Positions 1-64,000 of a stretch of 64,000 nucleotides of DNA are shown piece by piece. Every line of letters begins with the position of its first letter. Within the stretch, counting starts at the first letter, position 1. Below the pieces are notes generated by a model. The model made no database searches. It saw only the letters and a program-made list of their open reading frames with translations, and had not been told where the DNA came from. The stretch comes from a virus. The stretch is from positions 69,215 to 133,214 of the IMG/VR virus record IMGVR_UViG_3300036770_005816, one strand, 5' to 3'. Both the position numbers and the translations under genes were made by a program.

Positions 1-122
1 CGTCACAGAGCAAGGGTCGTTAGCGAAGGCTGTCGCATACATAGCGAACCTAGACACAGGGAAGAACTAGCGACGGGTTGCTCACGGGTAGCACCCCTAC
101 TACCCGTGAGACTCACCTCTAA

Positions 123-290
123 TCAGACATACGCCTCATACTCGATGTGGAGTTGGTCGTCGTGGAGATACTTGACTACCTCAACGGCTTTCTGTCTCGC
201 CGTGTTGATGATGTCTGCTTCAGTCATGGTCTCAGTCGTATCCTCAACCTCGACTAGGAAGGTGACATAGCACTCGTAGAGAATCGTCAT
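123..290 (-). CDS. small hypothetical protein (55 aa, MTILYECYVTF...)
   Basis: ORF read manually; lies directly downstream of a cassette promoter and CTACTAG-hairpin-RBS leader. Confidence 0.6.
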   Translation of the reverse strand: MTILYECYVTFLVEVEDTTETMTEADIINTARQKAVEVVKYLHDDQLHIEYEAYV

Positions 291-367
291 TTCGTATTTC
301 CTCTCTCACCCTCACGGGTGGCTAGTAGTTGTGTATCAGTATTACGCACCGAAGTCATGAAGTGTGA
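291..367 (-). promoter_or_regulatory. repeated expression cassette: TCACAC-N12-GTGCGTAATA + ACTACTAG + hairpin + RBS
   Basis: reverse complement reads TCACACttcatgacttcgGTGCGTAATA...ACTACTAGcCACCCgtgaGGGTGagagagg...ATG. Confidence 0.75.
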
Positions 368-370
368 CGC

Positions 371-538
371 TCAGCAGTAGTCGCCGTCAGGCGGACAGCA
401 CTCGTGGCACTCAACCGACGCACCCTCAGGAATCGTGTTGGGGTCGAAGTTCACCCCCAACCAAGATTCGGCGATGTCGCAGAAGATTTCGCAGTCGTCG
501 TGAGAAACCTCACGCCCGCAAGAGTTACAAGTAAGCAT
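371..538 (-). CDS. small Cys-rich (zinc-ribbon-like) protein (55 aa, MLTCNSCG...)
   Basis: CxxC...CxxC; preceded by ACTACTAG-hairpin leader (555-578) and GTAACACCC...TAAGGT motif. Confidence 0.6.
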   Translation of the reverse strand: MLTCNSCGREVSHDDCEIFCDIAESWLGVNFDPNTIPEGASVECHECCPPDGDYC

Positions 539-611
539 TTCGTATCACCTCTCCCACCCGTTACGGGTGTCTAGTAGTTGCCGACTACCTTAGGGAAAGG
601 GTGTTACGGGG

Positions 612-1385
612 TTACTCGTAGTCAGCGTGAGAATCCAAGAACGAAAGCAACCGCTCAGCCGTCGTGTCACCGTCATACGCAGGCGCAGAACGCAACCACC
701 TGATGAAGTCGTACCACTTGCGTTGTTGCTCAGCAGACTCAAAGACAAGCGTGTACTGAACCACCGCCTTGGAGTTCGCACCACCAACCACCGTGCCACT
801 CCCCTGAACCACCGCCCTCGCAGTATCAGTCGAAGCAGGCGCAACCACCCCCGACCCCTCAGCAGTCTCAACCACAGTCAGAGGCGCAACGGGACTAGCG
901 GACTCGACAACGGGATTCGGATTCACAATCACGGGCGGAGTGTAGGTCGTGTCATCATCCGACACATAATCATCTTCCATCGAAGCGAACTCGAACTCAT
1001 CCCATCCGAGCGACTCGAACAAATCCGCATAATCATCAGCAGTCGTAATCATCTCGAACAGAAGGTTGCTATCCACCGTGCCAAGTTCAGTAGTACGGTT
1101 ATCAGCAAGAGCGAAAGCGACAGCACGGGAATCGTCGCCATCGAACTCGACGCACGCAACTTCCGACCAACCAAGCCGACGGCACGCCTCGACCTGATGA
1201 TTACCCGCAAGCACCGTGTAAGTCCCGTCACCGTTGCCACGCACCACGACGGGTTTCACTTGACCGAACTCCTTGTACGACGCCATAATCGCATCGACAT
1301 TTCCTTTACGGGGGTTGCCGTCGAGAGGAATCAACTTCTCAATCGGCATCGCCAAGTTCTTTATCGACTCGTGGATGTTGCTCAT
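612..1385 (-). CDS. ParB/Srx-like N-terminal domain protein
   Basis: NPRKG...SYKEFGQVKPVVV...VLAGNH...ACRRLGW...ALADNR is the ParB-N signature; acidic/low-complexity tail. Confidence 0.85.
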   Translation of the reverse strand: MSNIHESIKNLAMPIEKLIPLDGNPRKGNVDAIMASYKEFGQVKPVVVRGNGDGTYTVLAGNHQVEACRRLGWSEVACVEFDGDDSRAVAFALADNRTTELGTVDSNLLFEMITTADDYADLFESLGWDEFEFASMEDDYVSDDDTTYTPPVIVNPNPVVESASPVAPLTVVETAEGSGVVAPASTDTARAVVQGSGTVVGGANSKAVVQYTLVFESAEQQRKWYDFIRWLRSAPAYDGDTTAERLLSFLDSHADYE

Positions 1386-1741
1386 TGGTTCACCTGAACT
1401 CTCACATTTGCGTTTAGTGTTCGCAACGAATCCAACGCCGACCTCACGGACAGCAACTTCTCCCGTTTCGCTTTCACCAACGCCTCAGCAATCTTGTATC
1501 CGTACACCTCGTCGGACAGTTTGTAGTCAGCCCACGCTTCCCGCTCTTTTATAGACCCCTTCGCAGACAGATACTCTTTCGCCCAATTTGCTTTCATCAA
1601 CGCTTCTTTCTTGGCGCAGTCCACACTCAGCGTTTCGAACGCTTCGGTTTCCTCCTCCATTTGCGCCATCAAACGCATCATTTCACGCTCGATGTCCACC
1701 TGTGAAATCGGTTGTGTTCTCGTCACGACAGTCCCGTCCAA
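1382..1741 (-). CDS. hypothetical coiled-coil phage protein
   Basis: 119-aa helical ORF overlapping both neighbours in an operon. Confidence 0.7.
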   Translation of the reverse strand: MDGTVVTRTQPISQVDIEREMMRLMAQMEEETEAFETLSVDCAKKEALMKANWAKEYLSAKGSIKEREAWADYKLSDEVYGYKIAEALVKAKREKLLSVRSALDSLRTLNANVRVQVNQ

Positions 1742-2232
1742 TCAACTTTCTCCAACGCCGATAACTGTTGGGCAGACCAAGCGTATTCACTCGAACCGAG
1801 TTTCGCAATAAGCATCTGTTCGAGAATCCAAGCGTCACAACGGTCATCGCCATCTCCGCCACCCCACACAATGCCCGTCATCGCCGAGATAGCCGACACA
1901 ACTTCGGACTTTCCCGCATTTCCTTTCCCTGTTGCGAACTTCGCACGGCAAGTCGGGGGGATTTCGATGTACGGGATTCCCCTCTCGAACAAGGCGACCC
2001 TGACAACTCCGCCGAGTTCGCCAATCGAGTGCGCCTGAGAGTTGCGGGACATGTAAGAGTAGCCCTCCACTCCGACGACCTGTATGCGTTGCCCTTCACA
2101 GATGTTCATCACCCTGTCTCTGATTTCGACGAGACGCTCAGCACCACGGGTGGTTGGGCGGATACTTTCCGTGTTCCCGTTGTAGGAAACGCCCGTCGAA
2201 GTGAGCGACAAGTCGAGTCCGAGCGTGTTCAC
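1723..2232 (-). CDS. ruvC: RuvC-like Holliday junction resolvase
   Basis: LGLDLSLTSTG, VGVEGY, ELGGVVR, KFATGKGNAGK, DDRCDA: RNase H/RuvC catalytic D/E/D pattern. Confidence 0.85.
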   Translation of the reverse strand: MNTLGLDLSLTSTGVSYNGNTESIRPTTRGAERLVEIRDRVMNICEGQRIQVVGVEGYSYMSRNSQAHSIGELGGVVRVALFERGIPYIEIPPTCRAKFATGKGNAGKSEVVSAISAMTGIVWGGGDGDDRCDAWILEQMLIAKLGSSEYAWSAQQLSALEKVDWTGLS

Positions 2233-2310
2233 GAGGCAAACAATACAACAAAAAAGCGCGTGCCACCCGAAACCGAGTGGACACGCGCCTTATTGTGCGT
2301 GACAGCAGAT

Positions 2311-2691
2311 TTAGAGGTTCTTGCCTCTGTAAGCAATGGCGACAGTGAAACCCGTGCCTGCCGTGCCTGAGCCAACCTGGTCTACGTCAACGGTGATGAC
2401 ATCACCAGCAGCGAACGACTTGACTGCCGCTGCGCCGGCGGTTGCCGAGACAGCAGCCGCGGCAACGGTGGGGCGGTTCGCCTGCGTTGTGAAAATGGTA
2501 GTCCCGTTCTTGTTGACATCGAAAATCGCTGACGACCCTGCGGGTGCGCTGAGCACCGACACGGTTACACCGACGATGTGACCTGCGACGGGCATGCGAA
2601 CCCGCGCCTTACCTGTGCCTGTGGACAGGACTTCTTCGCTTGACAGTGTGACGATTCCCGCCAACTGCTTTCCGTTTCTCCATGTGCTCAT
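2311..2691 (-). CDS. hypothetical beta-rich protein, possible virion decoration protein
   Basis: Ala/Thr/Gly/Val-rich beta-sandwich-like sequence (FDVNKNGTTIF...AGDVITVDVDQVG); start chosen at MSTWRNG. Confidence 0.55.
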   Translation of the reverse strand: MSTWRNGKQLAGIVTLSSEEVLSTGTGKARVRMPVAGHIVGVTVSVLSAPAGSSAIFDVNKNGTTIFTTQANRPTVAAAAVSATAGAAAVKSFAAGDVITVDVDQVGSGTAGTGFTVAIAYRGKNL

Positions 2692-2758
2692 TGCTTTTCT
2701 CCCCCGCACGCCTCAGCGCACGAACTAATGGTTTATGTTACCTAACAGAATACCACAA

Positions 2759-3097
2759 TCAGCGTTCCCAACTTCTTTTTGCGAGACCCAACTCGAACGC
2801 TAACTGCGGGTTTTCCCCGATTCGCCGATGGCACGGGCGACAGACCGCAATACAATTCGTCTCATCTGTGATGCTTCCGCCTTGTGAGCGTCGTACCAAC
2901 TCGTGGATGTCCCGCGAAGGTCGTTTGACGAAGACTGCTTTCCCGTCGTAGCCCGCGAAGATTTGGCACGCTTCGCACCACGGGCGTTCTTTGAGGAGGC
3001 GGGCGACGAGCGGTTTCCTTTCTTCGTCATACACCTTCTGCCGTTTCTTTGACCGTTTGTTGAGCGGGGTGCGTTTGAGCGGTTTCCCGCGTTTCAC
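2759..3097 (-). CDS. HNH endonuclease
   Basis: CEAC...DIHELVRRSQGG...NCIAVCRPCH; GTG start overlaps upstream stop. Confidence 0.8.
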   Translation of the reverse strand: MKRGKPLKRTPLNKRSKKRQKVYDEERKPLVARLLKERPWCEACQIFAGYDGKAVFVKRPSRDIHELVRRSQGGSITDETNCIAVCRPCHRRIGENPQLAFELGLAKRSWER

Positions 3098-3420
3098 CCT
3101 CTGAGCCTTTGCCCGCATTTCAGACAAAACTCTGACCACGGGTACGATTTCCTGTGGGAGAGCGGATGTTGGCAGTTCACCAACTCGTTTGCTTTCCCGA
3201 CTGCGACTTCACGAACGAACTCCGACATCGATTTCCCTTCGTGTTCGGCAGCCTTCTTGATGAGTTCGTGGTCTTCTTTGCTTGCTCGAATCAAGATTTG
3301 GCTTTGCGCGGGTTCGCCTTCTTGTGTTCGCGGGACTTTCTTGCGAGACGGGGTGAGCGTTTCGGCGACTTTGCTCATCGCTTGTTCGAGGTTGCTTGGT
3401 TCTTTGTTCTCGTCATTCAT
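3094..3420 (-). CDS. ribbon-helix-helix-like DNA-binding protein with C-terminal zinc ribbon
   Basis: QILIRASKEDHELIKKAAEHEGKSMSEFVRE (RHH/DUF1778-like) plus CQH...CLKCG. Confidence 0.65.
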   Translation of the reverse strand: MNDENKEPSNLEQAMSKVAETLTPSRKKVPRTQEGEPAQSQILIRASKEDHELIKKAAEHEGKSMSEFVREVAVGKANELVNCQHPLSHRKSYPWSEFCLKCGQRLRG

Positions 3421-3842
3421 TGTTTGTCGCCTTTCGCCAAATACTCTTCTGCTTTTTGGACTGAATCTTTCAGGTTTTCCGACCATTGATGGTTGAGTTT
3501 GCTTGCCCACGGGGTGTGGAACCATTGCGGGAACTTCCCTGCGGCAGCCAGGTCCGATGAGAGTGGGTCGCGTTTGTTGAGTTCTTCGCTTGCTTGGATG
3601 GCGCGAGTAATCCATTCTTGCTGTTCTTTGACCCACGCGTTTGCTTGGTCTAGTTCTGCTTCTGTTGGGGAGTCGTCTAGTCCCGCCGATGCGAGGATGG
3701 ATTGGATGATGTTGTCGGGTGGCAGGAAGTCTTTGAGTTCGGGGTCTTCGAAGTCGAGTGTTGCGTCGCTTGTGGTGGCTATCACCAATTCCCTGATTTC
3801 TTGGGGGAGTTGGTTGGCGACTATTTGTGCGGTGATTTTCAC
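3417..3842 (-). CDS. hypothetical protein
   Basis: 141-aa ORF, stop overlaps next start. Confidence 0.6.
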   Translation of the reverse strand: MKITAQIVANQLPQEIRELVIATTSDATLDFEDPELKDFLPPDNIIQSILASAGLDDSPTEAELDQANAWVKEQQEWITRAIQASEELNKRDPLSSDLAAAGKFPQWFHTPWASKLNHQWSENLKDSVQKAEEYLAKGDKQ

Positions 3843-3922
3843 GAGACTAGATTAGTTGAGAGTTTGCTATCGCGATGCGACAGGTTGTGTTAGGTGAGCC
3901 TTACATGGTGACTTTTGTCCCC

Positions 3923-3951
3923 TTGACAAACCCCTTGTCACCTATTATGAT
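3923..3951 (+). promoter_or_regulatory. housekeeping sigma70/SigA-type promoter
   Basis: TTGACA-N17-TATGAT, 9 nt before ATG 3961 (near-leaderless). Confidence 0.75.
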
Positions 3952-3960
3952 GGTAGTTAG

Positions 3961-4710
3961 ATGAACACACTAACCTACATACCAAACCTAGATAACACGA
4001 AAACCGATACACAGCGCGTGCTATTCGCAGGCGACATACACGGCGAAATCGGACACGCAAAGTTCGTGTTCGCGGAAGCAAAGCGTCAGAACGCTACCCA
4101 CATCATCGCATGTGGCGACTTCGGCTATTGGGTACACATGCCCAAAGGCGAAAAGTTCGTAAATCAAGTTGCTGAACTCGCAGAAAAAAACCAAATCAAG
4201 TTCCTGTGGGTAGACGGCAACCACGAAAACCACGACCTGCTCAACGACCTCGTAGACATCTACGGAGACTCAGAACCGATTGACACACCAAACGAATGGT
4301 GTCAATGGATACCTCGCGGATGTCGTTTCGTCATCGGAGACACCGAGTTCATGGGCTACGGAGGCGCGTACAGCGTCGATTGGCTACACCGCGTGGAAGG
4401 CGTTTCATGGTGGAGAGGCGAACTCATCAACCCGTACCACATCGACCAACTCCCCGACGGCAAAGTGGACATCCTCATCACGCACGAAGCACCGTTCGGT
4501 CAGGCAATCTCCTACAAAGATGACATCCCCGTAAGCGTCGCGCAACGCGCGCTTGTATCAGAACTCGTACAACGGTTCTCACCGAAGCGAGTCATCTGCG
4601 GTCACCACCACACGCGCGAAACTTGGAAAGACGAAAACGGCATCACAACCGTAGATGTCTTGGGTCGCGACGGAATGGGCAAAGAAAGCGTCTTGGTGCT
4701 AGATGTCTGA
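3961..4710 (+). CDS. calcineurin-like metallophosphoesterase
   Basis: GDIHG, CGDFG, DGNHEN, ITHEAP, CGHHH motifs. Confidence 0.9.
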   Translation: MNTLTYIPNLDNTKTDTQRVLFAGDIHGEIGHAKFVFAEAKRQNATHIIACGDFGYWVHMPKGEKFVNQVAELAEKNQIKFLWVDGNHENHDLLNDLVDIYGDSEPIDTPNEWCQWIPRGCRFVIGDTEFMGYGGAYSVDWLHRVEGVSWWRGELINPYHIDQLPDGKVDILITHEAPFGQAISYKDDIPVSVAQRALVSELVQRFSPKRVICGHHHTRETWKDENGITTVDVLGRDGMGKESVLVLDV

Positions 4711-5011
4711 CATCATCCACGACGACTTCATTGACGAACGCGACTTCGTACAATCGTTTGACGAGTTCAGCGAACAAATCGAAGCATCGTACGCAAACAC
4801 ACCACTAGTCGGCATCGTCAGATACGCACCAAACCACGGAGGGTTCGCAATCTACGGACCATTCGCAGACGGCAAAGAAGCGATGCGTTGGATGCGACAA
4901 GTCGCGTCTCGCGTACGGGTGGAGTTCGTACCGTTGGAAGACCCATCGGTGAACCGCACATACAACGATTTCTACGACCCAAAACAAAGCAAACGATACG
5001 GAGGAAAATAA
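4703..5011 (+). CDS. hypothetical protein
   Basis: 102-aa ORF in operon. Confidence 0.6.
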   Translation: MSDIIHDDFIDERDFVQSFDEFSEQIEASYANTPLVGIVRYAPNHGGFAIYGPFADGKEAMRWMRQVASRVRVEFVPLEDPSVNRTYNDFYDPKQSKRYGGK

Positions 5012-5409
5012 TGAACAATCAAGCAGTAGTAGTACGAACCGACGGAAGCATCAACTTCATTCCGCTCAACGACAGCGAAGCAATCCGTCGCGAGGTCGGC
5101 GGGTGGTTTGATGTCGCACGCGAAAGCAACGGGTACAACCTCCGTGCGTATGTAAACGACACGGGCATCATCGACAAACTAGAACCAAACGCAATCGTCT
5201 CAATGCTCTTCGGCATCATCCTGTGTGGTGATGCGGTCATCGTATCCAACGACGAAGAAGGCTACGACACCGCACCACCAGACAGTTTCTTCACGGAAGA
5301 TTTCGCGGAACAAGCACGCGAAATGAACGGAAATCTCCCCCTACGGATAAACCTTTCCGACCTCCGCGACAAAATCGCGAAGCAACCGTTCGAAATCAGA
5401 ACCCTCTAA
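5011..5409 (+). CDS. DUF3846-like protein
   Basis: IRREVGGWFD...YVNDTG...LEPN...LCGDAVIV; TAATG coupling and GGAGG RBS. Confidence 0.65.
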   Translation: MNNQAVVVRTDGSINFIPLNDSEAIRREVGGWFDVARESNGYNLRAYVNDTGIIDKLEPNAIVSMLFGIILCGDAVIVSNDEEGYDTAPPDSFFTEDFAEQAREMNGNLPLRINLSDLRDKIAKQPFEIRTL

Positions 5410-5868
5410 TCAGAAAGGTTCTTCGGTCTCCTCAACGAGAGCAGGCTGAGCCTTCTTCGCAGGCGCAGATGAACGCGTCGCCGTACGAGCAGGCGGGACT
5501 GAACCGTTAGCCGACTTCTCTTTCTTGTTGTACGAATCGACTCCGTACACGGAAAGACCGATGTTGTCGGCGAGAACCTCGACGGTCGAACGCTTGTTGC
5601 CTTCCTTGTCTTCCCATGAACGCTGTTCCAAACGACCCGTGATGACGACTTTGCTTCCCTTCGAGAGGACATTCCCGCCGTCTTCGGCGAGAGTGCGCCA
5701 CGCAACAATGTTGAAGAACGAAGTCTTCTCCTGCTTCTCACCTGCTTGGTCTGTCCAATAATGGTTACAGGCGATGCTGAAACTGAGTTTCGCTGCTCCG
5801 CTGGAAAGGTATTCCAACTTTGGGTCGGCGGTGAGATTGCCGACGAGGGTTACGGGTGATGCTGACAC
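5410..5868 (-). CDS. ssb: single-stranded DNA-binding protein
   Basis: VTLVGNLTADP...FFNIVAW...KGSKVVITGRLEQRSWEDKEG; acidic C-terminus ending EEPF. Confidence 0.95.
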   Translation of the reverse strand: MSASPVTLVGNLTADPKLEYLSSGAAKLSFSIACNHYWTDQAGEKQEKTSFFNIVAWRTLAEDGGNVLSKGSKVVITGRLEQRSWEDKEGNKRSTVEVLADNIGLSVYGVDSYNKKEKSANGSVPPARTATRSSAPAKKAQPALVEETEEPF

Positions 5869-5953
5869 TTCGGTTCCTCCTAGTGTGATGTAGTCCCGCC
5901 TATCGGAACTAACGAGGCAACACTAGCAGGGAACCAGCACACACGCAACTAGG

Positions 5954-6235
5954 ATGGCGCACATGGCAAAGACGAACGAAGAAACTCGCTTGGAAATCCA
6001 CGAAATAATCACCGAAATCTTGGTCACCTTGGCGGTTGATGACGAAACCACAGACGAAGAGGTTGCGGTGTTCGAGGAAGAAATGGGAAACATCGCTTCG
6101 CTTGTTCTCGACTCGCTGAACTTCTCGGTCACTTCGGTCGAGGTAGATGACAACGGGACTACGAACTTGGTTGCCTCGCTGTCCTATGAGGATGGCGACC
6201 CGATTAGCGAGGAAGAACTCAGCGAACTCGGTTGA
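5954..6235 (+). CDS. acidic hypothetical protein
   Basis: 93-aa very acidic ORF. Confidence 0.55.
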   Translation: MAHMAKTNEETRLEIHEIITEILVTLAVDDETTDEEVAVFEEEMGNIASLVLDSLNFSVTSVEVDDNGTTNLVASLSYEDGDPISEEELSELG

Positions 6236-6238
6236 GTT

Positions 6239-6709
6239 TCACCAAAACTTGCGTCGCTTCTTGCGGGTTGGGTGCTTGTCTTGTAGCACTTCGTTCACGG
6301 CTTTCTTGGCGTAGAACTGTGAGAGTTTGTACACCTCGTAGTGGAGTTCCCGTACTGCGTCGGTGTTCCTGACCTTCCCCCACATTTCGGGGTCGTAGCC
6401 GTCAAAGACCTTGAAGAACATTTCTTCCACATCCGACTCGGAGAGAACGATTTCCAAATCCCATCCGTGGCGTCGCTGTACATAGTTCATGATGAAATCG
6501 CTGACTTCTTCGTCGTCGTCGAACTGCTCGTACAGTTCATCCAAATAGTCCCGCACTCTGCGGTTCATGTCGTCTTCTTTCTCTATGTGTTGTGCGATGA
6601 ACTTCGAGAGTTCTTCGATGATGTTGCGTGGCACTTCCAACTCGGGGAGAGGTACGACGATTGGTTCTTCTTCGTCCAACCCGAAATCTTGTTCTTCACC
6701 GTTTTCCAC
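6239..6709 (-). CDS. hypothetical protein
   Basis: C-terminal part of the 284-aa track ORF; GTG start chosen just downstream of the DUF932 stop. Confidence 0.6.
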   Translation of the reverse strand: MENGEEQDFGLDEEEPIVVPLPELEVPRNIIEELSKFIAQHIEKEDDMNRRVRDYLDELYEQFDDDEEVSDFIMNYVQRRHGWDLEIVLSESDVEEMFFKVFDGYDPEMWGKVRNTDAVRELHYEVYKLSQFYAKKAVNEVLQDKHPTRKKRRKFW

Positions 6710-6732
6710 AAGAAAATGGTACCACTTGGTGA

Positions 6733-7758
6733 TTACACCAACGAAAGGACAGCCTTTTGAGCGGTAATCTTTCGCTTGGTCACCCACGAGTTTTCGTCGA
6801 TGGATGCCAATGCTCGTTCGGTTGATGTTGCGCTTCGATGATGGTCGAGGTATTCGACAATCGTGTTGTAGATAGACCAACCGTTGAACCCGTAGCCTCC
6901 TGCGTTGCGCTGGTTTGCGTACAAAGCGCGGATAGTCCCGTTGATTTCTTCCCAATTCCTTCGAACGCGGTCGCCGTCGTCGACGCTTGGTGGTGTGAAC
7001 ACAGCCTCGATAACTTTGTCGACCTTGTTGCTCGATTGGGGTACTGCGATTCCGAGCATTGTTTCTGCTTCTTTGCGGAAATGGGTTGCCCATTCGGTGG
7101 AGATGTGGAGTGCTTCTTGTGCGGTTTTCAGGTACTCGTCCACATTGCGTGTGTGGCGTGCGGTGAAAACTCGTTCCGCTTGCTTGAGTCCGAGCATCAC
7201 GGTGTTTTGGCAGACCGCGCGAACATCGGTGTTTGCGTACCGAATCGGCCAGAGTCCGTCGTGTCCGTGGGAGACGACCAAGTAGCGGGCAATCTTGTCG
7301 TTCACGCCCGTCGGGTCGATGATGAGAGTCCCGAGGTCAATCGTGGAGAAGAATCGTGCGCCCCTTTTCAGAACTCCGCAGGTGTCGATGATGGCGTCGC
7401 CTGATGACGCGCCGACGACCGCGAGTGCGCGTTCCAATACTTCGCGGTTTTGTCGGACATCGTAACGAGTTCCGACGGTTGAGAGTGCGTCAAATGTGCC
7501 GTTTTCGTTCACTCGTACGGTTGCTCGGCTATCGTCCACGATGACGGGTGTGCCGTCGGCGTTGAGGATTGGGTTGCCGTCGTCATCTGCGACGATAACT
7601 TTCGTCAAAATGACCTGATAGTCGGCTTGGGCTGCTTCGAGCATCTCGTCAATGGTCGAGAGTCCCGTCATACGTTTGCCGAGTTTGTGCCACGGGGTTT
7701 CCCCTGCGAAAGCGAACTTTGCGGTTCCGTCGTTGCTGATTTCTATGTTGTGTGCCAT
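6733..7758 (-). CDS. DUF932 family phage/plasmid protein
   Basis: MAHNIE...PWHKLG...RYDVRQN...SHGHDG...RAVCQNT...RHT...GWSIYNTIVEYLDH is typical of DUF932. Confidence 0.85.
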   Translation of the reverse strand: MAHNIEISNDGTAKFAFAGETPWHKLGKRMTGLSTIDEMLEAAQADYQVILTKVIVADDDGNPILNADGTPVIVDDSRATVRVNENGTFDALSTVGTRYDVRQNREVLERALAVVGASSGDAIIDTCGVLKRGARFFSTIDLGTLIIDPTGVNDKIARYLVVSHGHDGLWPIRYANTDVRAVCQNTVMLGLKQAERVFTARHTRNVDEYLKTAQEALHISTEWATHFRKEAETMLGIAVPQSSNKVDKVIEAVFTPPSVDDGDRVRRNWEEINGTIRALYANQRNAGGYGFNGWSIYNTIVEYLDHHRSATSTERALASIDENSWVTKRKITAQKAVLSLV

Positions 7759-7860
7759 AACCCCATAATAGTCGGTTCTCACTAAATAGCAACCCCCGAA
7801 ATAATGCCCCCGTAAATAAACCGCAGGTCTTGGGCGGGTCTAGGTGGCAGGTTTCCGCGC

Positions 7861-7934
7861 TTGACAACCGTACTACAACCGTGCGTAGTATGGGTAGTAC
7901 CTACTAGCCCCTTCGGGGAGAAAGGAGAAAAACC
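7861..7934 (+). promoter_or_regulatory. expression cassette (promoter + CTACTAG-hairpin-RBS)
   Basis: TTGACAA-N13-GTGCGTAGTA...CTACTAG CCCC-TTC-GGGG AGAAAGGAG. Confidence 0.7.
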
Positions 7935-8132
7935 GTGGCTAACGGCACCGTAGACCGTGGCAGGCTCGTCCTGTCGCGCGAGCAATGGGCGGAAATCCAT
8001 GCGCTGAGGTATGACGCTCGCGCGTACTACTTCCGTCGCGTGCGTCTCGACGGCTGGTCGCACGACGACGCGATGAACTCCATCGCGCGCATCGAGCGGA
8101 ACGAGCGTGGCACCATCAACCTGATGTGGTGA
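7935..8132 (+). CDS. small hypothetical protein (stand-alone cassette gene)
   Basis: own promoter/leader and downstream hairpin; sits opposite to the flanking operon. Confidence 0.7.
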   Translation: MANGTVDRGRLVLSREQWAEIHALRYDARAYYFRRVRLDGWSHDDAMNSIARIERNERGTINLMW

Positions 8133-8142
8133 CCGCCTGACC

Positions 8143-8189
8143 CTAAACCCCCGTCTGCGTGCCTCTTGGCGCGTATGGCGGGGGTTTAG
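8143..8189. terminator. hairpin between convergent genes (likely bidirectional terminator)
   Basis: CTAAACCCCCGTC...GGCGGGGGTTTAG inverted repeat. Confidence 0.65.
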
Positions 8190-10111
8190 CCGTTTATGCC
8201 CAACCCGCGAGACGCGAACAACCCAACAAGGTCACTCGTAGACACATCGCGCGCCACCGTACCGCCTTCGGTAGCCACATCAACAACGCCACGCTTACGC
8301 TCAATCAGGTCGTAAATCTCCTCATCAATCGTGCCTTCGCATAGCAGATAGGTAGCCGTCACCGAACCCTTCTGCCCGATTCGGTGGCAACGACCATAGG
8401 TTTGGTCTACATCTGCGGGTGTCCACGGCAACTCCACGAACAACACATCTTGCGACGCAGTCAACGTGTGCCCGGTCTTGGCAGCCTGAATACTCAACAC
8501 AATCACGGGTGCGTCGGCGCACGACCCGTCTTGGAAACGGGACTTGTGAGCCTCCACCTCCTCCACCGGCATACCGCCCTGAATCTTCAGACCGCCGAAC
8601 CGGTTCGCGATTTCATCAACAATGTCCCTGTGGTGAGCAGCCACAACCACTTTCAGACCGGCTTCCGCATGAGACTCAATGAACTCAACGACCGAATCCA
8701 TCTTCGCTTTGGCTGCCAGCCGGCGCAAAACCGACAATTTCACCAAATGTTCGTTCGCTTCCGCCTTCATCCGGGCTAAAACGGCTGCGGACCTGGGTGA
8801 CAAACCGAGTTCCTCGGCGATTTGTTTCGCTCGTTCCACCAAATACTCGACGATGTCCCGCTCCGCTTTCCTGTACTCCAACATCTGTGCGGGACTCCCC
8901 GTGACGTACACGGGTGCGTGCCGGACTGGCGGCAACTCGGAGAGGACCTGACCTTTCGTGCGCCGAATGTAGCAGTTTCCTCTCAACTTCTCGTTTAGTT
9001 CATCAAGATTGCTGTGACCTGAGATGTTCCATTGACCGAACCTGTCTCGGAACGCACCGCAATACCGTCGGTAGAAACCCCACCTTCCGCCGAACAAATC
9101 AAGTTTCCCAAGAACTTCCAACTGGCTGGCGTACTCCGCCGGGCGGCTGGTCACCGGCGTGCCGGTTAGACACAACACGATGCCTTCGGGTTGAACGCGT
9201 TTCGCAATCTTCACGGCTGCTTTGGTGCGTTGAGCATCGGGACTCTTGACATAGTGGCTCTCATCGAACACGACGGCTTGGAAACCTGTGAGTCGCTTCT
9301 CCCAATGATGAATGTTGCTGTATCCGACAACAACCACATCGGTCGGTGTTTCGGGAAATGTTTTGCGGTCGGTAATCGTGGACACGGTGCGGTCAGGCAA
9401 CCACTTTGCGTACTCTTTCTTCCAATTCAGAACCAAGTTCGGTGGGCAAACCACCAAAACGGGGTACGAATCCATCACATACTCGACGGTCGCAATCGCC
9501 TGAATCGTCTTCCCAAGACCCATGTCGTCGGCGATGAACGACCTGCGTGCGTGCGACGCATAGGCGACACCTGCCCGCTGATACGGGAGAAGTGGGAGTC
9601 CCGCGACATCAACCTCTGCTTCTGTTGAGCGGGACATCTGTACGGACTCGTCGTGTTTGCTTCTGATTTCCTGCGCCAACAACCTGAGGTCGTCGGGAAC
9701 TTTCTCTCGGAAGTTGTCTGCCCACTCGATTGCTTCTGTTATCGACGAAACGGGTGCTCTCCACGCTTTCGTTTTGGTGTGCCAAGTAACGCTCGGTATC
9801 TGCTTTACTGCTTTCACCTTCACAGGGTCGTAGGTGAACGAGAGATAGATGTAGTCGCCTTCCAACCGCACTCCGAACACTTGGTTCAGCGGGGTCGGCA
9901 AATCAAATGTGAGTATCTGCGGGTCTACGGTGAACCCGTGTTTGTTCCCGAAGTCCCGTATCTCGGCGAGCGAGGTGGCGGGTATGCGCCATGCTTTGGC
10001 AAGTTTGTCCCATTTCGCTCCGCTGATTTGTTTGATTTCTGCGACTTGGTCTGCGTCGTACGGGAAGTAGGCGACGATGTGGTCGTCGTTGAGTAGTAGT
10101 TGTTTGTCCAC
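8186..10111 (-). CDS. SNF2-family (SMARCAL1/HARP-like) helicase
   Basis: LPYQ, ADDMGLGKT, DESH, LTGTP, QTYGRCHRIGQ; two tandem N-terminal HARP-like repeats (FPYD...WD..AWRIP / FTYD...WH..AWRAP). Confidence 0.9.
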   Translation of the reverse strand: MDKQLLLNDDHIVAYFPYDADQVAEIKQISGAKWDKLAKAWRIPATSLAEIRDFGNKHGFTVDPQILTFDLPTPLNQVFGVRLEGDYIYLSFTYDPVKVKAVKQIPSVTWHTKTKAWRAPVSSITEAIEWADNFREKVPDDLRLLAQEIRSKHDESVQMSRSTEAEVDVAGLPLLPYQRAGVAYASHARRSFIADDMGLGKTIQAIATVEYVMDSYPVLVVCPPNLVLNWKKEYAKWLPDRTVSTITDRKTFPETPTDVVVVGYSNIHHWEKRLTGFQAVVFDESHYVKSPDAQRTKAAVKIAKRVQPEGIVLCLTGTPVTSRPAEYASQLEVLGKLDLFGGRWGFYRRYCGAFRDRFGQWNISGHSNLDELNEKLRGNCYIRRTKGQVLSELPPVRHAPVYVTGSPAQMLEYRKAERDIVEYLVERAKQIAEELGLSPRSAAVLARMKAEANEHLVKLSVLRRLAAKAKMDSVVEFIESHAEAGLKVVVAAHHRDIVDEIANRFGGLKIQGGMPVEEVEAHKSRFQDGSCADAPVIVLSIQAAKTGHTLTASQDVLFVELPWTPADVDQTYGRCHRIGQKGSVTATYLLCEGTIDEEIYDLIERKRGVVDVATEGGTVARDVSTSDLVGLFASRGLGING

Positions 10112-10120
10112 GAATCTAGT

Positions 10121-10666
10121 TTAGAGTTCGTCGTCTGAGATTCGTTTCTTGATTTCGTCGGTGAACATTTGACCCAAAAGGATTGTTGTTTGGGTTAGGT
10201 GGTTGCGTTCGCTTTCGGACATTCTTGCCCATTCGGTAACAATCGAGACGAGCCTTCCTGCGTGTACGGTGTCGGTGACTGCGGTGCGTGCTTTTTGGTT
10301 GTTTTCTTTTGCCCAACCGAGAACATTTATGAGGTCTCGAATCGTTCGTTCTTCTGCTAGTTCGTCAAGCATGGAGATGATTTTGCTGTCTGCTCCGCTG
10401 TTGTGGTTTTCTGCTAAGCCGTTTTGTTCGTAAACGATTTCTGATTGTTCTAGGTACATGAGTTGGTAGTACTCCGCTACTTCCACTAGGTCGTTTGGTC
10501 GCCTACACCAAGTTCCCATTGGTGCGTTGTCTACCCGTCTCCAAGTGTCTAGGTGCCATTCCTTCATGGCGATAGATGTTCTCAGTTCGCCTAATCGTGT
10601 TCGCCGTCTGTCTCCGTCGTCGTAGTAGCCGTCGTCGATTATGAAGTCAATCATTTGCGAATCCAT
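10121..10666 (-). CDS. hypothetical protein
   Basis: 181-aa ORF in operon. Confidence 0.6.
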   Translation of the reverse strand: MDSQMIDFIIDDGYYDDGDRRRTRLGELRTSIAMKEWHLDTWRRVDNAPMGTWCRRPNDLVEVAEYYQLMYLEQSEIVYEQNGLAENHNSGADSKIISMLDELAEERTIRDLINVLGWAKENNQKARTAVTDTVHAGRLVSIVTEWARMSESERNHLTQTTILLGQMFTDEIKKRISDDEL

Positions 10667-10805
10667 TTCCCTTCGACGAGAACGAATCCCATGTGCTCTG
10701 CGTAGTCGGGGTCGTCGTGAAACGCCACATTTCGACAGTAGTCACAGATTTCGTTGTGGTAGTAAAACCGTGTAGTTGGACAAGTACATACTTCTTTTGT
10801 GTTCA

Positions 10806-11132
10806 TCAGCACTCCTCGTAGATGTTTCCGTTATTTGCTATTTTTAGTGAGCAATCTTGGTTTGTTGGTAGGTAGATGTTGTCGCCTGATTGGATTACCG
10901 TTCCGTAGACTGCGACAAGTTTGTCGGTGACCACCTGAATGTTGCCGTCGCATTTCTTTTCTGCGATGCTCCATAGCGTGTCGTATGCGAAAACCTTGTG
11001 CGGTGTCGTGTCGCAGGTGAACCGTTCAGCGTTTCTACCGCCGATTGCCAACGCCACCATTGACGCTACCGCTAATCCCAACAACATGAGCGTGTTGCGT
11101 AGGTTGCGTGAACGATACTTGTGCGTGTTCAT
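10806..11132 (-). CDS. membrane-anchored LysM-domain protein
   Basis: N-terminal hydrophobic helix; HKVFAYDTLWSIA...IQSGDNIYLP. Confidence 0.75.
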   Translation of the reverse strand: MNTHKYRSRNLRNTLMLLGLAVASMVALAIGGRNAERFTCDTTPHKVFAYDTLWSIAEKKCDGNIQVVTDKLVAVYGTVIQSGDNIYLPTNQDCSLKIANNGNIYEEC

Positions 11133-11317
11133 TTAGCGACCTTCGCTTCTTGGTCTTTTTCCCAAAGTGCTTCCGCTTTCTCTGCGATTGTGTCGTCGTA
11201 CTTGTCGGTAGCCCACACATCGTCGCTGAGTGGTAGCCACGCTGACTCAACAAGGTTGTTGGTCGCTCGTTCCCAATACTCGTCAATCGTGTCTTGGTCT
11301 TGGTCGAACAAACTCAT
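11129..11317 (-). CDS. small acidic hypothetical protein
   Basis: GGAG RBS, overlaps both neighbours. Confidence 0.55.
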   Translation of the reverse strand: MSLFDQDQDTIDEYWERATNNLVESAWLPLSDDVWATDKYDDTIAEKAEALWEKDQEAKVAK

Positions 11318-11538
11318 TTCTCCTGAACCTTGCCCTTCGTGGTGTCGAACACTTCGTCGATAAGGTTTTTCCAAACCTCGAACTGATTGTTTTCGTAGTC
11401 GCCCGTGATTGCCTGCTCGTATGTAATCTTTCCGAGAAGGTTCATCGGTATGCCGAGCACGAGTGCGTCGGTCGCCGAGTAGACGATGTTGTCTAGATAG
11501 TCCTTCTTGGTGTCGTCTGATTCTGTTGATGTACTCAT
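11314..11538 (-). CDS. hypothetical protein
   Basis: preceded by ACTACTAGGAAAGG leader and GTTACACCCC..TAGTAT motif. Confidence 0.65.
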   Translation of the reverse strand: MSTSTESDDTKKDYLDNIVYSATDALVLGIPMNLLGKITYEQAITGDYENNQFEVWKNLIDEVFDTTKGKVQEK

Positions 11539-11588
11539 TGGGTTCCCTTTCCTAGTAGTTGGTTATTACACAATACATAACATACTAC

Positions 11589-12299
11589 TCAGGGGTGTAA
11601 CACGGAAACAACCTGCTTCCGTTCTTTTCTCCGATGATTGAGATTCTGAACCACAACACCGCAACCGAGTTCCCGCCACGAGCGATACCAACCCCGTTTC
11701 GTTTTGTAACTCAGATTCGTCGGGTCGGAGAAGTATGCGAGCACACCCCAATCAAACTCCGAGACACGCAGTTCATGACCCTGTGTGTAATACGACAACG
11801 CCCGACTCCGCAAAGAGTCCCGCTCCTGAGACATACCGAAATCCGACAAAGGGAACAATTTCAAGTCCGACATCGGGACTATCAGATTTGACGGAACATG
11901 TATGTTTTTTGCGGGTCGTGCGAACTGCTCGGAAGTCAAGTCCAAGATGAAGTTGTCGGTCTCCACAAGAAGGTGTCCGCTCCAACCGCCGAAGTCTTGG
12001 GAGAAACGGGTAACCGCCACATTCCAAGCATCATCGGGAAGGTCGTTCGCGTTCGTTCCGAACATTTCGAACCCTTTGGTGTTGAAAGAAATTGCGCCGA
12101 CGGGTCGAAGTCGGTGCGGAACTTTTTGGTTTTCAAGGATTCTGCGTGCGAAGTTGCCCGCAAGAACACAAGAGTTACCCCCGTTCCCGAGAGTCCCGAT
12201 GCGTCCCGCCTCGATGTCTCGCCAACCGTCAACGATTGCGTCGAGAATGAACTTCTCTTCGTCGATGGTTATTTGTTTATTTGGTTTTATCGTTTTCAT
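11589..12299 (-). CDS. hypothetical protein (possible papain-like/transglutaminase fold)
   Basis: 236 aa; SC...GHL...ILD could be a Cys-His-Asp triad (weak). Confidence 0.55.
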   Translation of the reverse strand: MKTIKPNKQITIDEEKFILDAIVDGWRDIEAGRIGTLGNGGNSCVLAGNFARRILENQKVPHRLRPVGAISFNTKGFEMFGTNANDLPDDAWNVAVTRFSQDFGGWSGHLLVETDNFILDLTSEQFARPAKNIHVPSNLIVPMSDLKLFPLSDFGMSQERDSLRSRALSYYTQGHELRVSEFDWGVLAYFSDPTNLSYKTKRGWYRSWRELGCGVVVQNLNHRRKERKQVVSVLHP

Positions 12300-12476
12300 T
12301 TTCGTTACTCCATTTGTCGGAAAGGTTTTTTACGGCAAGGCTGAACATGAGCGACATCAAAACCAAAATCGCTAGTCCCATAACTGCTTCATACATAATA
12401 AAAAAGGTTACTGATTTGATGTCTGCTTGTCAAGGGGGGTGGCAAACAATGAACGGGACTGTTAGCCTGACCCGCA

Positions 12477-12778
12477 TGGAAAACGAACCACTCGCCGACG
12501 AAAAAACTTATGTAGTCACATGGAAAACCGTCGTAACCCTGAACCCGACAAGCGACCAAGAACTTGACGAAAGTTGGGCTGTCCTTACCGCCCGAAACAC
12601 GATGCGAGACCTTGTCGCCGACCCGGAACACCCGGACAACTGGTTCGAAGTCGAGTCAATCGGGAACAGTCCCGCGACCCGAACATATGTTCGCCTAACG
12701 GACGCGATTGACAACTACGGGACTGATAACTTCGCTGCCCGCATGGAAGCGAAGTATGGAATAACCGACCCGAAGTAA
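12477..12778 (+). CDS. hypothetical protein
   Basis: C-terminal part of track ORF 12281..12778; start uncertain. Confidence 0.5.
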
Positions 12779-12807
12779 GCCGCGGTTTCCTGACGGTGGC
12801 GGAAAGC
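12668..12807 (+). repeat. polar composite element copy (AGTCCCGC / ACGGGACT / GACGGTGGCGGAAAGC)
   Basis: motifs at 12668, 12717 and 12792. Confidence 0.65.
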
Positions 12808-12888
12808 CGGGCGGGGAGCCGCCCTTGTGCGGGTCGGGCTGTGCCTGAATCACGGGTTTCGTGATGTGATGGCGGTTCGCTACCCATC

Positions 12889-12966
12889 GCACACTTCGTA
12901 ACACCCCGTGCGTAATCTCGGTATCACCTACTAGCCCACCTTCGGGTGGAGAAAGCGAGATACCCA
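12889..12966 (+). promoter_or_regulatory. expression cassette
   Basis: GCACAC-N13-GTGCGTAAT...CTACTAGc CCACC-TTCG-GGTGG AGAAAG. Confidence 0.75.
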
Positions 12967-13455
12967 ATGTCCACCGCCACCCTTCCACCGCTCACGCGCA
13001 CCGAGCGCGTTGTTGCGTGGCTCCGCGATAACGCGGGCGACAACAACTTCCTGCGTTCCGTTCTTGCGAATTACGACCGTTGGGGTCGTCTGTCCGACAA
13101 GCAACTTGACGCGGTTGAGCGCAACATGAACCGACCCGCGCGCGTTGCGAACCCGAACCCCGTCACCGAAGTCGGCATGTACCGCGATGACGCGGGTGTC
13201 GTGTTTCGCGTGAAGTTGTCCAAGCAGGGCAGGCTGTACGCGATGCGTTTCGTTCCCGAAGCGCAGGTCAAGTCCGAGCGTTTCGTCTACGCGGGTGGTG
13301 CGGTTCGCGCACTTCGCGCGGATAACCGCATGAGCGTCGCGCAGGCGCAGGCACTTGGCGTTCAGTTCGGCATCTGCTGTGTCTGTGGCGCGGAACTCAC
13401 CGCGAGCGAGTCCGTCGCTAACGGCATCGGACCGGTGTGCGCTAAGCGCGTCTGA
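12967..13455 (+). CDS. DUF6011-like zinc-finger protein
   Basis: C-terminal CCVCGAELT..ESVANGIGPVC; N-terminal FLRSV...GRLSDKQ. Confidence 0.7.
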   Translation: MSTATLPPLTRTERVVAWLRDNAGDNNFLRSVLANYDRWGRLSDKQLDAVERNMNRPARVANPNPVTEVGMYRDDAGVVFRVKLSKQGRLYAMRFVPEAQVKSERFVYAGGAVRALRADNRMSVAQAQALGVQFGICCVCGAELTASESVANGIGPVCAKRV

Positions 13456-13471
13456 CGCGCTAGGCGGGTTT

Positions 13472-13512
13472 CCCCCGTCTCCGTACCTTCGGGTGCGGGG
13501 GCGGGGGTTTCG
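13472..13512 (+). terminator. GC-rich hairpin terminator
   Basis: CCCCCGTCTCCGTACC-TTCG-GGTGCGGGGGCGGGGG followed by TTT. Confidence 0.7.
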
Positions 13513-13549
13513 TCGTTTCTAGGGGCTTCTCCGCGCGTCTAGCAGGGTT

Positions 13550-14176
13550 CTACGGGGTCACCTTCTTGGTGCGCTTGCATAGGTGCGCCCACTTCTCCCC
13601 GTAGGTACACGGGTTCCACGGGTTCCAACCCGAATAATCGTAAAGCAGTTTCCCTGCCCGCAGGTTCGTGAGCGGGTCAAGTAACGGTTCCTGTTCGCAG
13701 ATACCCATGTCTAGACAGATACGCGCCCACTTGTTGCGTTTCAGGTCGTAGTTCACCCCGTTGATTTGGAGTAGACCCGTATCCGAGCGGTGATTCCACT
13801 CGCGTACCCGCAGGATTTCGCAGGTTTCGCTAGGGACATCGCCACCACGCAGGTTCGGACACCCGCCCGACTCCCGCAGGATTATCGCCCGCAAGGTCGG
13901 GAGATGCTCAGGTAGCCACCCCGCTTCGAGCGCCAGGTCGTCGAGCCAGTCCACCTGCCCATGCCTAAACACAATGGGGGCGGGGGCGGCGGGGAGTCCC
14001 GTCTCCGTCGCCACCCTGTCGGGTGCTGGCGGGACTACGAAATCGGGTCTAGTTTCCGAGATAATTACTTGTGTTTCTGGTTTTGCGACGTTTTCTGGTG
14101 CCGGGTCAATCCGGGAGACCACCCCGAATACTGCGCCATAGAAAATAGTTATCGCTGTTCCTACTTTGAGTAACAA
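13550..14176 (-). CDS. exported lytic transglycosylase (SLT/lysozyme-like)
   Basis: signal/TM N-terminus; IILRESGG (catalytic Glu), DTGLLQIN, NLRAGKLLY...GWNPW. Confidence 0.75.
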   Translation of the reverse strand: MLLKVGTAITIFYGAVFGVVSRIDPAPENVAKPETQVIISETRPDFVVPPAPDRVATETGLPAAPAPIVFRHGQVDWLDDLALEAGWLPEHLPTLRAIILRESGGCPNLRGGDVPSETCEILRVREWNHRSDTGLLQINGVNYDLKRNKWARICLDMGICEQEPLLDPLTNLRAGKLLYDYSGWNPWNPCTYGEKWAHLCKRTKKVTP

Positions 14177-14822
14177 AATTGTTTCCTTTGTTCGGTTGAT
14201 GTGATGTGTATTCGTTTCCGGAGTCCGTTCTCCGTCTAATAATCTGATAACAAGTATACCTGTTGGGGGTTTTCGGGGTCAATAAGCAGCGCACGTGCAG
14301 CGCAGCAGCCAGATTTTTGATTTTTTTTCGCTTTTTGGGAGGTCCTGCGGGAGGTCCTGTTGGGCTGCCCGCGTCGCCTGCTGTCTAGTCCCGCAAATGG
14401 CTTGGTTGTTGGGTTTGGTGGGCGGGACTGTGGTGTGGTGGGGTGGGGGTTGGGTCGGGTTGTTATCGGGTCGGGTGGTGGTTGGGGAGAAGAACACTTC
14501 GGTTTTTTGGTGTGACGCGGTTCACATCAGGTTTCAGGTGCGAATAACCCCGCCCGTGTCGGTTCGGGCGGGGGTTCGGTCGGCTACGGGTTCAGGGTGT
14601 CGCGTGGTGCGCGCACCACCAACACACTATGTCGTCGTGGCGGTCACTCCAAGTAGGCAGATAGTTGTCATGCCTCTCCGTCATTACATCATCACAGATA
14701 GGACACTCGCGTCCTTCGTGCTCGTTGCTCATAGGTTATTTCCCCCCTTTCATCATGAAGTAGTTCGCTACCACTATGACCACGCCGTAGGTGACTAAGA
14801 ATGTCGCTACATAGTTCACGGG

Positions 14823-15005
14823 TCATTCACCGCGCTCGGGTAGTGGTTGTATGTCCCATTTCGTGCAGTGTCCGTCGTAGCACGCTTCGCATACGACAGT
14901 GCCGTCGTACTCGTAGTCGCTTCCGTCGGGGAGTATCCCGATAGGTGCTAGCCACCACTTGTCCGTGACGGTTTCGCAGTACTCGCAGGTTCGTTCATCG
15001 TTCAT
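14823..15005 (-). CDS. small zinc-finger protein
   Basis: CEYC...CEAC. Confidence 0.55.
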   Translation of the reverse strand: MNDERTCEYCETVTDKWWLAPIGILPDGSDYEYDGTVVCEACYDGHCTKWDIQPLPERGE

Positions 15006-15331
15006 CGCGCGCACCTCACATACTTCTCGCGGATAGCGATACTGTCGTGGTGACGCGCACGCGACGGTCGGTGTGTCTTTCTCTGCCATTGACGCTGAGT
15101 CATCGTGAGATACGCGAGACGGTGCTCACGCTTGGCACGGTAGATAGCGCGGAACATCTCCGAGTATCCTCGCGCCTTCGCGTCACGCAACGCCATGACG
15201 GTTTTTGTGTCCTCTACGGGTACGCGGTATCCGCTCACCATTTCGTTGTAGATAGCCCACATAATTTTGTCGGTTTCCGTGCCTTCTTTGAGAAGGTTCG
15301 GCATACCCGATTGGGTTTCATACTTGCTCAT
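15002..15331 (-). CDS. hypothetical protein
   Basis: preceded by full cassette (15332-15408). Confidence 0.7.
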   Translation of the reverse strand: MSKYETQSGMPNLLKEGTETDKIMWAIYNEMVSGYRVPVEDTKTVMALRDAKARGYSEMFRAIYRAKREHRLAYLTMTQRQWQRKTHRPSRARHHDSIAIREKYVRCAR

Positions 15332-15409
15332 TTCGGTATTCCTTTCCCCGCCCTTCGGCGGTCTAGTAGTTGCTGATTACATTACGCACGAATCGTCGTG
15401 AAGTGTGAT

Positions 15410-15811
15410 TCACCGCGACGGGTAGAACGGAATCTGCCCCAAGTAGAACCCGTTGTCGTCGTACTGAGATGAGAGAAACGCTCGGTGCTCGTTTTCTATC
15501 TTGCGTCGCTCGTCGTCCGCGCGAAGGTCATCTAGCCACATTTTGAGACCTTCACCGCTCGCGCCGTATTCCATTTCGCCGTAGAACGGGTTCGGGTAGC
15601 CGACGATGTTGCCGACCCACTTGTCCGCGTCACGCGCCGATGTTTCTCCGCTGAATACGCGCTCGGTTGCCCAACCGTTATTTTCACCGCCCGATACCGC
15701 GATGCGGATTCGGATTAGGTACGGGTTCACGGGTGCGCGCCATACGCTCACTTCGTATCCGAGTGAGAGTGCCTGCGATTTCTTTTCCCAAGTGATTCCT
15801 AAGAGACTCAT
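15410..15811 (-). CDS. hypothetical protein
   Basis: preceded by ACTACTAG CCC-TTCG-GGG leader. Confidence 0.7.
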   Translation of the reverse strand: MSLLGITWEKKSQALSLGYEVSVWRAPVNPYLIRIRIAVSGGENNGWATERVFSGETSARDADKWVGNIVGYPNPFYGEMEYGASGEGLKMWLDDLRADDERRKIENEHRAFLSSQYDDNGFYLGQIPFYPSR

Positions 15812-16032
15812 TCTGATTCCTTTCCCCCGAAGGGCTAGTAGTTGATTCCTACCCCCCACAATAACAAGGGGGTGTAATACGGTTATCAGCGTATCGGGTC
15901 AGAACGGGTATCACGCGACAGGGGGTGTAACACGGTTTCACGACCACGCGATTTCGGATTCCCACTTTTTCGCAACGCCTTCACCCGCCCGCAAGAGACA
16001 CGCGAACCGAAACCGCACGCAGGACACGGGCG

Positions 16033-16192
16033 AGTCCCGCCCGAAAGACAGAAGATTGGAGTCCCGCGCGCGTATTCATTGTCGCGGGACTAGCGACTGT
16101 CGAGAGCGGACGGGACTGTTGGGCGGTGGCGCGCTTGTTGGGTCGCGTTGCGTTTGTTGCGTTTGTTGCGTTTCCCGACGGTGGCGGAAAGC
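16033..16192 (+). repeat. polar composite element copy
   Basis: AGTCCCGC at 16033 and 16060; RCGGGACT at 16084 and 16110; GACGGTGGCGGAAAGC at 16177. Confidence 0.75.
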
Positions 16193-16307
16193 GGGGGAAT
16201 CTTGACTCGTGCTGTCGGGTTTCGTGTGGCGGGTGAACGCTGAGAGTGTTCGTTCGGCTACTTGCTCGTACTCGTACCCTTAGTGTCACGAGTCACATCG
16301 CAGAATG

Positions 16308-16387
16308 TCACTACCGTACTACACCCGTGCGTAGTATGTATGTCATCAACTACTAGCCCGACGAGAGTCGGAGAAACGAGATACGAA
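16308..16387 (+). promoter_or_regulatory. expression cassette
   Basis: TCACTA-N13-GTGCGTAGTA...ACTACTAGc CCGAC-GAGA-GTCGG AGAAA. Confidence 0.75.
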
Positions 16388-16864
16388 ATGAGCAAGAAGA
16401 AGAAGGGCAAGGGCAAGAAGCGCGAGAAGAAGCCACTACGCGAATGGACTCAGAAAGACCATTTCCCTATCCAAGTGAACGGCAAGAAGTTTCGTTGGGA
16501 CATCATCAACGACATCATCAACGAGCGAGTCGCTATCACCGTCTCGCCGATTCCACCGAACATTCGTGATTGGAAATGCGAAGATTGCGGAGCACCCAAG
16601 CGGTACATCACCGAGCGCGAAACACCGAGCGACCACGACGACTACAAGATTATCGGGTGCGTGTTCTGCTACAAGTTCATCACTATCTATCTGAACGAGC
16701 GCAAGCACGGCAACACACCTATCCGTCCTGACCAAGTAGCGAAAGGAATCACGCGATACTACACACCGTGTTGCGGAGTCGAGATAAACCTGAGTCACAA
16801 GACGATTGAGCAAGTACGCGAAGCGTGTCGGCAAGATTGTAAGACGAGAAAGGTGGTGAAGTGA
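16388..16864 (+). CDS. basic Cys-rich hypothetical protein
   Basis: Lys-rich N-terminus; CEDC, CVFC, CC motifs; start set by cassette RBS. Confidence 0.7.
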   Translation: MSKKKKGKGKKREKKPLREWTQKDHFPIQVNGKKFRWDIINDIINERVAITVSPIPPNIRDWKCEDCGAPKRYITERETPSDHDDYKIIGCVFCYKFITIYLNERKHGNTPIRPDQVAKGITRYYTPCCGVEINLSHKTIEQVREACRQDCKTRKVVK

Positions 16865-17004
16865 TGAAACGGAGAGAATGGAACGACGCTGATAGGCAAG
16901 CGTTCGCAGACGGAGCGCGTACACGAGCGCAGACCCACGCGAACAAGAAGCGCGCGCGCAACAAGCGCGAGTGTCGGGAATACCGTTGGCGCGGAGCGGA
17001 GTAA
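16864..17004 (+). CDS. small basic protein (46 aa)
   Basis: TGATG overlap with upstream stop; read manually. Confidence 0.5.
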   Translation: MKRREWNDADRQAFADGARTRAQTHANKKRARNKRECREYRWRGAE

Positions 17005-17086
17005 TCCGCGAAACGCCATAACACCCACACCGTAAAGTGTGGATTACACAACTAGCCCGACGCGAGTCGGAGAAAGAGATGAAGTA

Positions 17087-17374
17087 ATGAGCAACTATCC
17101 GAATGACCGAGAGCGTCCAACAATCGTGTTGGACAAGCGGTACGACGCGCGCACGAAATGGGTGACGCGCGAGTATGGCGAGTTCGTCGGCAAGACAATC
17201 AAGGAAATCCGACCGATGCGTAAATCCGAATCCGAAGCGTTCGGGTGGGATTACGAGAGCGAAGATGCGTTCGCAATCGTGTTCACGGACGGAAGCGTTC
17301 TAATCCCGTCGCAAGACCCCGAAGGAAACGGAGCGGGTTGGCTATTCGTCGCAGATGCGGTGGTAGCGAAATGA
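17087..17374 (+). CDS. hypothetical protein
   Basis: hairpin leader; SQDPEGNGAG motif. Confidence 0.7.
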   Translation: MSNYPNDRERPTIVLDKRYDARTKWVTREYGEFVGKTIKEIRPMRKSESEAFGWDYESEDAFAIVFTDGSVLIPSQDPEGNGAGWLFVADAVVAK

Positions 17375-17586
17375 GCGAAATCACCGAAACGCGCATCGAG
17401 CATCGCTACACCGTCACATTCGTCGGAGCGTATTTCGTGCTATCCATTCACATCTTCGCAGAGAACGAAGAACAAGCGGTGGATAACGCAGACGCGCTAT
17501 TGGGCGACTACTACGGGTGGAATGTGAAAGATGTTTCGCAGGAAATCACCGTAGAGGACGAGGGAGATTCACGAACAACACCGTGA
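17371..17586 (+). CDS. hypothetical protein, paralog of 17957..18139
   Basis: shared VxFVGxYFV...A...A...EITVE/EVTVE pattern. Confidence 0.65.
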   Translation: MSEITETRIEHRYTVTFVGAYFVLSIHIFAENEEQAVDNADALLGDYYGWNVKDVSQEITVEDEGDSRTTP

Positions 17587-17665
17587 GCGTCACGCTCACG
17601 CCTACATCGTGCGTAATACAAGCACAACACCAACACCGACGAGAGTCGGAGAAAGAGATAAAGAA

Positions 17666-17905
17666 ATGTTCACCATACCCAACACCGAGGATTTCCACCT
17701 AGAAGTAATGGAGCGTCGTGCGCGACTCGTCGGCAAGCGCGTCCGTTTGGATTACACGAGCGACCCATACACGAAACTCGTGCGCGGTGACGAAGGCATC
17801 GTGCGAAGCATAGATGTATTCGGCACGGTACACATCGCGTGGGACAACGGAAGCACACTCGGACTCATCGAGGACGCGGGCGACTCGTTCACAATCATCG
17901 GGTGA
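17666..17905 (+). CDS. DUF4314-domain protein
   Basis: GKRVRL..TSDPY..L..GDEG.V..ID..GTVHIAWDNGSTLGL...GD. Confidence 0.8.
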   Translation: MFTIPNTEDFHLEVMERRARLVGKRVRLDYTSDPYTKLVRGDEGIVRSIDVFGTVHIAWDNGSTLGLIEDAGDSFTIIG

Positions 17906-17956
17906 AATCCCGATGCCACTACCAACACCGACAAGCGTCGGAGAAAGAGAAACGAA

Positions 17957-18139
17957 ATGAGCAAGACCGAAACGAAAGCACCGAGAAAGAATGTCATCTT
18001 CGTAGGCGACTATTTCGTCACCGTGTTCACGGTGGAAGCGAGCGACGACGACACCGCGATAGCGCAAGCGGAGCAGATGTTCGCAGACGAGTTCGGGAGC
18101 GACATCGGCTACAACGAGGTGACAGTAGAAGAAGCGTGA
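17957..18139 (+). CDS. hypothetical protein, paralog of 17371..17586
   Basis: hairpin leader CCGAC..GTCGG AGAAAG. Confidence 0.65.
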   Translation: MSKTETKAPRKNVIFVGDYFVTVFTVEASDDDTAIAQAEQMFADEFGSDIGYNEVTVEEA

Positions 18140-18206
18140 TGTCACATCACGCCTACATCGTGCGTATCCATAGCACGACATCAACCACGACAGAAAGGTA
18201 AATGAA

Positions 18207-18314
18207 ATGAACGAACCAATCGGCAAGTGTCAAGAATGTGACCGCGAGTTTCATCTTCTCGACGAGGACGAAGCGAACGAGTATTGGTACGGACACGATT
18301 GCGAAGCGTCCTGA
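18207..18314 (+). CDS. 35-aa zinc-binding peptide
   Basis: CQEC...HDC; has own cassette promoter (18142) and AGAAAGG RBS. Confidence 0.5.
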   Translation: MNEPIGKCQECDREFHLLDEDEANEYWYGHDCEAS

Positions 18315-18363
18315 CGAAATAGACAGAATGGAGCGAACCGAAAGGTTCGTTCTATTCGCGTCT

Positions 18364-18499
18364 AGTCCCGCGCGAAGACGCGCGAATGCGGGACTGCCAC
18401 CCCCGCGATGAAACAACGGGACTGTTTGTGTGGCGCGCGTTTGTTTGCTTTTGCCGACCGCGCGCGAGTGCGGGCGACCCATTGACGGTGGCGGATAGC
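18364..18499 (+). repeat. polar composite element copy
   Basis: AGTCCCGC 18364; RCGGGACT 18388 and 18416; GACGGTGGCGGATAGC 18484. Confidence 0.7.
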
Positions 18500-18556
18500 C
18501 GTGCGCAGCGCGATGCGGGCGCACCCGTTAGGGATACGCCCGCAAGTGTCGCGGTG

Positions 18557-18880
18557 TCAGTTCGCTGACTTATCCACGAAGTATTCGGGGTAATGGTTCT
18601 CGACCTGCCCGTCGCTATCGGGGTTAGCGACTTCGTACGCGTTCAGGTAAAGAGTGCCGTCCTTGACACCTTCGCCTTCGTTGCCGTCGCTGTCTACCGT
18701 GTGGTAGGTCTCTTCGCGAAGGTCTACGACGATTACTTCGTCGTGTACGCGGTTGCCGTCTGCGTCCTTCTTCGCGATAGCGATGACGACCATCGCGCCT
18801 TCGCGCACCGCGCCTTCGTCGATGACTGCGCGGACTACGGTCTTACCGCACTCCATTTCCTTGATGCTTGTGACTGTCAT
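18557..18880 (-). CDS. hypothetical protein
   Basis: preceded by cassette promoter and hairpin. Confidence 0.7.
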   Translation of the reverse strand: MTVTSIKEMECGKTVVRAVIDEGAVREGAMVVIAIAKKDADGNRVHDEVIVVDLREETYHTVDSDGNEGEGVKDGTLYLNAYEVANPDSDGQVENHYPEYFVDKSAN

Positions 18881-18996
18881 TTCGGTATTCCCTTCTCCCC
18901 GTGTGGGGGTTGTTGTTGTTGTTAGTTACGCACGATGTGTTCGGTGGTGTGATGTGACGGGTGCGCGCCCCACCTTGACGCGCACCCGTCGTTAGT

Positions 18997-19299
18997 TCAC
19001 TTGTTGTTCGGTCGTCTGCCGATAGCACCGCGCACTTCGCGCACCTTCGGGGTGCTCGGTGTGTTGAGCAACCACTCGCCTGCCGTTCGGTACGCGTTCA
19101 GGTATCCGCCGTCCACGATGCCACTCGTGAGTCGGATTAGTCCGTTGACATACTCCGCTTCGGTGACATCTAGGTCTTCGAACTCGACGCTACCGCTCAG
19201 GTAGTCACTCCACGCGTTGACGATGATGTCACGCCCGTAAAGTTCTCCGATGCCGATGTAGTTGTCTGCGATGACTTCATCTAGTGAGAAGTCTCTCAT
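18997..19299 (-). CDS. hypothetical protein
   Basis: start MRDFSL after cassette leader with AAGGAG RBS. Confidence 0.65.
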   Translation of the reverse strand: MRDFSLDEVIADNYIGIGELYGRDIIVNAWSDYLSGSVEFEDLDVTEAEYVNGLIRLTSGIVDGGYLNAYRTAGEWLLNTPSTPKVREVRGAIGRRPNNK

Positions 19300-19387
19300 G
19301 TGTTGTCTCCTTCTCCCCGTTCGGGGTGTTGTTGTTGATAGTGATACGCACGGAACACCATCAAGTGTGATGCTCCGTGCGCGTGGT

Positions 19388-19768
19388 TCACTTGCTTGCG
19401 TGTTGCTCGGTGAGCGCGTGCCACCTTGCGTACCGCTCGTCTGAGTTGAGTAGCGCGAGCGTCTCCGCTTCGTATGCGAGCAACGCCTTCGGGGAGTATC
19501 GCGCGACCTGACGGGTCGGGAGATACTCGTACACCGCTTCTTCGCCGAATAGCGCGAACTCGGTGACTTCGTAGCCACCGCCGTCGCGATAGACGGACTC
19601 ACGAAGAACCGCCATGAATCGCTTGCGGTCTGCGTCGTGGTGAATGTCGAGCGTCACCTGCTTGCGGTTGCCGTCCGCGTCGGGTTGCGCTTCGGGGTTG
19701 CGCCAACGGTAGACGACTTCGCGCTTGCCAAGTCGCTCCCTTCGCTCCGAGCCGATGATGATAGTCAT
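19388..19768 (-). CDS. hypothetical protein
   Basis: preceded by full cassette. Confidence 0.7.
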   Translation of the reverse strand: MTIIIGSERRERLGKREVVYRWRNPEAQPDADGNRKQVTLDIHHDADRKRFMAVLRESVYRDGGGYEVTEFALFGEEAVYEYLPTRQVARYSPKALLAYEAETLALLNSDERYARWHALTEQHASK

Positions 19769-19868
19769 TTCTTATTCCCTTCTCCGACTTGTGTCGGGCT
19801 AGTAGTTGGTTATTACATTACGCACGGGGTGTAGCAGGGTGTGACATCGCACCCTGCCCACCTTCGGT

Positions 19869-20186
19869 TCATTCGTGCCACGCTCCGCACTCAGGACAAC
19901 CGCCGACCGCGTACGGGTTGTCGCACTCGTAGCACGCTTGCGCTCCGCGTTCGTCGTCCGAATCTTCGTCGGATTCGTCACCGAGTCCGTCGACATTCAC
20001 CCATGCGAGCACGGTGCGAAGTAGGTTGTCGTAATCTCCGCTTGTCGCTTCTGCCCTGAACGCATCGACTTCGGATTCGCTGATTCCTGCGCGACTCATC
20101 GCACGGGTGACGCGACCGAGAATCGAGAACGCGTTGCCGTCTTCGCCAACGAGTTGCACATTCACTTCGGGATACTTCGGATTCAT
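19869..20186 (-). CDS. hypothetical protein (LVGEDGNAFSILG type) with C-terminal Zn ribbon
   Basis: recognisable small phage/mobile-element sequence pattern; CYEC...CPEC; full cassette upstream. Confidence 0.7.
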   Translation of the reverse strand: MNPKYPEVNVQLVGEDGNAFSILGRVTRAMSRAGISESEVDAFRAEATSGDYDNLLRTVLAWVNVDGLGDESDEDSDDERGAQACYECDNPYAVGGCPECGAWHE

Positions 20187-20307
20187 TACCTATCTCCTTC
20201 TCCGACTGTCGTCGGTTCTAGTAGTTGATACACATAGTACGCACGGGGTGTTACATAGTGTGACATCGCGTGTGATGCGACCTGCGTCACATTGGGTACA
20301 CGGGTGC

Positions 20308-20377
20308 TCGACCGAGCGACCGACCGACCGAGCGGGCGACCGAGCGGGCGACCGACCGAGCGACCGACCGAGCGAGC
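20308..20377 (+). repeat. low-complexity CGAC/CGAG/CGGG tetramer tract
   Basis: CGACCGAGCGACCGACCGACCGAGCGGGCGACCGAGCGGGCG... Confidence 0.7.
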
Positions 20378-20403
20378 AGACGCACGCGCGCGCACGCGCG
20401 GGG

Positions 20404-20497
20404 AGTCCCGCGATGGTTTCGCGGGCGCGGGACTGTGCGTGTGGGGCGCACCCAAAGATGTGAGAGATGAACAAGTTTCCCGACGGTGGCGGAAAGC
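20404..20497 (+). repeat. polar composite element copy
   Basis: AGTCCCGC 20404; GCGGGACT 20427; GACGGTGGCGGAAAGC 20482. Confidence 0.75.
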
Positions 20498-20707
20498 CGG
20501 TAGCCGGCGCAGCGTGATGTTCGGAAAGTTTGATTTCTGTGTGACCCCGATGTACACACGGCGTGTACTCAGATGTGACGACTGTCTCTTGACTTGCCGT
20601 GTCTATTACCCTATTATGTAAGTAGCAGGTGAGACAACCATGTCACACCCCGCTCGTATTGTGCGTAATAGAAGTATCAACCACCGAGCCACTACTAGGA
20701 GAAACAA

Positions 20708-21127
20708 ATGGATACAACCGAAACAAACAACGAAGTCGCAGAAGCGACACGCATCTTGGCGGAAGCGATTAGCGAGTACGGCAGACCCGTCTACATCGTC
20801 AAAGTTCCTTCCCGTATTCAGCATCTCGTTCCGTTGGCAGTACGCAAAGAACTTCTCGCTAACTCCAAACTCAGCGAAGGTTGGGTACGCGACAACGACG
20901 GTTGCTACTACAAAGGTCGACCCGACAACAAGAGCATTATTCTCGCATGGGCGAAAGAGAACCTTTACCAACAAGTCACAACGAAAGACATCGCAGAAGC
21001 GACAGGCGTACCGATACACACCGTACGCACGGTCGTTGGCGACCGACCTGACATCTTCCGCGAGAGCGACGGGTGGACATACGAAGTCCGCGACCCGCAG
21101 GCAGACCGAAAGGCGGAGAAGAAATGA
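20708..21127 (+). CDS. putative HTH DNA-binding protein
   Basis: VTTKDIAEATGVPIHTVRTVV helix-turn-helix-like; cassette upstream (20643). Confidence 0.65.
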   Translation: MDTTETNNEVAEATRILAEAISEYGRPVYIVKVPSRIQHLVPLAVRKELLANSKLSEGWVRDNDGCYYKGRPDNKSIILAWAKENLYQQVTTKDIAEATGVPIHTVRTVVGDRPDIFRESDGWTYEVRDPQADRKAEKK

Positions 21128-21294
21128 GCAACACCAAACACGCTTGGGAGTTGGATTATGTCCACTCCGTATTTCAGGAGTTAGAAGCGCAAGGGGTAGC
21201 ACTACCGATAGGTGACTACGGCATCGTCTACCGATACATAGAGGACGCTCGCGAAGTGTTCCTATCGGAAGAAGACACCGCGTCACACCCCTGA
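21124..21294 (+). CDS. hypothetical protein
   Basis: ATGA overlap, GGAG RBS. Confidence 0.55.
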   Translation: MSNTKHAWELDYVHSVFQELEAQGVALPIGDYGIVYRYIEDAREVFLSEEDTASHP

Positions 21295-21358
21295 GTTATC
21301 GTGCGTAGTAATAACAACACCTACTAGCCCGACCGAGAGGTCGGAGAAAGAGCAAATA

Positions 21359-21658
21359 ATGAACAGCATAGACAAATGGGAACAAGCGTTCCTGTTCTAC
21401 AACTTGGAGGACAACACTTGGGTCGCGTACGAAACGCTACCCCCGAACCACTCGCTCACCGCAGGTGAGGAGGAGAACACCCATGCGTTCGTGGACATCT
21501 CCCATTGGACACAAGCAGACCTTGACGAGTTTGACAAGTCCGAGGAGTTGGAACGACTCACGATTATTGAGTCGTTGGAGTTCACCGAGTTCAGCAAGCA
21601 GATGCGTGAGCATGGCTCAGGCGCAGGCATCGTGTTCGGTATGGGGGGTAGCAAGTGA
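21359..21658 (+). CDS. hypothetical protein
   Basis: full cassette upstream (21283-21358). Confidence 0.7.
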   Translation: MNSIDKWEQAFLFYNLEDNTWVAYETLPPNHSLTAGEEENTHAFVDISHWTQADLDEFDKSEELERLTIIESLEFTEFSKQMREHGSGAGIVFGMGGSK

Positions 21659-22110
21659 TTACCACCCAATACCACCTTCCCATTGAGGACGACAACAAGA
21701 AACCGATGCGCGACTCGGCGTTCTTCGTCGGCGACTACGGACACGAACTCGTGGCAACCGTGACCGACAAGACGCAAGACAGAACTATCTCCGTCTACTG
21801 CGACGGCGAGATGCGTATCCACTTGTGGGAAACGAAAGAGGCGCGCGACCGAGGTGACGACCCCGAAGTCATCAGGTATGTGGACAGGCTGTTGGAAGCA
21901 GGTCTCACGAACGACGAACTTCTCGCGAAAGCGAACGAGGAGGAGCGTTTGGAGTGGGTGAACAACACTTGGTTCGACCTGTACGCAGACGCACCAAACG
22001 ACCCTGAGCAGGGTTGGCTCAACGCTGTACACCACGACATCGTGGAAGCAGTAGAGCAGGCTCAGGCACTTATCAACGACGAAGAAACATGGAAGGAACT
22101 CAACAAATGA
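21655..22110 (+). CDS. hypothetical protein
   Basis: GTGA overlap; acidic 151 aa. Confidence 0.65.
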   Translation: MITTQYHLPIEDDNKKPMRDSAFFVGDYGHELVATVTDKTQDRTISVYCDGEMRIHLWETKEARDRGDDPEVIRYVDRLLEAGLTNDELLAKANEEERLEWVNNTWFDLYADAPNDPEQGWLNAVHHDIVEAVEQAQALINDEETWKELNK

Positions 22111-22379
22111 AGATTTCAGACATCGTAGAACACCTGCAAGAGAAGTATTCACCGAACGAGGAAATCGTCATCGCATGGTGGGACAGAGACCTGTTCCCCA
22201 AGTATGACCCCGACAAGGACGACGACATACCGCTCACAAAGAAGGAGTGGACTCGCGCGTTGGAACTCATGGCGCGTGATTCGTCGGCGTGGTCAGACAA
22301 CATCTCGGAGAAGATGTACGACTTCATCAAGTACTACACGGAGAAAGCAACAGAACAACTAGCAGAGGAGAACAAGTAA
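22107..22379 (+). CDS. hypothetical protein
   Basis: ATGA overlap. Confidence 0.6.
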   Translation: MKISDIVEHLQEKYSPNEEIVIAWWDRDLFPKYDPDKDDDIPLTKKEWTRALELMARDSSAWSDNISEKMYDFIKYYTEKATEQLAEENK

Positions 22380-22618
22380 TGAGTAATCAACATCAGCACA
22401 CCGAGCACTACTTCGTGGTGGTCGGCATCGCAGACGAGGAAGGCAACATCTCGTTTCGCATAGACGGCGATACGGCGCAGGCTCGTTTCCCCGAAGGTTG
22501 TATTTGGACGGGAGACGAGTGGATTTCCGCTACACCAAGCGAGGAGTGGCTGTTGGAACGCGACAACGCGATTATCAAGGCTCTCGACGACAAGTTCGAC
22601 AAAGAGGTGAAGGTATGA
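22379..22618 (+). CDS. hypothetical protein
   Basis: TAATG coupling, GAGGAG RBS. Confidence 0.6.
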   Translation: MSNQHQHTEHYFVVVGIADEEGNISFRIDGDTAQARFPEGCIWTGDEWISATPSEEWLLERDNAIIKALDDKFDKEVKV

Positions 22619-22794
22619 CCAAGAAGAAAGAAACACGCAAAGAACTCGACCCCGTGTTTGACGCGCGAGGAAACCGTGTGTGCGCTATGGAAGGTTGCGT
22701 CACACGACTCTCCAAATACAACGACCATGTTGTGTGTCGCGCTCACACCGTTGAGTATGCGATAAACTATTTACCGATAGAGGAACCTGTATGA
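22615..22794 (+). CDS. small zinc-binding protein
   Basis: RVCAMEGC..RLSKYN...VCRAH. Confidence 0.6.
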   Translation: MTKKKETRKELDPVFDARGNRVCAMEGCVTRLSKYNDHVVCRAHTVEYAINYLPIEEPV

Positions 22795-22952
22795 CCGAGC
22801 AAAGCAAGGCAACAGAACTTGTGGACAACGCTTTGAGAGAAATCTCAGGGCGCGACTTGGTATCCGCTAAGGAGATGACCGACCTGCTGTTGGACATCAG
22901 GCTGTACCTGATGAGCGAGGGCGAGAAAGCAAGCACGACACTAACCGAGTAA
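22791..22952 (+). CDS. small hypothetical protein
   Basis: read manually; ATGA overlap. Confidence 0.5.
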   Translation: MTEQSKATELVDNALREISGRDLVSAKEMTDLLLDIRLYLMSEGEKASTTLTE

Positions 22953-22962
22953 GGTGTAGGGC

Positions 22963-23160
22963 GTGAAAGTGACCTGTACCCTGTGTGGGGACGAACTAGA
23001 CACCGCGACTATGGCGACCGTAGTGAAGGTCGTCGGGTGGGTTGAGTGGAAAGGCGACCGCGTTGTCGGCTCAGTCAAGAACCCTTCTGCCCCCGTCGGC
23101 TACGCACACAAGATGTGTGTCGACTCTCCACAGTCCCGAGACCAAATCACCCTGTTCTGA
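22963..23160 (+). CDS. small zinc-binding protein
   Basis: CTLC...HKMC. Confidence 0.55.
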   Translation: MKVTCTLCGDELDTATMATVVKVVGWVEWKGDRVVGSVKNPSAPVGYAHKMCVDSPQSRDQITLF

Positions 23161-23166
23161 CTTGTG

Positions 23167-23288
23167 AGTCCCGCGTTTCGCGCGCGGTAGCGGGGCTGTT
23201 GTGTGTGTGCTTGTGGTGCGGGACTTCTCGCGGGCGGGCGCGCCTGCGCGTGCGCGTGTGTGCGTGTTTCGTGACGGTGGCGGAAAGC
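23167..23288 (+). repeat. polar composite element copy
   Basis: AGTCCCGC 23167; GCGGGACT 23218; GACGGTGGCGGAAAGC 23273. Confidence 0.75.
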
Positions 23289-23369
23289 GAGCGCAGGTCG
23301 GGTTTGTTGGTGCGTTTGTTACCGTTCGGTAACTTACCGCTCGGTAACTTCGGTGTGACGAGCGTCTCT

Positions 23370-23562
23370 TGACTTCTCATCACACTTGCCGTATTATTGT
23401 GCGTAGTAATAGTGCCACCGAGTGGTGGGGACAGAAACGGGAAACCGTGTAACACCCCTTCCCTAATGTGGATAGCAAGAAGGACATCACACGAACGAAA
23501 GTTCGTGCGTAATAGAGATACAAACTACTAGCCGACGAAAGTCGGGAAAGGCAAGAAACAAA
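23370..23562 (+). promoter_or_regulatory. stacked promoter-like motifs plus hairpin leader
   Basis: two TCACAC-N12/13-GTGCGTA motifs, GAAACCGTGTAACACCCC..TAATGT, ACTACTAG CCGAC-GAAA-GTCGG. Confidence 0.75.
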
Positions 23563-23967
23563 ATGAAGCACAACATCACGGCTCTCACGAGCGACTATCT
23601 CGCAAAGCGCGAGGCGGTGGAGACCGCAGAGAAGGCTCTCGCGCAAGCGGAGGCTCTCTTGAAGCAATCGTTCGCACAGAACGGTGTGGACTTCAACATC
23701 GTGAACGGCAAGAAAGTGTCGCTCATCAAGTCAATCCGAAACACTTACAGCGTGGAAGCGTTGAAGGGTCTCGTGTCCGACAAACTATTCAAGAAGGTCA
23801 CGAAGGTCACGGTTGACGGAACGAAGTTCAAGTCGGCGGTCGCTCTCGGAGACATCAAGCACGATGTCGCAGGCGCGGTCACGACCGAGACCGAGGTCGA
23901 GGCAATCCGCGTGTACGAAGTGGACGCGCAAGGCGCGGAAGTCAAGAAGGCGCGAAAGGTTGCGTGA
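23563..23967 (+). CDS. hypothetical protein (coiled-coil N-terminus; Gam/gp157-like possible)
   Basis: 134 aa; family assignment tentative. Confidence 0.65.
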   Translation: MKHNITALTSDYLAKREAVETAEKALAQAEALLKQSFAQNGVDFNIVNGKKVSLIKSIRNTYSVEALKGLVSDKLFKKVTKVTVDGTKFKSAVALGDIKHDVAGAVTTETEVEAIRVYEVDAQGAEVKKARKVA

Positions 23968-24129
23968 ACTAGGCACGGTGTGGGGGGTCAATCCCCCCAC
24001 GAAACCGTGTAACACCCCTGCCGTAAGGTGGTGGTCAGAAAGCAAGACACACGAACGAAAGTTCGTGCGTAGTAATACCAACACAAACTACTAGCCCGAC
24101 AAAAGTCGGAGAAAGAAAAAGAGATAACA

Positions 24130-24867
24130 ATGGCTAATCAAGCAAAGGGTCGTCAAGACCTTCCACAATGTTGGAAGGATGTTGAGGACGCAATCAACGC
24201 AGGTGTTGACCGCATCATCTTGTTCGGTCCCCCAGGGACAGGCAAGACCTACGCAGGTCTCAACTACGGAGATGTCAACGCAGGCGCGTGGAGACTCATC
24301 TGCACCGAGGACATGACCAACGCGGATGTGACAGGACACTTCTTCCCGAACGCGCAAGGCGCGTGGACTTGGAACGAAGGCTCCGCTATCAAGGCGTGGC
24401 AGGGCGACGGTGAACGCGGTGGTCGTCTCGTTGTTGACGAGATTGACAAGGCAGGTGGCGATGTGTTCGCAACCTTGCTCGCGATGACCGACTCACCTGA
24501 GTCAGCGAAGTGGGAGCATCCTGAGAACGGTCGCATCGTGCGACCGCGCGACGGTTTCTCGGTCATCATGACCACGAACATTGAGCAAATGGATGAACTA
24601 CCTGAGGCGTTGAAGGACAGGTTCCCTGTCGCAATCCGCATCAACCAACCGCATCCTGACGCATTGGAAAAACTCTCTCCCGACCTACGCAACTACGCGG
24701 TGCGTATGGCAGACGCAGGGGAACGGCGCATCTCGCTCCGAACCTTCTATGCGTTTGACAAACTCCGCAAGTCGTTGGGCGACGAGGAAGGCGCACGACT
24801 CGTGTTCGGCAAGAACGCAAAGTCGGTGTTGGACGCAATCGCGATTGACAAGTTGGAGGTGAAGTGA
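24130..24867 (+). CDS. MoxR/CbbQ/CobS-like AAA+ ATPase
   Basis: Walker A GPPGTGKT, Walker B LVVDEID, sensor MTTN, ALKDRF, ISLR. Confidence 0.9.
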   Translation: MANQAKGRQDLPQCWKDVEDAINAGVDRIILFGPPGTGKTYAGLNYGDVNAGAWRLICTEDMTNADVTGHFFPNAQGAWTWNEGSAIKAWQGDGERGGRLVVDEIDKAGGDVFATLLAMTDSPESAKWEHPENGRIVRPRDGFSVIMTTNIEQMDELPEALKDRFPVAIRINQPHPDALEKLSPDLRNYAVRMADAGERRISLRTFYAFDKLRKSLGDEEGARLVFGKNAKSVLDAIAIDKLEVK

Positions 24868-26399
24868 TGACCGCGACAAACTTGCACAACCGTCCTCTCC
24901 CCGAACTCTTGGGGAGAAAGGACAAGGCAGATGACCTCGGAGCATGGGCAATCAAAGAGTGCAAACCTGTTCGTGGCGCACCGATGACGAGTGTCGTTGA
25001 CCGCGTGATGAATGTTCCGCACGGCGACGAGGCACTTGACCGCGTGGTTCGCGCTCACGAGATGGTTCACGCGAAGGTGTCCCCTGCGGATGACTTCCCG
25101 AAGTGGATTGAGCGCGGTATCGCTACCGAGACCGCGTTGCGAACCGTTGAGGAAGTGCGCGTCAACTACCTTGTCAAGAAGGCAGGGTTCGATGTTTCAA
25201 TCCTCGCAGACGGTTCCGAACTTTCGTCAGGTGTTCTGCTCGCAGAACGCAACGATTGGGCATCGTGTGTCTACACGGCGGTCGGTTACGCAATCTGCGG
25301 AGGTGGCAAAGACTTCTTGACAGGTGTTCGTCGCGTCAATCGTGCGTGGGGCGCAACCTTGCGCGACATCGTGAAGCGTGTTGAGAAAGAGATGAAAGAC
25401 GCAGACAAGGGTGGTGACTTGGCATCAACAGAAGTTGACGCTCGCACAGGTCTTGCTCCGCGCGGTTTCTCTCACACGGAACGCATCGCGGAGTGGGTTG
25501 ACCGTCTCGCTAATCCCCCAAAGGATGAGGACGAGAACGGCGAGGAGAACGGCGACGAGAACGGCGACGCTCAGGGCGACGCTCAGGACGGCGACGGTAC
25601 TCAGGAAGGCGAAGGCAAAGAGACTCGCAAGAAAGGCAACGGTGCGAACAACGCGAAGCAAGGCGACAAACCTGCTCCGATTGACCCGAAGCAAATAAAT
25701 CCTGCGGGTCGCGAGAGGGGTGCAATCCCAACTTGGGGCAAACTCATCACGCACAAACTTCCGTTGACTCGTCGCGCTAAGGGCGGTCTCGGTCGCAAGC
25801 GAACGGCGAACAACATCGGTCGCAATCCGCGTCGCATCGGCAACGCGCTCGTTGACCCTGAGCGTCGCGTCTTTGACAAACAAACCAAAGGCAACGGCGG
25901 TGTCGTGTTGATTGACGGAAGTGGCTCGATGTCGCTCTCGCACAAAGACATTCTCACGATTACTGAGAACGCACCAGGTTGCACGGTCGCGGTGTATTCC
26001 GCAGACAGGGACAATGTGAAACCGAACTTGCTAATCCTCGCGGAGAAGGGTCGCATGGTTGACAAACTTCCCGACCGCAACGGTGGCAACGGAGTGGACG
26101 GAGAAGCAATCCGTTGGGCAATCAAGCAACGGCAACGCTCGTCAACTCCTGTCGTTTGGATTACGGACGGACAAGTTCACGGTCTCGGCAACGGCGGTCA
26201 ATGGGGTGGCTATCACGACATCCTCGCAATGGATTGCGTGACGCAAGCGTTGAAGGGCAATGTGTTCGTTGCACCTGATGTCGCGCGAGGCGTGGAAGTT
26301 CTCAAAGACTTGAAGAACGGACGCAAACCTCGCAAGTGGTATCCGTCTTGTTGGCAACAGACATACGAACGGCTAAACGGTCGGCGGTTGGGGAGATAA
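24864..26399 (+). CDS. VWA (MIDAS) domain protein with N-terminal HExxH motif (CobT/DUF2201-like AAA partner)
   Basis: HEMVH; acidic linker; LIDGSGSM...VVWITDG MIDAS. Confidence 0.8.
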   Translation: MMTATNLHNRPLPELLGRKDKADDLGAWAIKECKPVRGAPMTSVVDRVMNVPHGDEALDRVVRAHEMVHAKVSPADDFPKWIERGIATETALRTVEEVRVNYLVKKAGFDVSILADGSELSSGVLLAERNDWASCVYTAVGYAICGGGKDFLTGVRRVNRAWGATLRDIVKRVEKEMKDADKGGDLASTEVDARTGLAPRGFSHTERIAEWVDRLANPPKDEDENGEENGDENGDAQGDAQDGDGTQEGEGKETRKKGNGANNAKQGDKPAPIDPKQINPAGRERGAIPTWGKLITHKLPLTRRAKGGLGRKRTANNIGRNPRRIGNALVDPERRVFDKQTKGNGGVVLIDGSGSMSLSHKDILTITENAPGCTVAVYSADRDNVKPNLLILAEKGRMVDKLPDRNGGNGVDGEAIRWAIKQRQRSSTPVVWITDGQVHGLGNGGQWGGYHDILAMDCVTQALKGNVFVAPDVARGVEVLKDLKNGRKPRKWYPSCWQQTYERLNGRRLGR

Positions 26400-26549
26400 T
26401 CCCCAACTTGCCTTTCAGTCGCACACTACCAAGTGTGTTATTCTGAGAGACGAGCGAGAGGGGCTTTTTCATCTCCTTTCACCCTCGGTCGTTCCGACGA
26501 ACTCGGTGGCATCGTTCTAGTAGGCGATGTCCACCGAGTCTCGTTGTTT

Positions 26550-26759
26550 CTAGTCTCGTTTCCGTAAGCGCGTCGAGATACCCAAGTCAAAGTATCTGAC
26601 TGCGATGAAGCACAACGAAGCAACGAGCGAGTCAATCCACGAGACATTCACGCCGAGCGCGTTCAATCCGTGATAGACGAAAAAAGAAAAGAACGAAAGA
26701 CCCGCGACAAGTCCGAGAACGAAAGTGACAATCACACCAACAACTTTGGTGACGGTCAT
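26550..26759 (-). CDS. small membrane protein
   Basis: two hydrophobic helices; start uncertain. Confidence 0.55.
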   Translation of the reverse strand: MTVTKVVGVIVTFVLGLVAGLSFFSFFVYHGLNALGVNVSWIDSLVASLCFIAVRYFDLGISTRLRKRD

Positions 26760-26863
26760 ACGCTCACGAACATTGTCGTCTTGGTCGTACACTTGCGGAG
26801 TGTTGAAACGCGATGAGGCATCACCGCGACCATGTGCTGATGTTCTCCAACTTTCGTTAGGCA

Positions 26864-27244
26864 TCAACGAACCTTAGTTCGCTTCACAATCTGATGAACA
26901 CGCTGACGCGACAACTTGTATTTGGTCGCTAGGTCGCGCGCTGATGTGCCTTCCTGATACTCGCTCGCGATACGCGCATCACGCTCAGGATTGTCATGTT
27001 TCCCAGGTTTCTGCTTGTCCCATTCCCAACCTGCGAACGCTGAGAGTTGCTCAACGCGCTCACGCGCGAGCCTTCCCTGTCGCTTCTGCTGTCGGTTGTA
27101 GGCGACCCACGCGCCGAGAGCGATGTTCCTGCCACCGACCTGCTCAATGTGAGTGGTCGGAACGAGCGCGGTTCCCGTCCTGTTCGCGTATTGCGTCAAT
27201 GCTTGAAGGTGGATGTTCCAACGGTCTGTTCTGCTGAATGTCAT
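26864..27244 (-). CDS. helicase-associated (HA) domain + HTH protein
   Basis: W...LQAL..Y....G...VP...LGAWV..NR...L.....L....GWEW (HA) then SARDLATKYKLSRQRVHQIV. Confidence 0.8.
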   Translation of the reverse strand: MTFSRTDRWNIHLQALTQYANRTGTALVPTTHIEQVGGRNIALGAWVAYNRQQKRQGRLARERVEQLSAFAGWEWDKQKPGKHDNPERDARIASEYQEGTSARDLATKYKLSRQRVHQIVKRTKVR

Positions 27245-27285
27245 AGTCAAGACATTAGTTGACCGAACAGGTGTTCGGTCGCAAT

Positions 27286-27542
27286 AGTCCCGCCACTTCT
27301 TCAAGAGTGGGCGGACTTCATAGTCCCGCTTCATGCGCCCGACGAGCGGTTTGGCGGGACTGCGTCTGCTTGTTTTGGGGCGGGACTTTCGGGTGGTGGT
27401 GCGGGGGCGGGTTTTCATTTGTTCGACGGTAGCGGAAAGCGGGCTGTTGGCGACGGGGGTCCTCTGTTTGTGTGTGAGAAAGTCGTTTTTTGTTTGGGTT
27501 GTGTGTGGGGGTTCGTCGGAGTTCTTGACGGTGGCGGAAAGC
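27286..27542 (+). repeat. polar composite element copy (two 16-mers)
   Basis: AGTCCCGC 27286 and 27322; GCGGGACT 27354 and 27380; 16-mers at 27425 (variant) and 27527. Confidence 0.75.
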
Positions 27543-27722
27543 GTCCAAGTTTGGATTGAGTCCAAACTTTTATTGAGTCAAGGGGGTTGACTTCAGGTCA
27601 CAATGTCCGTATTATGGTGCGTAGTAATAGCGACAACCGAACGACAGGGAAACCGTATTACACCCCTACCGTAAGGTGGTCAACATAAAGCAACACACAA
27701 CACACATGGAGGTACTAAAGAA

Positions 27723-27992
27723 ATGGGCAGAAACTTCACCGAAGGAATGGCGGAAGCGGAACGCGACGGTCTCATTGACCTGAACACCGCGATACGACAT
27801 CACCTTCAACACAACTTCTATCCACCCGTACACACGGCGTTCGTTGACACGGCGTTGGAAGCGATTACCAACGCGAACAACGGCGACTACGACACCGAGG
27901 TCACTATGGCAAACGGTCTCGTTCGCACGACAGCGTTCGTCATTGACGGGTTGCGACTTGAAGCATTCATCTACGAAACGGAGGCAAACTAA
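27723..27992 (+). CDS. hypothetical protein
   Basis: GGAGGT RBS after cassette promoter. Confidence 0.7.
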   Translation: MGRNFTEGMAEAERDGLIDLNTAIRHHLQHNFYPPVHTAFVDTALEAITNANNGDYDTEVTMANGLVRTTAFVIDGLRLEAFIYETEAN

Positions 27993-28327
27993 TGAAGGAA
28001 GCACATGAAGGCAAGCGTGGTCACAAGTTGCTCACGCAAGAAATCCGCAAGCGTCTCCCCGCTCTCTACACAACGGAAGAAATCCCGTTGGAAGAGAAGG
28101 TCGCGCAAGTCAAGTTCTTCTCACCGTACAACGGTTGGCGTTGGTACGCGGTTGAGTTTGACGGTGAGGACATCTTTTGGGGTTATGTCGAGGGTTGGGA
28201 GAACGAGTGGGGTACTTTCTCGCTCTCGGAACTCTCAGAAACGACCGTGTTCGGCGGAGTCCCCGCGATTGAGCGCGATTGTTTCTTCACCCCGAAGAAG
28301 GTCGGAGAAATACTGACCGTCGCGTAA
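27992..28327 (+). CDS. DUF2958-like protein
   Basis: LPALY...VKFFSP...WRWYAVE...FWGYV...EWGTFSLSEL...IERD. Confidence 0.8.
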   Translation: MKEAHEGKRGHKLLTQEIRKRLPALYTTEEIPLEEKVAQVKFFSPYNGWRWYAVEFDGEDIFWGYVEGWENEWGTFSLSELSETTVFGGVPAIERDCFFTPKKVGEILTVA

Positions 28328-28420
28328 CTGTGTTGCACCCCCACCGTAAGGTGGGGGACATCACACGGGCGAAGGTTCGTGCGTAATAGAAGTATCAACA
28401 ACACACGGAGGTAATAAAGA

Positions 28421-28591
28421 ATGAGAACGAAAACTGTCGGGTTCAGAGTCATTGACCAAGAAACGGGCGATGTCCTCGTGACACTCCCCTTGACTTTCCC
28501 CATTGGGGAGAGCATCAAGAACTACGAGAACGCGGGTTACACCGTGTCTTGGGAATGGGCGCACGAACCTGATTGTTCGGTCGGGGGTTGA
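28421..28591 (+). CDS. small hypothetical protein
   Basis: read manually; cassette promoter 28361 and GGAGGT RBS. Confidence 0.6.
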   Translation: MRTKTVGFRVIDQETGDVLVTLPLTFPIGESIKNYENAGYTVSWEWAHEPDCSVGG

Positions 28592-28666
28592 CAAATCCCC
28601 GAATACCGAATACGCTAGGTAATAGAAATACACAACACACAAACAACACACGGAGGTAATAAAGAA

Positions 28667-29254
28667 ATGCCAAATCATTGTTCAAACTGGTTGGATGTCT
28701 TGGGTGACCGCGACAGTATCGCGGAGTTCAAGAAACTCGTAACCACACCAAACGAAAACGACCGCAGACCGTTGGAAGAGGCGAGCGAAATCATCAGCAT
28801 CTACCAACGCGCGTACCCCTGTCCTAAGGAGTTGTACGAAAGCGACAAGTGGTATGAGTGGTGCAGTTCCTCTTGGGGAACCAAGTGGGGCGACTACGAA
28901 ACCTCACTGAACGGCGAGTCCGACACCCATTTGGAGTTCGCGTTCACGACCGCATGGGGACCGGGAGTTGAGGGGATACTCAACATCTCACGAAAGTTCC
29001 CGAACCTTGTGTTCATCACGGCGTACGAGGAAGGCGGAATGTGTTTCGTCGGAGCGTTCGGCGTTCAGAACGGCGACATTCTCGCGGATGTAGAAGGCTC
29101 GTACCCCGAACTCAGCGACTCGGAAGTAGAAAGCGACGGATACGACTACGACGACCACTTTGAGAAAGTCGTTGAGGAAGTTGACCGTTGCAAACGCATG
29201 GTCGTAGAGGGTTTGTCCGACGAAACAAGGTCTCTGTTCAGCGTAACAAACTGA
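28667..29254 (+). CDS. DUF1281/YubB ferredoxin-like family protein
   Basis: MPNHCSN...WYEWC...WGTKW...FTTAWGP...YEEGG..FVG. Confidence 0.8.
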   Translation: MPNHCSNWLDVLGDRDSIAEFKKLVTTPNENDRRPLEEASEIISIYQRAYPCPKELYESDKWYEWCSSSWGTKWGDYETSLNGESDTHLEFAFTTAWGPGVEGILNISRKFPNLVFITAYEEGGMCFVGAFGVQNGDILADVEGSYPELSDSEVESDGYDYDDHFEKVVEEVDRCKRMVVEGLSDETRSLFSVTN

Positions 29255-29377
29255 ACGAGTGCAATACCCCGTGTGAACCCCTCACTCGGAAACGGGTGAG
29301 GGGGCACGGAGAACATCACACTTACGAAAGTTCGTGCGTAATAAACACAACAACACACAAAACGGAGGTAATACGAA

Positions 29378-29908
29378 ATGCACACGGGAATAGTTCTAGC
29401 GATAGAAGCAGACGACAACGAAGAGGCAGTCCAAAAGATTGAGTTCTTCAACGAACACAACGCAAGTTGGTCGGATTGGAACGAGCACGGCGGTCGTTGG
29501 GAAGAGGATTTACCCAACGCGGTGTTGCGATACACCGACAACCCGACCCTGTTCATGGAGAAGGTGCGCGAGTTCCAAAAGTTCACGAACGACACCAAAG
29601 AGCGTTACCTCAGCGAACTCGGAGATGTAACTATCAAGGAACTCGTAACGAGTGAGGAGTATCTCCCGTTCCACAAGAAGAAGGGGAAACTCAACGAGAT
29701 GACCCAAAGCGAGCGCGATGCGTACCTCGACAAATCTCTCGCATTGTTCAGAGCGAAGAAACTTCTCCAACTTCAAGACGGGGAGTTTGATTGCGACCAA
29801 CACTTCTACGACGCGGAGTCGCACAGCGTGAGCGACGAGTATCTGTTGAAGCGGATTGAGGAAAGACCGAACAGGCAGTTCCTCGTGGTGTGGGACTACC
29901 ACTACTGA
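29378..29908 (+). CDS. hypothetical protein
   Basis: WSDW..HGGRW...FLVVWDYHY; cassette upstream. Confidence 0.7.
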   Translation: MHTGIVLAIEADDNEEAVQKIEFFNEHNASWSDWNEHGGRWEEDLPNAVLRYTDNPTLFMEKVREFQKFTNDTKERYLSELGDVTIKELVTSEEYLPFHKKKGKLNEMTQSERDAYLDKSLALFRAKKLLQLQDGEFDCDQHFYDAESHSVSDEYLLKRIEERPNRQFLVVWDYHY

Positions 29909-30010
29909 TGCGTTCGGGGGTGGGGTTGACAAAACGATGTCACACCCGTACAATGAATGTGCGTAATACGAATACAACACAACTACTAAACACACGGAGG
30001 TAATAAAGAA

Positions 30011-30292
30011 ATGGAAGCAGAAACAAGACACGAAATCCTCAACTTCACCTACAACGACAGTGGCATCACCGTCTCGCAGTTGGATGAGGACTACTTCGCA
30101 AAGTATGAGGTTCGTTGGACGGACTTCATTGCGAACGAATGGGTGGAGACATACCACGAACTTTCGGAAGCACTCGCACGAGTCTCAGCACTCGTGAAGT
30201 GCGGTGAAGGGGATTGGCAGAGAGGTTTCCTGCAACAGCAAAACGATTTCGTCGCTCAGGCGCACGACTTCTTCGGAAAGGTGGTCAAGTGA
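30011..30292 (+). CDS. hypothetical protein
   Basis: cassette upstream (29940). Confidence 0.7.
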   Translation: MEAETRHEILNFTYNDSGITVSQLDEDYFAKYEVRWTDFIANEWVETYHELSEALARVSALVKCGEGDWQRGFLQQQNDFVAQAHDFFGKVVK

Positions 30293-30741
30293 GTAACTAT
30301 CTCATCATTCACAAAGACGGAAGCGTCATCCCGTTGGACGGCGCATACCTCGTTGACACCGACAAACTTGACGAGACAGGCAAGGCGTTGCTCGCGGAGT
30401 GGGACGAGACGGGTTCGGATGAAACCGCACGCGACCTCACCACGCAAGGCAACGACCTCGCACGCATCCTCGGAAGGGTTGGCTACGGCTCGCTCGGCTA
30501 CAACAACTGCATCGCATTTGATGTAGTTGGGCTACGCGAGGAAATCAAAGCGAAGATTGACTCAGGAGTGTGGGACGACGACCCTGCGGTGCAACGCGCA
30601 TCACGGTTCACCGACGAAGAGTTGGAGTTGTTCGGCTCATACATTCTTGACAGCGACTACCTGTGGAATGTCTACAACGAAGAAATCAACAGCAACCTAC
30701 GACCATTCATCAAAGAAGTTCTCAAGGAGGAACTCAAGTGA
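30289..30741 (+). CDS. hypothetical protein
   Basis: GTGA overlap. Confidence 0.6.
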   Translation: MSNYLIIHKDGSVIPLDGAYLVDTDKLDETGKALLAEWDETGSDETARDLTTQGNDLARILGRVGYGSLGYNNCIAFDVVGLREEIKAKIDSGVWDDDPAVQRASRFTDEELELFGSYILDSDYLWNVYNEEINSNLRPFIKEVLKEELK

Positions 30742-30992
30742 CAACGAAGAAAACCAAGAAACCAACAAAAAAGAAGCGCAAGACACCCGCGTATCGGGTT
30801 GTCAAGAAACGCGCACCCGTTGAACCGCGCGGTCGCATCACGAAGCAGAAAGTCTCGGAGTACGAGATGATTGTAAAGATGCTCGAGATGTTCGGTCACG
30901 ACGAGGATAACGACGGTCAAATCGTCATCTACACGAACCACCAATACGACAAGCGTGGCAGGGTCGTTCCGTTCAAGGGAGACAACCGATGA
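30738..30992 (+). CDS. basic hypothetical protein
   Basis: GGAGG RBS, GTGA overlap. Confidence 0.6.
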   Translation: MTTKKTKKPTKKKRKTPAYRVVKKRAPVEPRGRITKQKVSEYEMIVKMLEMFGHDEDNDGQIVIYTNHQYDKRGRVVPFKGDNR

Positions 30993-31231
30993 CGGTGGAG
31001 GAAACAGTGCAACCGTTTGAGTGGGAAGTGTCGTGGGCGAACCTGTACGACGGCGAAAACCTGAAAGATGTATTAGGTCAGGCGGTCGCAGAGTTGCAGG
31101 ACGCGGTGAACAAGAACTACGGTGCGACAATACTCGTAATCCGTAACCGCAACACGGGCGAGAAGTTCGTGTACGACATCGCAGAAGAGGAAATAATCAA
31201 GCACGAGGTCACGGAACAACCCATTGACTAA
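30989..31231 (+). CDS. hypothetical protein
   Basis: ATGA overlap; begins within a 16-mer variant. Confidence 0.6.
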   Translation: MTVEETVQPFEWEVSWANLYDGENLKDVLGQAVAELQDAVNKNYGATILVIRNRNTGEKFVYDIAEEEIIKHEVTEQPID

Positions 31232-31302
31232 GTACGACAAACTAAATAAGATGTACAGGAGCAGATAATGAAAAACAATGACGGTGGAGGAAAGCGGTAA
31301 AC

Positions 31303-31629
31303 ATGAACTTCGGAGACAGCGATTTCAAGTTCGTCAACGACGACCCCGATGTGCTGATGCGAATCAAATCTGACGACGGGTCAGAGGAAGTCGTCTTTTT
31401 GACGACCGACGGAGACGCATTGGACGGAAAACTTTTCAATGTTCAGCAAGGCGCGAAAGGACAATGGTTCGTCGTCATCAACCAAAAGATGTTGGACGAC
31501 AGGATTGAGAAGTCCATTGAGGCGAACGCTGACGACTACGGGAAGAAGCACGCAATGTTCCTCCCCATTTCGTTCATCATCCAAGAGGCGTTGGCTGAAG
31601 TGATGCGACGAGAAGAGGACACACAATGA
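31303..31629 (+). CDS. hypothetical protein
   Basis: GACGGTGGAGGAAAGC immediately upstream. Confidence 0.65.
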   Translation: MNFGDSDFKFVNDDPDVLMRIKSDDGSEEVVFLTTDGDALDGKLFNVQQGAKGQWFVVINQKMLDDRIEKSIEANADDYGKKHAMFLPISFIIQEALAEVMRREEDTQ

Positions 31630-31937
31630 AAACGAAAAACCCTTTAGATTACATCTGTCCGCGTTGCACAGGTCTCATCCCATCTGCTGAGCAGTGGGGC
31701 GAATACATCGGTGCGTTGTCTCGACACACCCGCAACGGTGAGGAACCGTTGGAGATTTGCTCCGACTGCGGAACCGAGGAAGCAGTGGAACAACATTTCG
31801 GTGAACTCACACCACGCGAGAAGTATCCCGTCGTACACGACGGTGCAATCGCTCGAGTGTTCAAACGCATCACGGTCGTCGAGCGTCACAACGACGGTTC
31901 GGGAGAGTCCGGCATCTGGTTGGACAAAGGTTCATGA
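31626..31937 (+). CDS. zinc-finger protein
   Basis: CPRC...ALSR...ICSDCG. Confidence 0.65.
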   Translation: MKTKNPLDYICPRCTGLIPSAEQWGEYIGALSRHTRNGEEPLEICSDCGTEEAVEQHFGELTPREKYPVVHDGAIARVFKRITVVERHNDGSGESGIWLDKGS

Positions 31938-31970
31938 AAACCGTTGACGGTGGCGGAAAGCAGGTAGACG

Positions 31971-32177
31971 ATGCCCATCCATAGAGAGTTCACTGCGTCA
32001 TGCGACAAATGCGGAAAAAAGTTTGAAGGTTCTTCTGATTCGTCTAAAGACCTGAAAGAAAAAATGCGGAAAGCGGGATGGCGGACAGGCAACGTGTACT
32101 TCTGCGACGAATGTGAAAGCATCTGCGTTCACTGCGGAAGCAAGAAGGCTCCGCATGTGATGAAGAGCGACACCTAA
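31971..32177 (+). CDS. small zinc-ribbon protein
   Basis: CDKC...GW...FCDEC...CVHC. Confidence 0.6.
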   Translation: MPIHREFTASCDKCGKKFEGSSDSSKDLKEKMRKAGWRTGNVYFCDECESICVHCGSKKAPHVMKSDT

Positions 32178-32203
32178 AAACAAGTGACGGTGGCGGAAAG
32201 CAG

Positions 32204-32386
32204 ATGAACGGCAAACGATTGGACGGACTACGAAGAGGTCAACCCAAAGAACGCGTCATTCGTAGCGTCGCATGGACGAAAGAACAATGGGAACAGGTAG
32301 AGGACATGGCGATGCTGAGCGGAATGCAACCATGCGAATACATACGGAGCGCAGTGCTCGCGTCAGGTGTCATCAAACGACACTAA
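32204..32386 (+). CDS. ribbon-helix-helix-like protein
   Basis: IRSVAWTKEQWEQVEDMA...EYIRSAVL. Confidence 0.6.
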   Translation: MNGKRLDGLRRGQPKERVIRSVAWTKEQWEQVEDMAMLSGMQPCEYIRSAVLASGVIKRH

Positions 32387-32392
32387 ACATGT

Positions 32393-33182
32393 GACGGTGG
32401 CGGAAAGCCAGCGAAGAAGTCCCGCTACATGAGTTGAGAGCCGCACGACCCTAAGGAGGCGCGCACAACGAACCCGAGAGTGGTTACTCGGTTGTTGCAC
32501 GCTGGAGATATCGTGCGGCTCCCACACAAATAGTAGAGGAGCGGAGGTGGCGAGGTCAACACACAAACACCCCGCCACCTCCGAGGACTTTCCGTTTTCA
32601 GGGGTGGAGGACGAAAATGGAAAGTCAAAAGAAGATTAGTAAACAATAAGTCCCGTCACTGCAACAGCAGTAAGTCCCGCTTCGCGTGTTCGTCATCGCA
32701 TCACCAAGAGTCCCGCCCCACCTCGTCACCACACCAACCACAACCGGTAGATGGTGAGGAGGTGCGAACACCATTAGTTGGGGAGTGCACGAACGGGACT
32801 GTCGTGCTGCTAGAGTGTCTGCTCAGTCACAAGACCCCAATGAATACAGCAGTAATCGGGTGACGGTGGCGGAAAGCACGGATGTCCGAAAGCGAAGAGA
32901 TGGATTCGGTTTACCCGGAAACGGGAAACCCTGATTGTGCTGCTCTCGAACCGGTTGGCGAGAATCGAAAGGTTCCCCCACACCCCCTCCAAAGAGGTCC
33001 GGGTGGTTTATTCGTGGATTCCACGAAAAACCATCTTTCTGTGATGTGACGTCAACGTGTGAAAAAACGTCCAGGTCGGACGTTTCTTTCAAGATGCTTG
33101 ACGTCGTTTGTTACGTCTGCTAACTTTTGTTTGGTGATTGCCGATAAAAACCCGCTGTTCCCAAGTGACGGTGGAGGAAAGC
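32393..33182 (+). other. repeat-dense non-coding region, candidate replication origin
   Basis: three 16-mers (32393, 32862, 33167), four AGTCCCG (32418, 32649, 32673, 32709), ACGGGACT 32793; upstream of a replication-type gene. Confidence 0.45.
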
Positions 33183-33184
33183 AA

Positions 33185-33547
33185 GTGAACCGCACCCGTA
33201 TACAGACCCGTCAGCAGACCGCTAAAGCGCGCAAAATATCTGATGACGCCATCCACGAAATCTTCACTTATTGGCGGGAGAAGGTATCTCCCCGTTCCCG
33301 TGCCGTACTCGACGACGCGCGCAAAATCAAAATAGGTTGGGCTATCCACGACTACGGTATCGAAGCCTGTAAGCAGGCGATAGATGGCTGTCTCAAATCA
33401 GGATGGCATATGGGTAACAATCCGTCCCACAAAAAATATAATGATGTGGAACTCATTTTTCGTCACGCTGCGAATGTGGAACGATTCATCGGTATGGCTG
33501 ATGAACGGGATGCGAAACAGGAGTTCATCAACAACCCTGAGTGGTAA
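33185..33547 (+). CDS. phage replication-organiser-like protein
   Basis: IFTYW...R..KI..AI..YG....KQAIDG...S.WHMG.N...KYND.ELIFR...N.ERF resembles phage replisome-organiser C-terminal domains; start uncertain. Confidence 0.5.
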   Translation: MNRTRIQTRQQTAKARKISDDAIHEIFTYWREKVSPRSRAVLDDARKIKIGWAIHDYGIEACKQAIDGCLKSGWHMGNNPSHKKYNDVELIFRHAANVERFIGMADERDAKQEFINNPEW

Positions 33548-33556
33548 GGTTCGGTT

Positions 33557-33724
33557 ATGAAGAAACGGACAGGGAGACCTCCGAAGGCTCCAACCACCAA
33601 AACCACCACCCTCACTCTCCGCATCCCCTCAACCACTAAGCGTCAACTGATGACCCAAGCAGACGCATACGACATGACCATCACCGAATACCTCACCACC
33701 CTCATCCAACGCGATGCCACATAA
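33557..33724 (+). CDS. ribbon-helix-helix protein (55 aa)
   Basis: read manually: GRPPK...TLTLRIPSTTKRQL..QA....MTITEYL. Confidence 0.65.
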   Translation: MKKRTGRPPKAPTTKTTTLTLRIPSTTKRQLMTQADAYDMTITEYLTTLIQRDAT

Positions 33725-34049
33725 ACCCCAACCCGCCCCACACCCCAACACAAAAACCCACATAACCATCCCCATCCCCGGCTGGCTCAAAAACGAACTC
33801 ATCACCAGTGCACAAACACACAACCAATCCCTACAAAAACACATAAACCATTTACTCACCAACGCACTCCGCCACACCCAAAACAAACCACCCCTACAAA
33901 ACACACCCCCCAACCCAATCCAACCCATCATCAACTACCTCACAGGAACCCGCACCCTCCAACCCTGCGGACAACCCACCTGCAACAAACAACCAATCAC
34001 CCTCAACAACACCACCTACTGCAACACCTGCGGAATCCAAACAAACTAA
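33714..34049 (+). CDS. RHH-like protein with C-terminal zinc finger
   Basis: ITIPIPGWLKNEL...SLQKHI; PCG..C...YC..CG; extremely G-poor coding strand. Confidence 0.55.
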   Translation: MPHKPQPAPHPNTKTHITIPIPGWLKNELITSAQTHNQSLQKHINHLLTNALRHTQNKPPLQNTPPNPIQPIINYLTGTRTLQPCGQPTCNKQPITLNNTTYCNTCGIQTN

Positions 34050-34054
34050 AACAG

Positions 34055-34127
34055 TGCCCCTGGGTGGAATCGAACCACCGACCAACACCTTATAAGAGTG
34101 CCACTCTCACCACTGAGTTACAGGAGC
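34055..34127 (-). tRNA. tRNA-Ile (anticodon UAU)
   Basis: cloverleaf GCTCCTG/CAGGGGC, D-arm ACTC/GAGT, anticodon loop CT-TAT-AA, T-arm GGTGG-TTCGATT-CCACC; no encoded CCA. Confidence 0.85.
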
Positions 34128-34228
34128 AAACACAAAACACACAAAAAACCAAACAACCCCACACACAGTGGGTTCCCTGTCTTGTTTTCGGGTTTTGGGG
34201 TTTTGGGTGTTGTTGTTATCGGTGTGGG

Positions 34229-34537
34229 TTATTGGTTGTCCCACATTTGTGAGATTGATGGTCGTATGGGTTTGATGCCTCGTCGTTTTTGTTCGGCTGC
34301 GAGTTGTCGGCTGGTCATGCCTGCCCATACGCCGTGCATGTCGACGGGGTGGTATTCGAGGGCGTAGTTGAGGCATTCTGTTTGGACGGTGCATTGTTGG
34401 CAGATTTGGCGGGCGTTGAGGATGTAGGTGATGTCTTTGTGGCGTTTGGGGAACATTTCGTTTGTGCGTCCGCGGCAGTTGGCTTTTGTTTGCCATCTTT
34501 GTATATCGTTGCCGGGGTTGTGGTTTTGGTGGTTCAT
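34229..34537 (-). CDS. whiB: WhiB family transcription factor
   Basis: W...ANC...MFP...ICQQCTV...CLNYAL...GVWAG: four Cys plus G[V/I]W[G/A]G turn. Confidence 0.9.
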   Translation of the reverse strand: MNHQNHNPGNDIQRWQTKANCRGRTNEMFPKRHKDITYILNARQICQQCTVQTECLNYALEYHPVDMHGVWAGMTSRQLAAEQKRRGIKPIRPSISQMWDNQ

Positions 34538-35148
34538 TTGGTTTTGGGTTTTGTTTGTTGTTGGTGGGTGTGGTATGGGTGTCCTGTGTTGGGGTCGTAT
34601 TTGGCTGCGGTGGCTATGGCTTTGAGGGCGTTTTTGCGTGCTTGTGTTGGGTTGCGGGGTGTGGGGAGGACGGTGAGTGCTCCGAGGGCGTATGGTGCTC
34701 CTGTGCCGATGGCGTAGGTGTTGTTGTGGTCGGTGAACCATGCGTAGTCGCCGTCTATTTGGTAGATGGTTTGGTTGATTGCTAGGAGGAGTTCGGAGTC
34801 GTGTCCTGCTCGGGTGGGTTGGTCGGGGGTTTGGGTGTGGGTGTAGCCGTGTGTTTCGAAGAGTTGGCGGAGGGTGGGGATGATTTTGTTGGTGATGTGT
34901 TCGTCGAGTTTTTTGCCTTTGAGGTTGGGTGGGCAGGTGGGGGGTTGCCATGTGTGGGTGAGGAGGTTGATGGCTCTTAGGTCTCCTGCTGTGCCGATGA
35001 GGTATTTGCCGTTGACGGCTATTTTGGAGACGTCTTGTCTGAGGGTGTTGATTTGGGTGGGTGTGCCGTCTTCTGTGGTTGAGGAGATTCTTGTGTCTGC
35101 TACTAGTAGGCAGTAGTCGTGTCCCTGTATACCGATAACTGTGGTCAT
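34534..35148 (-). CDS. proteasome beta-subunit/HslV-like Ntn hydrolase
   Basis: MTTVIGI (N-terminal Thr), ADTR, SKI, GTAGD, AIGTGAPYALGAL, D..TG. Confidence 0.8.
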   Translation of the reverse strand: MTTVIGIQGHDYCLLVADTRISSTTEDGTPTQINTLRQDVSKIAVNGKYLIGTAGDLRAINLLTHTWQPPTCPPNLKGKKLDEHITNKIIPTLRQLFETHGYTHTQTPDQPTRAGHDSELLLAINQTIYQIDGDYAWFTDHNNTYAIGTGAPYALGALTVLPTPRNPTQARKNALKAIATAAKYDPNTGHPYHTHQQQTKPKTK

Positions 35149-35283
35149 GGCTATGCGGGCTTTGTAATCGTGGATGGAACAGCGCGGCGTTTGCTCATGG
35201 CAGGTCTCATTCGTCGTCGTCTTCGGGTTCGCAGACGGGGTTGTGTCCCCATGGGTGGTTGTATCGGCATGGGCAGGTGAGTG

Positions 35284-36489
35284 TCATAGGACTGCCATGT
35301 CTGACCAGCCTCGCGGGTCGTGTTCTCCTGTGAGGAAGGTGAGGGTGCCGGGGGTTGACCATTGTCCTGACATGTCGGTGTACCATTTGGAGCCGCCGTC
35401 GTTGGATGGGCATTGGAAGCGGTACCACGGTCCGTAGTCTTGGACTTGTAGGTGGTGTTTGTGGGCGGTTACCCAGATGTCGGGTTCTCTGCCTTCTTCT
35501 CTGAGGATGCGGATTGATTGTCCGCGTAGCCATTCGATTTCTTTGCCTGTGATTTTGTGTCCGTGGGTGAAGGCAACTTTGATGCCTGATAGCACGCTTG
35601 TGGTGGTGAATTCGTCGTGGGGGATTCGCCATTCCATGTGTTCGACTTCGGGTCTGTCTTGGAGGATGCGTTGTAGGGCGTCGGTGAGGAATCCGCCTGC
35701 GTTGTCGGAGTCTGAGGTGACGGGTTTGCCGTTTCTGCGTGTCCATTCGCCGTGGTTGCAGAGTACGGAGATGAATTCTGCTTGTTCTGCGAGGGGTGCT
35801 AGGTGGCGTACGCCTTGTGCCCATAGGTCGAGTGCGAGGAGTAGTTGTTGGCGTTGGGTGAGTTCTACGGTGAAGAGTTGGCTTGCGTAGTTGCCGTCGC
35901 ATCCTTCTACGGGGTCGCCCATGTTTACGATGGCGATGCGTTCGATGTTACGTCCTGTTTTGCGGAGTTCTTTGATGCGGGTTTGGCAGTCTTCGTATGA
36001 TTTGAGGATTCGGTTGATTGTTTCTTTTACGCCTCCTCCTGCTGATTTGCCGATTTGTTGGTCTGCCCAGCAGATGACGAAGGTTGAGGGTTTAGTGTCG
36101 GTTTTTTGTTTGATAGCAGGGTTGTAGGGTTTCCATTTTTGTACGGTTTTTCGGATATCTTCGATTTGGTCGTCTGGTAGTGCGGTGATGTTTTTGCGTT
36201 GGAATCGTGCTCGGTAGGCGTAGAGCCATATGAGGTCTCGTTCTCCGTTTTCTAGGCGTTTGGATGTTTGCCATTTGGACATGCGTACGGTGTCGTCTAC
36301 GACTTCGAAGATGTCGGGGTCTAGTCCGAATGAGCGTAGGATGCCGTCCCAGTTTCCTGTGAGGGGGATGGTGAGTGCTCCTGTTGATAGTTCTCCGCCG
36401 TCGAGTTCTACTTGTGCCCATGCTTTGTTGCCGTCGGGGAGTCCGTCGGCGTCTAGGGCTATTGAGGTGAGTTTTTCGTTGAGTGACAT
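35284..36489 (-). CDS. Mre11-like metallophosphoesterase/nuclease
   Basis: ADQQIGK, MGDPVEG, CNHGE, FTHGH, AHKHH. Confidence 0.75.
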   Translation of the reverse strand: MSLNEKLTSIALDADGLPDGNKAWAQVELDGGELSTGALTIPLTGNWDGILRSFGLDPDIFEVVDDTVRMSKWQTSKRLENGERDLIWLYAYRARFQRKNITALPDDQIEDIRKTVQKWKPYNPAIKQKTDTKPSTFVICWADQQIGKSAGGGVKETINRILKSYEDCQTRIKELRKTGRNIERIAIVNMGDPVEGCDGNYASQLFTVELTQRQQLLLALDLWAQGVRHLAPLAEQAEFISVLCNHGEWTRRNGKPVTSDSDNAGGFLTDALQRILQDRPEVEHMEWRIPHDEFTTTSVLSGIKVAFTHGHKITGKEIEWLRGQSIRILREEGREPDIWVTAHKHHLQVQDYGPWYRFQCPSNDGGSKWYTDMSGQWSTPGTLTFLTGEHDPRGWSDMAVL

Positions 36490-36786
36490 TTAGGCTCCTT
36501 GGTTGTTTGGGAAGCATTTGCATTCGTGTTGTTTGTCGCGGAAGCATTGGCGGTGGTCGGCTAGTGCTTTGCGTGCGATGCCTATTTGTTCTGCTGCTAG
36601 TGCTTTGTGTATTGCCATTGTTGGGGCTTCGGATTTCATTGCTTGGAAGAATGCGTGTTTTGTTTCGTCGTCCATGAGTGTTGTGATGCGTCCGACTGGG
36701 CAGGGTGCGCTGAGTCCGACGCTTTGTGCGCTGAGTGTTTTTAGTCGTTCGGTCAGGTTGTTTGTTGATTTTTGTTGATTAGCCAT
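36490..36786 (-). CDS. hypothetical protein
   Basis: CPVG...HRQC...CKC; directly upstream of the phosphoesterase. Confidence 0.6.
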   Translation of the reverse strand: MANQQKSTNNLTERLKTLSAQSVGLSAPCPVGRITTLMDDETKHAFFQAMKSEAPTMAIHKALAAEQIGIARKALADHRQCFRDKQHECKCFPNNQGA

Positions 36787-36931
36787 GATTTGTGTTGTCC
36801 TCCATGATGCCATAAAAGCAGTGTTTTTTAATGCTGTCAAGCACCTACAACAAATACAAAAGTAATCTTTTGCCGAGTTTCATGTTTTGGGTCAAAAAAA
36901 GACGTGCTATCAATGTGCTACGCTCCGATAA

Positions 36932-37363
36932 ATGGGGTCACCACACGACAATCGCCGTGACCATGTTCTACGCGAACCGCTAGAACGGGCGGTGGCTCAG
37001 GCGTTGGCAGATAAGGCTGATGTCAAAAAGATGGTGGAAGCGATACTTCTCGAGTTGGATGAGCAGAACCTCATCGCCTATAAGCCGAAAGGGTTTGCGA
37101 ACCTGTTCACGCCAGCAGGCAGGCTGGTGATAGTGCTGTTGGAACGACCACGCCTAACCGTTAGGGAGATGTCCGTGACACTCGGATGCTCATCTACTGC
37201 AATCATCAAGGCTATTTCTGTACTAAATAAGGACGGATTAGTTAAACGCAAGAAGAGCAGAGGTCGCTACGAATACACCCTCAACCACGAAAAAGTCGCC
37301 AAACACCCTGAACTACGCCGCCTCATAGCCCTACTCCACTCGATAGACAAAATGACACCATGA
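36932..37363 (+). CDS. winged-helix (MarR/ArsR-like) DNA-binding protein
   Basis: LTVREMSVTLGCSSTAIIKAISVLNKDGLV. Confidence 0.75.
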   Translation: MGSPHDNRRDHVLREPLERAVAQALADKADVKKMVEAILLELDEQNLIAYKPKGFANLFTPAGRLVIVLLERPRLTVREMSVTLGCSSTAIIKAISVLNKDGLVKRKKSRGRYEYTLNHEKVAKHPELRRLIALLHSIDKMTP

Positions 37364-37380
37364 CACCATGACACCACAAG

Positions 37381-37453
<73 letters not shown>

Positions 37454-37469
37454 CGAATAGGATTACACC

Positions 37470-37724
37470 ATGAAACTAGAAGCACCAGTATCAATGTTCC
37501 CTGTAATCATCGTCCAGACACGCTACGGAGGCGCATACGAAGGCGGAGAATGGTTCGCGCTCAGCAACGCAGAAGACCCAACAGAAACGCTCCTAGAGGC
37601 TCTGGGAGATGATGAAGACTGCGTAGGTTGGTTCACTGACAACGCCCACCGAATAGGAATCGGCGACAACCCGAACGATGCATATATAAACCTTTTACAA
37701 AAAGCGGTCGGCGATGCCCGCTGA
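37470..37724 (+). CDS. hypothetical protein
   Basis: 84-aa ORF (RYGGAYEGG.W). Confidence 0.6.
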   Translation: MKLEAPVSMFPVIIVQTRYGGAYEGGEWFALSNAEDPTETLLEALGDDEDCVGWFTDNAHRIGIGDNPNDAYINLLQKAVGDAR

Positions 37725-38163
37725 AAGAGCAGAAGGATACGAACCCCGATACGACATCAAAGAATACGACTTCACAAAAGACCTAGCGTTCGGACATGAA
37801 GGCGAAGAAATAGTCCGAGGTTTCCTAAACAACCTGTCAGAAGGTTCATTCGAAGTCAAATACGACCGATACCGCAATGGCAGAATCTTCGTGGAATACG
37901 AACAGAACCCGCGCAACACAGGATGGAAACCATCAGGAATCTCCGTGTCCACGGCTCGATGGCTTGTCTACATGTTTTCCCCGACATCGTTCTGCGTCAT
38001 AGAGATACCACGGCTCAAGCGATACCTGAGAAAAAACGCCGACAAATTAAAACGAGTAACAGCGGCACCAAACACCGAAAATCCAGCGAAAGGTTTTCTT
38101 CTCTACCCGAACAATGTTCAGGAGTTGATGACCTCGCCCGAATACGACCCTATTGTTGAGTGA
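37714..38163 (+). CDS. PD-(D/E)XK-like nuclease-fold protein
   Basis: DL..G..GE...FEVKYD...GRIFVEY...PSGI..S.A. Confidence 0.6.
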   Translation: MPAERAEGYEPRYDIKEYDFTKDLAFGHEGEEIVRGFLNNLSEGSFEVKYDRYRNGRIFVEYEQNPRNTGWKPSGISVSTARWLVYMFSPTSFCVIEIPRLKRYLRKNADKLKRVTAAPNTENPAKGFLLYPNNVQELMTSPEYDPIVE

Positions 38164-38488
38164 CCACCCAAGCAGAAAACGCTTCGTCGTGAACGGGAAT
38201 TACCCACACTTGGCATGAGCCGAGGTCTTTGTGTCTGTCGCCTATGAAATGCCACGCAATTTCCATTCGCGGTGAAGGGTCAGCAACACCAACATTGCAC
38301 TCAAATCCGTAGGTTTGCATAAACCATTTCACAACACAAGATGTGTCGTCGTGGCGGCAAGGTGACTCATCTTTGTTTTCGTGTGGGCATGTTATGTCGA
38401 CAACTTGCAGTTCGCTTTTGTTCAACTGACAGAAAACAATATGCCCGTCTCCATGCCAAACCATCTCACCAGTCTGAACATTTCTCAT
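38150..38488 (-). CDS. hypothetical protein
   Basis: Cys-containing ORF; start uncertain. Confidence 0.5.
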   Translation of the reverse strand: MRNVQTGEMVWHGDGHIVFCQLNKSELQVVDITCPHENKDESPCRHDDTSCVVKWFMQTYGFECNVGVADPSPRMEIAWHFIGDRHKDLGSCQVWVIPVHDEAFSAWVVTQQ

Positions 38489-38740
38489 AAATAACATCCT
38501 ACTAAATAAGATGTTCGAATACGGCTCCCCCACGCAAGGTCGTCTAAGGGTCTCCTTTGGCGCAACCGCCACAACAATTTTACCATCTACTCAAACATCG
38601 GATGGTTAGCGTTCTTGAAACGCTTCATCACTTTCCCAAAATTGAATATCAGGTATGCGACAGAAATCGGAAGAAAAAGATACCCAAATGTTTTTAGTGT
38701 TTTGTTGGTCATGAGACCAATTGTAACCAACTTTTTGGGT

Positions 38741-39022
38741 TTAGTCAACAGTTTCAGAACTTGAGGTTACCTCGGCATCTTCTTTGTTTCTGCCCGTAGA
38801 AATCATAAGACCAGCCAAAGTTCCAGTAATAAAAGTAGCCACAGACGATAGAACCCCGAAGAACATTTTGTCGTTCTCCGCTTGAGCACCTATCGGCTGA
38901 GTAACGAATACGAGGGCATAGAGAACACCAACGGTAGTAATGGTGAGAACGCCAGCCAAAACGCAACCGACAACAAATTTAAGTCGAGCATCAATTTCTG
39001 CAGGGGTTAGACGCTGTTTCAC
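38741..39022 (-). CDS. two-TM membrane protein (holin-like)
   Basis: two hydrophobic helices; in lysis cluster. Confidence 0.6.
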   Translation of the reverse strand: MKQRLTPAEIDARLKFVVGCVLAGVLTITTVGVLYALVFVTQPIGAQAENDKMFFGVLSSVATFITGTLAGLMISTGRNKEDAEVTSSSETVD

Positions 39023-39717
39023 AATTTAAACCTTTCCATGGATGTGCTTTTCAATATGTTCAAGTCAAGGTGTGCCGAGGTCATACCAAACTTTTTGCCC
39101 GCACGGTTGTGATTCGCAGCAAACTGCCAAACATCCCATGTCTTCCACCCCTTGACGGGCTGAGGGAGTTTTTGAGAATCAAACGCATAATCCGCCCACA
39201 AGGAAGGGTCTTTAGGTATTGGCTTATCCTTGAACTCGGCATCCGAGTAATACACATAGCGGGCAACCCACAGTGGACAATGGGAGATTCCAAATCTCAT
39301 GTTCACATGTGCATTCCAGAAAACTGCGTAAGTGTAAATAACTGGTGGTTTGCCCAGTGCATCGGTCGCCATTTTTACGCACATCCTGACAATCCTCTTC
39401 AACATTTTTGGTGTTGCTCCACCATGATGCTCAATGTCAATTTGTGGGACAAGTGTTGCGCCATGCTTTTTGTGGTTAGCCAAAACCATGAGCATCTGTT
39501 CAACGACATCTTCTTCTGGCTTAATGTAAACATACAGACCAAAAGGTATGCCATTTTTTCTTGCTCTGCTGCAGTTCTGCTTCAGTAGTTCATCTTCCTT
39601 AAGTCCAACATTGCTCCTGATGTAAGCAAAATCTATTCCCGAATCTTTTACCTTTTTCCAAGTTATGTTGCCTTGGTATTGAGAAACATCAATTCCTGTC
39701 ATGTAGTTGTCTGTCAT
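39019..39717 (-). CDS. GH25 muramidase (endolysin)
   Basis: GIDVSQYQG.I.W, GLYVY, DIE, YTY, LWVARY, WQF, DLN. Confidence 0.9.
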   Translation of the reverse strand: MTDNYMTGIDVSQYQGNITWKKVKDSGIDFAYIRSNVGLKEDELLKQNCSRARKNGIPFGLYVYIKPEEDVVEQMLMVLANHKKHGATLVPQIDIEHHGGATPKMLKRIVRMCVKMATDALGKPPVIYTYAVFWNAHVNMRFGISHCPLWVARYVYYSDAEFKDKPIPKDPSLWADYAFDSQKLPQPVKGWKTWDVWQFAANHNRAGKKFGMTSAHLDLNILKSTSMERFKL

Positions 39718-39920
39718 GGGTCTATCGTTTCAGTTGTTTCAGTTATTTCATTTGGGTCAAAACCCAAAAGAGTCTCCGTACACATATTGTCTACAAGACA
39801 AATTGGCGGGTTGCAGTAATCCTCTTCCCAATTCGCAGGGTCTTGACACTCGTATCTGTAATAACCGTCGTACCCGCAGGAAGCGAGAATCAGGAACAAA
39901 ATTGGCGCCAAGCGCCTCAC
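39714..39920 (-). CDS. small Cys-rich lipoprotein
   Basis: lipobox LILASC; YRYECQDP.NW...C.PP.C. Confidence 0.65.
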   Translation of the reverse strand: MRRLAPILFLILASCGYDGYYRYECQDPANWEEDYCNPPICLVDNMCTETLLGFDPNEITETTETIDP

Positions 39921-40162
39921 GCCTCGTCCCCATCAACCTTGTTGAATACCGCGTTAATTTCGTTTTCGTCAAGACTTCCATCTTTGAGATATGCACGCGA
40001 CAAACCTTCGATAACGCTGGCGACACCACCAATTCCAGCCATCCAAATTGATTTAACAATCCCCACACCAGCAATTGTTCCAGCACCAATCACACCAAGA
40101 CCTGTCGCCAAAAAAGTTGCGAGAATCCTGTAACAAATATGTTTAAACATTGCGGTATTCAT
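39917..40162 (-). CDS. putative holin
   Basis: two TM helices and charged C-terminus. Confidence 0.6.
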   Translation of the reverse strand: MNTAMFKHICYRILATFLATGLGVIGAGTIAGVGIVKSIWMAGIGGVASVIEGLSRAYLKDGSLDENEINAVFNKVDGDEA

Positions 40163-40164
40163 TC

Positions 40165-40476
40165 TTAAACCTTTTTCTTTCTTCTGGTATGAGTCTTAGA
40201 TTCAATATCGGCATGATGTGCAAGATGGTCGAAAAGAACCTCGTCGTGTCTCTCCACCTTGTTCTCGAGCCTGATGATGTGGTGAGCGATATTGTCTTCC
40301 ACTCTGTCCAAAGAACGACCAAGGTTGCTACCGATTGATTCCATTCTCTGAACAAGAGCATCGTGGTCTCGGGTGTTCTGTTCCCACTTCTCTTCATCCT
40401 TGCGTGTTCGCCGCTCGATTACAGCAACGACAAGAGCAGTCAAGCCAGATATGAAAGCAAGCGCAATCTCAATCAC
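40165..40476 (-). CDS. membrane-anchored coiled-coil protein
   Basis: N-terminal TM then helical region; lysis-cluster position. Confidence 0.55.
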   Translation of the reverse strand: MIEIALAFISGLTALVVAVIERRTRKDEEKWEQNTRDHDALVQRMESIGSNLGRSLDRVEDNIAHHIIRLENKVERHDEVLFDHLAHHADIESKTHTRRKKKV

Positions 40477-40609
40477 ACCAAGCACCCACCAGCAAGAAGA
40501 GTGAAGTTGCAATCGCAACTATCTGAGCATTCATTTTCGCAATGACACATAGAGCAGTTGCATTCCGACTTTGCGTGTGGGTTGCTCAACCGTGCGTCCG
40601 CTGTTTCCA

Positions 40610-41443
40610 TCACGCACCGATTCCAAGTTCATCAAGAACGCGCTTGCCTGCTCTCGGTCCTGCTCCATATCCCTTGGATTGCTTGAAGGCGACTACTGCA
40701 TCAGTTGTCTTCGGTCCGAAATCACCATCGATTGAACCCTTATAGAAACCTCGCTCCGTAAGTTCTTCTTGGAGTTTCGCGACACGCGGACCGCTATCGC
40801 CTGGGTCAAGGTCACCACCGTCATCTTTTGCGGCAACAGGTTCAGAGGGTGCGGCGGGTGCGGAAGCAGTTTGCGCACCCACCGCTGGAGCAGTGATGCC
40901 ATTCTTTTCCATGTATGCCTTAACCGCAGGGGGTGGGTTGTCACCGTCACAATAACGGAGGTGCCACGGTTCCTCTGGAACAACTTCCCAACTGAAACCA
41001 AAATCTTTCACATTGGCAATCAGCCACTTCAAACGCTTCGGCTCGGCTGCGGTGTGAACATCGACCGCCAAGCCGGTGTTGTGCTGACTCGTTCCAGGTG
41101 CCGCGAGACTTGCAAGTTTCGGTGATTTCTTGTACCACTTGACCCCTTGAAAGGTTCGGGTACTTGCGCCAGGAATCGGTTCTTTTTGGTAGCGCTGACG
41201 GAACGCGGCAAGTTGCGAATCAAACGACCTGTAGGTGTCACCAGAAGAAACAGGCTTCAATTCAACACCGTCAGCCTTTGCCTTCTCTACCATTGCAGCC
41301 CACGCAGCCGCGGCAAGCCAATGGAGTTTTCCTCCGCCAACCGCAGGACGCAACAGCGATTCAGGCAATTTGCCGGGTTGCGTGCCCTTCAGGTCGCGCG
41401 GTTGCGTAACCGGCTTGACGTAATCCCAATCAACTTTACCCAT
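40610..41443 (-). CDS. M15 (VanY-like) peptidase endolysin with C-terminal peptidoglycan-binding domain
   Basis: YRS..Q, AAPGTSQH..GLAVD, EPWH; L..GDSG..V..LQ..L...G....DGDFGPKT..AV..F. Confidence 0.9.
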   Translation of the reverse strand: MGKVDWDYVKPVTQPRDLKGTQPGKLPESLLRPAVGGGKLHWLAAAAWAAMVEKAKADGVELKPVSSGDTYRSFDSQLAAFRQRYQKEPIPGASTRTFQGVKWYKKSPKLASLAAPGTSQHNTGLAVDVHTAAEPKRLKWLIANVKDFGFSWEVVPEEPWHLRYCDGDNPPPAVKAYMEKNGITAPAVGAQTASAPAAPSEPVAAKDDGGDLDPGDSGPRVAKLQEELTERGFYKGSIDGDFGPKTTDAVVAFKQSKGYGAGPRAGKRVLDELGIGA

Positions 41444-41501
41444 CGTAGACCCCCATCAAAAACAGGTTCCAATATTGTACACGATAAATAAAACCTAGTT
41501 T

Positions 41502-44216
<2,715 letters not shown>

Positions 44217-44277
44217 CCACCACCCCCGAAATAACTGTTCAATTCTACATCAAAGCCGTCACCTACAATAAAAGTGC

Positions 44278-44811
44278 ATGACCACAGACAGCGTTAACAG
44301 CAATCTTGTCCTAACAAAAAACGAGTGCGACAACCTCATCGCTCAAGCGTTAAAGAAACCTTTGAACGAGGCACAGATATATCACAACGAAGGTATCGCT
44401 GAAAACAAAAACATAAGGTCAGTCAAAGGAACCGACATCACTAGCGACTCAATCAAACAGTTCGTGATGCAGTTATTCAAAAAAATGAATGCTATTGAAC
44501 TTGACATATCGGGGGTTGAGCCGATACAAATCTTCAAATACGAAAAAGGTGACCACTACGGGTGGCACACGGATTGGTCACCCGTCAACAACAAGAAAAG
44601 AAAACTCTCAATGACCATTCAGTTATCCCCCGAGGATTCCTACATTGGGGGAGATGTGGAGATTCTTGACGGCTTGGTTTCCCGTGTTGTCCCTCGGGAA
44701 ATAGGTGTGGCGACGGTTTTCCCATCTTGGGCAGTCCACCGCGTAAGACCCATAGAGGAAGGCACTAGGTGGGCGTTGGTGGCGTGGGCGACAGGTAAAC
44801 CGCTCAAATGA
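44278..44811 (+). CDS. 2OG-Fe(II) oxygenase (PKHD/P4H-like)
   Basis: Y.WHTD...RKLSMTIQL...GG...FPS...HRV.P...G.R. Confidence 0.9.
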   Translation: MTTDSVNSNLVLTKNECDNLIAQALKKPLNEAQIYHNEGIAENKNIRSVKGTDITSDSIKQFVMQLFKKMNAIELDISGVEPIQIFKYEKGDHYGWHTDWSPVNNKKRKLSMTIQLSPEDSYIGGDVEILDGLVSRVVPREIGVATVFPSWAVHRVRPIEEGTRWALVAWATGKPLK

Positions 44812-44878
44812 TTACAAACTCAGTAGGTATCAGTTTTGAGGTATAATTTCGGTAACTAATTCTGATTTGGGAGAATAA

Positions 44879-45709
44879 ATGGCTGGCGCCGGCGTAAGAC
44901 TTTTCACTGCGGGAAACATCCTGACAGCACAACAAGTCAATGAATTTCTACAAGACCAAGTTGTTTGCAGGTTCGCTGACGCTGCTGCTCGTGACGCCTC
45001 CTTTGGCGGTCTTGGGGAACCGACGCTTTCAGAGGGTCGCATTTGTTACCTCGACAGCGACAACACCCTCTATCTGTATAACGGAAGTGCCTGGGTTGAA
45101 ATTCAATCAGGGATTTCAGGAACCTCAGGACAAGTAGTTGTATACAACAGTAGTGGTGACCCGACAGCACAGACCTTAACTGGCGATGTAACCATTTCCT
45201 CATCTGCGGTCACATCGATTGGGACGGGCGTAATCGTAAATGCGGATGTAAACGCTTCCGCAGGAATAGCATTGTCGAAACTTGCCACCGGAACAGTTGG
45301 CTCAGTCGTTATCCACAATGCCTCAGGTGTACCTACGGCGACATCACTAACAGGCGATGTGACCGTCACTTCAACTGGTGTAACATCAATTACCGATAGA
45401 ACAATTGACACAAAAACGGCGAACTATACGCTTGTGTTGACAGACAAAAACAAATTCATTGAAATGAATGTTGGTTCCGCGAATACCGTATCCGTACCAA
45501 CGGACGCATCAGTAAACTTTCCTATTGGTGCACAAATAAACATCACACAGTACGGAGCAGGAAAAACTCAAGTTGTTGCGGTAACCCCTGCCACGACATC
45601 AATCAGGTCAACACCTGGCTCATACCTTCGGGCACAATACTCGTCAGCAACGCTTATCAAACGCGCCGCGAACGAATGGTATCTGATTGGTGACTTGAGC
45701 GCGTCGTGA
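44879..45709 (+). CDS. tail fibre-like structural protein
   Basis: FTAG..LTA...FA.AAARD...EG...YL.S N-terminus; LTGDVT repeats; C-terminal YTLVLTD...FPIG...LRAQYS...W.L.GDL. Confidence 0.7.
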   Translation: MAGAGVRLFTAGNILTAQQVNEFLQDQVVCRFADAAARDASFGGLGEPTLSEGRICYLDSDNTLYLYNGSAWVEIQSGISGTSGQVVVYNSSGDPTAQTLTGDVTISSSAVTSIGTGVIVNADVNASAGIALSKLATGTVGSVVIHNASGVPTATSLTGDVTVTSTGVTSITDRTIDTKTANYTLVLTDKNKFIEMNVGSANTVSVPTDASVNFPIGAQINITQYGAGKTQVVAVTPATTSIRSTPGSYLRAQYSSATLIKRAANEWYLIGDLSAS

Positions 45710-46386
45710 TTTCCGGCAATACCTCCAGTCAGGGCAAGAAGCCGTCCACGCCGACCATCGGCACGGCTACGGCAGGTAACGGTCAGGCTACGGTTGCGTT
45801 CACAGAGTCTTCGTATCGCGGTAAATCCAATTCGGGGACATATAGGGCGACATCAACGCCAAGCAGTATTCAGGGGACATGTGCATCTCCGTGTTCTTCT
45901 ATAACGGTGACTGGACTTTCAAATGGGACTGCCTATACGTTTGTCGTGAGGCTTGAAACACCGTACGGTGTAAATTCGGATAATACTGCGTCTAGTAATT
46001 CAGTTACTCCAGTAGCCCCACCGCCCTCTTTCGCCGTACCGCCCTCTTTCGCCGTACCGCCCTCTTTCGCCGTACCGCCCTCTTTCCCAATACCGCCCTC
46101 TTTCCCAATACCGCCCTCTTTCCCAATACCGCCAACATTCCCGATACCGCCAACATTCCCGATACCGCCAACATTCCCGATACCGCCAACATTCACCCAG
46201 ATTTGCGGATGCATGGAAGGAAGCGTTGGCACGAGAACATTCTGCGTGGCACCATTTTTTGCGAGAAGTTCCACTGGCTATTACACTCAGTGCAACTTCA
46301 GTCCCCCTGGATGTTCCTGTCCGGCGTGTGGCGAATGGGTGGAACTGTCAGGATATAACTATTATGAGCCTTTGTGCCCAGGATGA
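45706..46386 (+). CDS. FN3-domain protein with PP(S/T)F hexapeptide repeats and Cys-rich tip
   Basis: PTIGTATAGNGQATVAFT...ITVTGLSNGTAYTF (FN3); (PPSFAV)3(PPSFPI)3(PPTFPI)3. Confidence 0.8.
   Translation: MISGNTSSQGKKPSTPTIGTATAGNGQATVAFTESSYRGKSNSGTYRATSTPSSIQGTCASPCSSITVTGLSNGTAYTFVVRLETPYGVNSDNTASSNSVTPVAPPPSFAVPPSFAVPPSFAVPPSFPIPPSFPIPPSFPIPPTFPIPPTFPIPPTFPIPPTFTQICGCMEGSVGTRTFCVAPFFARSSTGYYTQCNFSPPGCSCPACGEWVELSGYNYYEPLCPG
46021..46194 (+). repeat. 18-bp tandem repeat, 3+3+3 units plus a partial unit
   Basis: CCGCCCTCTTTCGCCGTA x3, CCGCCCTCTTTCCCAATA x3, CCGCCAACATTCCCGATA x3. Confidence 0.95.
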
Positions 46387-46409
46387 TTCACGGATAGTAG
46401 TATTACGAT

Positions 46410-46652
46410 ATGACAAATTCATCATTCGACCCAACAATGAATCCAGAATCATTCGCAACATTCGTTTTTCTTGCCGAAGGCGAAGTATGCGGATTCATGC
46501 AGTTGCCTCTAATGTCAGAAGCAATGGTCGCTGGACTCCGTTCTGGCAATGTTTCAGTTGTTGAAATACCGACTGGAACAACAATCCCTGCAATTTTGTC
46601 GACATGGGACGGAACAAACTTTATTCCACCTAATAGCGAAACGGGTGAATGA
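46410..46652 (+). CDS. hypothetical protein (fibre-associated type)
   Basis: ends TWDGTNFIPP, as seen in small fibre-assembly proteins. Confidence 0.55.
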   Translation: MTNSSFDPTMNPESFATFVFLAEGEVCGFMQLPLMSEAMVAGLRSGNVSVVEIPTGTTIPAILSTWDGTNFIPPNSETGE

Positions 46653-46882
46653 AGAGCATGAGTGCTTGGTCTGAATATAAGAAAAAACTCGGTGAAAGTA
46701 GACCGTGGGATGCATTGAATCCGACAGAATATATTGATACGGCACTCGCCGATTCGCGATACGAGACATGTCTAGAATGCCCTAGGTTAATCAAATCGAC
46801 GAAACAATGCCGCGAATGCGGATGTTTCATGGTTTTGAAGACAAAACTTAAAAGCGCGGTATGTCCATTGGGCAAATGGTAA
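46649..46882 (+). CDS. DUF6171-like Cys-rich protein
   Basis: R..TCLEC...QCRECGCFM..KTKL..A.CPLGKW. Confidence 0.7.
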   Translation: MKSMSAWSEYKKKLGESRPWDALNPTEYIDTALADSRYETCLECPRLIKSTKQCRECGCFMVLKTKLKSAVCPLGKW

Positions 46883-46897
46883 TGAGAGAAAAACTTT

Positions 46898-47548
46898 GTG
46901 AAACGCAAATTTATTGGAGACGAGAAATTCGGTATCGTTGTATACGAAAAACAGATAACGAATTGCGATAACCATATCCAAAACATAGAAAATACAGCCA
47001 GTGGAACAATTACTGGAGAATGCCTGTGGGCAAAAGCAGAAGTAGGTCTTTATCAGTTTGACGAAGAGCACCGAAAGTGTTTTGATTGGAAACCCACAGA
47101 AGAATGGGTGAATTCAATAAAACACAAAGATTCCAAGTTTGTTGAAACATTCAATAACATAAAAAATTCGGTTCTTTTCACCGCACAAAACTATGCACGA
47201 CATTACAATATTCACCTTGGATACATGGAAGTAATGAATTTCATAAAGTACTATGAGGGTGATTTTTTTAACTACCATTCGGACGACGGCGCAACCTACA
47301 TCGCAACAGTTTCAAGCATCGCATATCTCAACGACGACTACGAAGGCGGCGGTCTACATTTCAAATTTCTTGATTTAGAATACAAACCCCAAACTGGGGA
47401 CATAGTTGTGTTTCCATCTACATTTTTGTATACACATTCAGCAATGAGCGTCAAAAACGGAACAAAATACTCCGTTGTCACAATGTTTGACTATAACCGC
47501 AAAGAGTTCATAGATACATCTGGTAAAAACAGAAAATATTTGGAATAA
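46898..47548 (+). CDS. 2OG-Fe(II) oxygenase, prolyl 4-hydroxylase-like
   Basis: KY..G..F..HSD...YLNDDYEGG.L.F...P..GD.VVFPS...H....V..G.KY. Confidence 0.9.
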   Translation: MKRKFIGDEKFGIVVYEKQITNCDNHIQNIENTASGTITGECLWAKAEVGLYQFDEEHRKCFDWKPTEEWVNSIKHKDSKFVETFNNIKNSVLFTAQNYARHYNIHLGYMEVMNFIKYYEGDFFNYHSDDGATYIATVSSIAYLNDDYEGGGLHFKFLDLEYKPQTGDIVVFPSTFLYTHSAMSVKNGTKYSVVTMFDYNRKEFIDTSGKNRKYLE

Positions 47549-47554
47549 CCGACC

Positions 47555-48271
47555 ATGAACCTATTCATTTACGGTGTCAGTCAGTCTCCATTCATATTTA
47601 GAAACGCCTCCCCAAAAAGGCAGTGGATGAATGAGACATTCAGCAAACATGCCTACAGGTGCGCGCCACTCACCAGCGCCAACTCCCATGGTTGGGAAGT
47701 ATGTCTTCCGCATGATGTGGTAGTGACAAAAAACGATGATGGTGAAGTGCGCATCATAGAGGGAGAGTATTTTGAAAATGTTAAAATTTGTTCCACCGAC
47801 ATAATGAACGAATCAGTAGCATTTTTGCATAATATTACTTTTGTTACACAAGATGGATATTCCATTTGGGTGTCTAATCCGCCAAACTACTTTGTTGATG
47901 GTGCACAAGCATACACAGGAATAATACCTTCGTCGTGGTGGTTCAACACATTTCAGTTTTCATGGAGAATAACAAAAATTGACTGCCCTGTACTTTTTGA
48001 GAAACACAAACCAATCATGTTCGTATCGTTGACTAGCAATACATTGCTATCAGAAACAAAAGTTGTTTTGTGCGAAACGGAAAGCGAAAAAGTCGAGACA
48101 TTCAAAAGTAATTACAGAAATCACGAAACCCAAAAGAGACAAAATAATGAGGTGTGGCTCTCAACAATAAAAAAGGGAAGCAAAATAAACGACATCGATT
48201 TTTCGGCAAATGTCGAGCACGGGAACCCGCTACCGCCAGCAGCAATCAACAAAAATGATTCAAACAAATAA
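47555..48271 (+). CDS. DUF6065-like protein
   Basis: R.WM.....HAYRCAPL..AN..GW...PPN...G.I...W...F...W.IT. Confidence 0.75.
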   Translation: MNLFIYGVSQSPFIFRNASPKRQWMNETFSKHAYRCAPLTSANSHGWEVCLPHDVVVTKNDDGEVRIIEGEYFENVKICSTDIMNESVAFLHNITFVTQDGYSIWVSNPPNYFVDGAQAYTGIIPSSWWFNTFQFSWRITKIDCPVLFEKHKPIMFVSLTSNTLLSETKVVLCETESEKVETFKSNYRNHETQKRQNNEVWLSTIKKGSKINDIDFSANVEHGNPLPPAAINKNDSNK

Positions 48272-49208
48272 CAGCAAAATATTGGTCGCTGTTGCGGCGT
48301 TTGACGAAAAATATGTCAAAACGACTATCGAGTCTGGACTTGATAACGCACACGACAAGTCCAACATAGTCTTTGGAATCAATTACCAATCGAGTGACGG
48401 GTGCTTTGATGACTTATCCGAATATTCGAATAATGTAAAAGTTGTATATTCTGTTTCCGAATTCCCTAGAGGTCTCGGTGCAGACAGAATGGTGGCGTCA
48501 TCATTTTGGAACGGAGAAAAATACTTCTTTCAAATAGACGGACATATGCTTTTTGAACCAAACTGGGACATATGCCTCATAGACGCACTGGAGTCAATAA
48601 AAAAGTCTGGATTTGAAAAACCAATAATTTCAACATTCGTCCCATGGTGGTCAGTTTCAGAAGATGGGGATATTTTGCACTACGCCCCCGGAACCGTTAA
48701 CTGTTGTTCTGTTTGTTCTTATGAAGCCGGAGATATAAATAGTTTATGGCTGGAACCCAAAAGGGTGTTCAATGAGACTGTCTGCGGGAAAGAAATAAAA
48801 GAACACCATACGATATCTGCGCACTACATGTTTACGCATGCAAATTGGTTAGAGGAAGTTGGGCACGATGCAAGGATTATTTGGATTGGTGATGAACACA
48901 TGATTGCGATGAGGTCATGGACGCGAGGCTACAGGATATTCAGCATAGGGCAACCCTATGCATGGCATCTAAACAAGGGTGCGGGCAAACAAGCGAAAGA
49001 TTGGAGACATTCAATCAGAAACAATCACCACAATCGCGACTCGTTTCGGTTCAAGTTGGATTTCGAAAGAACACGAAAATTTTTAACTGGGCAAGAATTT
49101 GGTCATGGCGGAGCACCAAACGAAACCTTATTGAAAATGTACGAAAAGGCAAGCGGCTTGAACTTTGTCGAAATGTATGACATGTTTGACAGATGTGACG
49201 CAGTGTAG
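48255..49208 (+). CDS. Skp1-hydroxyproline GlcNAc-transferase-like glycosyltransferase (Gnt1/GT60-like)
   Basis: ILVAVAAF...TI...A...IVFGI..Q; G....R......GEKYFFQIDGHM.FE.NWD..LI; GDE....R.WT.GY.IF. Confidence 0.75.
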   Translation: MIQTNNSKILVAVAAFDEKYVKTTIESGLDNAHDKSNIVFGINYQSSDGCFDDLSEYSNNVKVVYSVSEFPRGLGADRMVASSFWNGEKYFFQIDGHMLFEPNWDICLIDALESIKKSGFEKPIISTFVPWWSVSEDGDILHYAPGTVNCCSVCSYEAGDINSLWLEPKRVFNETVCGKEIKEHHTISAHYMFTHANWLEEVGHDARIIWIGDEHMIAMRSWTRGYRIFSIGQPYAWHLNKGAGKQAKDWRHSIRNNHHNRDSFRFKLDFERTRKFLTGQEFGHGGAPNETLLKMYEKASGLNFVEMYDMFDRCDAV

Positions 49209-49217
49209 GCTATCAAA

Positions 49218-49835
49218 ATGCTCACTACAAACATTCAGTCGTTTTACTCCGAAAACCCATGGATTACTGTAGACAACTTTTTGAACAGTGAGGAAATAGC
49301 GCAAATTAAAAATAGTTTGATGACAAGAAGTTTAAAAAAGTCAAATTTGATGGACAATAGCGGGAAACTAATCAACGCAGAACATAGGATTAGTAGAATA
49401 TCGTTCATAAGCCAATCAGAAACTGAATATGAATGGCTGTTTCAAAAAATTCTTAGTATTGCAGATTCGCTAAATAATCAGTTTTTTCATTATGAGATAT
49501 ACGGTTTTGACCACTTGCAATACTCAGAATATGACTCCGCGAATCATGGTAGATACAACTGGCATGTTGACGCTTTCATTGGGGCTAACGAGTCACAAAT
49601 AAAAAATATCACTTCTCTGCATCGAAAACTTTCAATCACGATTCTATTGAACGACGATTTTGAGGGCGGAGAATTTCAAATCACGCTTGACGGGGGTATG
49701 AACCAAACAGACATACCGCTGAACGAGGGCGGTTTGGTTGCATTCCCTTCGTTTATTTGTCATAGGGTTTCGGACGTTGTAGGCGGAATCAGAAAATCAA
49801 TCACATGTTGGGTTGTGGGACCCAAATTCAGATAG
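49218..49835 (+). CDS. 2OG-Fe(II) oxygenase (PKHD-like)
   Basis: LQY..Y...Y.WHVD...RKLSITILL..DFEGG...FPSF..HRV..V..G.RKS. Confidence 0.9.
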   Translation: MLTTNIQSFYSENPWITVDNFLNSEEIAQIKNSLMTRSLKKSNLMDNSGKLINAEHRISRISFISQSETEYEWLFQKILSIADSLNNQFFHYEIYGFDHLQYSEYDSANHGRYNWHVDAFIGANESQIKNITSLHRKLSITILLNDDFEGGEFQITLDGGMNQTDIPLNEGGLVAFPSFICHRVSDVVGGIRKSITCWVVGPKFR

Positions 49836-50886
49836 ATGTGTACCAACCGTCTTCCCACAGCGTAGAAAGACGCTTAAAGTACTCGTCGTAGCGAAGTGCC
49901 ACGGCATCTAATCCATAGTGCGCCACGGCGTATTCTCTAATCTTCTTGCGGTCTAGAGACCTTGCTTTCTCCATCGCCTCAACGAAGTCTTTCAGTGTGC
50001 GGCACCGATAGCCGTTCAAGCCATTAGTCACCGTCTCGGTGAAGGCACCCCAATCAGTAGTTATCGCTGGAGTTCCGCAGGCTTGCGACTCAATTACAAC
50101 CGTACCGAACGGCTCCACGTAAATAGTGGGGGCGAACGAGGCAATCGCATTACCGAATAATTCGGCGCGTCTCTCCGAGCCGACCACACCCACGTATTCT
50201 CCGTACGAAGGTGGAATACCCTGCCCTGCGATGAGCAGTCTGGCGCCAACCTTCTTGCAGGCTTCCACGGCGATGTTGAAGCCCTTGCGTTCTATGAGGC
50301 GCCCCATGAACAAGTAATAATCGCTCGGTTCTTCCACGAATGGAAACTGAGCGATGTCTATGTAAGCGGGAATGACTGCGTCATAGAACCTGCCATCAGC
50401 CGCCGCAGGGTTCTTGGCTTCCGCACCGTAGATGGAGTGCATCCACGCATACGACTCGAATACCCGATACTTGGCGAATGTTCCTGGGTATCCGATACCA
50501 AACTCGACCGTCATATGGTTCGGATAGGCGTAGGCGATTGACCTGTGCGAATAACCGCCGATTACGCAGATGAAGTCTCGTTCCTCTAGGCGACCGCGTA
50601 GTTCTTTTACGACCGTCTGGTTGAACTTGACCCAATGGGGTTTCGAGTCGTCGAACGACGCCATCGTGTAGTGCCCACCGTTGCATGCGGCGAGTCGTTC
50701 TTTCTCCGTGAAGCACTGAATGTGCTCGTCGCACGGCGCTTCGTTCCTGTCCCCTGAATAAACATAAACCGTGTTCCCCAGGGATTTCATCATGATGGCA
50801 AACTTGCGCACCTTCTCAGTGAAGGCGCACGCGGTGAAATCTAGGGTCGTTTGGGTGTGTGGCAAACTCACCACATGGAATCGCAT
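49828..50886 (-). CDS. GT4-family glycosyltransferase
   Basis: YLFMGRL..RKG, EPFG.V.IE.QACGTP.I..D.G...E.V. Confidence 0.9.
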   Translation of the reverse strand: MRFHVVSLPHTQTTLDFTACAFTEKVRKFAIMMKSLGNTVYVYSGDRNEAPCDEHIQCFTEKERLAACNGGHYTMASFDDSKPHWVKFNQTVVKELRGRLEERDFICVIGGYSHRSIAYAYPNHMTVEFGIGYPGTFAKYRVFESYAWMHSIYGAEAKNPAAADGRFYDAVIPAYIDIAQFPFVEEPSDYYLFMGRLIERKGFNIAVEACKKVGARLLIAGQGIPPSYGEYVGVVGSERRAELFGNAIASFAPTIYVEPFGTVVIESQACGTPAITTDWGAFTETVTNGLNGYRCRTLKDFVEAMEKARSLDRKKIREYAVAHYGLDAVALRYDEYFKRLSTLWEDGWYTSI

Positions 50887-50895
50887 GTAGCGAGT

Positions 50896-51156
50896 CTAGT
50901 CTTCTGCGGGTTCGCTTTCTGGTGTCACGAACTCGTCTAGTTCAGCGTCGTAGCGGTCTCCGATACCAGCGTACTTAGACCTGAAACTTGCCGAATAACT
51001 TGTTTGCTTCCACTCGCCAGCGAGTCCTAGTGATGCGATGAACTGCTGACCGACTGCTTCTGATTCTGGGAAGTTGCCGCCGCCGATGGTGGCGTTAGCG
51101 ACGACGATGACCTGCTGAACGATGTTGTTCTCATCTAGTTGAGCGAAGTGTGCCAT
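50896..51156 (-). CDS. small fibre-associated protein (MAHFAQLDENN type), paralog of 60834..61157
   Basis: shared MAH(F/Y)A.LDENN.V..VI...TSY...FR..YA.IGD.YD.ELDEF. Confidence 0.7.
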   Translation of the reverse strand: MAHFAQLDENNIVQQVIVVANATIGGGNFPESEAVGQQFIASLGLAGEWKQTSYSASFRSKYAGIGDRYDAELDEFVTPESEPAED

Positions 51157-52088
51157 TACCAAGTCACCGTTCCTGTGCCATAGAACTCAGTCACGATGTA
51201 GTTCGTTAGGAAGTAGATGCGAGCCGCACCGCTCGTCACTGTTGGAATCTTCGTGTTCGCTGGCTGTCGTAGGAATACGACACCAGAGCCGCCTGCACCT
51301 GACGGTCGGTTCGTGTTGTCATAGCCACCGCCGCCGCCACCGCCGCTGTTCGCCAATCCGCCTGCTTCCGCTAGCGCAAACTCAGTAGCACCACGGCCAC
51401 CGCCGCCCGTGCCAGGTGCTGCTTGTCCTGATGAGCCGCCGCCAGCACGAACAATAGCGGTATCTGTCACCGATGAAGAAACACCGTCGCCACCTGTGCC
51501 GACACCATCCGTGTCGCCTGCTTCACCAGCACCACCACCACCGCCGCCTTGGTTCGATGTTGCGTTAGTTCCGCCTGCGTAGCCTTCATTCGCTGTTCCA
51601 GCACCAGCCGTCGGAGTATTGGTAGAAGATGCGCCAGCACCACCGCCACTACCACCCGAGCGACCAGCCGCATTAGCCGCCGTGTTATTGCCACGACCAC
51701 CACCGCCGCCACCCGTTGCGGTAATCGTCGTCAAACCCGTGCCAGCGATAGACGAGTTAGACCCGTCATTACCTTGAGTGTTTATTACGGTCACTGATGC
51801 GCCACCGCCGCCGATGGTCACCGTGTAAGAAACGCCAGCCGTAATGTTGATAGCGCTTTCGGCTGAAGCGCCGCCGCCTGAAGATTCACCGCTTACCGAT
51901 GAGCGGTATCCGCCAGCACCACCGCCGCCGCCTGAACGGTCACCGCCAGCATTATTGCCCATGCCGCCTGAGCCGCCGCCAGCGATAACTAGATACTCAA
52001 CCGTTGTCGGCGCAGCCGCAGCCGCCGCACCACGCTTTGTCCACCCTGATACTTCTGTGCCTGAGCGTGTACGCTCACCGAAACGCAT
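51156..52088 (-). CDS. glycine-rich domain virion/fibre protein
   Basis: VEYLVIAGGG...GGGGAGGYR...GGSGVVFLR. Confidence 0.75.
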   Translation of the reverse strand: MRFGERTRSGTEVSGWTKRGAAAAAAPTTVEYLVIAGGGSGGMGNNAGGDRSGGGGGAGGYRSSVSGESSGGGASAESAINITAGVSYTVTIGGGGASVTVINTQGNDGSNSSIAGTGLTTITATGGGGGGRGNNTAANAAGRSGGSGGGAGASSTNTPTAGAGTANEGYAGGTNATSNQGGGGGGAGEAGDTDGVGTGGDGVSSSVTDTAIVRAGGGSSGQAAPGTGGGGRGATEFALAEAGGLANSGGGGGGGYDNTNRPSGAGGSGVVFLRQPANTKIPTVTSGAARIYFLTNYIVTEFYGTGTVTW

Positions 52089-52096
52089 CGCTACCC

Positions 52097-52444
52097 CTAG
52101 GCAGTAATGCGGTTCACATAACCGCCAATCATGACGACATTTGCGGTTGCGGCAAAAGCACGCACCACAACTGAACCAGTAACAACCAAACCTGGAACCA
52201 CAAGAATCAAACCAGACTCTGCGGTAATCGTCTGCTCGATGAGGTCGTCTGGCGAAGAAGTGCCGCCGAACTCAATTGTCAACTTACGGTCCGTCGTATC
52301 GGAGTTGACCGCGTACAGCCACACCTCGTCTTCTGCGGTGGCGTGCGCCGTGTGAATGGTAGTGCCAGCAGTGGCGGTCGCCGCTACCTTAATGAGCCTG
52401 CCGTTCGTTGAACCGCTCAGTAGTTCTTTGCTAAATATAGCCAT
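52097..52444 (-). CDS. small beta-rich structural protein
   Basis: N.DT.DR..TI pattern shared with 56399..56734. Confidence 0.65.
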   Translation of the reverse strand: MAIFSKELLSGSTNGRLIKVAATATAGTTIHTAHATAEDEVWLYAVNSDTTDRKLTIEFGGTSSPDDLIEQTITAESGLILVVPGLVVTGSVVVRAFAATANVVMIGGYVNRITA

Positions 52445-52451
52445 GATTCTC

Positions 52452-52676
52452 CTATCCGAAAATCTGCGTTGCTAGGACGACTTGGTCGTTTTCTCCAGAA
52501 GTAATCGCGTTGGATGGCAACGACGAGTACGAAAGGCTTGTCCACGCCGTTGAACCGTCGCCAATCTTGTATCTGCCAGTGTCGGTCTCCAAGGCGAGTT
52601 CGCCAGCAGCCAAGGTCGGGTTTGACGCCGTCCAAGCGGCGGCAGTTCCTCGTCTGAGTTGAATAGTTACAGCCAT
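52452..52676 (-). CDS. stand-alone Mtd/hyaluronidase-N-like fibre module
   Basis: IQLRRGTAAAWT..NPTLAAGE...ETDTG..KIGDG.TAW.SL.Y. Confidence 0.75.
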   Translation of the reverse strand: MAVTIQLRRGTAAAWTASNPTLAAGELALETDTGRYKIGDGSTAWTSLSYSSLPSNAITSGENDQVVLATQIFG

Positions 52677-52862
52677 TTAGACACCTCCCCCGTCGAGGGT
52701 TGCGATACCGCCGTAGACCGAATCGGGTCCACCGCCGTCAACATTGTTTACCAGAGTAGCACTTGTTATGAGTATCCAAGCGGTACCGTCCCATTTCCAG
52801 GTGCGGGCGTCGTAGGAGTAGTAGTCGCCAGTTGTTGGGGAGGCAGGGAAGTCAATCGGCAT
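52677..52862 (-). CDS. small protein consisting of the IDFP N-terminal module
   Basis: MPIDFP.SP..GD.Y.....TW.WDG.AW...DGG. Confidence 0.65.
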   Translation of the reverse strand: MPIDFPASPTTGDYYSYDARTWKWDGTAWILITSATLVNNVDGGGPDSVYGGIATLDGGGV

Positions 52863-53125
52863 CAGATGCCCCCAATAATGGCGTTAATTTCGTCTTCGGT
52901 TAGACCCAAAGCGGCGAGTTTGGCTTTGGCGGATTCTTTGGCGGCGAGTTTGGCTTCTCTTTCGGCACTTATTTCTGCTTTTACATCATCCCATGCATCG
53001 TCAAGTGATGCTTTGCTTGGCTTCTCGCCGCCGTCAAGCATGGTTAAACCTTCGTAATCATCGCCTTCAAGTTTCCATTCACGGTCATTGTGGCGTCGGC
53101 TTAAAATTGCGGCGTAGTCAATCAT
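52862..53125 (-). CDS. putative fibre-assembly/chaperone-like small protein
   Basis: W.L.GD.Y..L...KPS...L...AKAKL.ALGLT.DEI.A. Confidence 0.6.
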   Translation of the reverse strand: MIDYAAILSRRHNDREWKLEGDDYEGLTMLDGGEKPSKASLDDAWDDVKAEISAEREAKLAAKESAKAKLAALGLTEDEINAIIGGI

Positions 53126-53766
53126 GGCGCTACCTCGAATACAGTGATAGTGCTTGCGCCTCTGGCAATCCATGTTTGGTCAGAATCACTTTGCGACCTG
53201 TTTATATAAACAGTAACAGTGGCTCCACGAGCATGAGAAACATCTACCGAATAGGTAGTGGAAGATGTGGTGGCTGGACTATCAAGAAATACCAAAACAG
53301 TGTTTGTGAGGCTTTCTTGCGCCTGCGCTGACGTGTCACCCAAGAATCCGCCTGTCACACGTTGGCGGTTTGATGCGGCATTACCAACGTTGATAGCGGT
53401 GGCACCACGCATGAGTTGATAGTATGAACCGACACCATCCCCTGTTTGACCGCCAGTAATTTGTGCGACAACAAGAATCTTATTGTTTGCCGAAGTTGGC
53501 GTTATTGATACCGAAAGACCCGTAATTGAGGTTTTTGCACCTTGTGCAACACTTGCCGTAAATGTATCAGTTTTAGTTGTTGATTGTACTTGAACAACTG
53601 CCCCAGCCGCCGTATACACCCACGCACTTCCGTTATACGAGGCAACCCTGTCCGTATCGGTTTCATAAATAAGTTGCCCTTCGTAGGGAACAGTTGGGCG
53701 GGTCGTGGAAGTACAGACACCTGGCTTGATGACAGAAGATGCGCCGAGGACGCTTGAGAACGGCAT
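53122..53766 (-). CDS. tail-fibre-like protein
   Basis: CTSTTRP.VPYEGQ.IYETDT module plus VVQV...ITGLSVSITP.S..NKILV...LDSPATTS..TY. Confidence 0.7.
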   Translation of the reverse strand: MPFSSVLGASSVIKPGVCTSTTRPTVPYEGQLIYETDTDRVASYNGSAWVYTAAGAVVQVQSTTKTDTFTASVAQGAKTSITGLSVSITPTSANNKILVVAQITGGQTGDGVGSYYQLMRGATAINVGNAASNRQRVTGGFLGDTSAQAQESLTNTVLVFLDSPATTSSTTYSVDVSHARGATVTVYINRSQSDSDQTWIARGASTITVFEVAP

Positions 53767-53795
53767 GATTTACTCCGCTTCCATGATAAACGATT

Positions 53796-55466
53796 TCATG
53801 CCCGTGCCACCGTGAAAGTGCCAGATGCATTGAATGTGTGGATTGTGTAGGAGCCAGACGTGGTGATTGTTCCACCAGTTACGGAGAGACCGACTGCGTT
53901 GGCTGTTGGGTAACGGAGTATGACAATGCCTGAGCCGCCGTTTCCACCTCCAACGACATCATCTATCGTTCCACCTCCGCCACCGCCAGTGTTTGCTGTT
54001 CCAGGCTGAGCAGCAACGGTTGATGGAGTTGTCCTACCACCATTTCCACCGCCGCCATCACCGCCAGAACCACCTGCATTTCCACCGCCACCCCCACCGC
54101 CAGCGTAAGTAACAGATGCGCCAGTAATACTTGAACTTAATCCGTCTCCACCTGCACCAGTTCCATCGGTTTCTCCTGCTTCACCTGCTCCACCACCACC
54201 ACAACCTATGCCGAGTGTCGTGCCACCGCGACTTCCGCCAGAAAAACCTTCACCAACAATACCCAAACCACCTTGTGCATTCGCCGTATCCCTAGCACCA
54301 CCACCTGAACCACCGTTATTTCCTTCTGGTCCGATTGAACCGCCACCACCGCCGCCACCAGAAGTGCTTATACCTATTGCAGAACTTCCGTTTCCACTCC
54401 CTCCGTCAGCATTCAGCGAACCAGTGGTGCCTCCAGCACCAACGGTAACTGTATAACTTTGAACGTAGGCGAGCGTGGTGCCTGTTTTCATGCCACCAGC
54501 GCCTCCCCCACCTGCACGATTTGACCCGCCCGCACCGCCGCCGCCAACAACAAGATATTCAATACCGCCCAAAATCGGCACATACGTCAGCGTTCCTACA
54601 GCAGAACCAGAGACTCGACGACGGATGTAGACGATTCCACCAGAACCATTACCGCCGTTGAAAGAATATGTTCCACCTCCCCCTCCAGAACCAGTACTCG
54701 CGGCGCCATTCCCTGCCGCTGTTGAGTTATTGGAGCCAGCGCCACCAACACCAGAACCACCAGCGCCAGCGGTGCTTCCCGCTTCGCCGAAACCGCCACC
54801 ACCGCCGCCTGCCAAAAATTGTGAAGACCCCAAAAATCCTGATGCATCATAGCCAGAACCGCCAGCACCACATTGTGAACCACTCGCATTTGAACCTGCA
54901 CTCCCCCAGCCTCCACCTCCGCCAGAAGGGTATGGGTTGGTAATGATTCCACCATTACCTCCACCGGCATTGCCTTGATTTAGCGCTATTGCGCTTCCGC
55001 CAGTTGTTGTTCCGTTTGTTCCGTTTCCTCCGCCGCCAGAGGCTCCGTTTCTACCGTTATTTGGTCCACCGCTATCAGTTCCACCCCCACCTCCACCGAG
55101 TGCTACCAATGTCTCAAAACGTGACGGTGTTCCGTCGCCCCCTTGATTTCCGCTTCCCGTGGACGTTGCTCCGTTCCCCCCAGAACCGATAACAGTCGAA
55201 TATGTTCCAACCGAAAGATAAAGTGTGTTCGGCGTAATTAATCCTCCTGCTCCACCCCCGCCTCCTCTGCCCTTTCCACCTCCGCCACCACCGCCGGCGA
55301 CGATGACATCAAACCACCCAGGTGTAGTGACGACGAGCGAACCAGTCGCCGTAAAGGTATGCAACTTGTAGCCGACACCAGAGACTGTGATGTCCGTTTC
55401 TGTACCGCCCGATGCAATACCGTATTCGGTTGCGATGCGTGGTGTGCGAGAGTTTGAGATTCCCAT
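53796..55466 (-). CDS. double glycine-rich domain protein
   Basis: two Gly-rich domains, ending GGSGIVYIR and GGSGIVILRY. Confidence 0.75.
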   Translation of the reverse strand: MGISNSRTPRIATEYGIASGGTETDITVSGVGYKLHTFTATGSLVVTTPGWFDVIVAGGGGGGGKGRGGGGGAGGLITPNTLYLSVGTYSTVIGSGGNGATSTGSGNQGGDGTPSRFETLVALGGGGGGTDSGGPNNGRNGASGGGGNGTNGTTTGGSAIALNQGNAGGGNGGIITNPYPSGGGGGWGSAGSNASGSQCGAGGSGYDASGFLGSSQFLAGGGGGGFGEAGSTAGAGGSGVGGAGSNNSTAAGNGAASTGSGGGGGTYSFNGGNGSGGIVYIRRRVSGSAVGTLTYVPILGGIEYLVVGGGGAGGSNRAGGGGAGGMKTGTTLAYVQSYTVTVGAGGTTGSLNADGGSGNGSSAIGISTSGGGGGGGSIGPEGNNGGSGGGARDTANAQGGLGIVGEGFSGGSRGGTTLGIGCGGGGAGEAGETDGTGAGGDGLSSSITGASVTYAGGGGGGGNAGGSGGDGGGGNGGRTTPSTVAAQPGTANTGGGGGGTIDDVVGGGNGGSGIVILRYPTANAVGLSVTGGTITTSGSYTIHTFNASGTFTVARA

Positions 55467-56392
55467 TAGAAGGTGATGCTCCCGCTTGCCAAGAATTGAT
55501 AGATGCGATGCGTTGCTGTAGTTGTGTACGTTACAGATGAGCCAGTTGTCGTTGCTGCTCTATATGCAATTGGATAACGCACTATGACTACGCCAGAGCC
55601 ACCAGCACCCCCATTGGTTGGAATTGGATGTTGCCCGCCACCTCCACCGCCGCCAGTATTTTCCGTTCCCGCTCCAGCAGCGCTATTACTCAATCCACCG
55701 CCATTTCCCCCTCCGCCAGAGCCTCCAGTTCCGCCGTTCGCTCCAGTGTTTCCTGATGCGCCACCACCACCGCCACCAGCACGAGTGACCGATGACCCAG
55801 TAATTAAGGATGTGACACCATTGCCGCCGTTGCCACCCCTGGTTGAGGCTAAATAATTCCCTCCGATTGTTCCAGAACCTCCGCCACCACCACCGAGAAG
55901 GTATGAGCCAGTTACGTGTCGCCCAGTCCCTCCCGCATAACCCTGATTGGTAGTTCCTGACGCACCAGCCACCTCATTGCCATCTCCAGTATTTCCAGAA
56001 CTTCCACCGCCAGAACCTCCAGTTATGCCTGGATTATCTCCAAATCTTGCTCCTCCGCCTCCGCCAGATGCAGTGATTGAACCGAATGTGGAGTTCTGTC
56101 CAGACCCCCCTTTTCCACTTGATGCAGAACCTGCGCTTCCCCCACCACCTACGGTAACTGTATATGTTGTTCCGCTAGTAATTGATAATTGACTTTCTGT
56201 ATTTGCGCCACCACCAGAAGTTTCACCAGACACAGAGCATCTGTATCCGCCAGCACCGCCGCCACCCCCCGCATTACCGCCACCCCCACCGCCACCAGCA
56301 ATAACTAAGTACTCAACGGTTTGAGGCGCCAAAGTTAAAGCATTAATGTAATTCTTCAACCCCTGAACTCCGTACGGCGTGGAAATCGGCAT
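55466..56392 (-). CDS. glycine-rich domain protein
   Basis: VEYLVIAGGG...GGYRCSV.GE.SGGG...GGSGVVIVRY. Confidence 0.75.
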   Translation of the reverse strand: MPISTPYGVQGLKNYINALTLAPQTVEYLVIAGGGGGGGNAGGGGGAGGYRCSVSGETSGGGANTESQLSITSGTTYTVTVGGGGSAGSASSGKGGSGQNSTFGSITASGGGGGARFGDNPGITGGSGGGSSGNTGDGNEVAGASGTTNQGYAGGTGRHVTGSYLLGGGGGGSGTIGGNYLASTRGGNGGNGVTSLITGSSVTRAGGGGGGASGNTGANGGTGGSGGGGNGGGLSNSAAGAGTENTGGGGGGGQHPIPTNGGAGGSGVVIVRYPIAYRAATTTGSSVTYTTTATHRIYQFLASGSITF

Positions 56393-56398
56393 CAGGAA

Positions 56399-56734
56399 TC
56401 AGACTTCCTTTTCCCACCCTATGGCGATGACGTTCACGACGCTCGCAGCGTCAGATAAGCCTTCCAAAGTTTCGCCGGCGGTGAGAACGAGAGCGGTATC
56501 AAAGACCATGATGTCGTTCGCACCGATAGGCAACTGAGACATGAAACGGTTGGCAGCCGTAGCCGCCGAACCAATCGAGAGAGTCACAGTGCGGTCTACC
56601 GTGTCCGTGTTGCAAATGATGATTTGTTTAATTACCTCAACCCTGCTCGCCGCCACGGTTGCGATGGTCGTCGTTGTCGTGCCCAACTGCGTTGGTCCGC
56701 CAAGTCTCTGTTCTGTTCTATCTCCGGCTGCCAT
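56399..56734 (-). CDS. small beta-rich structural protein
   Basis: IKQIIICNTDT.DR.V.L...LVL.AGE.L. Confidence 0.65.
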   Translation of the reverse strand: MAAGDRTEQRLGGPTQLGTTTTTIATVAASRVEVIKQIIICNTDTVDRTVTLSIGSAATAANRFMSQLPIGANDIMVFDTALVLTAGETLEGLSDAASVVNVIAIGWEKEV

Positions 56735-56737
56735 TTT

Positions 56738-58207
56738 CTATCCTCCGATAATGTCCATTGTGATTATTGCGGCGTTTCTCGTGTCTGTCATGACGTTTGC
56801 AGAAACAGCCGCAGGCACCCAAGCCGTACCGTTCCATTGTAGGAAATGACCGTTTGTCGGCGATGCAGCGGAAACGTCCGTCAAGTCGTCAAGGACTTGT
56901 GGAACGCTGTTGGCGGCGCCGACTTCCACCCACGAAGAGTCGTAATAAATGAACGTCTTTGCGGTCGTGGAGTTGAACCACATGTCGCCTTCTACTGGGT
57001 TGGAGGGCGCCGAGCCGCTAATGGCGATTCTTGAGCCTGCGCTAACGGCGCCTACTTCAATCCAGTAGGAATCAAAGTAGACGTAGGTTCTTCCCGTATC
57101 TGATTCGAACCACATGTCTCCTTCGGATGGGGATGCTGGTGCAGTCGTGGAAACAGTTATTGAAGAACTTGCGGCGATACCTGCAATAGGTGTGTTTACC
57201 CAGCCGCTTCCCCCATAGTAAAGAACGTCGCCTGTCGCAACATCAGTTATGGTGACATCAGATAGGTCATTCAACGGTCCGTTCGGACCTGTGGGACCAG
57301 TGGCACCAGCAGGACCTGTTGGACCTGTGGCGCCAGTTGCACCTGCTGGTCCTGTGGGTCCAGTGTCTCCTGTTGGTCCTGTTGCTCCAGTATCACCAGT
57401 CGCACCAGTTGGTCCTGTCGGACCCTCTACACCTGCGGGTCCAGTTGCGCCTTCAGCGCCTTCAGGACCAGTGGCACCAGCAGGACCTGTTGGACCTGTG
57501 GCGCCCACTGCGCCAGCGGCGCCGATTTCAATCCACGTTGAATCGTAATAAATGAATGTTTGTGTGGTGTCGGAATCGAACCACATTTCTCCTTGCACTG
57601 GAGATGCGGGAGCGCCAGAAGAAACTGTTACATATTGTTCTGGACCAGTGGCGCCCGTGGGTCCTGTGGCGCCCGTTGGACCTGTCGGACCAACGGCTCC
57701 AGTTGCCCCAACTGGTCCTGTTGCACCGACATCGCCTGTTGCCCCAGTTGGACCAACGGGTCCTGTTGCTCCTGTTTCCCCTTGGGGACCAGTTGCACCA
57801 GTGGCGCCAGTTTCACCAGTCTCTCCCTGTGGTCCTGTTGCCCCTGTCGGTCCAATCGGTCCTGTAGCGCCAACATCTCCTTGTGGTCCTGTAGCACCTG
57901 TCGGTCCAGTTGCGCCGACTTCACCCTGTGGTCCTGTTGCTCCAGTAGCGCCAGTGGCACCATCGGAGCCAACATATCCGTCTGCACCAGTCGGACCGGT
58001 AGCACCCGTAGGACCGGGAACGGTTGATGCCGCACCCGTTGCACCAGTGGGTCCAGTAGCGCCAGTCGGACCTGTCGGACCTGTTGGACCAGTCGGACCT
58101 ATCGGACCGTTACCGCTTTGCCACTTGCTGTCAATGAAAATCCACGTCTTGTCGCCGACGGTGTATACATCGTTCGGTGCGGGAGAGTTTGGAAAATCAA
58201 TCGCCAT
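56738..58207 (-). CDS. collagen-like fibre protein
   Basis: long Gly-X-Y runs (GPTGATG); three AP.SP..G.MWF.S.T..T..Y.DS.W.E repeats; IDFP N-terminus. Confidence 0.9.
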
Positions 58208-59475
58208 TATGCGACCACCAAACTTCCGCTAGAGGTGAATGTTCGGATGGTGTATTGACCAGATGTGGTTGCCGTGCCACCAGTTACAGTAAATCCGTTC
58301 GATTCTGCAGTTACATATCGGACAATGACAATACCAGAACCACCGGCACCGCCGTTGTTGGTATTTCCTGATGTTTGTGAACCGCCGCCTCCACCTCCAC
58401 CAGTGTTTGCTGTGCCAGCAGAACCAGCATTGTTGCCCGATGCTCCAGCGTTACCACCACCTCCAGAACCACCAGAACCGACTGGTCCAGAATTGTAAGA
58501 ACCGCCGCCACCGCCACCGCCACGAGTGACAGACGAACCAGTGATTAAGGAAGAAACTCCAGCGCCGCCATTGCCACCAGCACCGCCGCCACCTCCAGAC
58601 AAACCGCCTTTCACTCCAGCAGCACCAGCACCACCACCTCCGCCAGTCGGGTAATACGGTGCACTGTGAGTTCCATCTCCACCCGCAAAACCCTGATTAG
58701 CAGTTCCCGCTGCGCCTCCACCAGGGTCTCCGCCTCCGCCACCAGAACCCCCACCGATTCCTGAAGTATTTGCGTTTCCGCCACCACCGCCACCAGTTGA
58801 TACGATTCCGAAAGCAGAGGAATTTGTGCCGTTGGCTCCCTTGTTGGTGCCAGATGGTCCACCACCTGCACCACCTCCACCAACAGTGATTGTGTAAGAA
58901 CCTGGAGTTATTTGATAAACGGTTTCAGCAGTTGCTCCGCCGCCTGAATTTTCTCCGACCACAGACGAACGGTATCCTCCCGCTCCACCTCCAGAACCTC
59001 CACCTCCAGCCGTATTTCCACCGCCACCTCCGCCAGCAATAATAAGGTATTCAACGTTAAACCCGTTCGCATGTGTCGTTCCATTTGACCAAGCCGAACC
59101 CAGCCACACCTTCATTTTGTTCGTATCAGTCTCAAAAATTGCTTGACCAGTGAATGGTGAGCCAGGTCTTGTAGAAGATGTGCAAATCGTTATTGCCGAA
59201 ATAGCAGAATCAAGTTTTGCTTGGGTTACTGCGCCAGTGGCAATCTTTCCAGCGGTGACTGCGTTTGAGTCAATCTTTCCAGAGGTAACAGCCAGCGAGC
59301 CGATTTTGTCCGCCGTGACCGCTCCAGTTCCGATTTTGTCTGCCGTGATGCTTCCCGACCCGATGGATGCAGTCGGCGTGACCATGACCCATGCCACGCC
59401 GTCGTATTCCCACGTCTTGTCGCCGACCGAATAGACGTCGTTCGGTGCGGGAGAGTTCGGGAAATCAATCGGCAT
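58207..59475 (-). CDS. modular glycine-rich fibre protein
   Basis: IDFP module + VT..KI repeats + CTSSTRP module + Gly-rich domain. Confidence 0.8.
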
Positions 59476-60707
59476 TACGCGACCACCAATTCAAAAGAGC
59501 CAGTTGCTGTAAATGAGTGAATCGTATATAAGCCAGAAGTGGTCTTTGTTCCTCCGATAATGTTCAACCCTGCTGCTGCCGATGTCGGATATCTGAGGAT
59601 TACGACACCAGAACCACCATTTAGTCCAACGCCACTGCTGTTCCATGTTGCGAAACCGCCACCGCCACCGCCAGTATTAGCGGTTCCATTTGTTGGATTT
59701 GTATTTGGTTCTATACCTTCACCACCAGCACCGCCACCTGCAGAGGCAGTTCCAATCGTTGCACCACCGCCACCGCCACCGCCACCGCGAGCGACTGCAG
59801 AGCCAGTAATACTCGACGTTACTCCAGCGCCACCCGTCCCTCCGACTGCGCTACTGGCTGCGCCTCCCGCCCCACCTGCGCCACCACCACCGCCACCTGA
59901 CGTGTTTTGGCTGCTTCCAGCACCGGTTCCAGAACCGCCAGCGTAACCCTGGTTGGCAGTTCCAGCCGCTCCAGAACCACCGTTTCTCGCTCCACCACCA
60001 GAACCACCAGTCGATGGTTCAAAATAAGCATTTATTGCTGTTGTGTATCCGCCACCCCCACCACCACCGTTGGAAGTGATTGTCGTTATGCCTTGTCCAG
60101 AAATAGAAGAACTTGAACCCGAATTATTTGTGTATGAAGTTCCATCTCCGCCCGCTCCGACAACAATTGTGTAACTTTTATCTGTTGTGAGTGTCAAAAG
60201 AGATTCCGCTGCTGCGCCACCACCAGAATTTTCTCCAACGACCGAACATCTGTAACCACCAGCACCTCCACCACCGCCAGAAGTTCCAGATGTTGTTGCC
60301 CTTCCACCGCCACCGCCACCGCCGATTATCAAATATTCAACATCAATCGATTCCGTTGACGAATGTGGCGTACCTCTTGACCATGCGTCGCCAAGCCACA
60401 CCTTCATTCTGTTTGTATCTGTTTCAAAAATTGCTTGACCAGTGAACGGCGAGCCAGGTCTTGTAGATGAAGTACAAATAGTTACTGCCGACAAAGTTGA
60501 CGCAAGTTTTGCTTCGGATACTGCTCCAGCCGCAATTTTCCCAGCAGTCACAGCGCCTGTTGCTATTTTTGCCTCAGTGATTGAAGCGTTCTCGACTACT
60601 TGGGGTACGGACACAAGCCCCCAGGATGTGCCGTTGAACATCCATGTCTTGTTGTTTGACTCAAACGTATCGTTTACGGCTGGGTCAGATGGGAAGTTTA
60701 TTGGCAT
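59475..60707 (-). CDS. modular glycine-rich fibre protein, paralog of 58207..59475
   Basis: same domain order; near-identical [21 protein letters not shown] segment. Confidence 0.8.
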   Translation of the reverse strand: MPINFPSDPAVNDTFESNNKTWMFNGTSWGLVSVPQVVENASITEAKIATGAVTAGKIAAGAVSEAKLASTLSAVTICTSSTRPGSPFTGQAIFETDTNRMKVWLGDAWSRGTPHSSTESIDVEYLIIGGGGGGGRATTSGTSGGGGGAGGYRCSVVGENSGGGAAAESLLTLTTDKSYTIVVGAGGDGTSYTNNSGSSSSISGQGITTITSNGGGGGGGYTTAINAYFEPSTGGSGGGARNGGSGAAGTANQGYAGGSGTGAGSSQNTSGGGGGGAGGAGGAASSAVGGTGGAGVTSSITGSAVARGGGGGGGGATIGTASAGGGAGGEGIEPNTNPTNGTANTGGGGGGFATWNSSGVGLNGGSGVVILRYPTSAAAGLNIIGGTKTTSGLYTIHSFTATGSFELVVA

Positions 60708-60833
60708 CTACAGACCCCAAAAATATTGGAATTATTGACACTCGTCACGGCTATGACGAACTGGACTCCTCAATTATGACACAAGCACGGTCACACGAAA
60801 CAAATGACTGACAAACCCAACGTATTTTTGTGG

Positions 60834-61157
60834 TTATTCTGCTTGATTTTGGGGAGTTATAAACTCATCTAATTCTTCATCATAGATGTCGCCGATTTGT
60901 GCGTACTGCCCCCTGAATGGTGTGCCCCCACCATAATGGCGGCTTTCACCGAAAACAAAACCCCGTGGATTAGTCTCAACATCAACCCAAATAATTTCCC
61001 TGTAGGTGTTGTACGAAGTTCTCCTGCAAACTTGTCCACGGAAATTGCCGTACCATTCTTCCCAATCGGTGACGCCCTCAGGTAAATCGTTTTCGTCTCT
61101 GCCAGTAATTACCTCAGTAACCACATTGTTTTCATCAAGGAATGCGTAATGTGCCAT
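60834..61157 (-). CDS. small fibre-associated protein (MAHYAFLDENN type)
   Basis: paralog of 50896..51156. Confidence 0.7.
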   Translation of the reverse strand: MAHYAFLDENNVVTEVITGRDENDLPEGVTDWEEWYGNFRGQVCRRTSYNTYREIIWVDVETNPRGFVFGESRHYGGGTPFRGQYAQIGDIYDEELDEFITPQNQAE

Positions 61158-61159
61158 AG

Positions 61160-62626
61160 TCAACTCGGAAGCGTGAAAGTACCTGTGCCAGCAGTGAATG
61201 TGTAACGCCTATATGTTACACCGCCGCTCGAATAAGTCGCCGTAGATGCAGTTAGCCCAGCACCAACAGTTCCCTGACCTATGTCTCGGTAACGAATTAT
61301 GACCACTCCTGAACCCCCAGAAGAACCTCCAGCAACCGCATAGGAACCACCACCACCACCGCTTCCAGTATTTGCTGCCCCAGCGGTTGATGCTGTACCG
61401 CCGACAAAAGACTTACCCCCAGCACCGTTTCCGCCCCCTCCAGCACCACCACCGCCTCCGCTAAGAGAACCTCCTTCCGCTTCTCCAGCAGCACCTCCAC
61501 CGCCACCGCCAGCGCGAGTTACTGATGAACCAGTAATTGAGGATGCACGACCTGGACCACCACCGCCGCCGCCTGCGTATCCTCCACCGCCACCGCCAGC
61601 AGCACCACCGCCACCGCCACCTGAACGCCAACGACCTGGGGCAAGGTCCACGTTAGAGCCACTGCCCCCCCCGTAACCCTGTCCAGAAGTTCCTGCACCA
61701 CCAGCACCGCCAACAACATCTGGTCCACCGCCACCAGAACCGCCACTTGCGCCAGAACCACCTCCAGCAGTAGACGTGATGGTATGAAAAACTGAGTTGC
61801 TTCCTGCGCCACCCACTGTGACTGTGTATGCAACTCCTGCGTTTAGATTTAGTGCCGCCTCTGCTGCTGCACCGCCGCCAGATGTTTCACCAACAACACT
61901 GCAACGGTATCCGCCTGCACCGCCGCCTCCTGCACCACCCCCCCCTGCACCACCAGCACCACCACCAGCGATAACCAAATACTCAACAACAACTGCAGTA
62001 GATACCGACAGACCTGCAGATTCGCTTCCATCCCCAGCAGCGGTAACGGCACGAAGTTTTATGACATACCCAGTTCCAGCAGTGAGTCCAGAAATGGTAA
62101 CTGGGCTTGTTGCGTCAGCAGGAGACAACGCTGTGTATGCACCATACGATGAGCCACCATTTGTTGACAAAGCGTATTTATAATTACTAATAGTTTCTCC
62201 ACCGCCAGTTGCTTGGCTGAATGAGAGAACAAATGAAGTAGTCGTAATTGAAGAGGCTGACAGACCAGTGGGTGCAGCGGCAAGGGTTTGAAAGTTAAAG
62301 GAAGTAGATGGTTCGCTGAATTGCCCAAGAAGCGTAGTTCTTAGTTGTGCTGAATATGCCTCATTTGATGTCAAACCGCTAATAGTGATTGGCGAAGTAA
62401 TGTCTGGTGGGGACAAGGCAATCCATGAACCATACGTTGAGCCACCGTTTGTCGAAAGACGATATTCAATGTTGCTCGGCGTATCACCAGAAGGAGCAGT
62501 AAACGAAACCGTTACCGAGGTCTCACCTGCAATGCTGGACATGTCGGTAGGGGGTTTAAGAACAATCCCCTTTGAAAAACCAAATCTTCTTGATGAACCA
62601 GAGTTAAAAGAATTGAAAATTGGCAT
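61160..62626 (-). CDS. two FN3-like repeats + glycine-rich domain protein
   Basis: duplicated PT......SF...NY.Y.LSTNGG..YG...ALSP.D.TSP.TISGLT. Confidence 0.8.
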   Translation of the reverse strand: MPIFNSFNSGSSRRFGFSKGIVLKPPTDMSSIAGETSVTVSFTAPSGDTPSNIEYRLSTNGGSTYGSWIALSPPDITSPITISGLTSNEAYSAQLRTTLLGQFSEPSTSFNFQTLAAAPTGLSASSITTTSFVLSFSQATGGGETISNYKYALSTNGGSSYGAYTALSPADATSPVTISGLTAGTGYVIKLRAVTAAGDGSESAGLSVSTAVVVEYLVIAGGGAGGAGGGGAGGGGAGGYRCSVVGETSGGGAAAEAALNLNAGVAYTVTVGGAGSNSVFHTITSTAGGGSGASGGSGGGGPDVVGGAGGAGTSGQGYGGGSGSNVDLAPGRWRSGGGGGGAAGGGGGGYAGGGGGGPGRASSITGSSVTRAGGGGGGAAGEAEGGSLSGGGGGAGGGGNGAGGKSFVGGTASTAGAANTGSGGGGGSYAVAGGSSGGSGVVIIRYRDIGQGTVGAGLTASTATYSSGGVTYRRYTFTAGTGTFTLPS

Positions 62627-62641
62627 ATGAGCCAGCCCCAA

Positions 62642-63727
62642 TTACGCGAATCTGGTTTGGCTTGCAAATACCGTAAATGTTGCGTCAGCCGTTTTAAGAA
62701 TGGTAAATGTGTAGGCATCTATAGAGTTTGCGTTGCCAGCAGCGGGGGCAGAGCCACCCTGCCACTTTGGTGACACTGAATTTCCATCAACTTGTACTGC
62801 CGTGACACGATACGGAGTTGAACCGTTCGTTGCGAGGAACGTAACCGTAGTCAACTGACCAGTTGCCAAGAACGAGTTCATGCTGACTGTGGAACTGCCT
62901 CGCAAATTCATCGTCCAGTCTGCCGTCGCGTTGCTCGTGTAATAGAGCGTCGGAGCAGTTTGCGCATCCATGTTGATGGTGCCAGTTGCGGCAGTTGCAG
63001 AAACAGATGCTGGCTCAATGACCGCAGTCGGTCTTAGAACAGAATCGTTTACCCAAGAAGTTCCGTTGTATCGAATAATGTCGCCAGACGCAACACTGGC
63101 AAAAGCGACATCTCCAAGATTGTCGAGTGTGGAAGTCTGCGTACTAACGTAACTTTCGGTTGCAATCGGCGAATAGTTGGTTCCGTCGTTCGTCAATTCC
63201 CAAACGTCGTTCGTCTCGTTCCAACGCAACAAGACGTTCGTGGAGGTTCCTCGTTCAACTTCAATTCCAGCGTTTTCTGTCGGGGAAGTGGTTACGTCGC
63301 TATTCAAAACGACGATGTTGTCGGCGACGCTCAGGGTGGCGGTATTGACCGTCGTTGTCGTTCCAGACACGGTCAAGTTTCCACTAACAGTTACATCATT
63401 GAAGGTTACGTCGCTCGTGGTCGCTACAGCCTGTCCTGCAACATTCACCCAAGCAGTGCCGTTCCACCTTAGGTAGTCCCCACTGGATGGCGACGGAGCA
63501 GTCACATTATTTATGTCATCAAGATTCAATACGACGACGCCAGTAATGCTATTGATGGAAGTTACGCCACCCTGGTATGCAAGGCTGTTCCAAGCAGTGG
63601 AACCATTACCAAGTTTCAATTTTCCAGTATCTGTTTCCCCACCCAATTCACCAGCGGCAAGGGTGGGATTTGAGGACGTCCAGTTGGCTGCGGTATCTCG
63701 CCTGATGAGTAGTCGTCTATAAGCCAT
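62642..63727 (-). CDS. tail fibre protein with Mtd/hyaluronidase-N-like module
   Basis: RRDTAANWT..NPTLAAGE.G.ETDTGK.K.G.G; GNLTVSGTTTTVNT; C-terminal W.GG.AP...N..D.Y.F. Confidence 0.8.
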   Translation of the reverse strand: MAYRRLLIRRDTAANWTSSNPTLAAGELGGETDTGKLKLGNGSTAWNSLAYQGGVTSINSITGVVVLNLDDINNVTAPSPSSGDYLRWNGTAWVNVAGQAVATTSDVTFNDVTVSGNLTVSGTTTTVNTATLSVADNIVVLNSDVTTSPTENAGIEVERGTSTNVLLRWNETNDVWELTNDGTNYSPIATESYVSTQTSTLDNLGDVAFASVASGDIIRYNGTSWVNDSVLRPTAVIEPASVSATAATGTINMDAQTAPTLYYTSNATADWTMNLRGSSTVSMNSFLATGQLTTVTFLATNGSTPYRVTAVQVDGNSVSPKWQGGSAPAAGNANSIDAYTFTILKTADATFTVFASQTRFA

Positions 63728-63899
63728 TGGCATTTCCTCCGTCATCAGTCATGGCGTAAACCGTGTCGGCATATCCGCCGTCACTGATGATTAAAGTATA
63801 CCTTTTCCAAGAGCCGCCAGAGTATTGCCAAGCCTTCCCAGCGGCAAAAAAGATGTCGTTTTCCGACGGAGTATTGGGGAAATCAATGATTGTGGACAT
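63717..63899 (-). CDS. small IDFP-module protein, paralog of 52677..52862
   Basis: IIDFP..P..ND.F....K.W.Y....W...DGG.A. Confidence 0.65.
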   Translation of the reverse strand: MSTIIDFPNTPSENDIFFAAGKAWQYSGGSWKRYTLIISDGGYADTVYAMTDDGGNANGL

Positions 63900-64000
63900 T
63901 ATGCGATGACCAAACTTCCACTAGAGGTGAAAGTGTGAACCGTGTAGGTCGTTGCGCCTGTTGGTCCGACGACCTTCGTACCACCAGTAATGGTTGCACC
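63899..64000 (-). CDS. 3' end of another glycine-rich domain gene (truncated by window edge)
   Basis: ...ITGGTKV...[15 protein letters not shown] matches the C-terminus of 58207..59475. Confidence 0.65.
   Translation of the reverse strand, partial: GATITGGTKVVGPTGATTYTVHTFTSSGSLVIA

Follow-up and report, generated by a model that had tools for sequence, protein, structure and literature searches.

The window analysed here, a 64,000-nucleotide stretch of a 133,214-bp virus record, carries a series of copies of the asymmetric 16-mer GACGGTRGMGGAWAGC together with shorter octamers (Table 1). Across the phage family the 16-mers form an array of 6–13 co-oriented copies over 18–23 kb, which extends from the SNF2-helicase/DUF932 genes to an O-like gene that was the right-hand bound in all lineages examined. 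Spacing is tightest beside the O-like gene (every 200–700 bp) and widens to one copy every 2–4 kb further off. The neighbourhood is a DNA-metabolism module, with SSB, RuvC-like, SNF2, ParB_N and primase-helicase genes, and the conserved HA + Mor-like HTH protein is a candidate DNA-binding factor. Two large ORFs resemble MuF/DUF3626 and DUF5872 proteins and not polymerases. The ∼70 proteins scanned included no identifiable nickase, HUH, HNH or relaxase-type product, nor was a repressor or lysogeny module identified. The host is likely an actinobacterium, since two WhiB genes scored above the Pfam cut-off. The single complete relative is a circular assembly, closed by a 127-bp overlap that falls within a gene.

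Table 1. Genes, 16-mer copies and octamer arrays in the window.
Feature	Position	Strand	Context
DUF932 gene	6733-7782	-	left-hand anchor together with SNF2
SNF2-family helicase gene	8186..10111	-	left-hand anchor; orientation kept in all relatives
HA + Mor-like HTH protein gene, 111 aa	26864..27199	-	conserved, minus-strand in all relatives
O-like gene, 120 aa	33185..33547	+	matches C-terminal part of replication-initiation (O-like) phage families
16-mer copy 1, exact	12792..12807	+	13 nt past stop of + ORF 12347-12778; 159 nt upstream of + gene 12967
16-mer copy 2, exact	16177..16192	+	divergent gap, minus gene 15410-15811 / plus gene 16388-16864
16-mer copy 3, GGATAGC variant	18484..18499	+	convergent junction; then hairpins, then 3' end of minus gene 18557-18880
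16-mer copy 4, exact	20482..20497	+	divergent gap; promoter-like TTGACT-N17-TATTAT 91 nt downstream
16-mer copy 5, exact	23273..23288	+	tandem + genes either side
16-mer copy 6, A at position 7	27425..27440	+	divergent gap adjoining HTH gene
16-mer copy 7, exact	27527..27542	+	terminator-like hairpin directly after, then promoter-like site
Loose 16-mer copy, 3 mismatches, GGAGG form	30991..31006	+	overlaps start of + ORF 30989-31231
16-mer copy 8, GGAGG form	31280..31295	+	ATG at 31303, 7 nt on
16-mer copy 9, exact	31946..31961	+	upstream stop codon 8 nt before; ATG at 31971, 9 nt after
16-mer copy 10, exact	32186..32201	+	ATG at 32204, 2 nt on
16-mer copy 11, exact	32393..32408	+	upstream stop codon 6 nt before; octamer array after
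16-mer copy 12, exact	32862..32877	+	ATG at 32882, 4 nt on
16-mer copy 13, GGAGG form	33167..33182	+	O-like gene GTG at 33185, 2 nt on; right-hand array end
Inverted octamer arrays like 16033..16118	12668-12725, 18364-18424, 20404-20435, 23132-23226, 27286-27388		
Octamer pairs (two, inverted) without 16-mer	13995..14430		13995/14030 and 14387/14423
Octamer array	16033..16118		two AGTCCCG then two CGGGACT, ∼25–27 bp apart
Octamer array	32418..32801		direct 32418, 32649, 32673, 32709; inverted 32794; upstream of O-like gene

The preliminary description had placed every 16-mer copy on the plus strand, and this was borne out: GACGGTRGMGGAWAGC matched 13 times in the window, always on that strand and at coordinates identical to those first given, against an expected count of 0.00 and no match in any of 100 dinucleotide shuffles. 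When up to three mismatches were allowed, 15 matches were obtained (chance mean 0.79), namely the 13 copies, the loose plus-strand copy at 30991 and an unrelated three-mismatch minus-strand match at 53020. The whole record likewise contained 13 forward and 0 reverse copies, all within 12792-33182 of the window. The 16-mer is thus restricted to ∼15% of the genome, and its polarity is not genome-wide.

Copies had also been said to lie between divergent, convergent and tandem genes. Such contexts do exist, but on our gene map, produced by a home-made codon-bias caller with a homology check covering the anchor genes and some small genes, a plus-strand gene follows 12 of the 13 copies and only the copy at 18484 faces a convergent minus-strand block. 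Five copies lie 2–9 nt upstream of start codons, and each of the three GGAGG variants precedes one, as would be expected of a start-associated element. The window alone can therefore not separate chromosomal polarity from transcription.

The octamer pattern AGTCCCGC matched 28 times in the window (2.15 expected). Its heptamer AGTCCCG occurs 50 times in the genome (29 plus, 21 minus), always between window positions −1090 and 32794; the expected number is 4.6 inside that region and 4.7 outside it, where none was found (P=0.009). Single octamers in both orientations also occur within genes at 0–12 kb. The seven loci at which a plus octamer, a minus octamer and the 16-mer follow one another were present as first described, the last octamer lying 37–67 nt upstream of the 16-mer; so were the octamers within an ORF (12668 and 12718, inside the predicted ORF 12347-12778) and the pair lacking a 16-mer at 14387, to which a second pair at 13995/14030 is added. 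The octamers upstream of the O-like gene look like an iteron arrangement. The proposal that octamers and 16-mer form a single composite element did not survive comparison with relatives. Only four lineages have octamers in the 150 nt that precede the 16-mer (G000, 8 of 13 copies; G002, 6 of 9; G003, 5 of 10; G009, 6 of 8). In seven sequence sets (half of the lineages) no octamer is near it, and in G011 they are found downstream instead (6 of 7 copies), so the two are not one unit.

Conservation of the 16-mer in related phages, on which the preliminary description had made its proposal depend, was found in 16 IMG/VR records, and the 16-mer defines a family of uncultured phages. Within each record the copies share a single strand, 123 in all (13; 6, 9, 10, 12, 12; 12, 9, 3, 8, 6, 7, 6, 5, 1 and 4 copies); as the first copy sets the orientation of each record, 107 of them are informative, and G005, counted here, represents part of almost the same phage as G006. 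Opposite-strand copies, named at the outset as evidence against polarity, were absent: with up to three mismatches, 121 forward and 0 reverse matches were obtained in 15 sequence sets.

The relatives also separate this polarity from gene direction. When the 16-mer is set to plus, the anchor genes keep the orientation seen in the window (DUF932 −, SNF2 −, AAA_5 +, 510-aa +, HTH −, O-like +), while several lineages have inverted the small genes in between, but not the 16-mer. The window genes at 5011-5409, 17666-17905 and 23563-23967 are on the plus strand here and on the minus strand in G007a, G012, G011 or G010; conversely, the minus-strand gene at 19869-20186 is on the plus strand in G004, G005 and G010. 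The contexts of 110 copies were +|+ (52), −|− (19), −|+ (17), +|− (9), inside a plus ORF (10), inside a minus ORF (2) and −|? (1). In G012 all 26 genes are on the minus strand, with six copies among them; its AT skew is negative throughout and its minus-strand terminators are strong. In G007a, G011 and G012 a copy sits between DUF932 and SNF2, both homology-verified minus-strand genes. Since anchors and 16-mer stay fixed while small genes flip, orientation is independent of transcription. The 19 −|− copies, G012 and the lack of reverse matches (0 of 121) thus support the earlier suggestion of an orientation set by the chromosome and hence of a function at the DNA level.

Conservation points to the word itself. 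The 16-mer is kept where its flanks have diverged beyond blastn detection, and its core is very deeply conserved across lineages whose proteins are only 30–50% identical. A weakly conserved 5′ extension brings the site to roughly 23 bp; these 5′ flanks are alike within one genome and different between genomes. Outside predicted ORFs lie 95 of 110 copies, in a region that is 68% coding (binomial 5e-32). In the MazG-like gene of G004 and G005 the 16-mer is accommodated in frame by a three-residue insertion that orthologues lacking the 16-mer do not have. Together with the diverged flanks, this insertion supports selection acting on the DNA word.

Several joints in environmental contigs coincide with the 16-mer. 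The fit of an X4 contig, from a near-identical strain, ends at 23288, beyond which its letters are those found downstream of the copy at 32862 (after 32877); X5 has joints at 23291->31625 and 31933->31275, and loose ends near the 16-mer occur at 23269 (X5) and 31273 (X7). Of the 24 loose ends listed, from a longer set with 143 further loose ends and 21 further joints, 3 lie within 10 nt of a copy, where a rough estimate gives ∼0.4 by chance. Joints at the 16-mer are, however, overrepresented, since alignments of diverged relatives tend to begin and break off at conserved islands; each joint listed is represented by one contig.

The 16-mer is probably a mark on the DNA itself, as opposed to a gene-expression signal of the ordinary kind. 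We consider it likely to be a polar, strand-specific recognition site of some kind for a presumed protein reader: a sequence-specific phage (or host) protein would bind it in one orientation and act on one strand. The best-precedented version would be site-specific nicking, comparable to the localized single-strand interruptions of T5, tf/LUZ24-like and phiKMV-like phages. One-strand bias, independence of gene orientation, selection on the word, intergenic preference, the tf precedent and the joints are counted in its favour, the last because nicks promote recombination. By analogy, a nick site of the T5/tf/phiKMV type is the favoured, though tentative, possibility, with the nicking and its purpose both presumed. 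Against it, the dense cluster beside the O-like gene and the very deep conservation of the core are left unexplained, and the known nick motifs with which it is likened are shorter (7–19 nt) and come from phages with fixed ends. In short gaps between plus-strand genes the 16-mer would also be transcribed, and could there double as a stop/ribosome-site spacer in a secondary use.

The joints would also suit short words shared at the borders of cassettes, the places at which blocks of genes would be swapped, lost or duplicated among related phages, through either short-homology or site-specific recombination. Co-orientation would then follow because only direct repeats give viable exchange, leaving cassette genes free to face either way. 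Gene content and orientation between consecutive copies do vary by lineage while the copies stay put, and the pattern of 5′ flanks is what gene conversion would give. We nevertheless regard this explanation as somewhat unlikely: a stretch of 16–23 bp offers little length for homologous exchange, no recombinase could be linked to the sites, although RuvC-like and SSB genes are nearby, and neither the insertion in the MazG-like gene nor the failure of inversions ever to take a copy along is explained.

The cluster beside the O-like gene would suit asymmetric binding sites for an initiator or contrahelicase-type protein, in an array beside an origin that might act as fork barrier, in direction control or in iteron-like titration. 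Asymmetric direct sites of 16–23 bp are typical of monomeric initiators or terminator proteins, the array lies on one side only, ends at the O-like gene in every lineage examined and is densest there, and the neighbouring genes are those of DNA metabolism. Such a replication role is still improbable, as the O-like protein aligns with no more than the C-terminal part of the replication-initiation families and the origin is putative, spacings of 200 bp to 4 kb are unlike classical iterons, and no Tus/RTP-like protein was identified. We know of no such polar array beside an origin in phages.

The placement before plus-strand genes and their starts, the inverted repeats upstream of seven copies (as ESAS lie upstream of SAS) and the likely actinobacterial host, in whose phages such repeats are common, would suit an asymmetric signal of the SAS/ESAS, stoperator or cluster-EC type that is recognised in mRNA or by a transcription regulator and controls plus-strand early genes. 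In relatives, however, orientation ignores the genes, as the −|− contexts and G012 illustrate. The next start lies anywhere from 0 to ∼290 nt away, some copies have no downstream plus-strand gene, and the copy at 16001 in G003 has its own AGGAGG between 16-mer and ATG. Minus-strand operons of this region share other leader modules with plus-strand operons but never the 16-mer, and its substitutions are not wobble-type. Control of expression is accordingly an unlikely function.

Some copies are followed at 0–15 nt by strong hairpins or terminators (z<−2 for 16.5% of the 109 copies), and the pairing of a conserved core with a lineage-specific flank is reminiscent of phage-polymerase promoters; nonetheless, an ops/nut-like antitermination loading site or phage RNA polymerase promoter on a long plus transcript is very improbable, because no T7-type polymerase, sigma region 2 or NusG-family gene was found in the genome (one search was weak, its control genomes also giving nothing), the two large ORFs are not polymerase-like, and terminators beside the copies in G012 are on the minus strand, with none found on the plus strand at copies. 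Strict polarity and a G-rich, purine-rich word recall Chi- or KOPS-like oligomers read by a host helicase-nuclease or translocase, but these are signals of 5–8 nt, skewed statistically genome-wide, and this reading is most unlikely for a word of at least 16 nt with 0 copies outside one region, ten invariant positions that fall outside any single 8-mer and a sub-word, GGTGGCGG, without such skew (17 forward, 42 reverse); single 16-mer matches in 120 bacterial contigs fit chance (an estimated ∼280 expected in 596 Gb).

The preliminary description did not recognise a described element here. The 16-mer itself was indeed not found in print in the literature searched, but asymmetric intergenic repeats in actinobacteriophages and one-strand nick motifs in other phages have been described. 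PeSL cassettes of T4-type phages, which combine a promoter with a stem-loop and follow transcription, resemble it as repeated intergenic elements that flank small variable genes of a plastic region and act as exchange points; the 16-mer is neither promoter nor stem-loop. Cluster A stoperators and the 21-nt repeats of T1-like phages are likewise many asymmetric sites in short intergenic gaps and believed to be read by proteins, but they are oriented with transcription, unlike the 16-mer (PMC3203893, PMC11447400).

SAS of cluster K mycobacteriophages (13 bp, 11–19 copies; PMC3203893) and the associated ESAS also resemble the array. Like the 16-mer, SAS are asymmetric words (lengths of 13–16 bp in the two), present in 11–19 copies in the non-structural genome part and in one orientation; they often lie right before start codons, about half with inverted repeats upstream, and are conserved across subclusters beside unrelated genes, with no function assigned as of 2024–2025 (PMC3203893, PMC11373665, PMC12699233). 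Cluster EC phages have an 18-bp repeat in 12 copies, all oriented similarly, and cluster EF phages have SAS. In contrast to the 16-mer, which lies 0 to ∼290 nt from start codons and in relatives ignores gene direction, SAS are oriented with transcription at 3–9 bp from the start codon, and ESAS are 17-bp inverted repeats containing a SigA-like promoter directly upstream (PMC3203893, PMC11373665, PMC12699233), whereas the octamer arrays are 37–67 nt away, without a consistent promoter, and absent from half of the lineages.

Nick motifs, as reported in PMC3517423, differ in their length (7–19 nt), Gram-negative hosts and fixed genome ends; the 16-mer spans 16–23 nt, is confined to ∼15% of the 130-kb genome of a phage that probably infects actinobacteria, is almost always intergenic and clusters beside a replication-initiator-like gene. 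The motifs of tf/LUZ24-like phages, phiKMV-like phages and T5 share with it asymmetry and confinement to one strand. Phage tf DNA carries 14 nicks at TACTRTGMC, each of them in the top strand, and counting one-mismatch variants 17 of 17 sites lie on one strand, in a genome with convergently transcribed gene sets (PMC3517423). In its relatives a variant of the word recurs at comparable positions and is likewise confined to one strand, and T5 and phiKMV-like phages each have their own one-strand consensus (PMC3517423). Like the 16-mer, these motifs are independent of transcription, denser in one part of the genome and kept at similar positions in relatives with lineage-specific letters (PMC3517423).

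The window makes up the terminal 64 kb of a 133,214-bp IMG/VR virus record. Within it the degenerate 16-mer GACGGTRGMGGAWAGC (the word) was found 13 times, always on the plus strand, while 100 dinucleotide shuffles gave no match. Positions and strand were those reported in the preliminary description. No further copy occurs on either strand of the whole record, making 13 the genome total. The array extends over window positions 12792-33182, approximately 15% of the genome, and includes a looser copy at 30991.

Genes in the window were mapped with our own codon-bias caller, and all but one of the 13 copies have a plus-strand gene downstream. The right-hand cluster contains five that stand 2-9 nt before a start codon, and the GGAGG variants at 30991, 31280 and 33167 each directly precede one. 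Six copies occupy long gaps in which the next plus-strand gene begins 159-282 nt downstream; in three of these an identical TTGACT-N17-TATTAT lies between word and gene. The copy at 18484 faces a convergent minus-strand block. Taken by itself, the window would most naturally be read as carrying a start-associated or operator-like element, for which the closest model is the SAS/ESAS of cluster K mycobacteriophages. A misfit to this reading is already visible in the window, since the minus-strand operons within the array have all other leader modules in common with the plus-strand operons and never the word.

A periodic spacing of approximately 350 bp was considered, for which small-gene sizes account equally well. 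Read as an ECF-type promoter, the GGAAAGC half fitted only two of seven loci by eye, and covariation was not consistent for a hairpin of an upstream TTTCC with GGAAA. Rfam at gathering threshold and ARAGORN returned only two tRNAs in the window and no match at the motifs. Two short ORFs read the word in frame 0, one at 31268-31302 (M-K-N-N-D-G-G-G-K-R-stop) and one at 31931-31981 (starting M-K-T-V-D-G-G-G-K-Q); both in-frame readings are probably incidental.

An exact-match scan of IMG/VR for the word returned 106 stretches, several contigs carrying two to six copies. Sixteen whole records searched at up to two mismatches contained 13; 6, 9, 10, 12, 12; 12, 9, 3, 8, 6, 7, 6, 5, 1 and 4 copies, and all 123 lie on a single strand within their record. 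As the orientation of each record is set by its first copy, 107 of these are informative; one record, G005, is fragmentary and represents almost the same phage as another (G006). At up to three mismatches the 15 sequence sets gave 121 forward copies and none in reverse, so that the opposite-strand copies which the preliminary description had named as speaking against polarity did not appear. The relatives were ascertained through the word itself, and the sample represents word-bearing lineages. Ten word positions are invariant in 109 copies, a figure inflated by this ascertainment. The flanks have diverged past blastn detection even between the phage of the window and its relative G002, a pair with 72-83% DNA identity in their genes. 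Family-wide conservation outside the 16-mer is limited to T at -1 and A at -7 and -6, the longer 5' flank being lineage-specific.

The array spans 18-23 kb in two complete or near-complete relatives. Apparent direct terminal repeats of G006 are a 127-bp overlap inside the primase-helicase gene, which indicates a circular assembly and gives no evidence of physical terminal repeats. As judged by share of words only, the family is present in metagenomes of subsurface, marine, lagoon and freshwater origin. Megablast of window 12-34 kb against cultured phages was negative, and none of them was found to carry the array module by megablast, tblastn or comparison with Streptomyces phage Gilgamesh. This nearest cultured portal relative is without the word (two 3-mismatch matches versus one for the reversed control). 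Exact 16-mers in bacterial genome contigs (120 stretches, one copy each, in unrelated taxa) were read as chance.

Each relative was turned so that the word reads plus. In this orientation the anchor genes keep the strands they have in the window, with DUF932, the SNF2 helicase and the HTH gene on minus and the AAA_5, 510-aa and O-like genes on plus; the small genes between the helicase and AAA_5 genes do not keep theirs across lineages. Orthologues of window genes 5011-5409, 17666-17905 and 23563-23967, which are plus here, are minus in other lineages, and those of 19869-20186, 15002-15331 and 18557-18880, minus here, are plus elsewhere. In relative G012 all 26 genes predicted in the region are on the minus strand, and its six word copies are still plus. 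AT skew there is negative throughout, strong minus-strand terminators adjoin the copies, and no plus-strand terminator was found at them. G007a has 25 minus- and 5 plus-strand genes in the region, and G010 and G011 are mixed. In each of G007a, G011 and G012 a copy stands between DUF932 and SNF2, two minus-strand genes verified by homology.

Across the family, 52 of 110 copies lie between two plus-strand genes, 19 between two minus-strand genes, 17 between divergent and 9 between convergent genes; 10 fall inside a plus-strand ORF and 2 inside a minus-strand ORF, and 1 has a minus-strand gene on its left and an unassigned neighbour on its right. Gene calls in the relatives come from our own caller, and the anchors and flipped orthologues rest on tblastn. 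Since gene blocks have turned over and flipped many times with no copy on the other strand, we infer that selection holds the orientation of the word to that of the chromosome and not to that of the genes. The preliminary description had proposed that orientation is tied to the chromosome and not to transcription; the relatives bear this out, which the window by itself could not have done.

Further observations suggest selection on the DNA word as such. Although the region is 68% coding, 95 of the 110 copies fall outside predicted ORFs (binomial 5e-32). In G004 and G005 a MazG-like gene within the dense cluster contains an in-frame copy, read as D-G-G-G-K, along with a three-residue insertion; its orthologues in the phage of the window, G001 and G010 have neither the insertion nor the word at that place. 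The word has been fitted into this gene. The orthologue of the 510-aa gene in the same two relatives also contains a mid-gene copy. Substitutions seen in the word are G to T, A to T and C to A; these are not wobble-type, and recognition by a protein is thus more likely than base pairing. The word is thus a DNA signal confined to one strand, from a phage and host group new for such signals, and its staying put while the surrounding genes flip is an unusual and well-supported property.

The preliminary description had also joined the word to the octamers AGTCCCG(C) and (G/A)CGGGACT in one composite element. The order of forward octamers, reverse octamers and word was confirmed at all seven loci, the last octamer lying 37-67 nt before the word. 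All 50 genomic copies of the heptamer AGTCCCG lie within window positions -1090 (left of the stretch) to 32794, where 4.6 are expected, compared with none outside, where 4.7 are expected. Octamers occur at most 150 nt upstream of 8 of 13 copies in the phage of the window, 6 of 9 in G002, 5 of 10 in G003 and 6 of 8 in G009. The composite does not survive the wider comparison, because octamers are missing near the word in seven relatives (G001, G007, G008, G010, G012, G013 and G015) and lie downstream of it instead in G011 (6 of 7 copies). Octamers and word mostly co-occupy long intergenic gaps and are not parts of one machine. Single octamers within genes occur in both orientations, sense and antisense alike, which points to a double-strand DNA-binding protein as their reader. 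A direct array of four octamers just upstream of the O-like gene in the phage of the window and G002 looks like iterons, and a promoter-like site overlaps only one octamer array, at 27259-27288.

Inside the DUF932 and SNF2 helicase genes (6547-9952), single AGTCCCG heptamers form runs of one orientation with fairly regular steps of 387, 393, 334, 877, 352, 348, 359 and 355 bp; the last four steps are identical in G002, where the gene has 78% DNA identity. The divergent gap at 20293-20400 contains GC-rich CGACCGAG-like units, repeated in tandem every 8-12 nt, directly to the left of a pair of octamers.

This large, uncultured phage encodes a portal, a protease/capsid fusion, a ribonucleotide reductase, a primase-helicase and two DNA methylases. 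A DNA-metabolism module (ParB_N, RuvC-like, SSB, DUF932 and SNF2 helicase) lies left of the array. Two minus-strand WhiB-family genes score above the Pfam cut-off (window 34229-34456 and whole-record 60010-60204), and among 14 control genomes the family matched in Corynebacterium only. The nearest portals, at approximately 42% identity, belong to Streptomyces, Brevibacterium and Gordonia phages. Based on the WhiB-family genes and the portal relatives, an actinobacterial host is most likely.

Searches of the genome for a T7-type RNA polymerase, sigma region 2 and a NusG-family gene were all negative. Two long ORFs of 823 and 791 aa, with faint matches only, were ruled out as phage polymerases; their products may be injected proteins. 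The AAA_5 and 510-aa pair was likewise rejected as DNA enzymes: a MoxR-type ATPase is paired with a protein carrying HExxH and DxSxS, and neither is evidently a DNA enzyme. HExxH and DGSGSM (MIDAS-like) are invariant in the 510-aa protein, which had no tblastn match in cultured phages. The pair is the best-conserved part of the array region, with identities in relatives of 66-83% and 44-71%. One tail-fibre-like gene starts with Mtd_N, the major tropism determinant domain, and a 55-aa protein encoded at 33557-33724 gave a weak repressor-like match (E=3e-4). A second set of modules, distinct from the word, precedes many small genes at 12890-30010 on both strands and follows gene orientation. It comprises ACACCCC-N5-TAAnGT; GTGCGTAATAG; and ACTACTAG with a short hairpin, GGAGAAAG and ATG. 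These leader modules are kept in G001 and G002 and may constitute a phage-specific promoter/leader class.

Coordinates of features in and beside the window (window positions unless marked; negative values lie to its left)
Feature	Position	Strand	Remarks
823-aa ORF	whole record 63095-65566; window -6119 to -3648	-	faint DUF3626/MuF-like polyvalent protein match
791-aa ORF	whole record 60723-63098; window -8491 to -6116	-	faint C-terminal DUF5872 match
Leader modules, examples	16320-16395, 20637-20700, 23441-23540, 24001-24133, 27649-27725	+	
Leader modules, examples	15328-15414, 19764-19850, 20218-20269	-	
TTGACT-N17-TATTAT	20589-20617, 23369-23397, 27587-27615	+	identical hexamers, each then GTGCGTAGT
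TTGACA-N17-TACAAT	29926-29954		fourth strong promoter-like site
AAA_5 (MoxR-type) ATPase and 510-aa protein	24130-26399		conserved gene pair
tRNA-Ile(TAT)	34054-34127	-	
tRNA-Arg(TCT)	37381-37454	+	
Tail-fibre-like gene run	50793-63727	-	five Gly_rich_2, one collagen-repeat, one fn3, one Mtd_N-first

To our knowledge, nick motifs are the sole documented class of phage DNA word that is strictly one-stranded regardless of transcription. In phage tf, whose genome has convergent gene sets, the 14 nicks reported are in the top strand without exception; 17 of 17 one-mismatch variants of its word lie on that same strand, and its relatives have a one-letter variant at similar positions (PMC3517423). 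In the same account phiKMV-like phages and T5 each have their own one-strand consensus, and the function of these nicks is treated as still unexplained (PMC3517423). The word shares with this class a one-strand consensus and independence from local transcription. Because its array closely parallels those of nick motifs, we tentatively take a strand-specific nick site of the T5/tf/phiKMV type as the single most likely mechanism. No nicking-type nuclease was found among the proteins scanned, which include many small ORFs without a family. Environmental contigs showed no position at which many molecules start or stop, as is expected of assembled sequence and therefore neutral towards nicking.

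The word might be a chromosome-polarity signal of a type undescribed in phages, a possible reading that we consider rather unlikely. A one-sided, co-oriented array, bound by a monomeric protein at each site, would run from the initiator gene across the plastic early region and impose a direction on some process of the DNA, whether fork passage, strand displacement or strand-specific cutting. It would also serve as a fixed scaffold for accessory-gene shuffling, since orientation must hold while cassettes between sites swap and flip.

Recombination linkers at the word are unlikely, although environmental contigs provide some joints there. In run X4, the fit of a contig from a strain at least 99% identical ends at 23288, the last base of a copy, and the contig continues with the 30 letters that follow the 32862 copy. 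Among the joints listed for X5, a 90-95% relative, those from 23291 to 31625 and from 31933 to 31275 each lie at most 13 nt from a copy, and two further loose ends among those listed stop 4 and 7 nt before copies. With one contig per joint and conserved islands that attract alignment ends, these data show that exchange occurs at the word and do not establish it as the word's purpose. High-depth joints with short sides (21-36 letters) in X7 were left uncounted, and probably stem from leader-module repeats of another phage.

Sites for an initiator or a barrier protein, placed to one side of a replication origin, are quite improbable; consistent with such sites, the array is one-sided, and in every lineage examined it stops at the O-like gene, close to which its copies are most crowded.

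Phage repeats that are conserved and asymmetric are nearly always classed as promoters, operators or ribosome-site variants, because they run in the same direction as the genes. An expression signal of SAS, stoperator or cluster EC type, which we rate as equally improbable, fits the window but not the relatives. The cluster K SAS is an asymmetric word of 13 bp that lies 3-7 bp ahead of start codons; its 11-19 copies share one orientation, and inverted repeats stand upstream of about half of them (PMC3203893). Cluster EC actinobacteriophages carry 12 similarly oriented copies of an 18-bp motif, cluster EF has SAS/ESAS and cluster EI 30-bp repeats. Asymmetric intergenic repeats are thus common in actinobacteriophages; all of those named run with transcription, and their function is described as still open (PMC11373665; PMC12699233). 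In contrast to SAS, only 5 of 13 copies here lie 2-9 nt from a start, the others being 159-282 nt away or having no plus-strand gene downstream, and the word does not follow the transcribed strand (19 copies between minus-strand genes and 9 between convergent genes across the family). ESAS has an inverted repeat with a SigA-like promoter immediately upstream, whereas the arrays here stand 37-67 nt upstream, or are absent or downstream in other lineages. Stoperators are oriented with transcription and have a cognate repressor in a temperate phage; the orientation of the word does not follow transcription, and the only repressor-like match is the weak one of the 55-aa protein.

Sites of ops or nut type, or promoters of a phage polymerase, are very unlikely: the genome has no NusG-family gene for an ops/RfaH system, and RNA or non-template-strand readings are weakened by the G012 copies, which stand in minus-only blocks by minus-strand terminators and have no plus-strand terminator. 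Chi/KOPS-type oligomers are 5-8 nt long and skewed along the whole replicon. The Chi/KOPS-like signal suggested in the preliminary description is just as remote, as the word has 16 conserved positions and no copy outside one region of approximately 20 kb, and its sub-words are not skewed in the corresponding direction.

The 14-letter core of the word occurs in no paper of the literature searched, and 11-letter matches there are unrelated primers and linkers. The family amounts to a natural experiment that separates gene-following from strand-following readings, as the genes flipped and the word did not. For a large, uncultured and apparently widespread phage group with likely actinobacterial hosts, it provides a clear example of a signal tied to one DNA strand. 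Replication or recombination sites would show how the hyperplastic early region is organized. Nicks would bring a long-standing puzzle (T5, 1960s) into a new phage and host group, together with a motif that is long and easy to track. In both cases the 16-mer is a specific marker by which further family members can be found.

For the nick-site reading that we tentatively prefer, the comparison with known systems is close. The word resembles nick motifs in copy number, in a spacing of a few kilobases, in being denser in one part of the genome, in having lineage-specific variants and in the conservation of its positions. Fitting this reading less well, it is longer than known nick motifs, clusters beside the O-like gene and is very deeply conserved, and no nickase gene was found among the proteins scanned.
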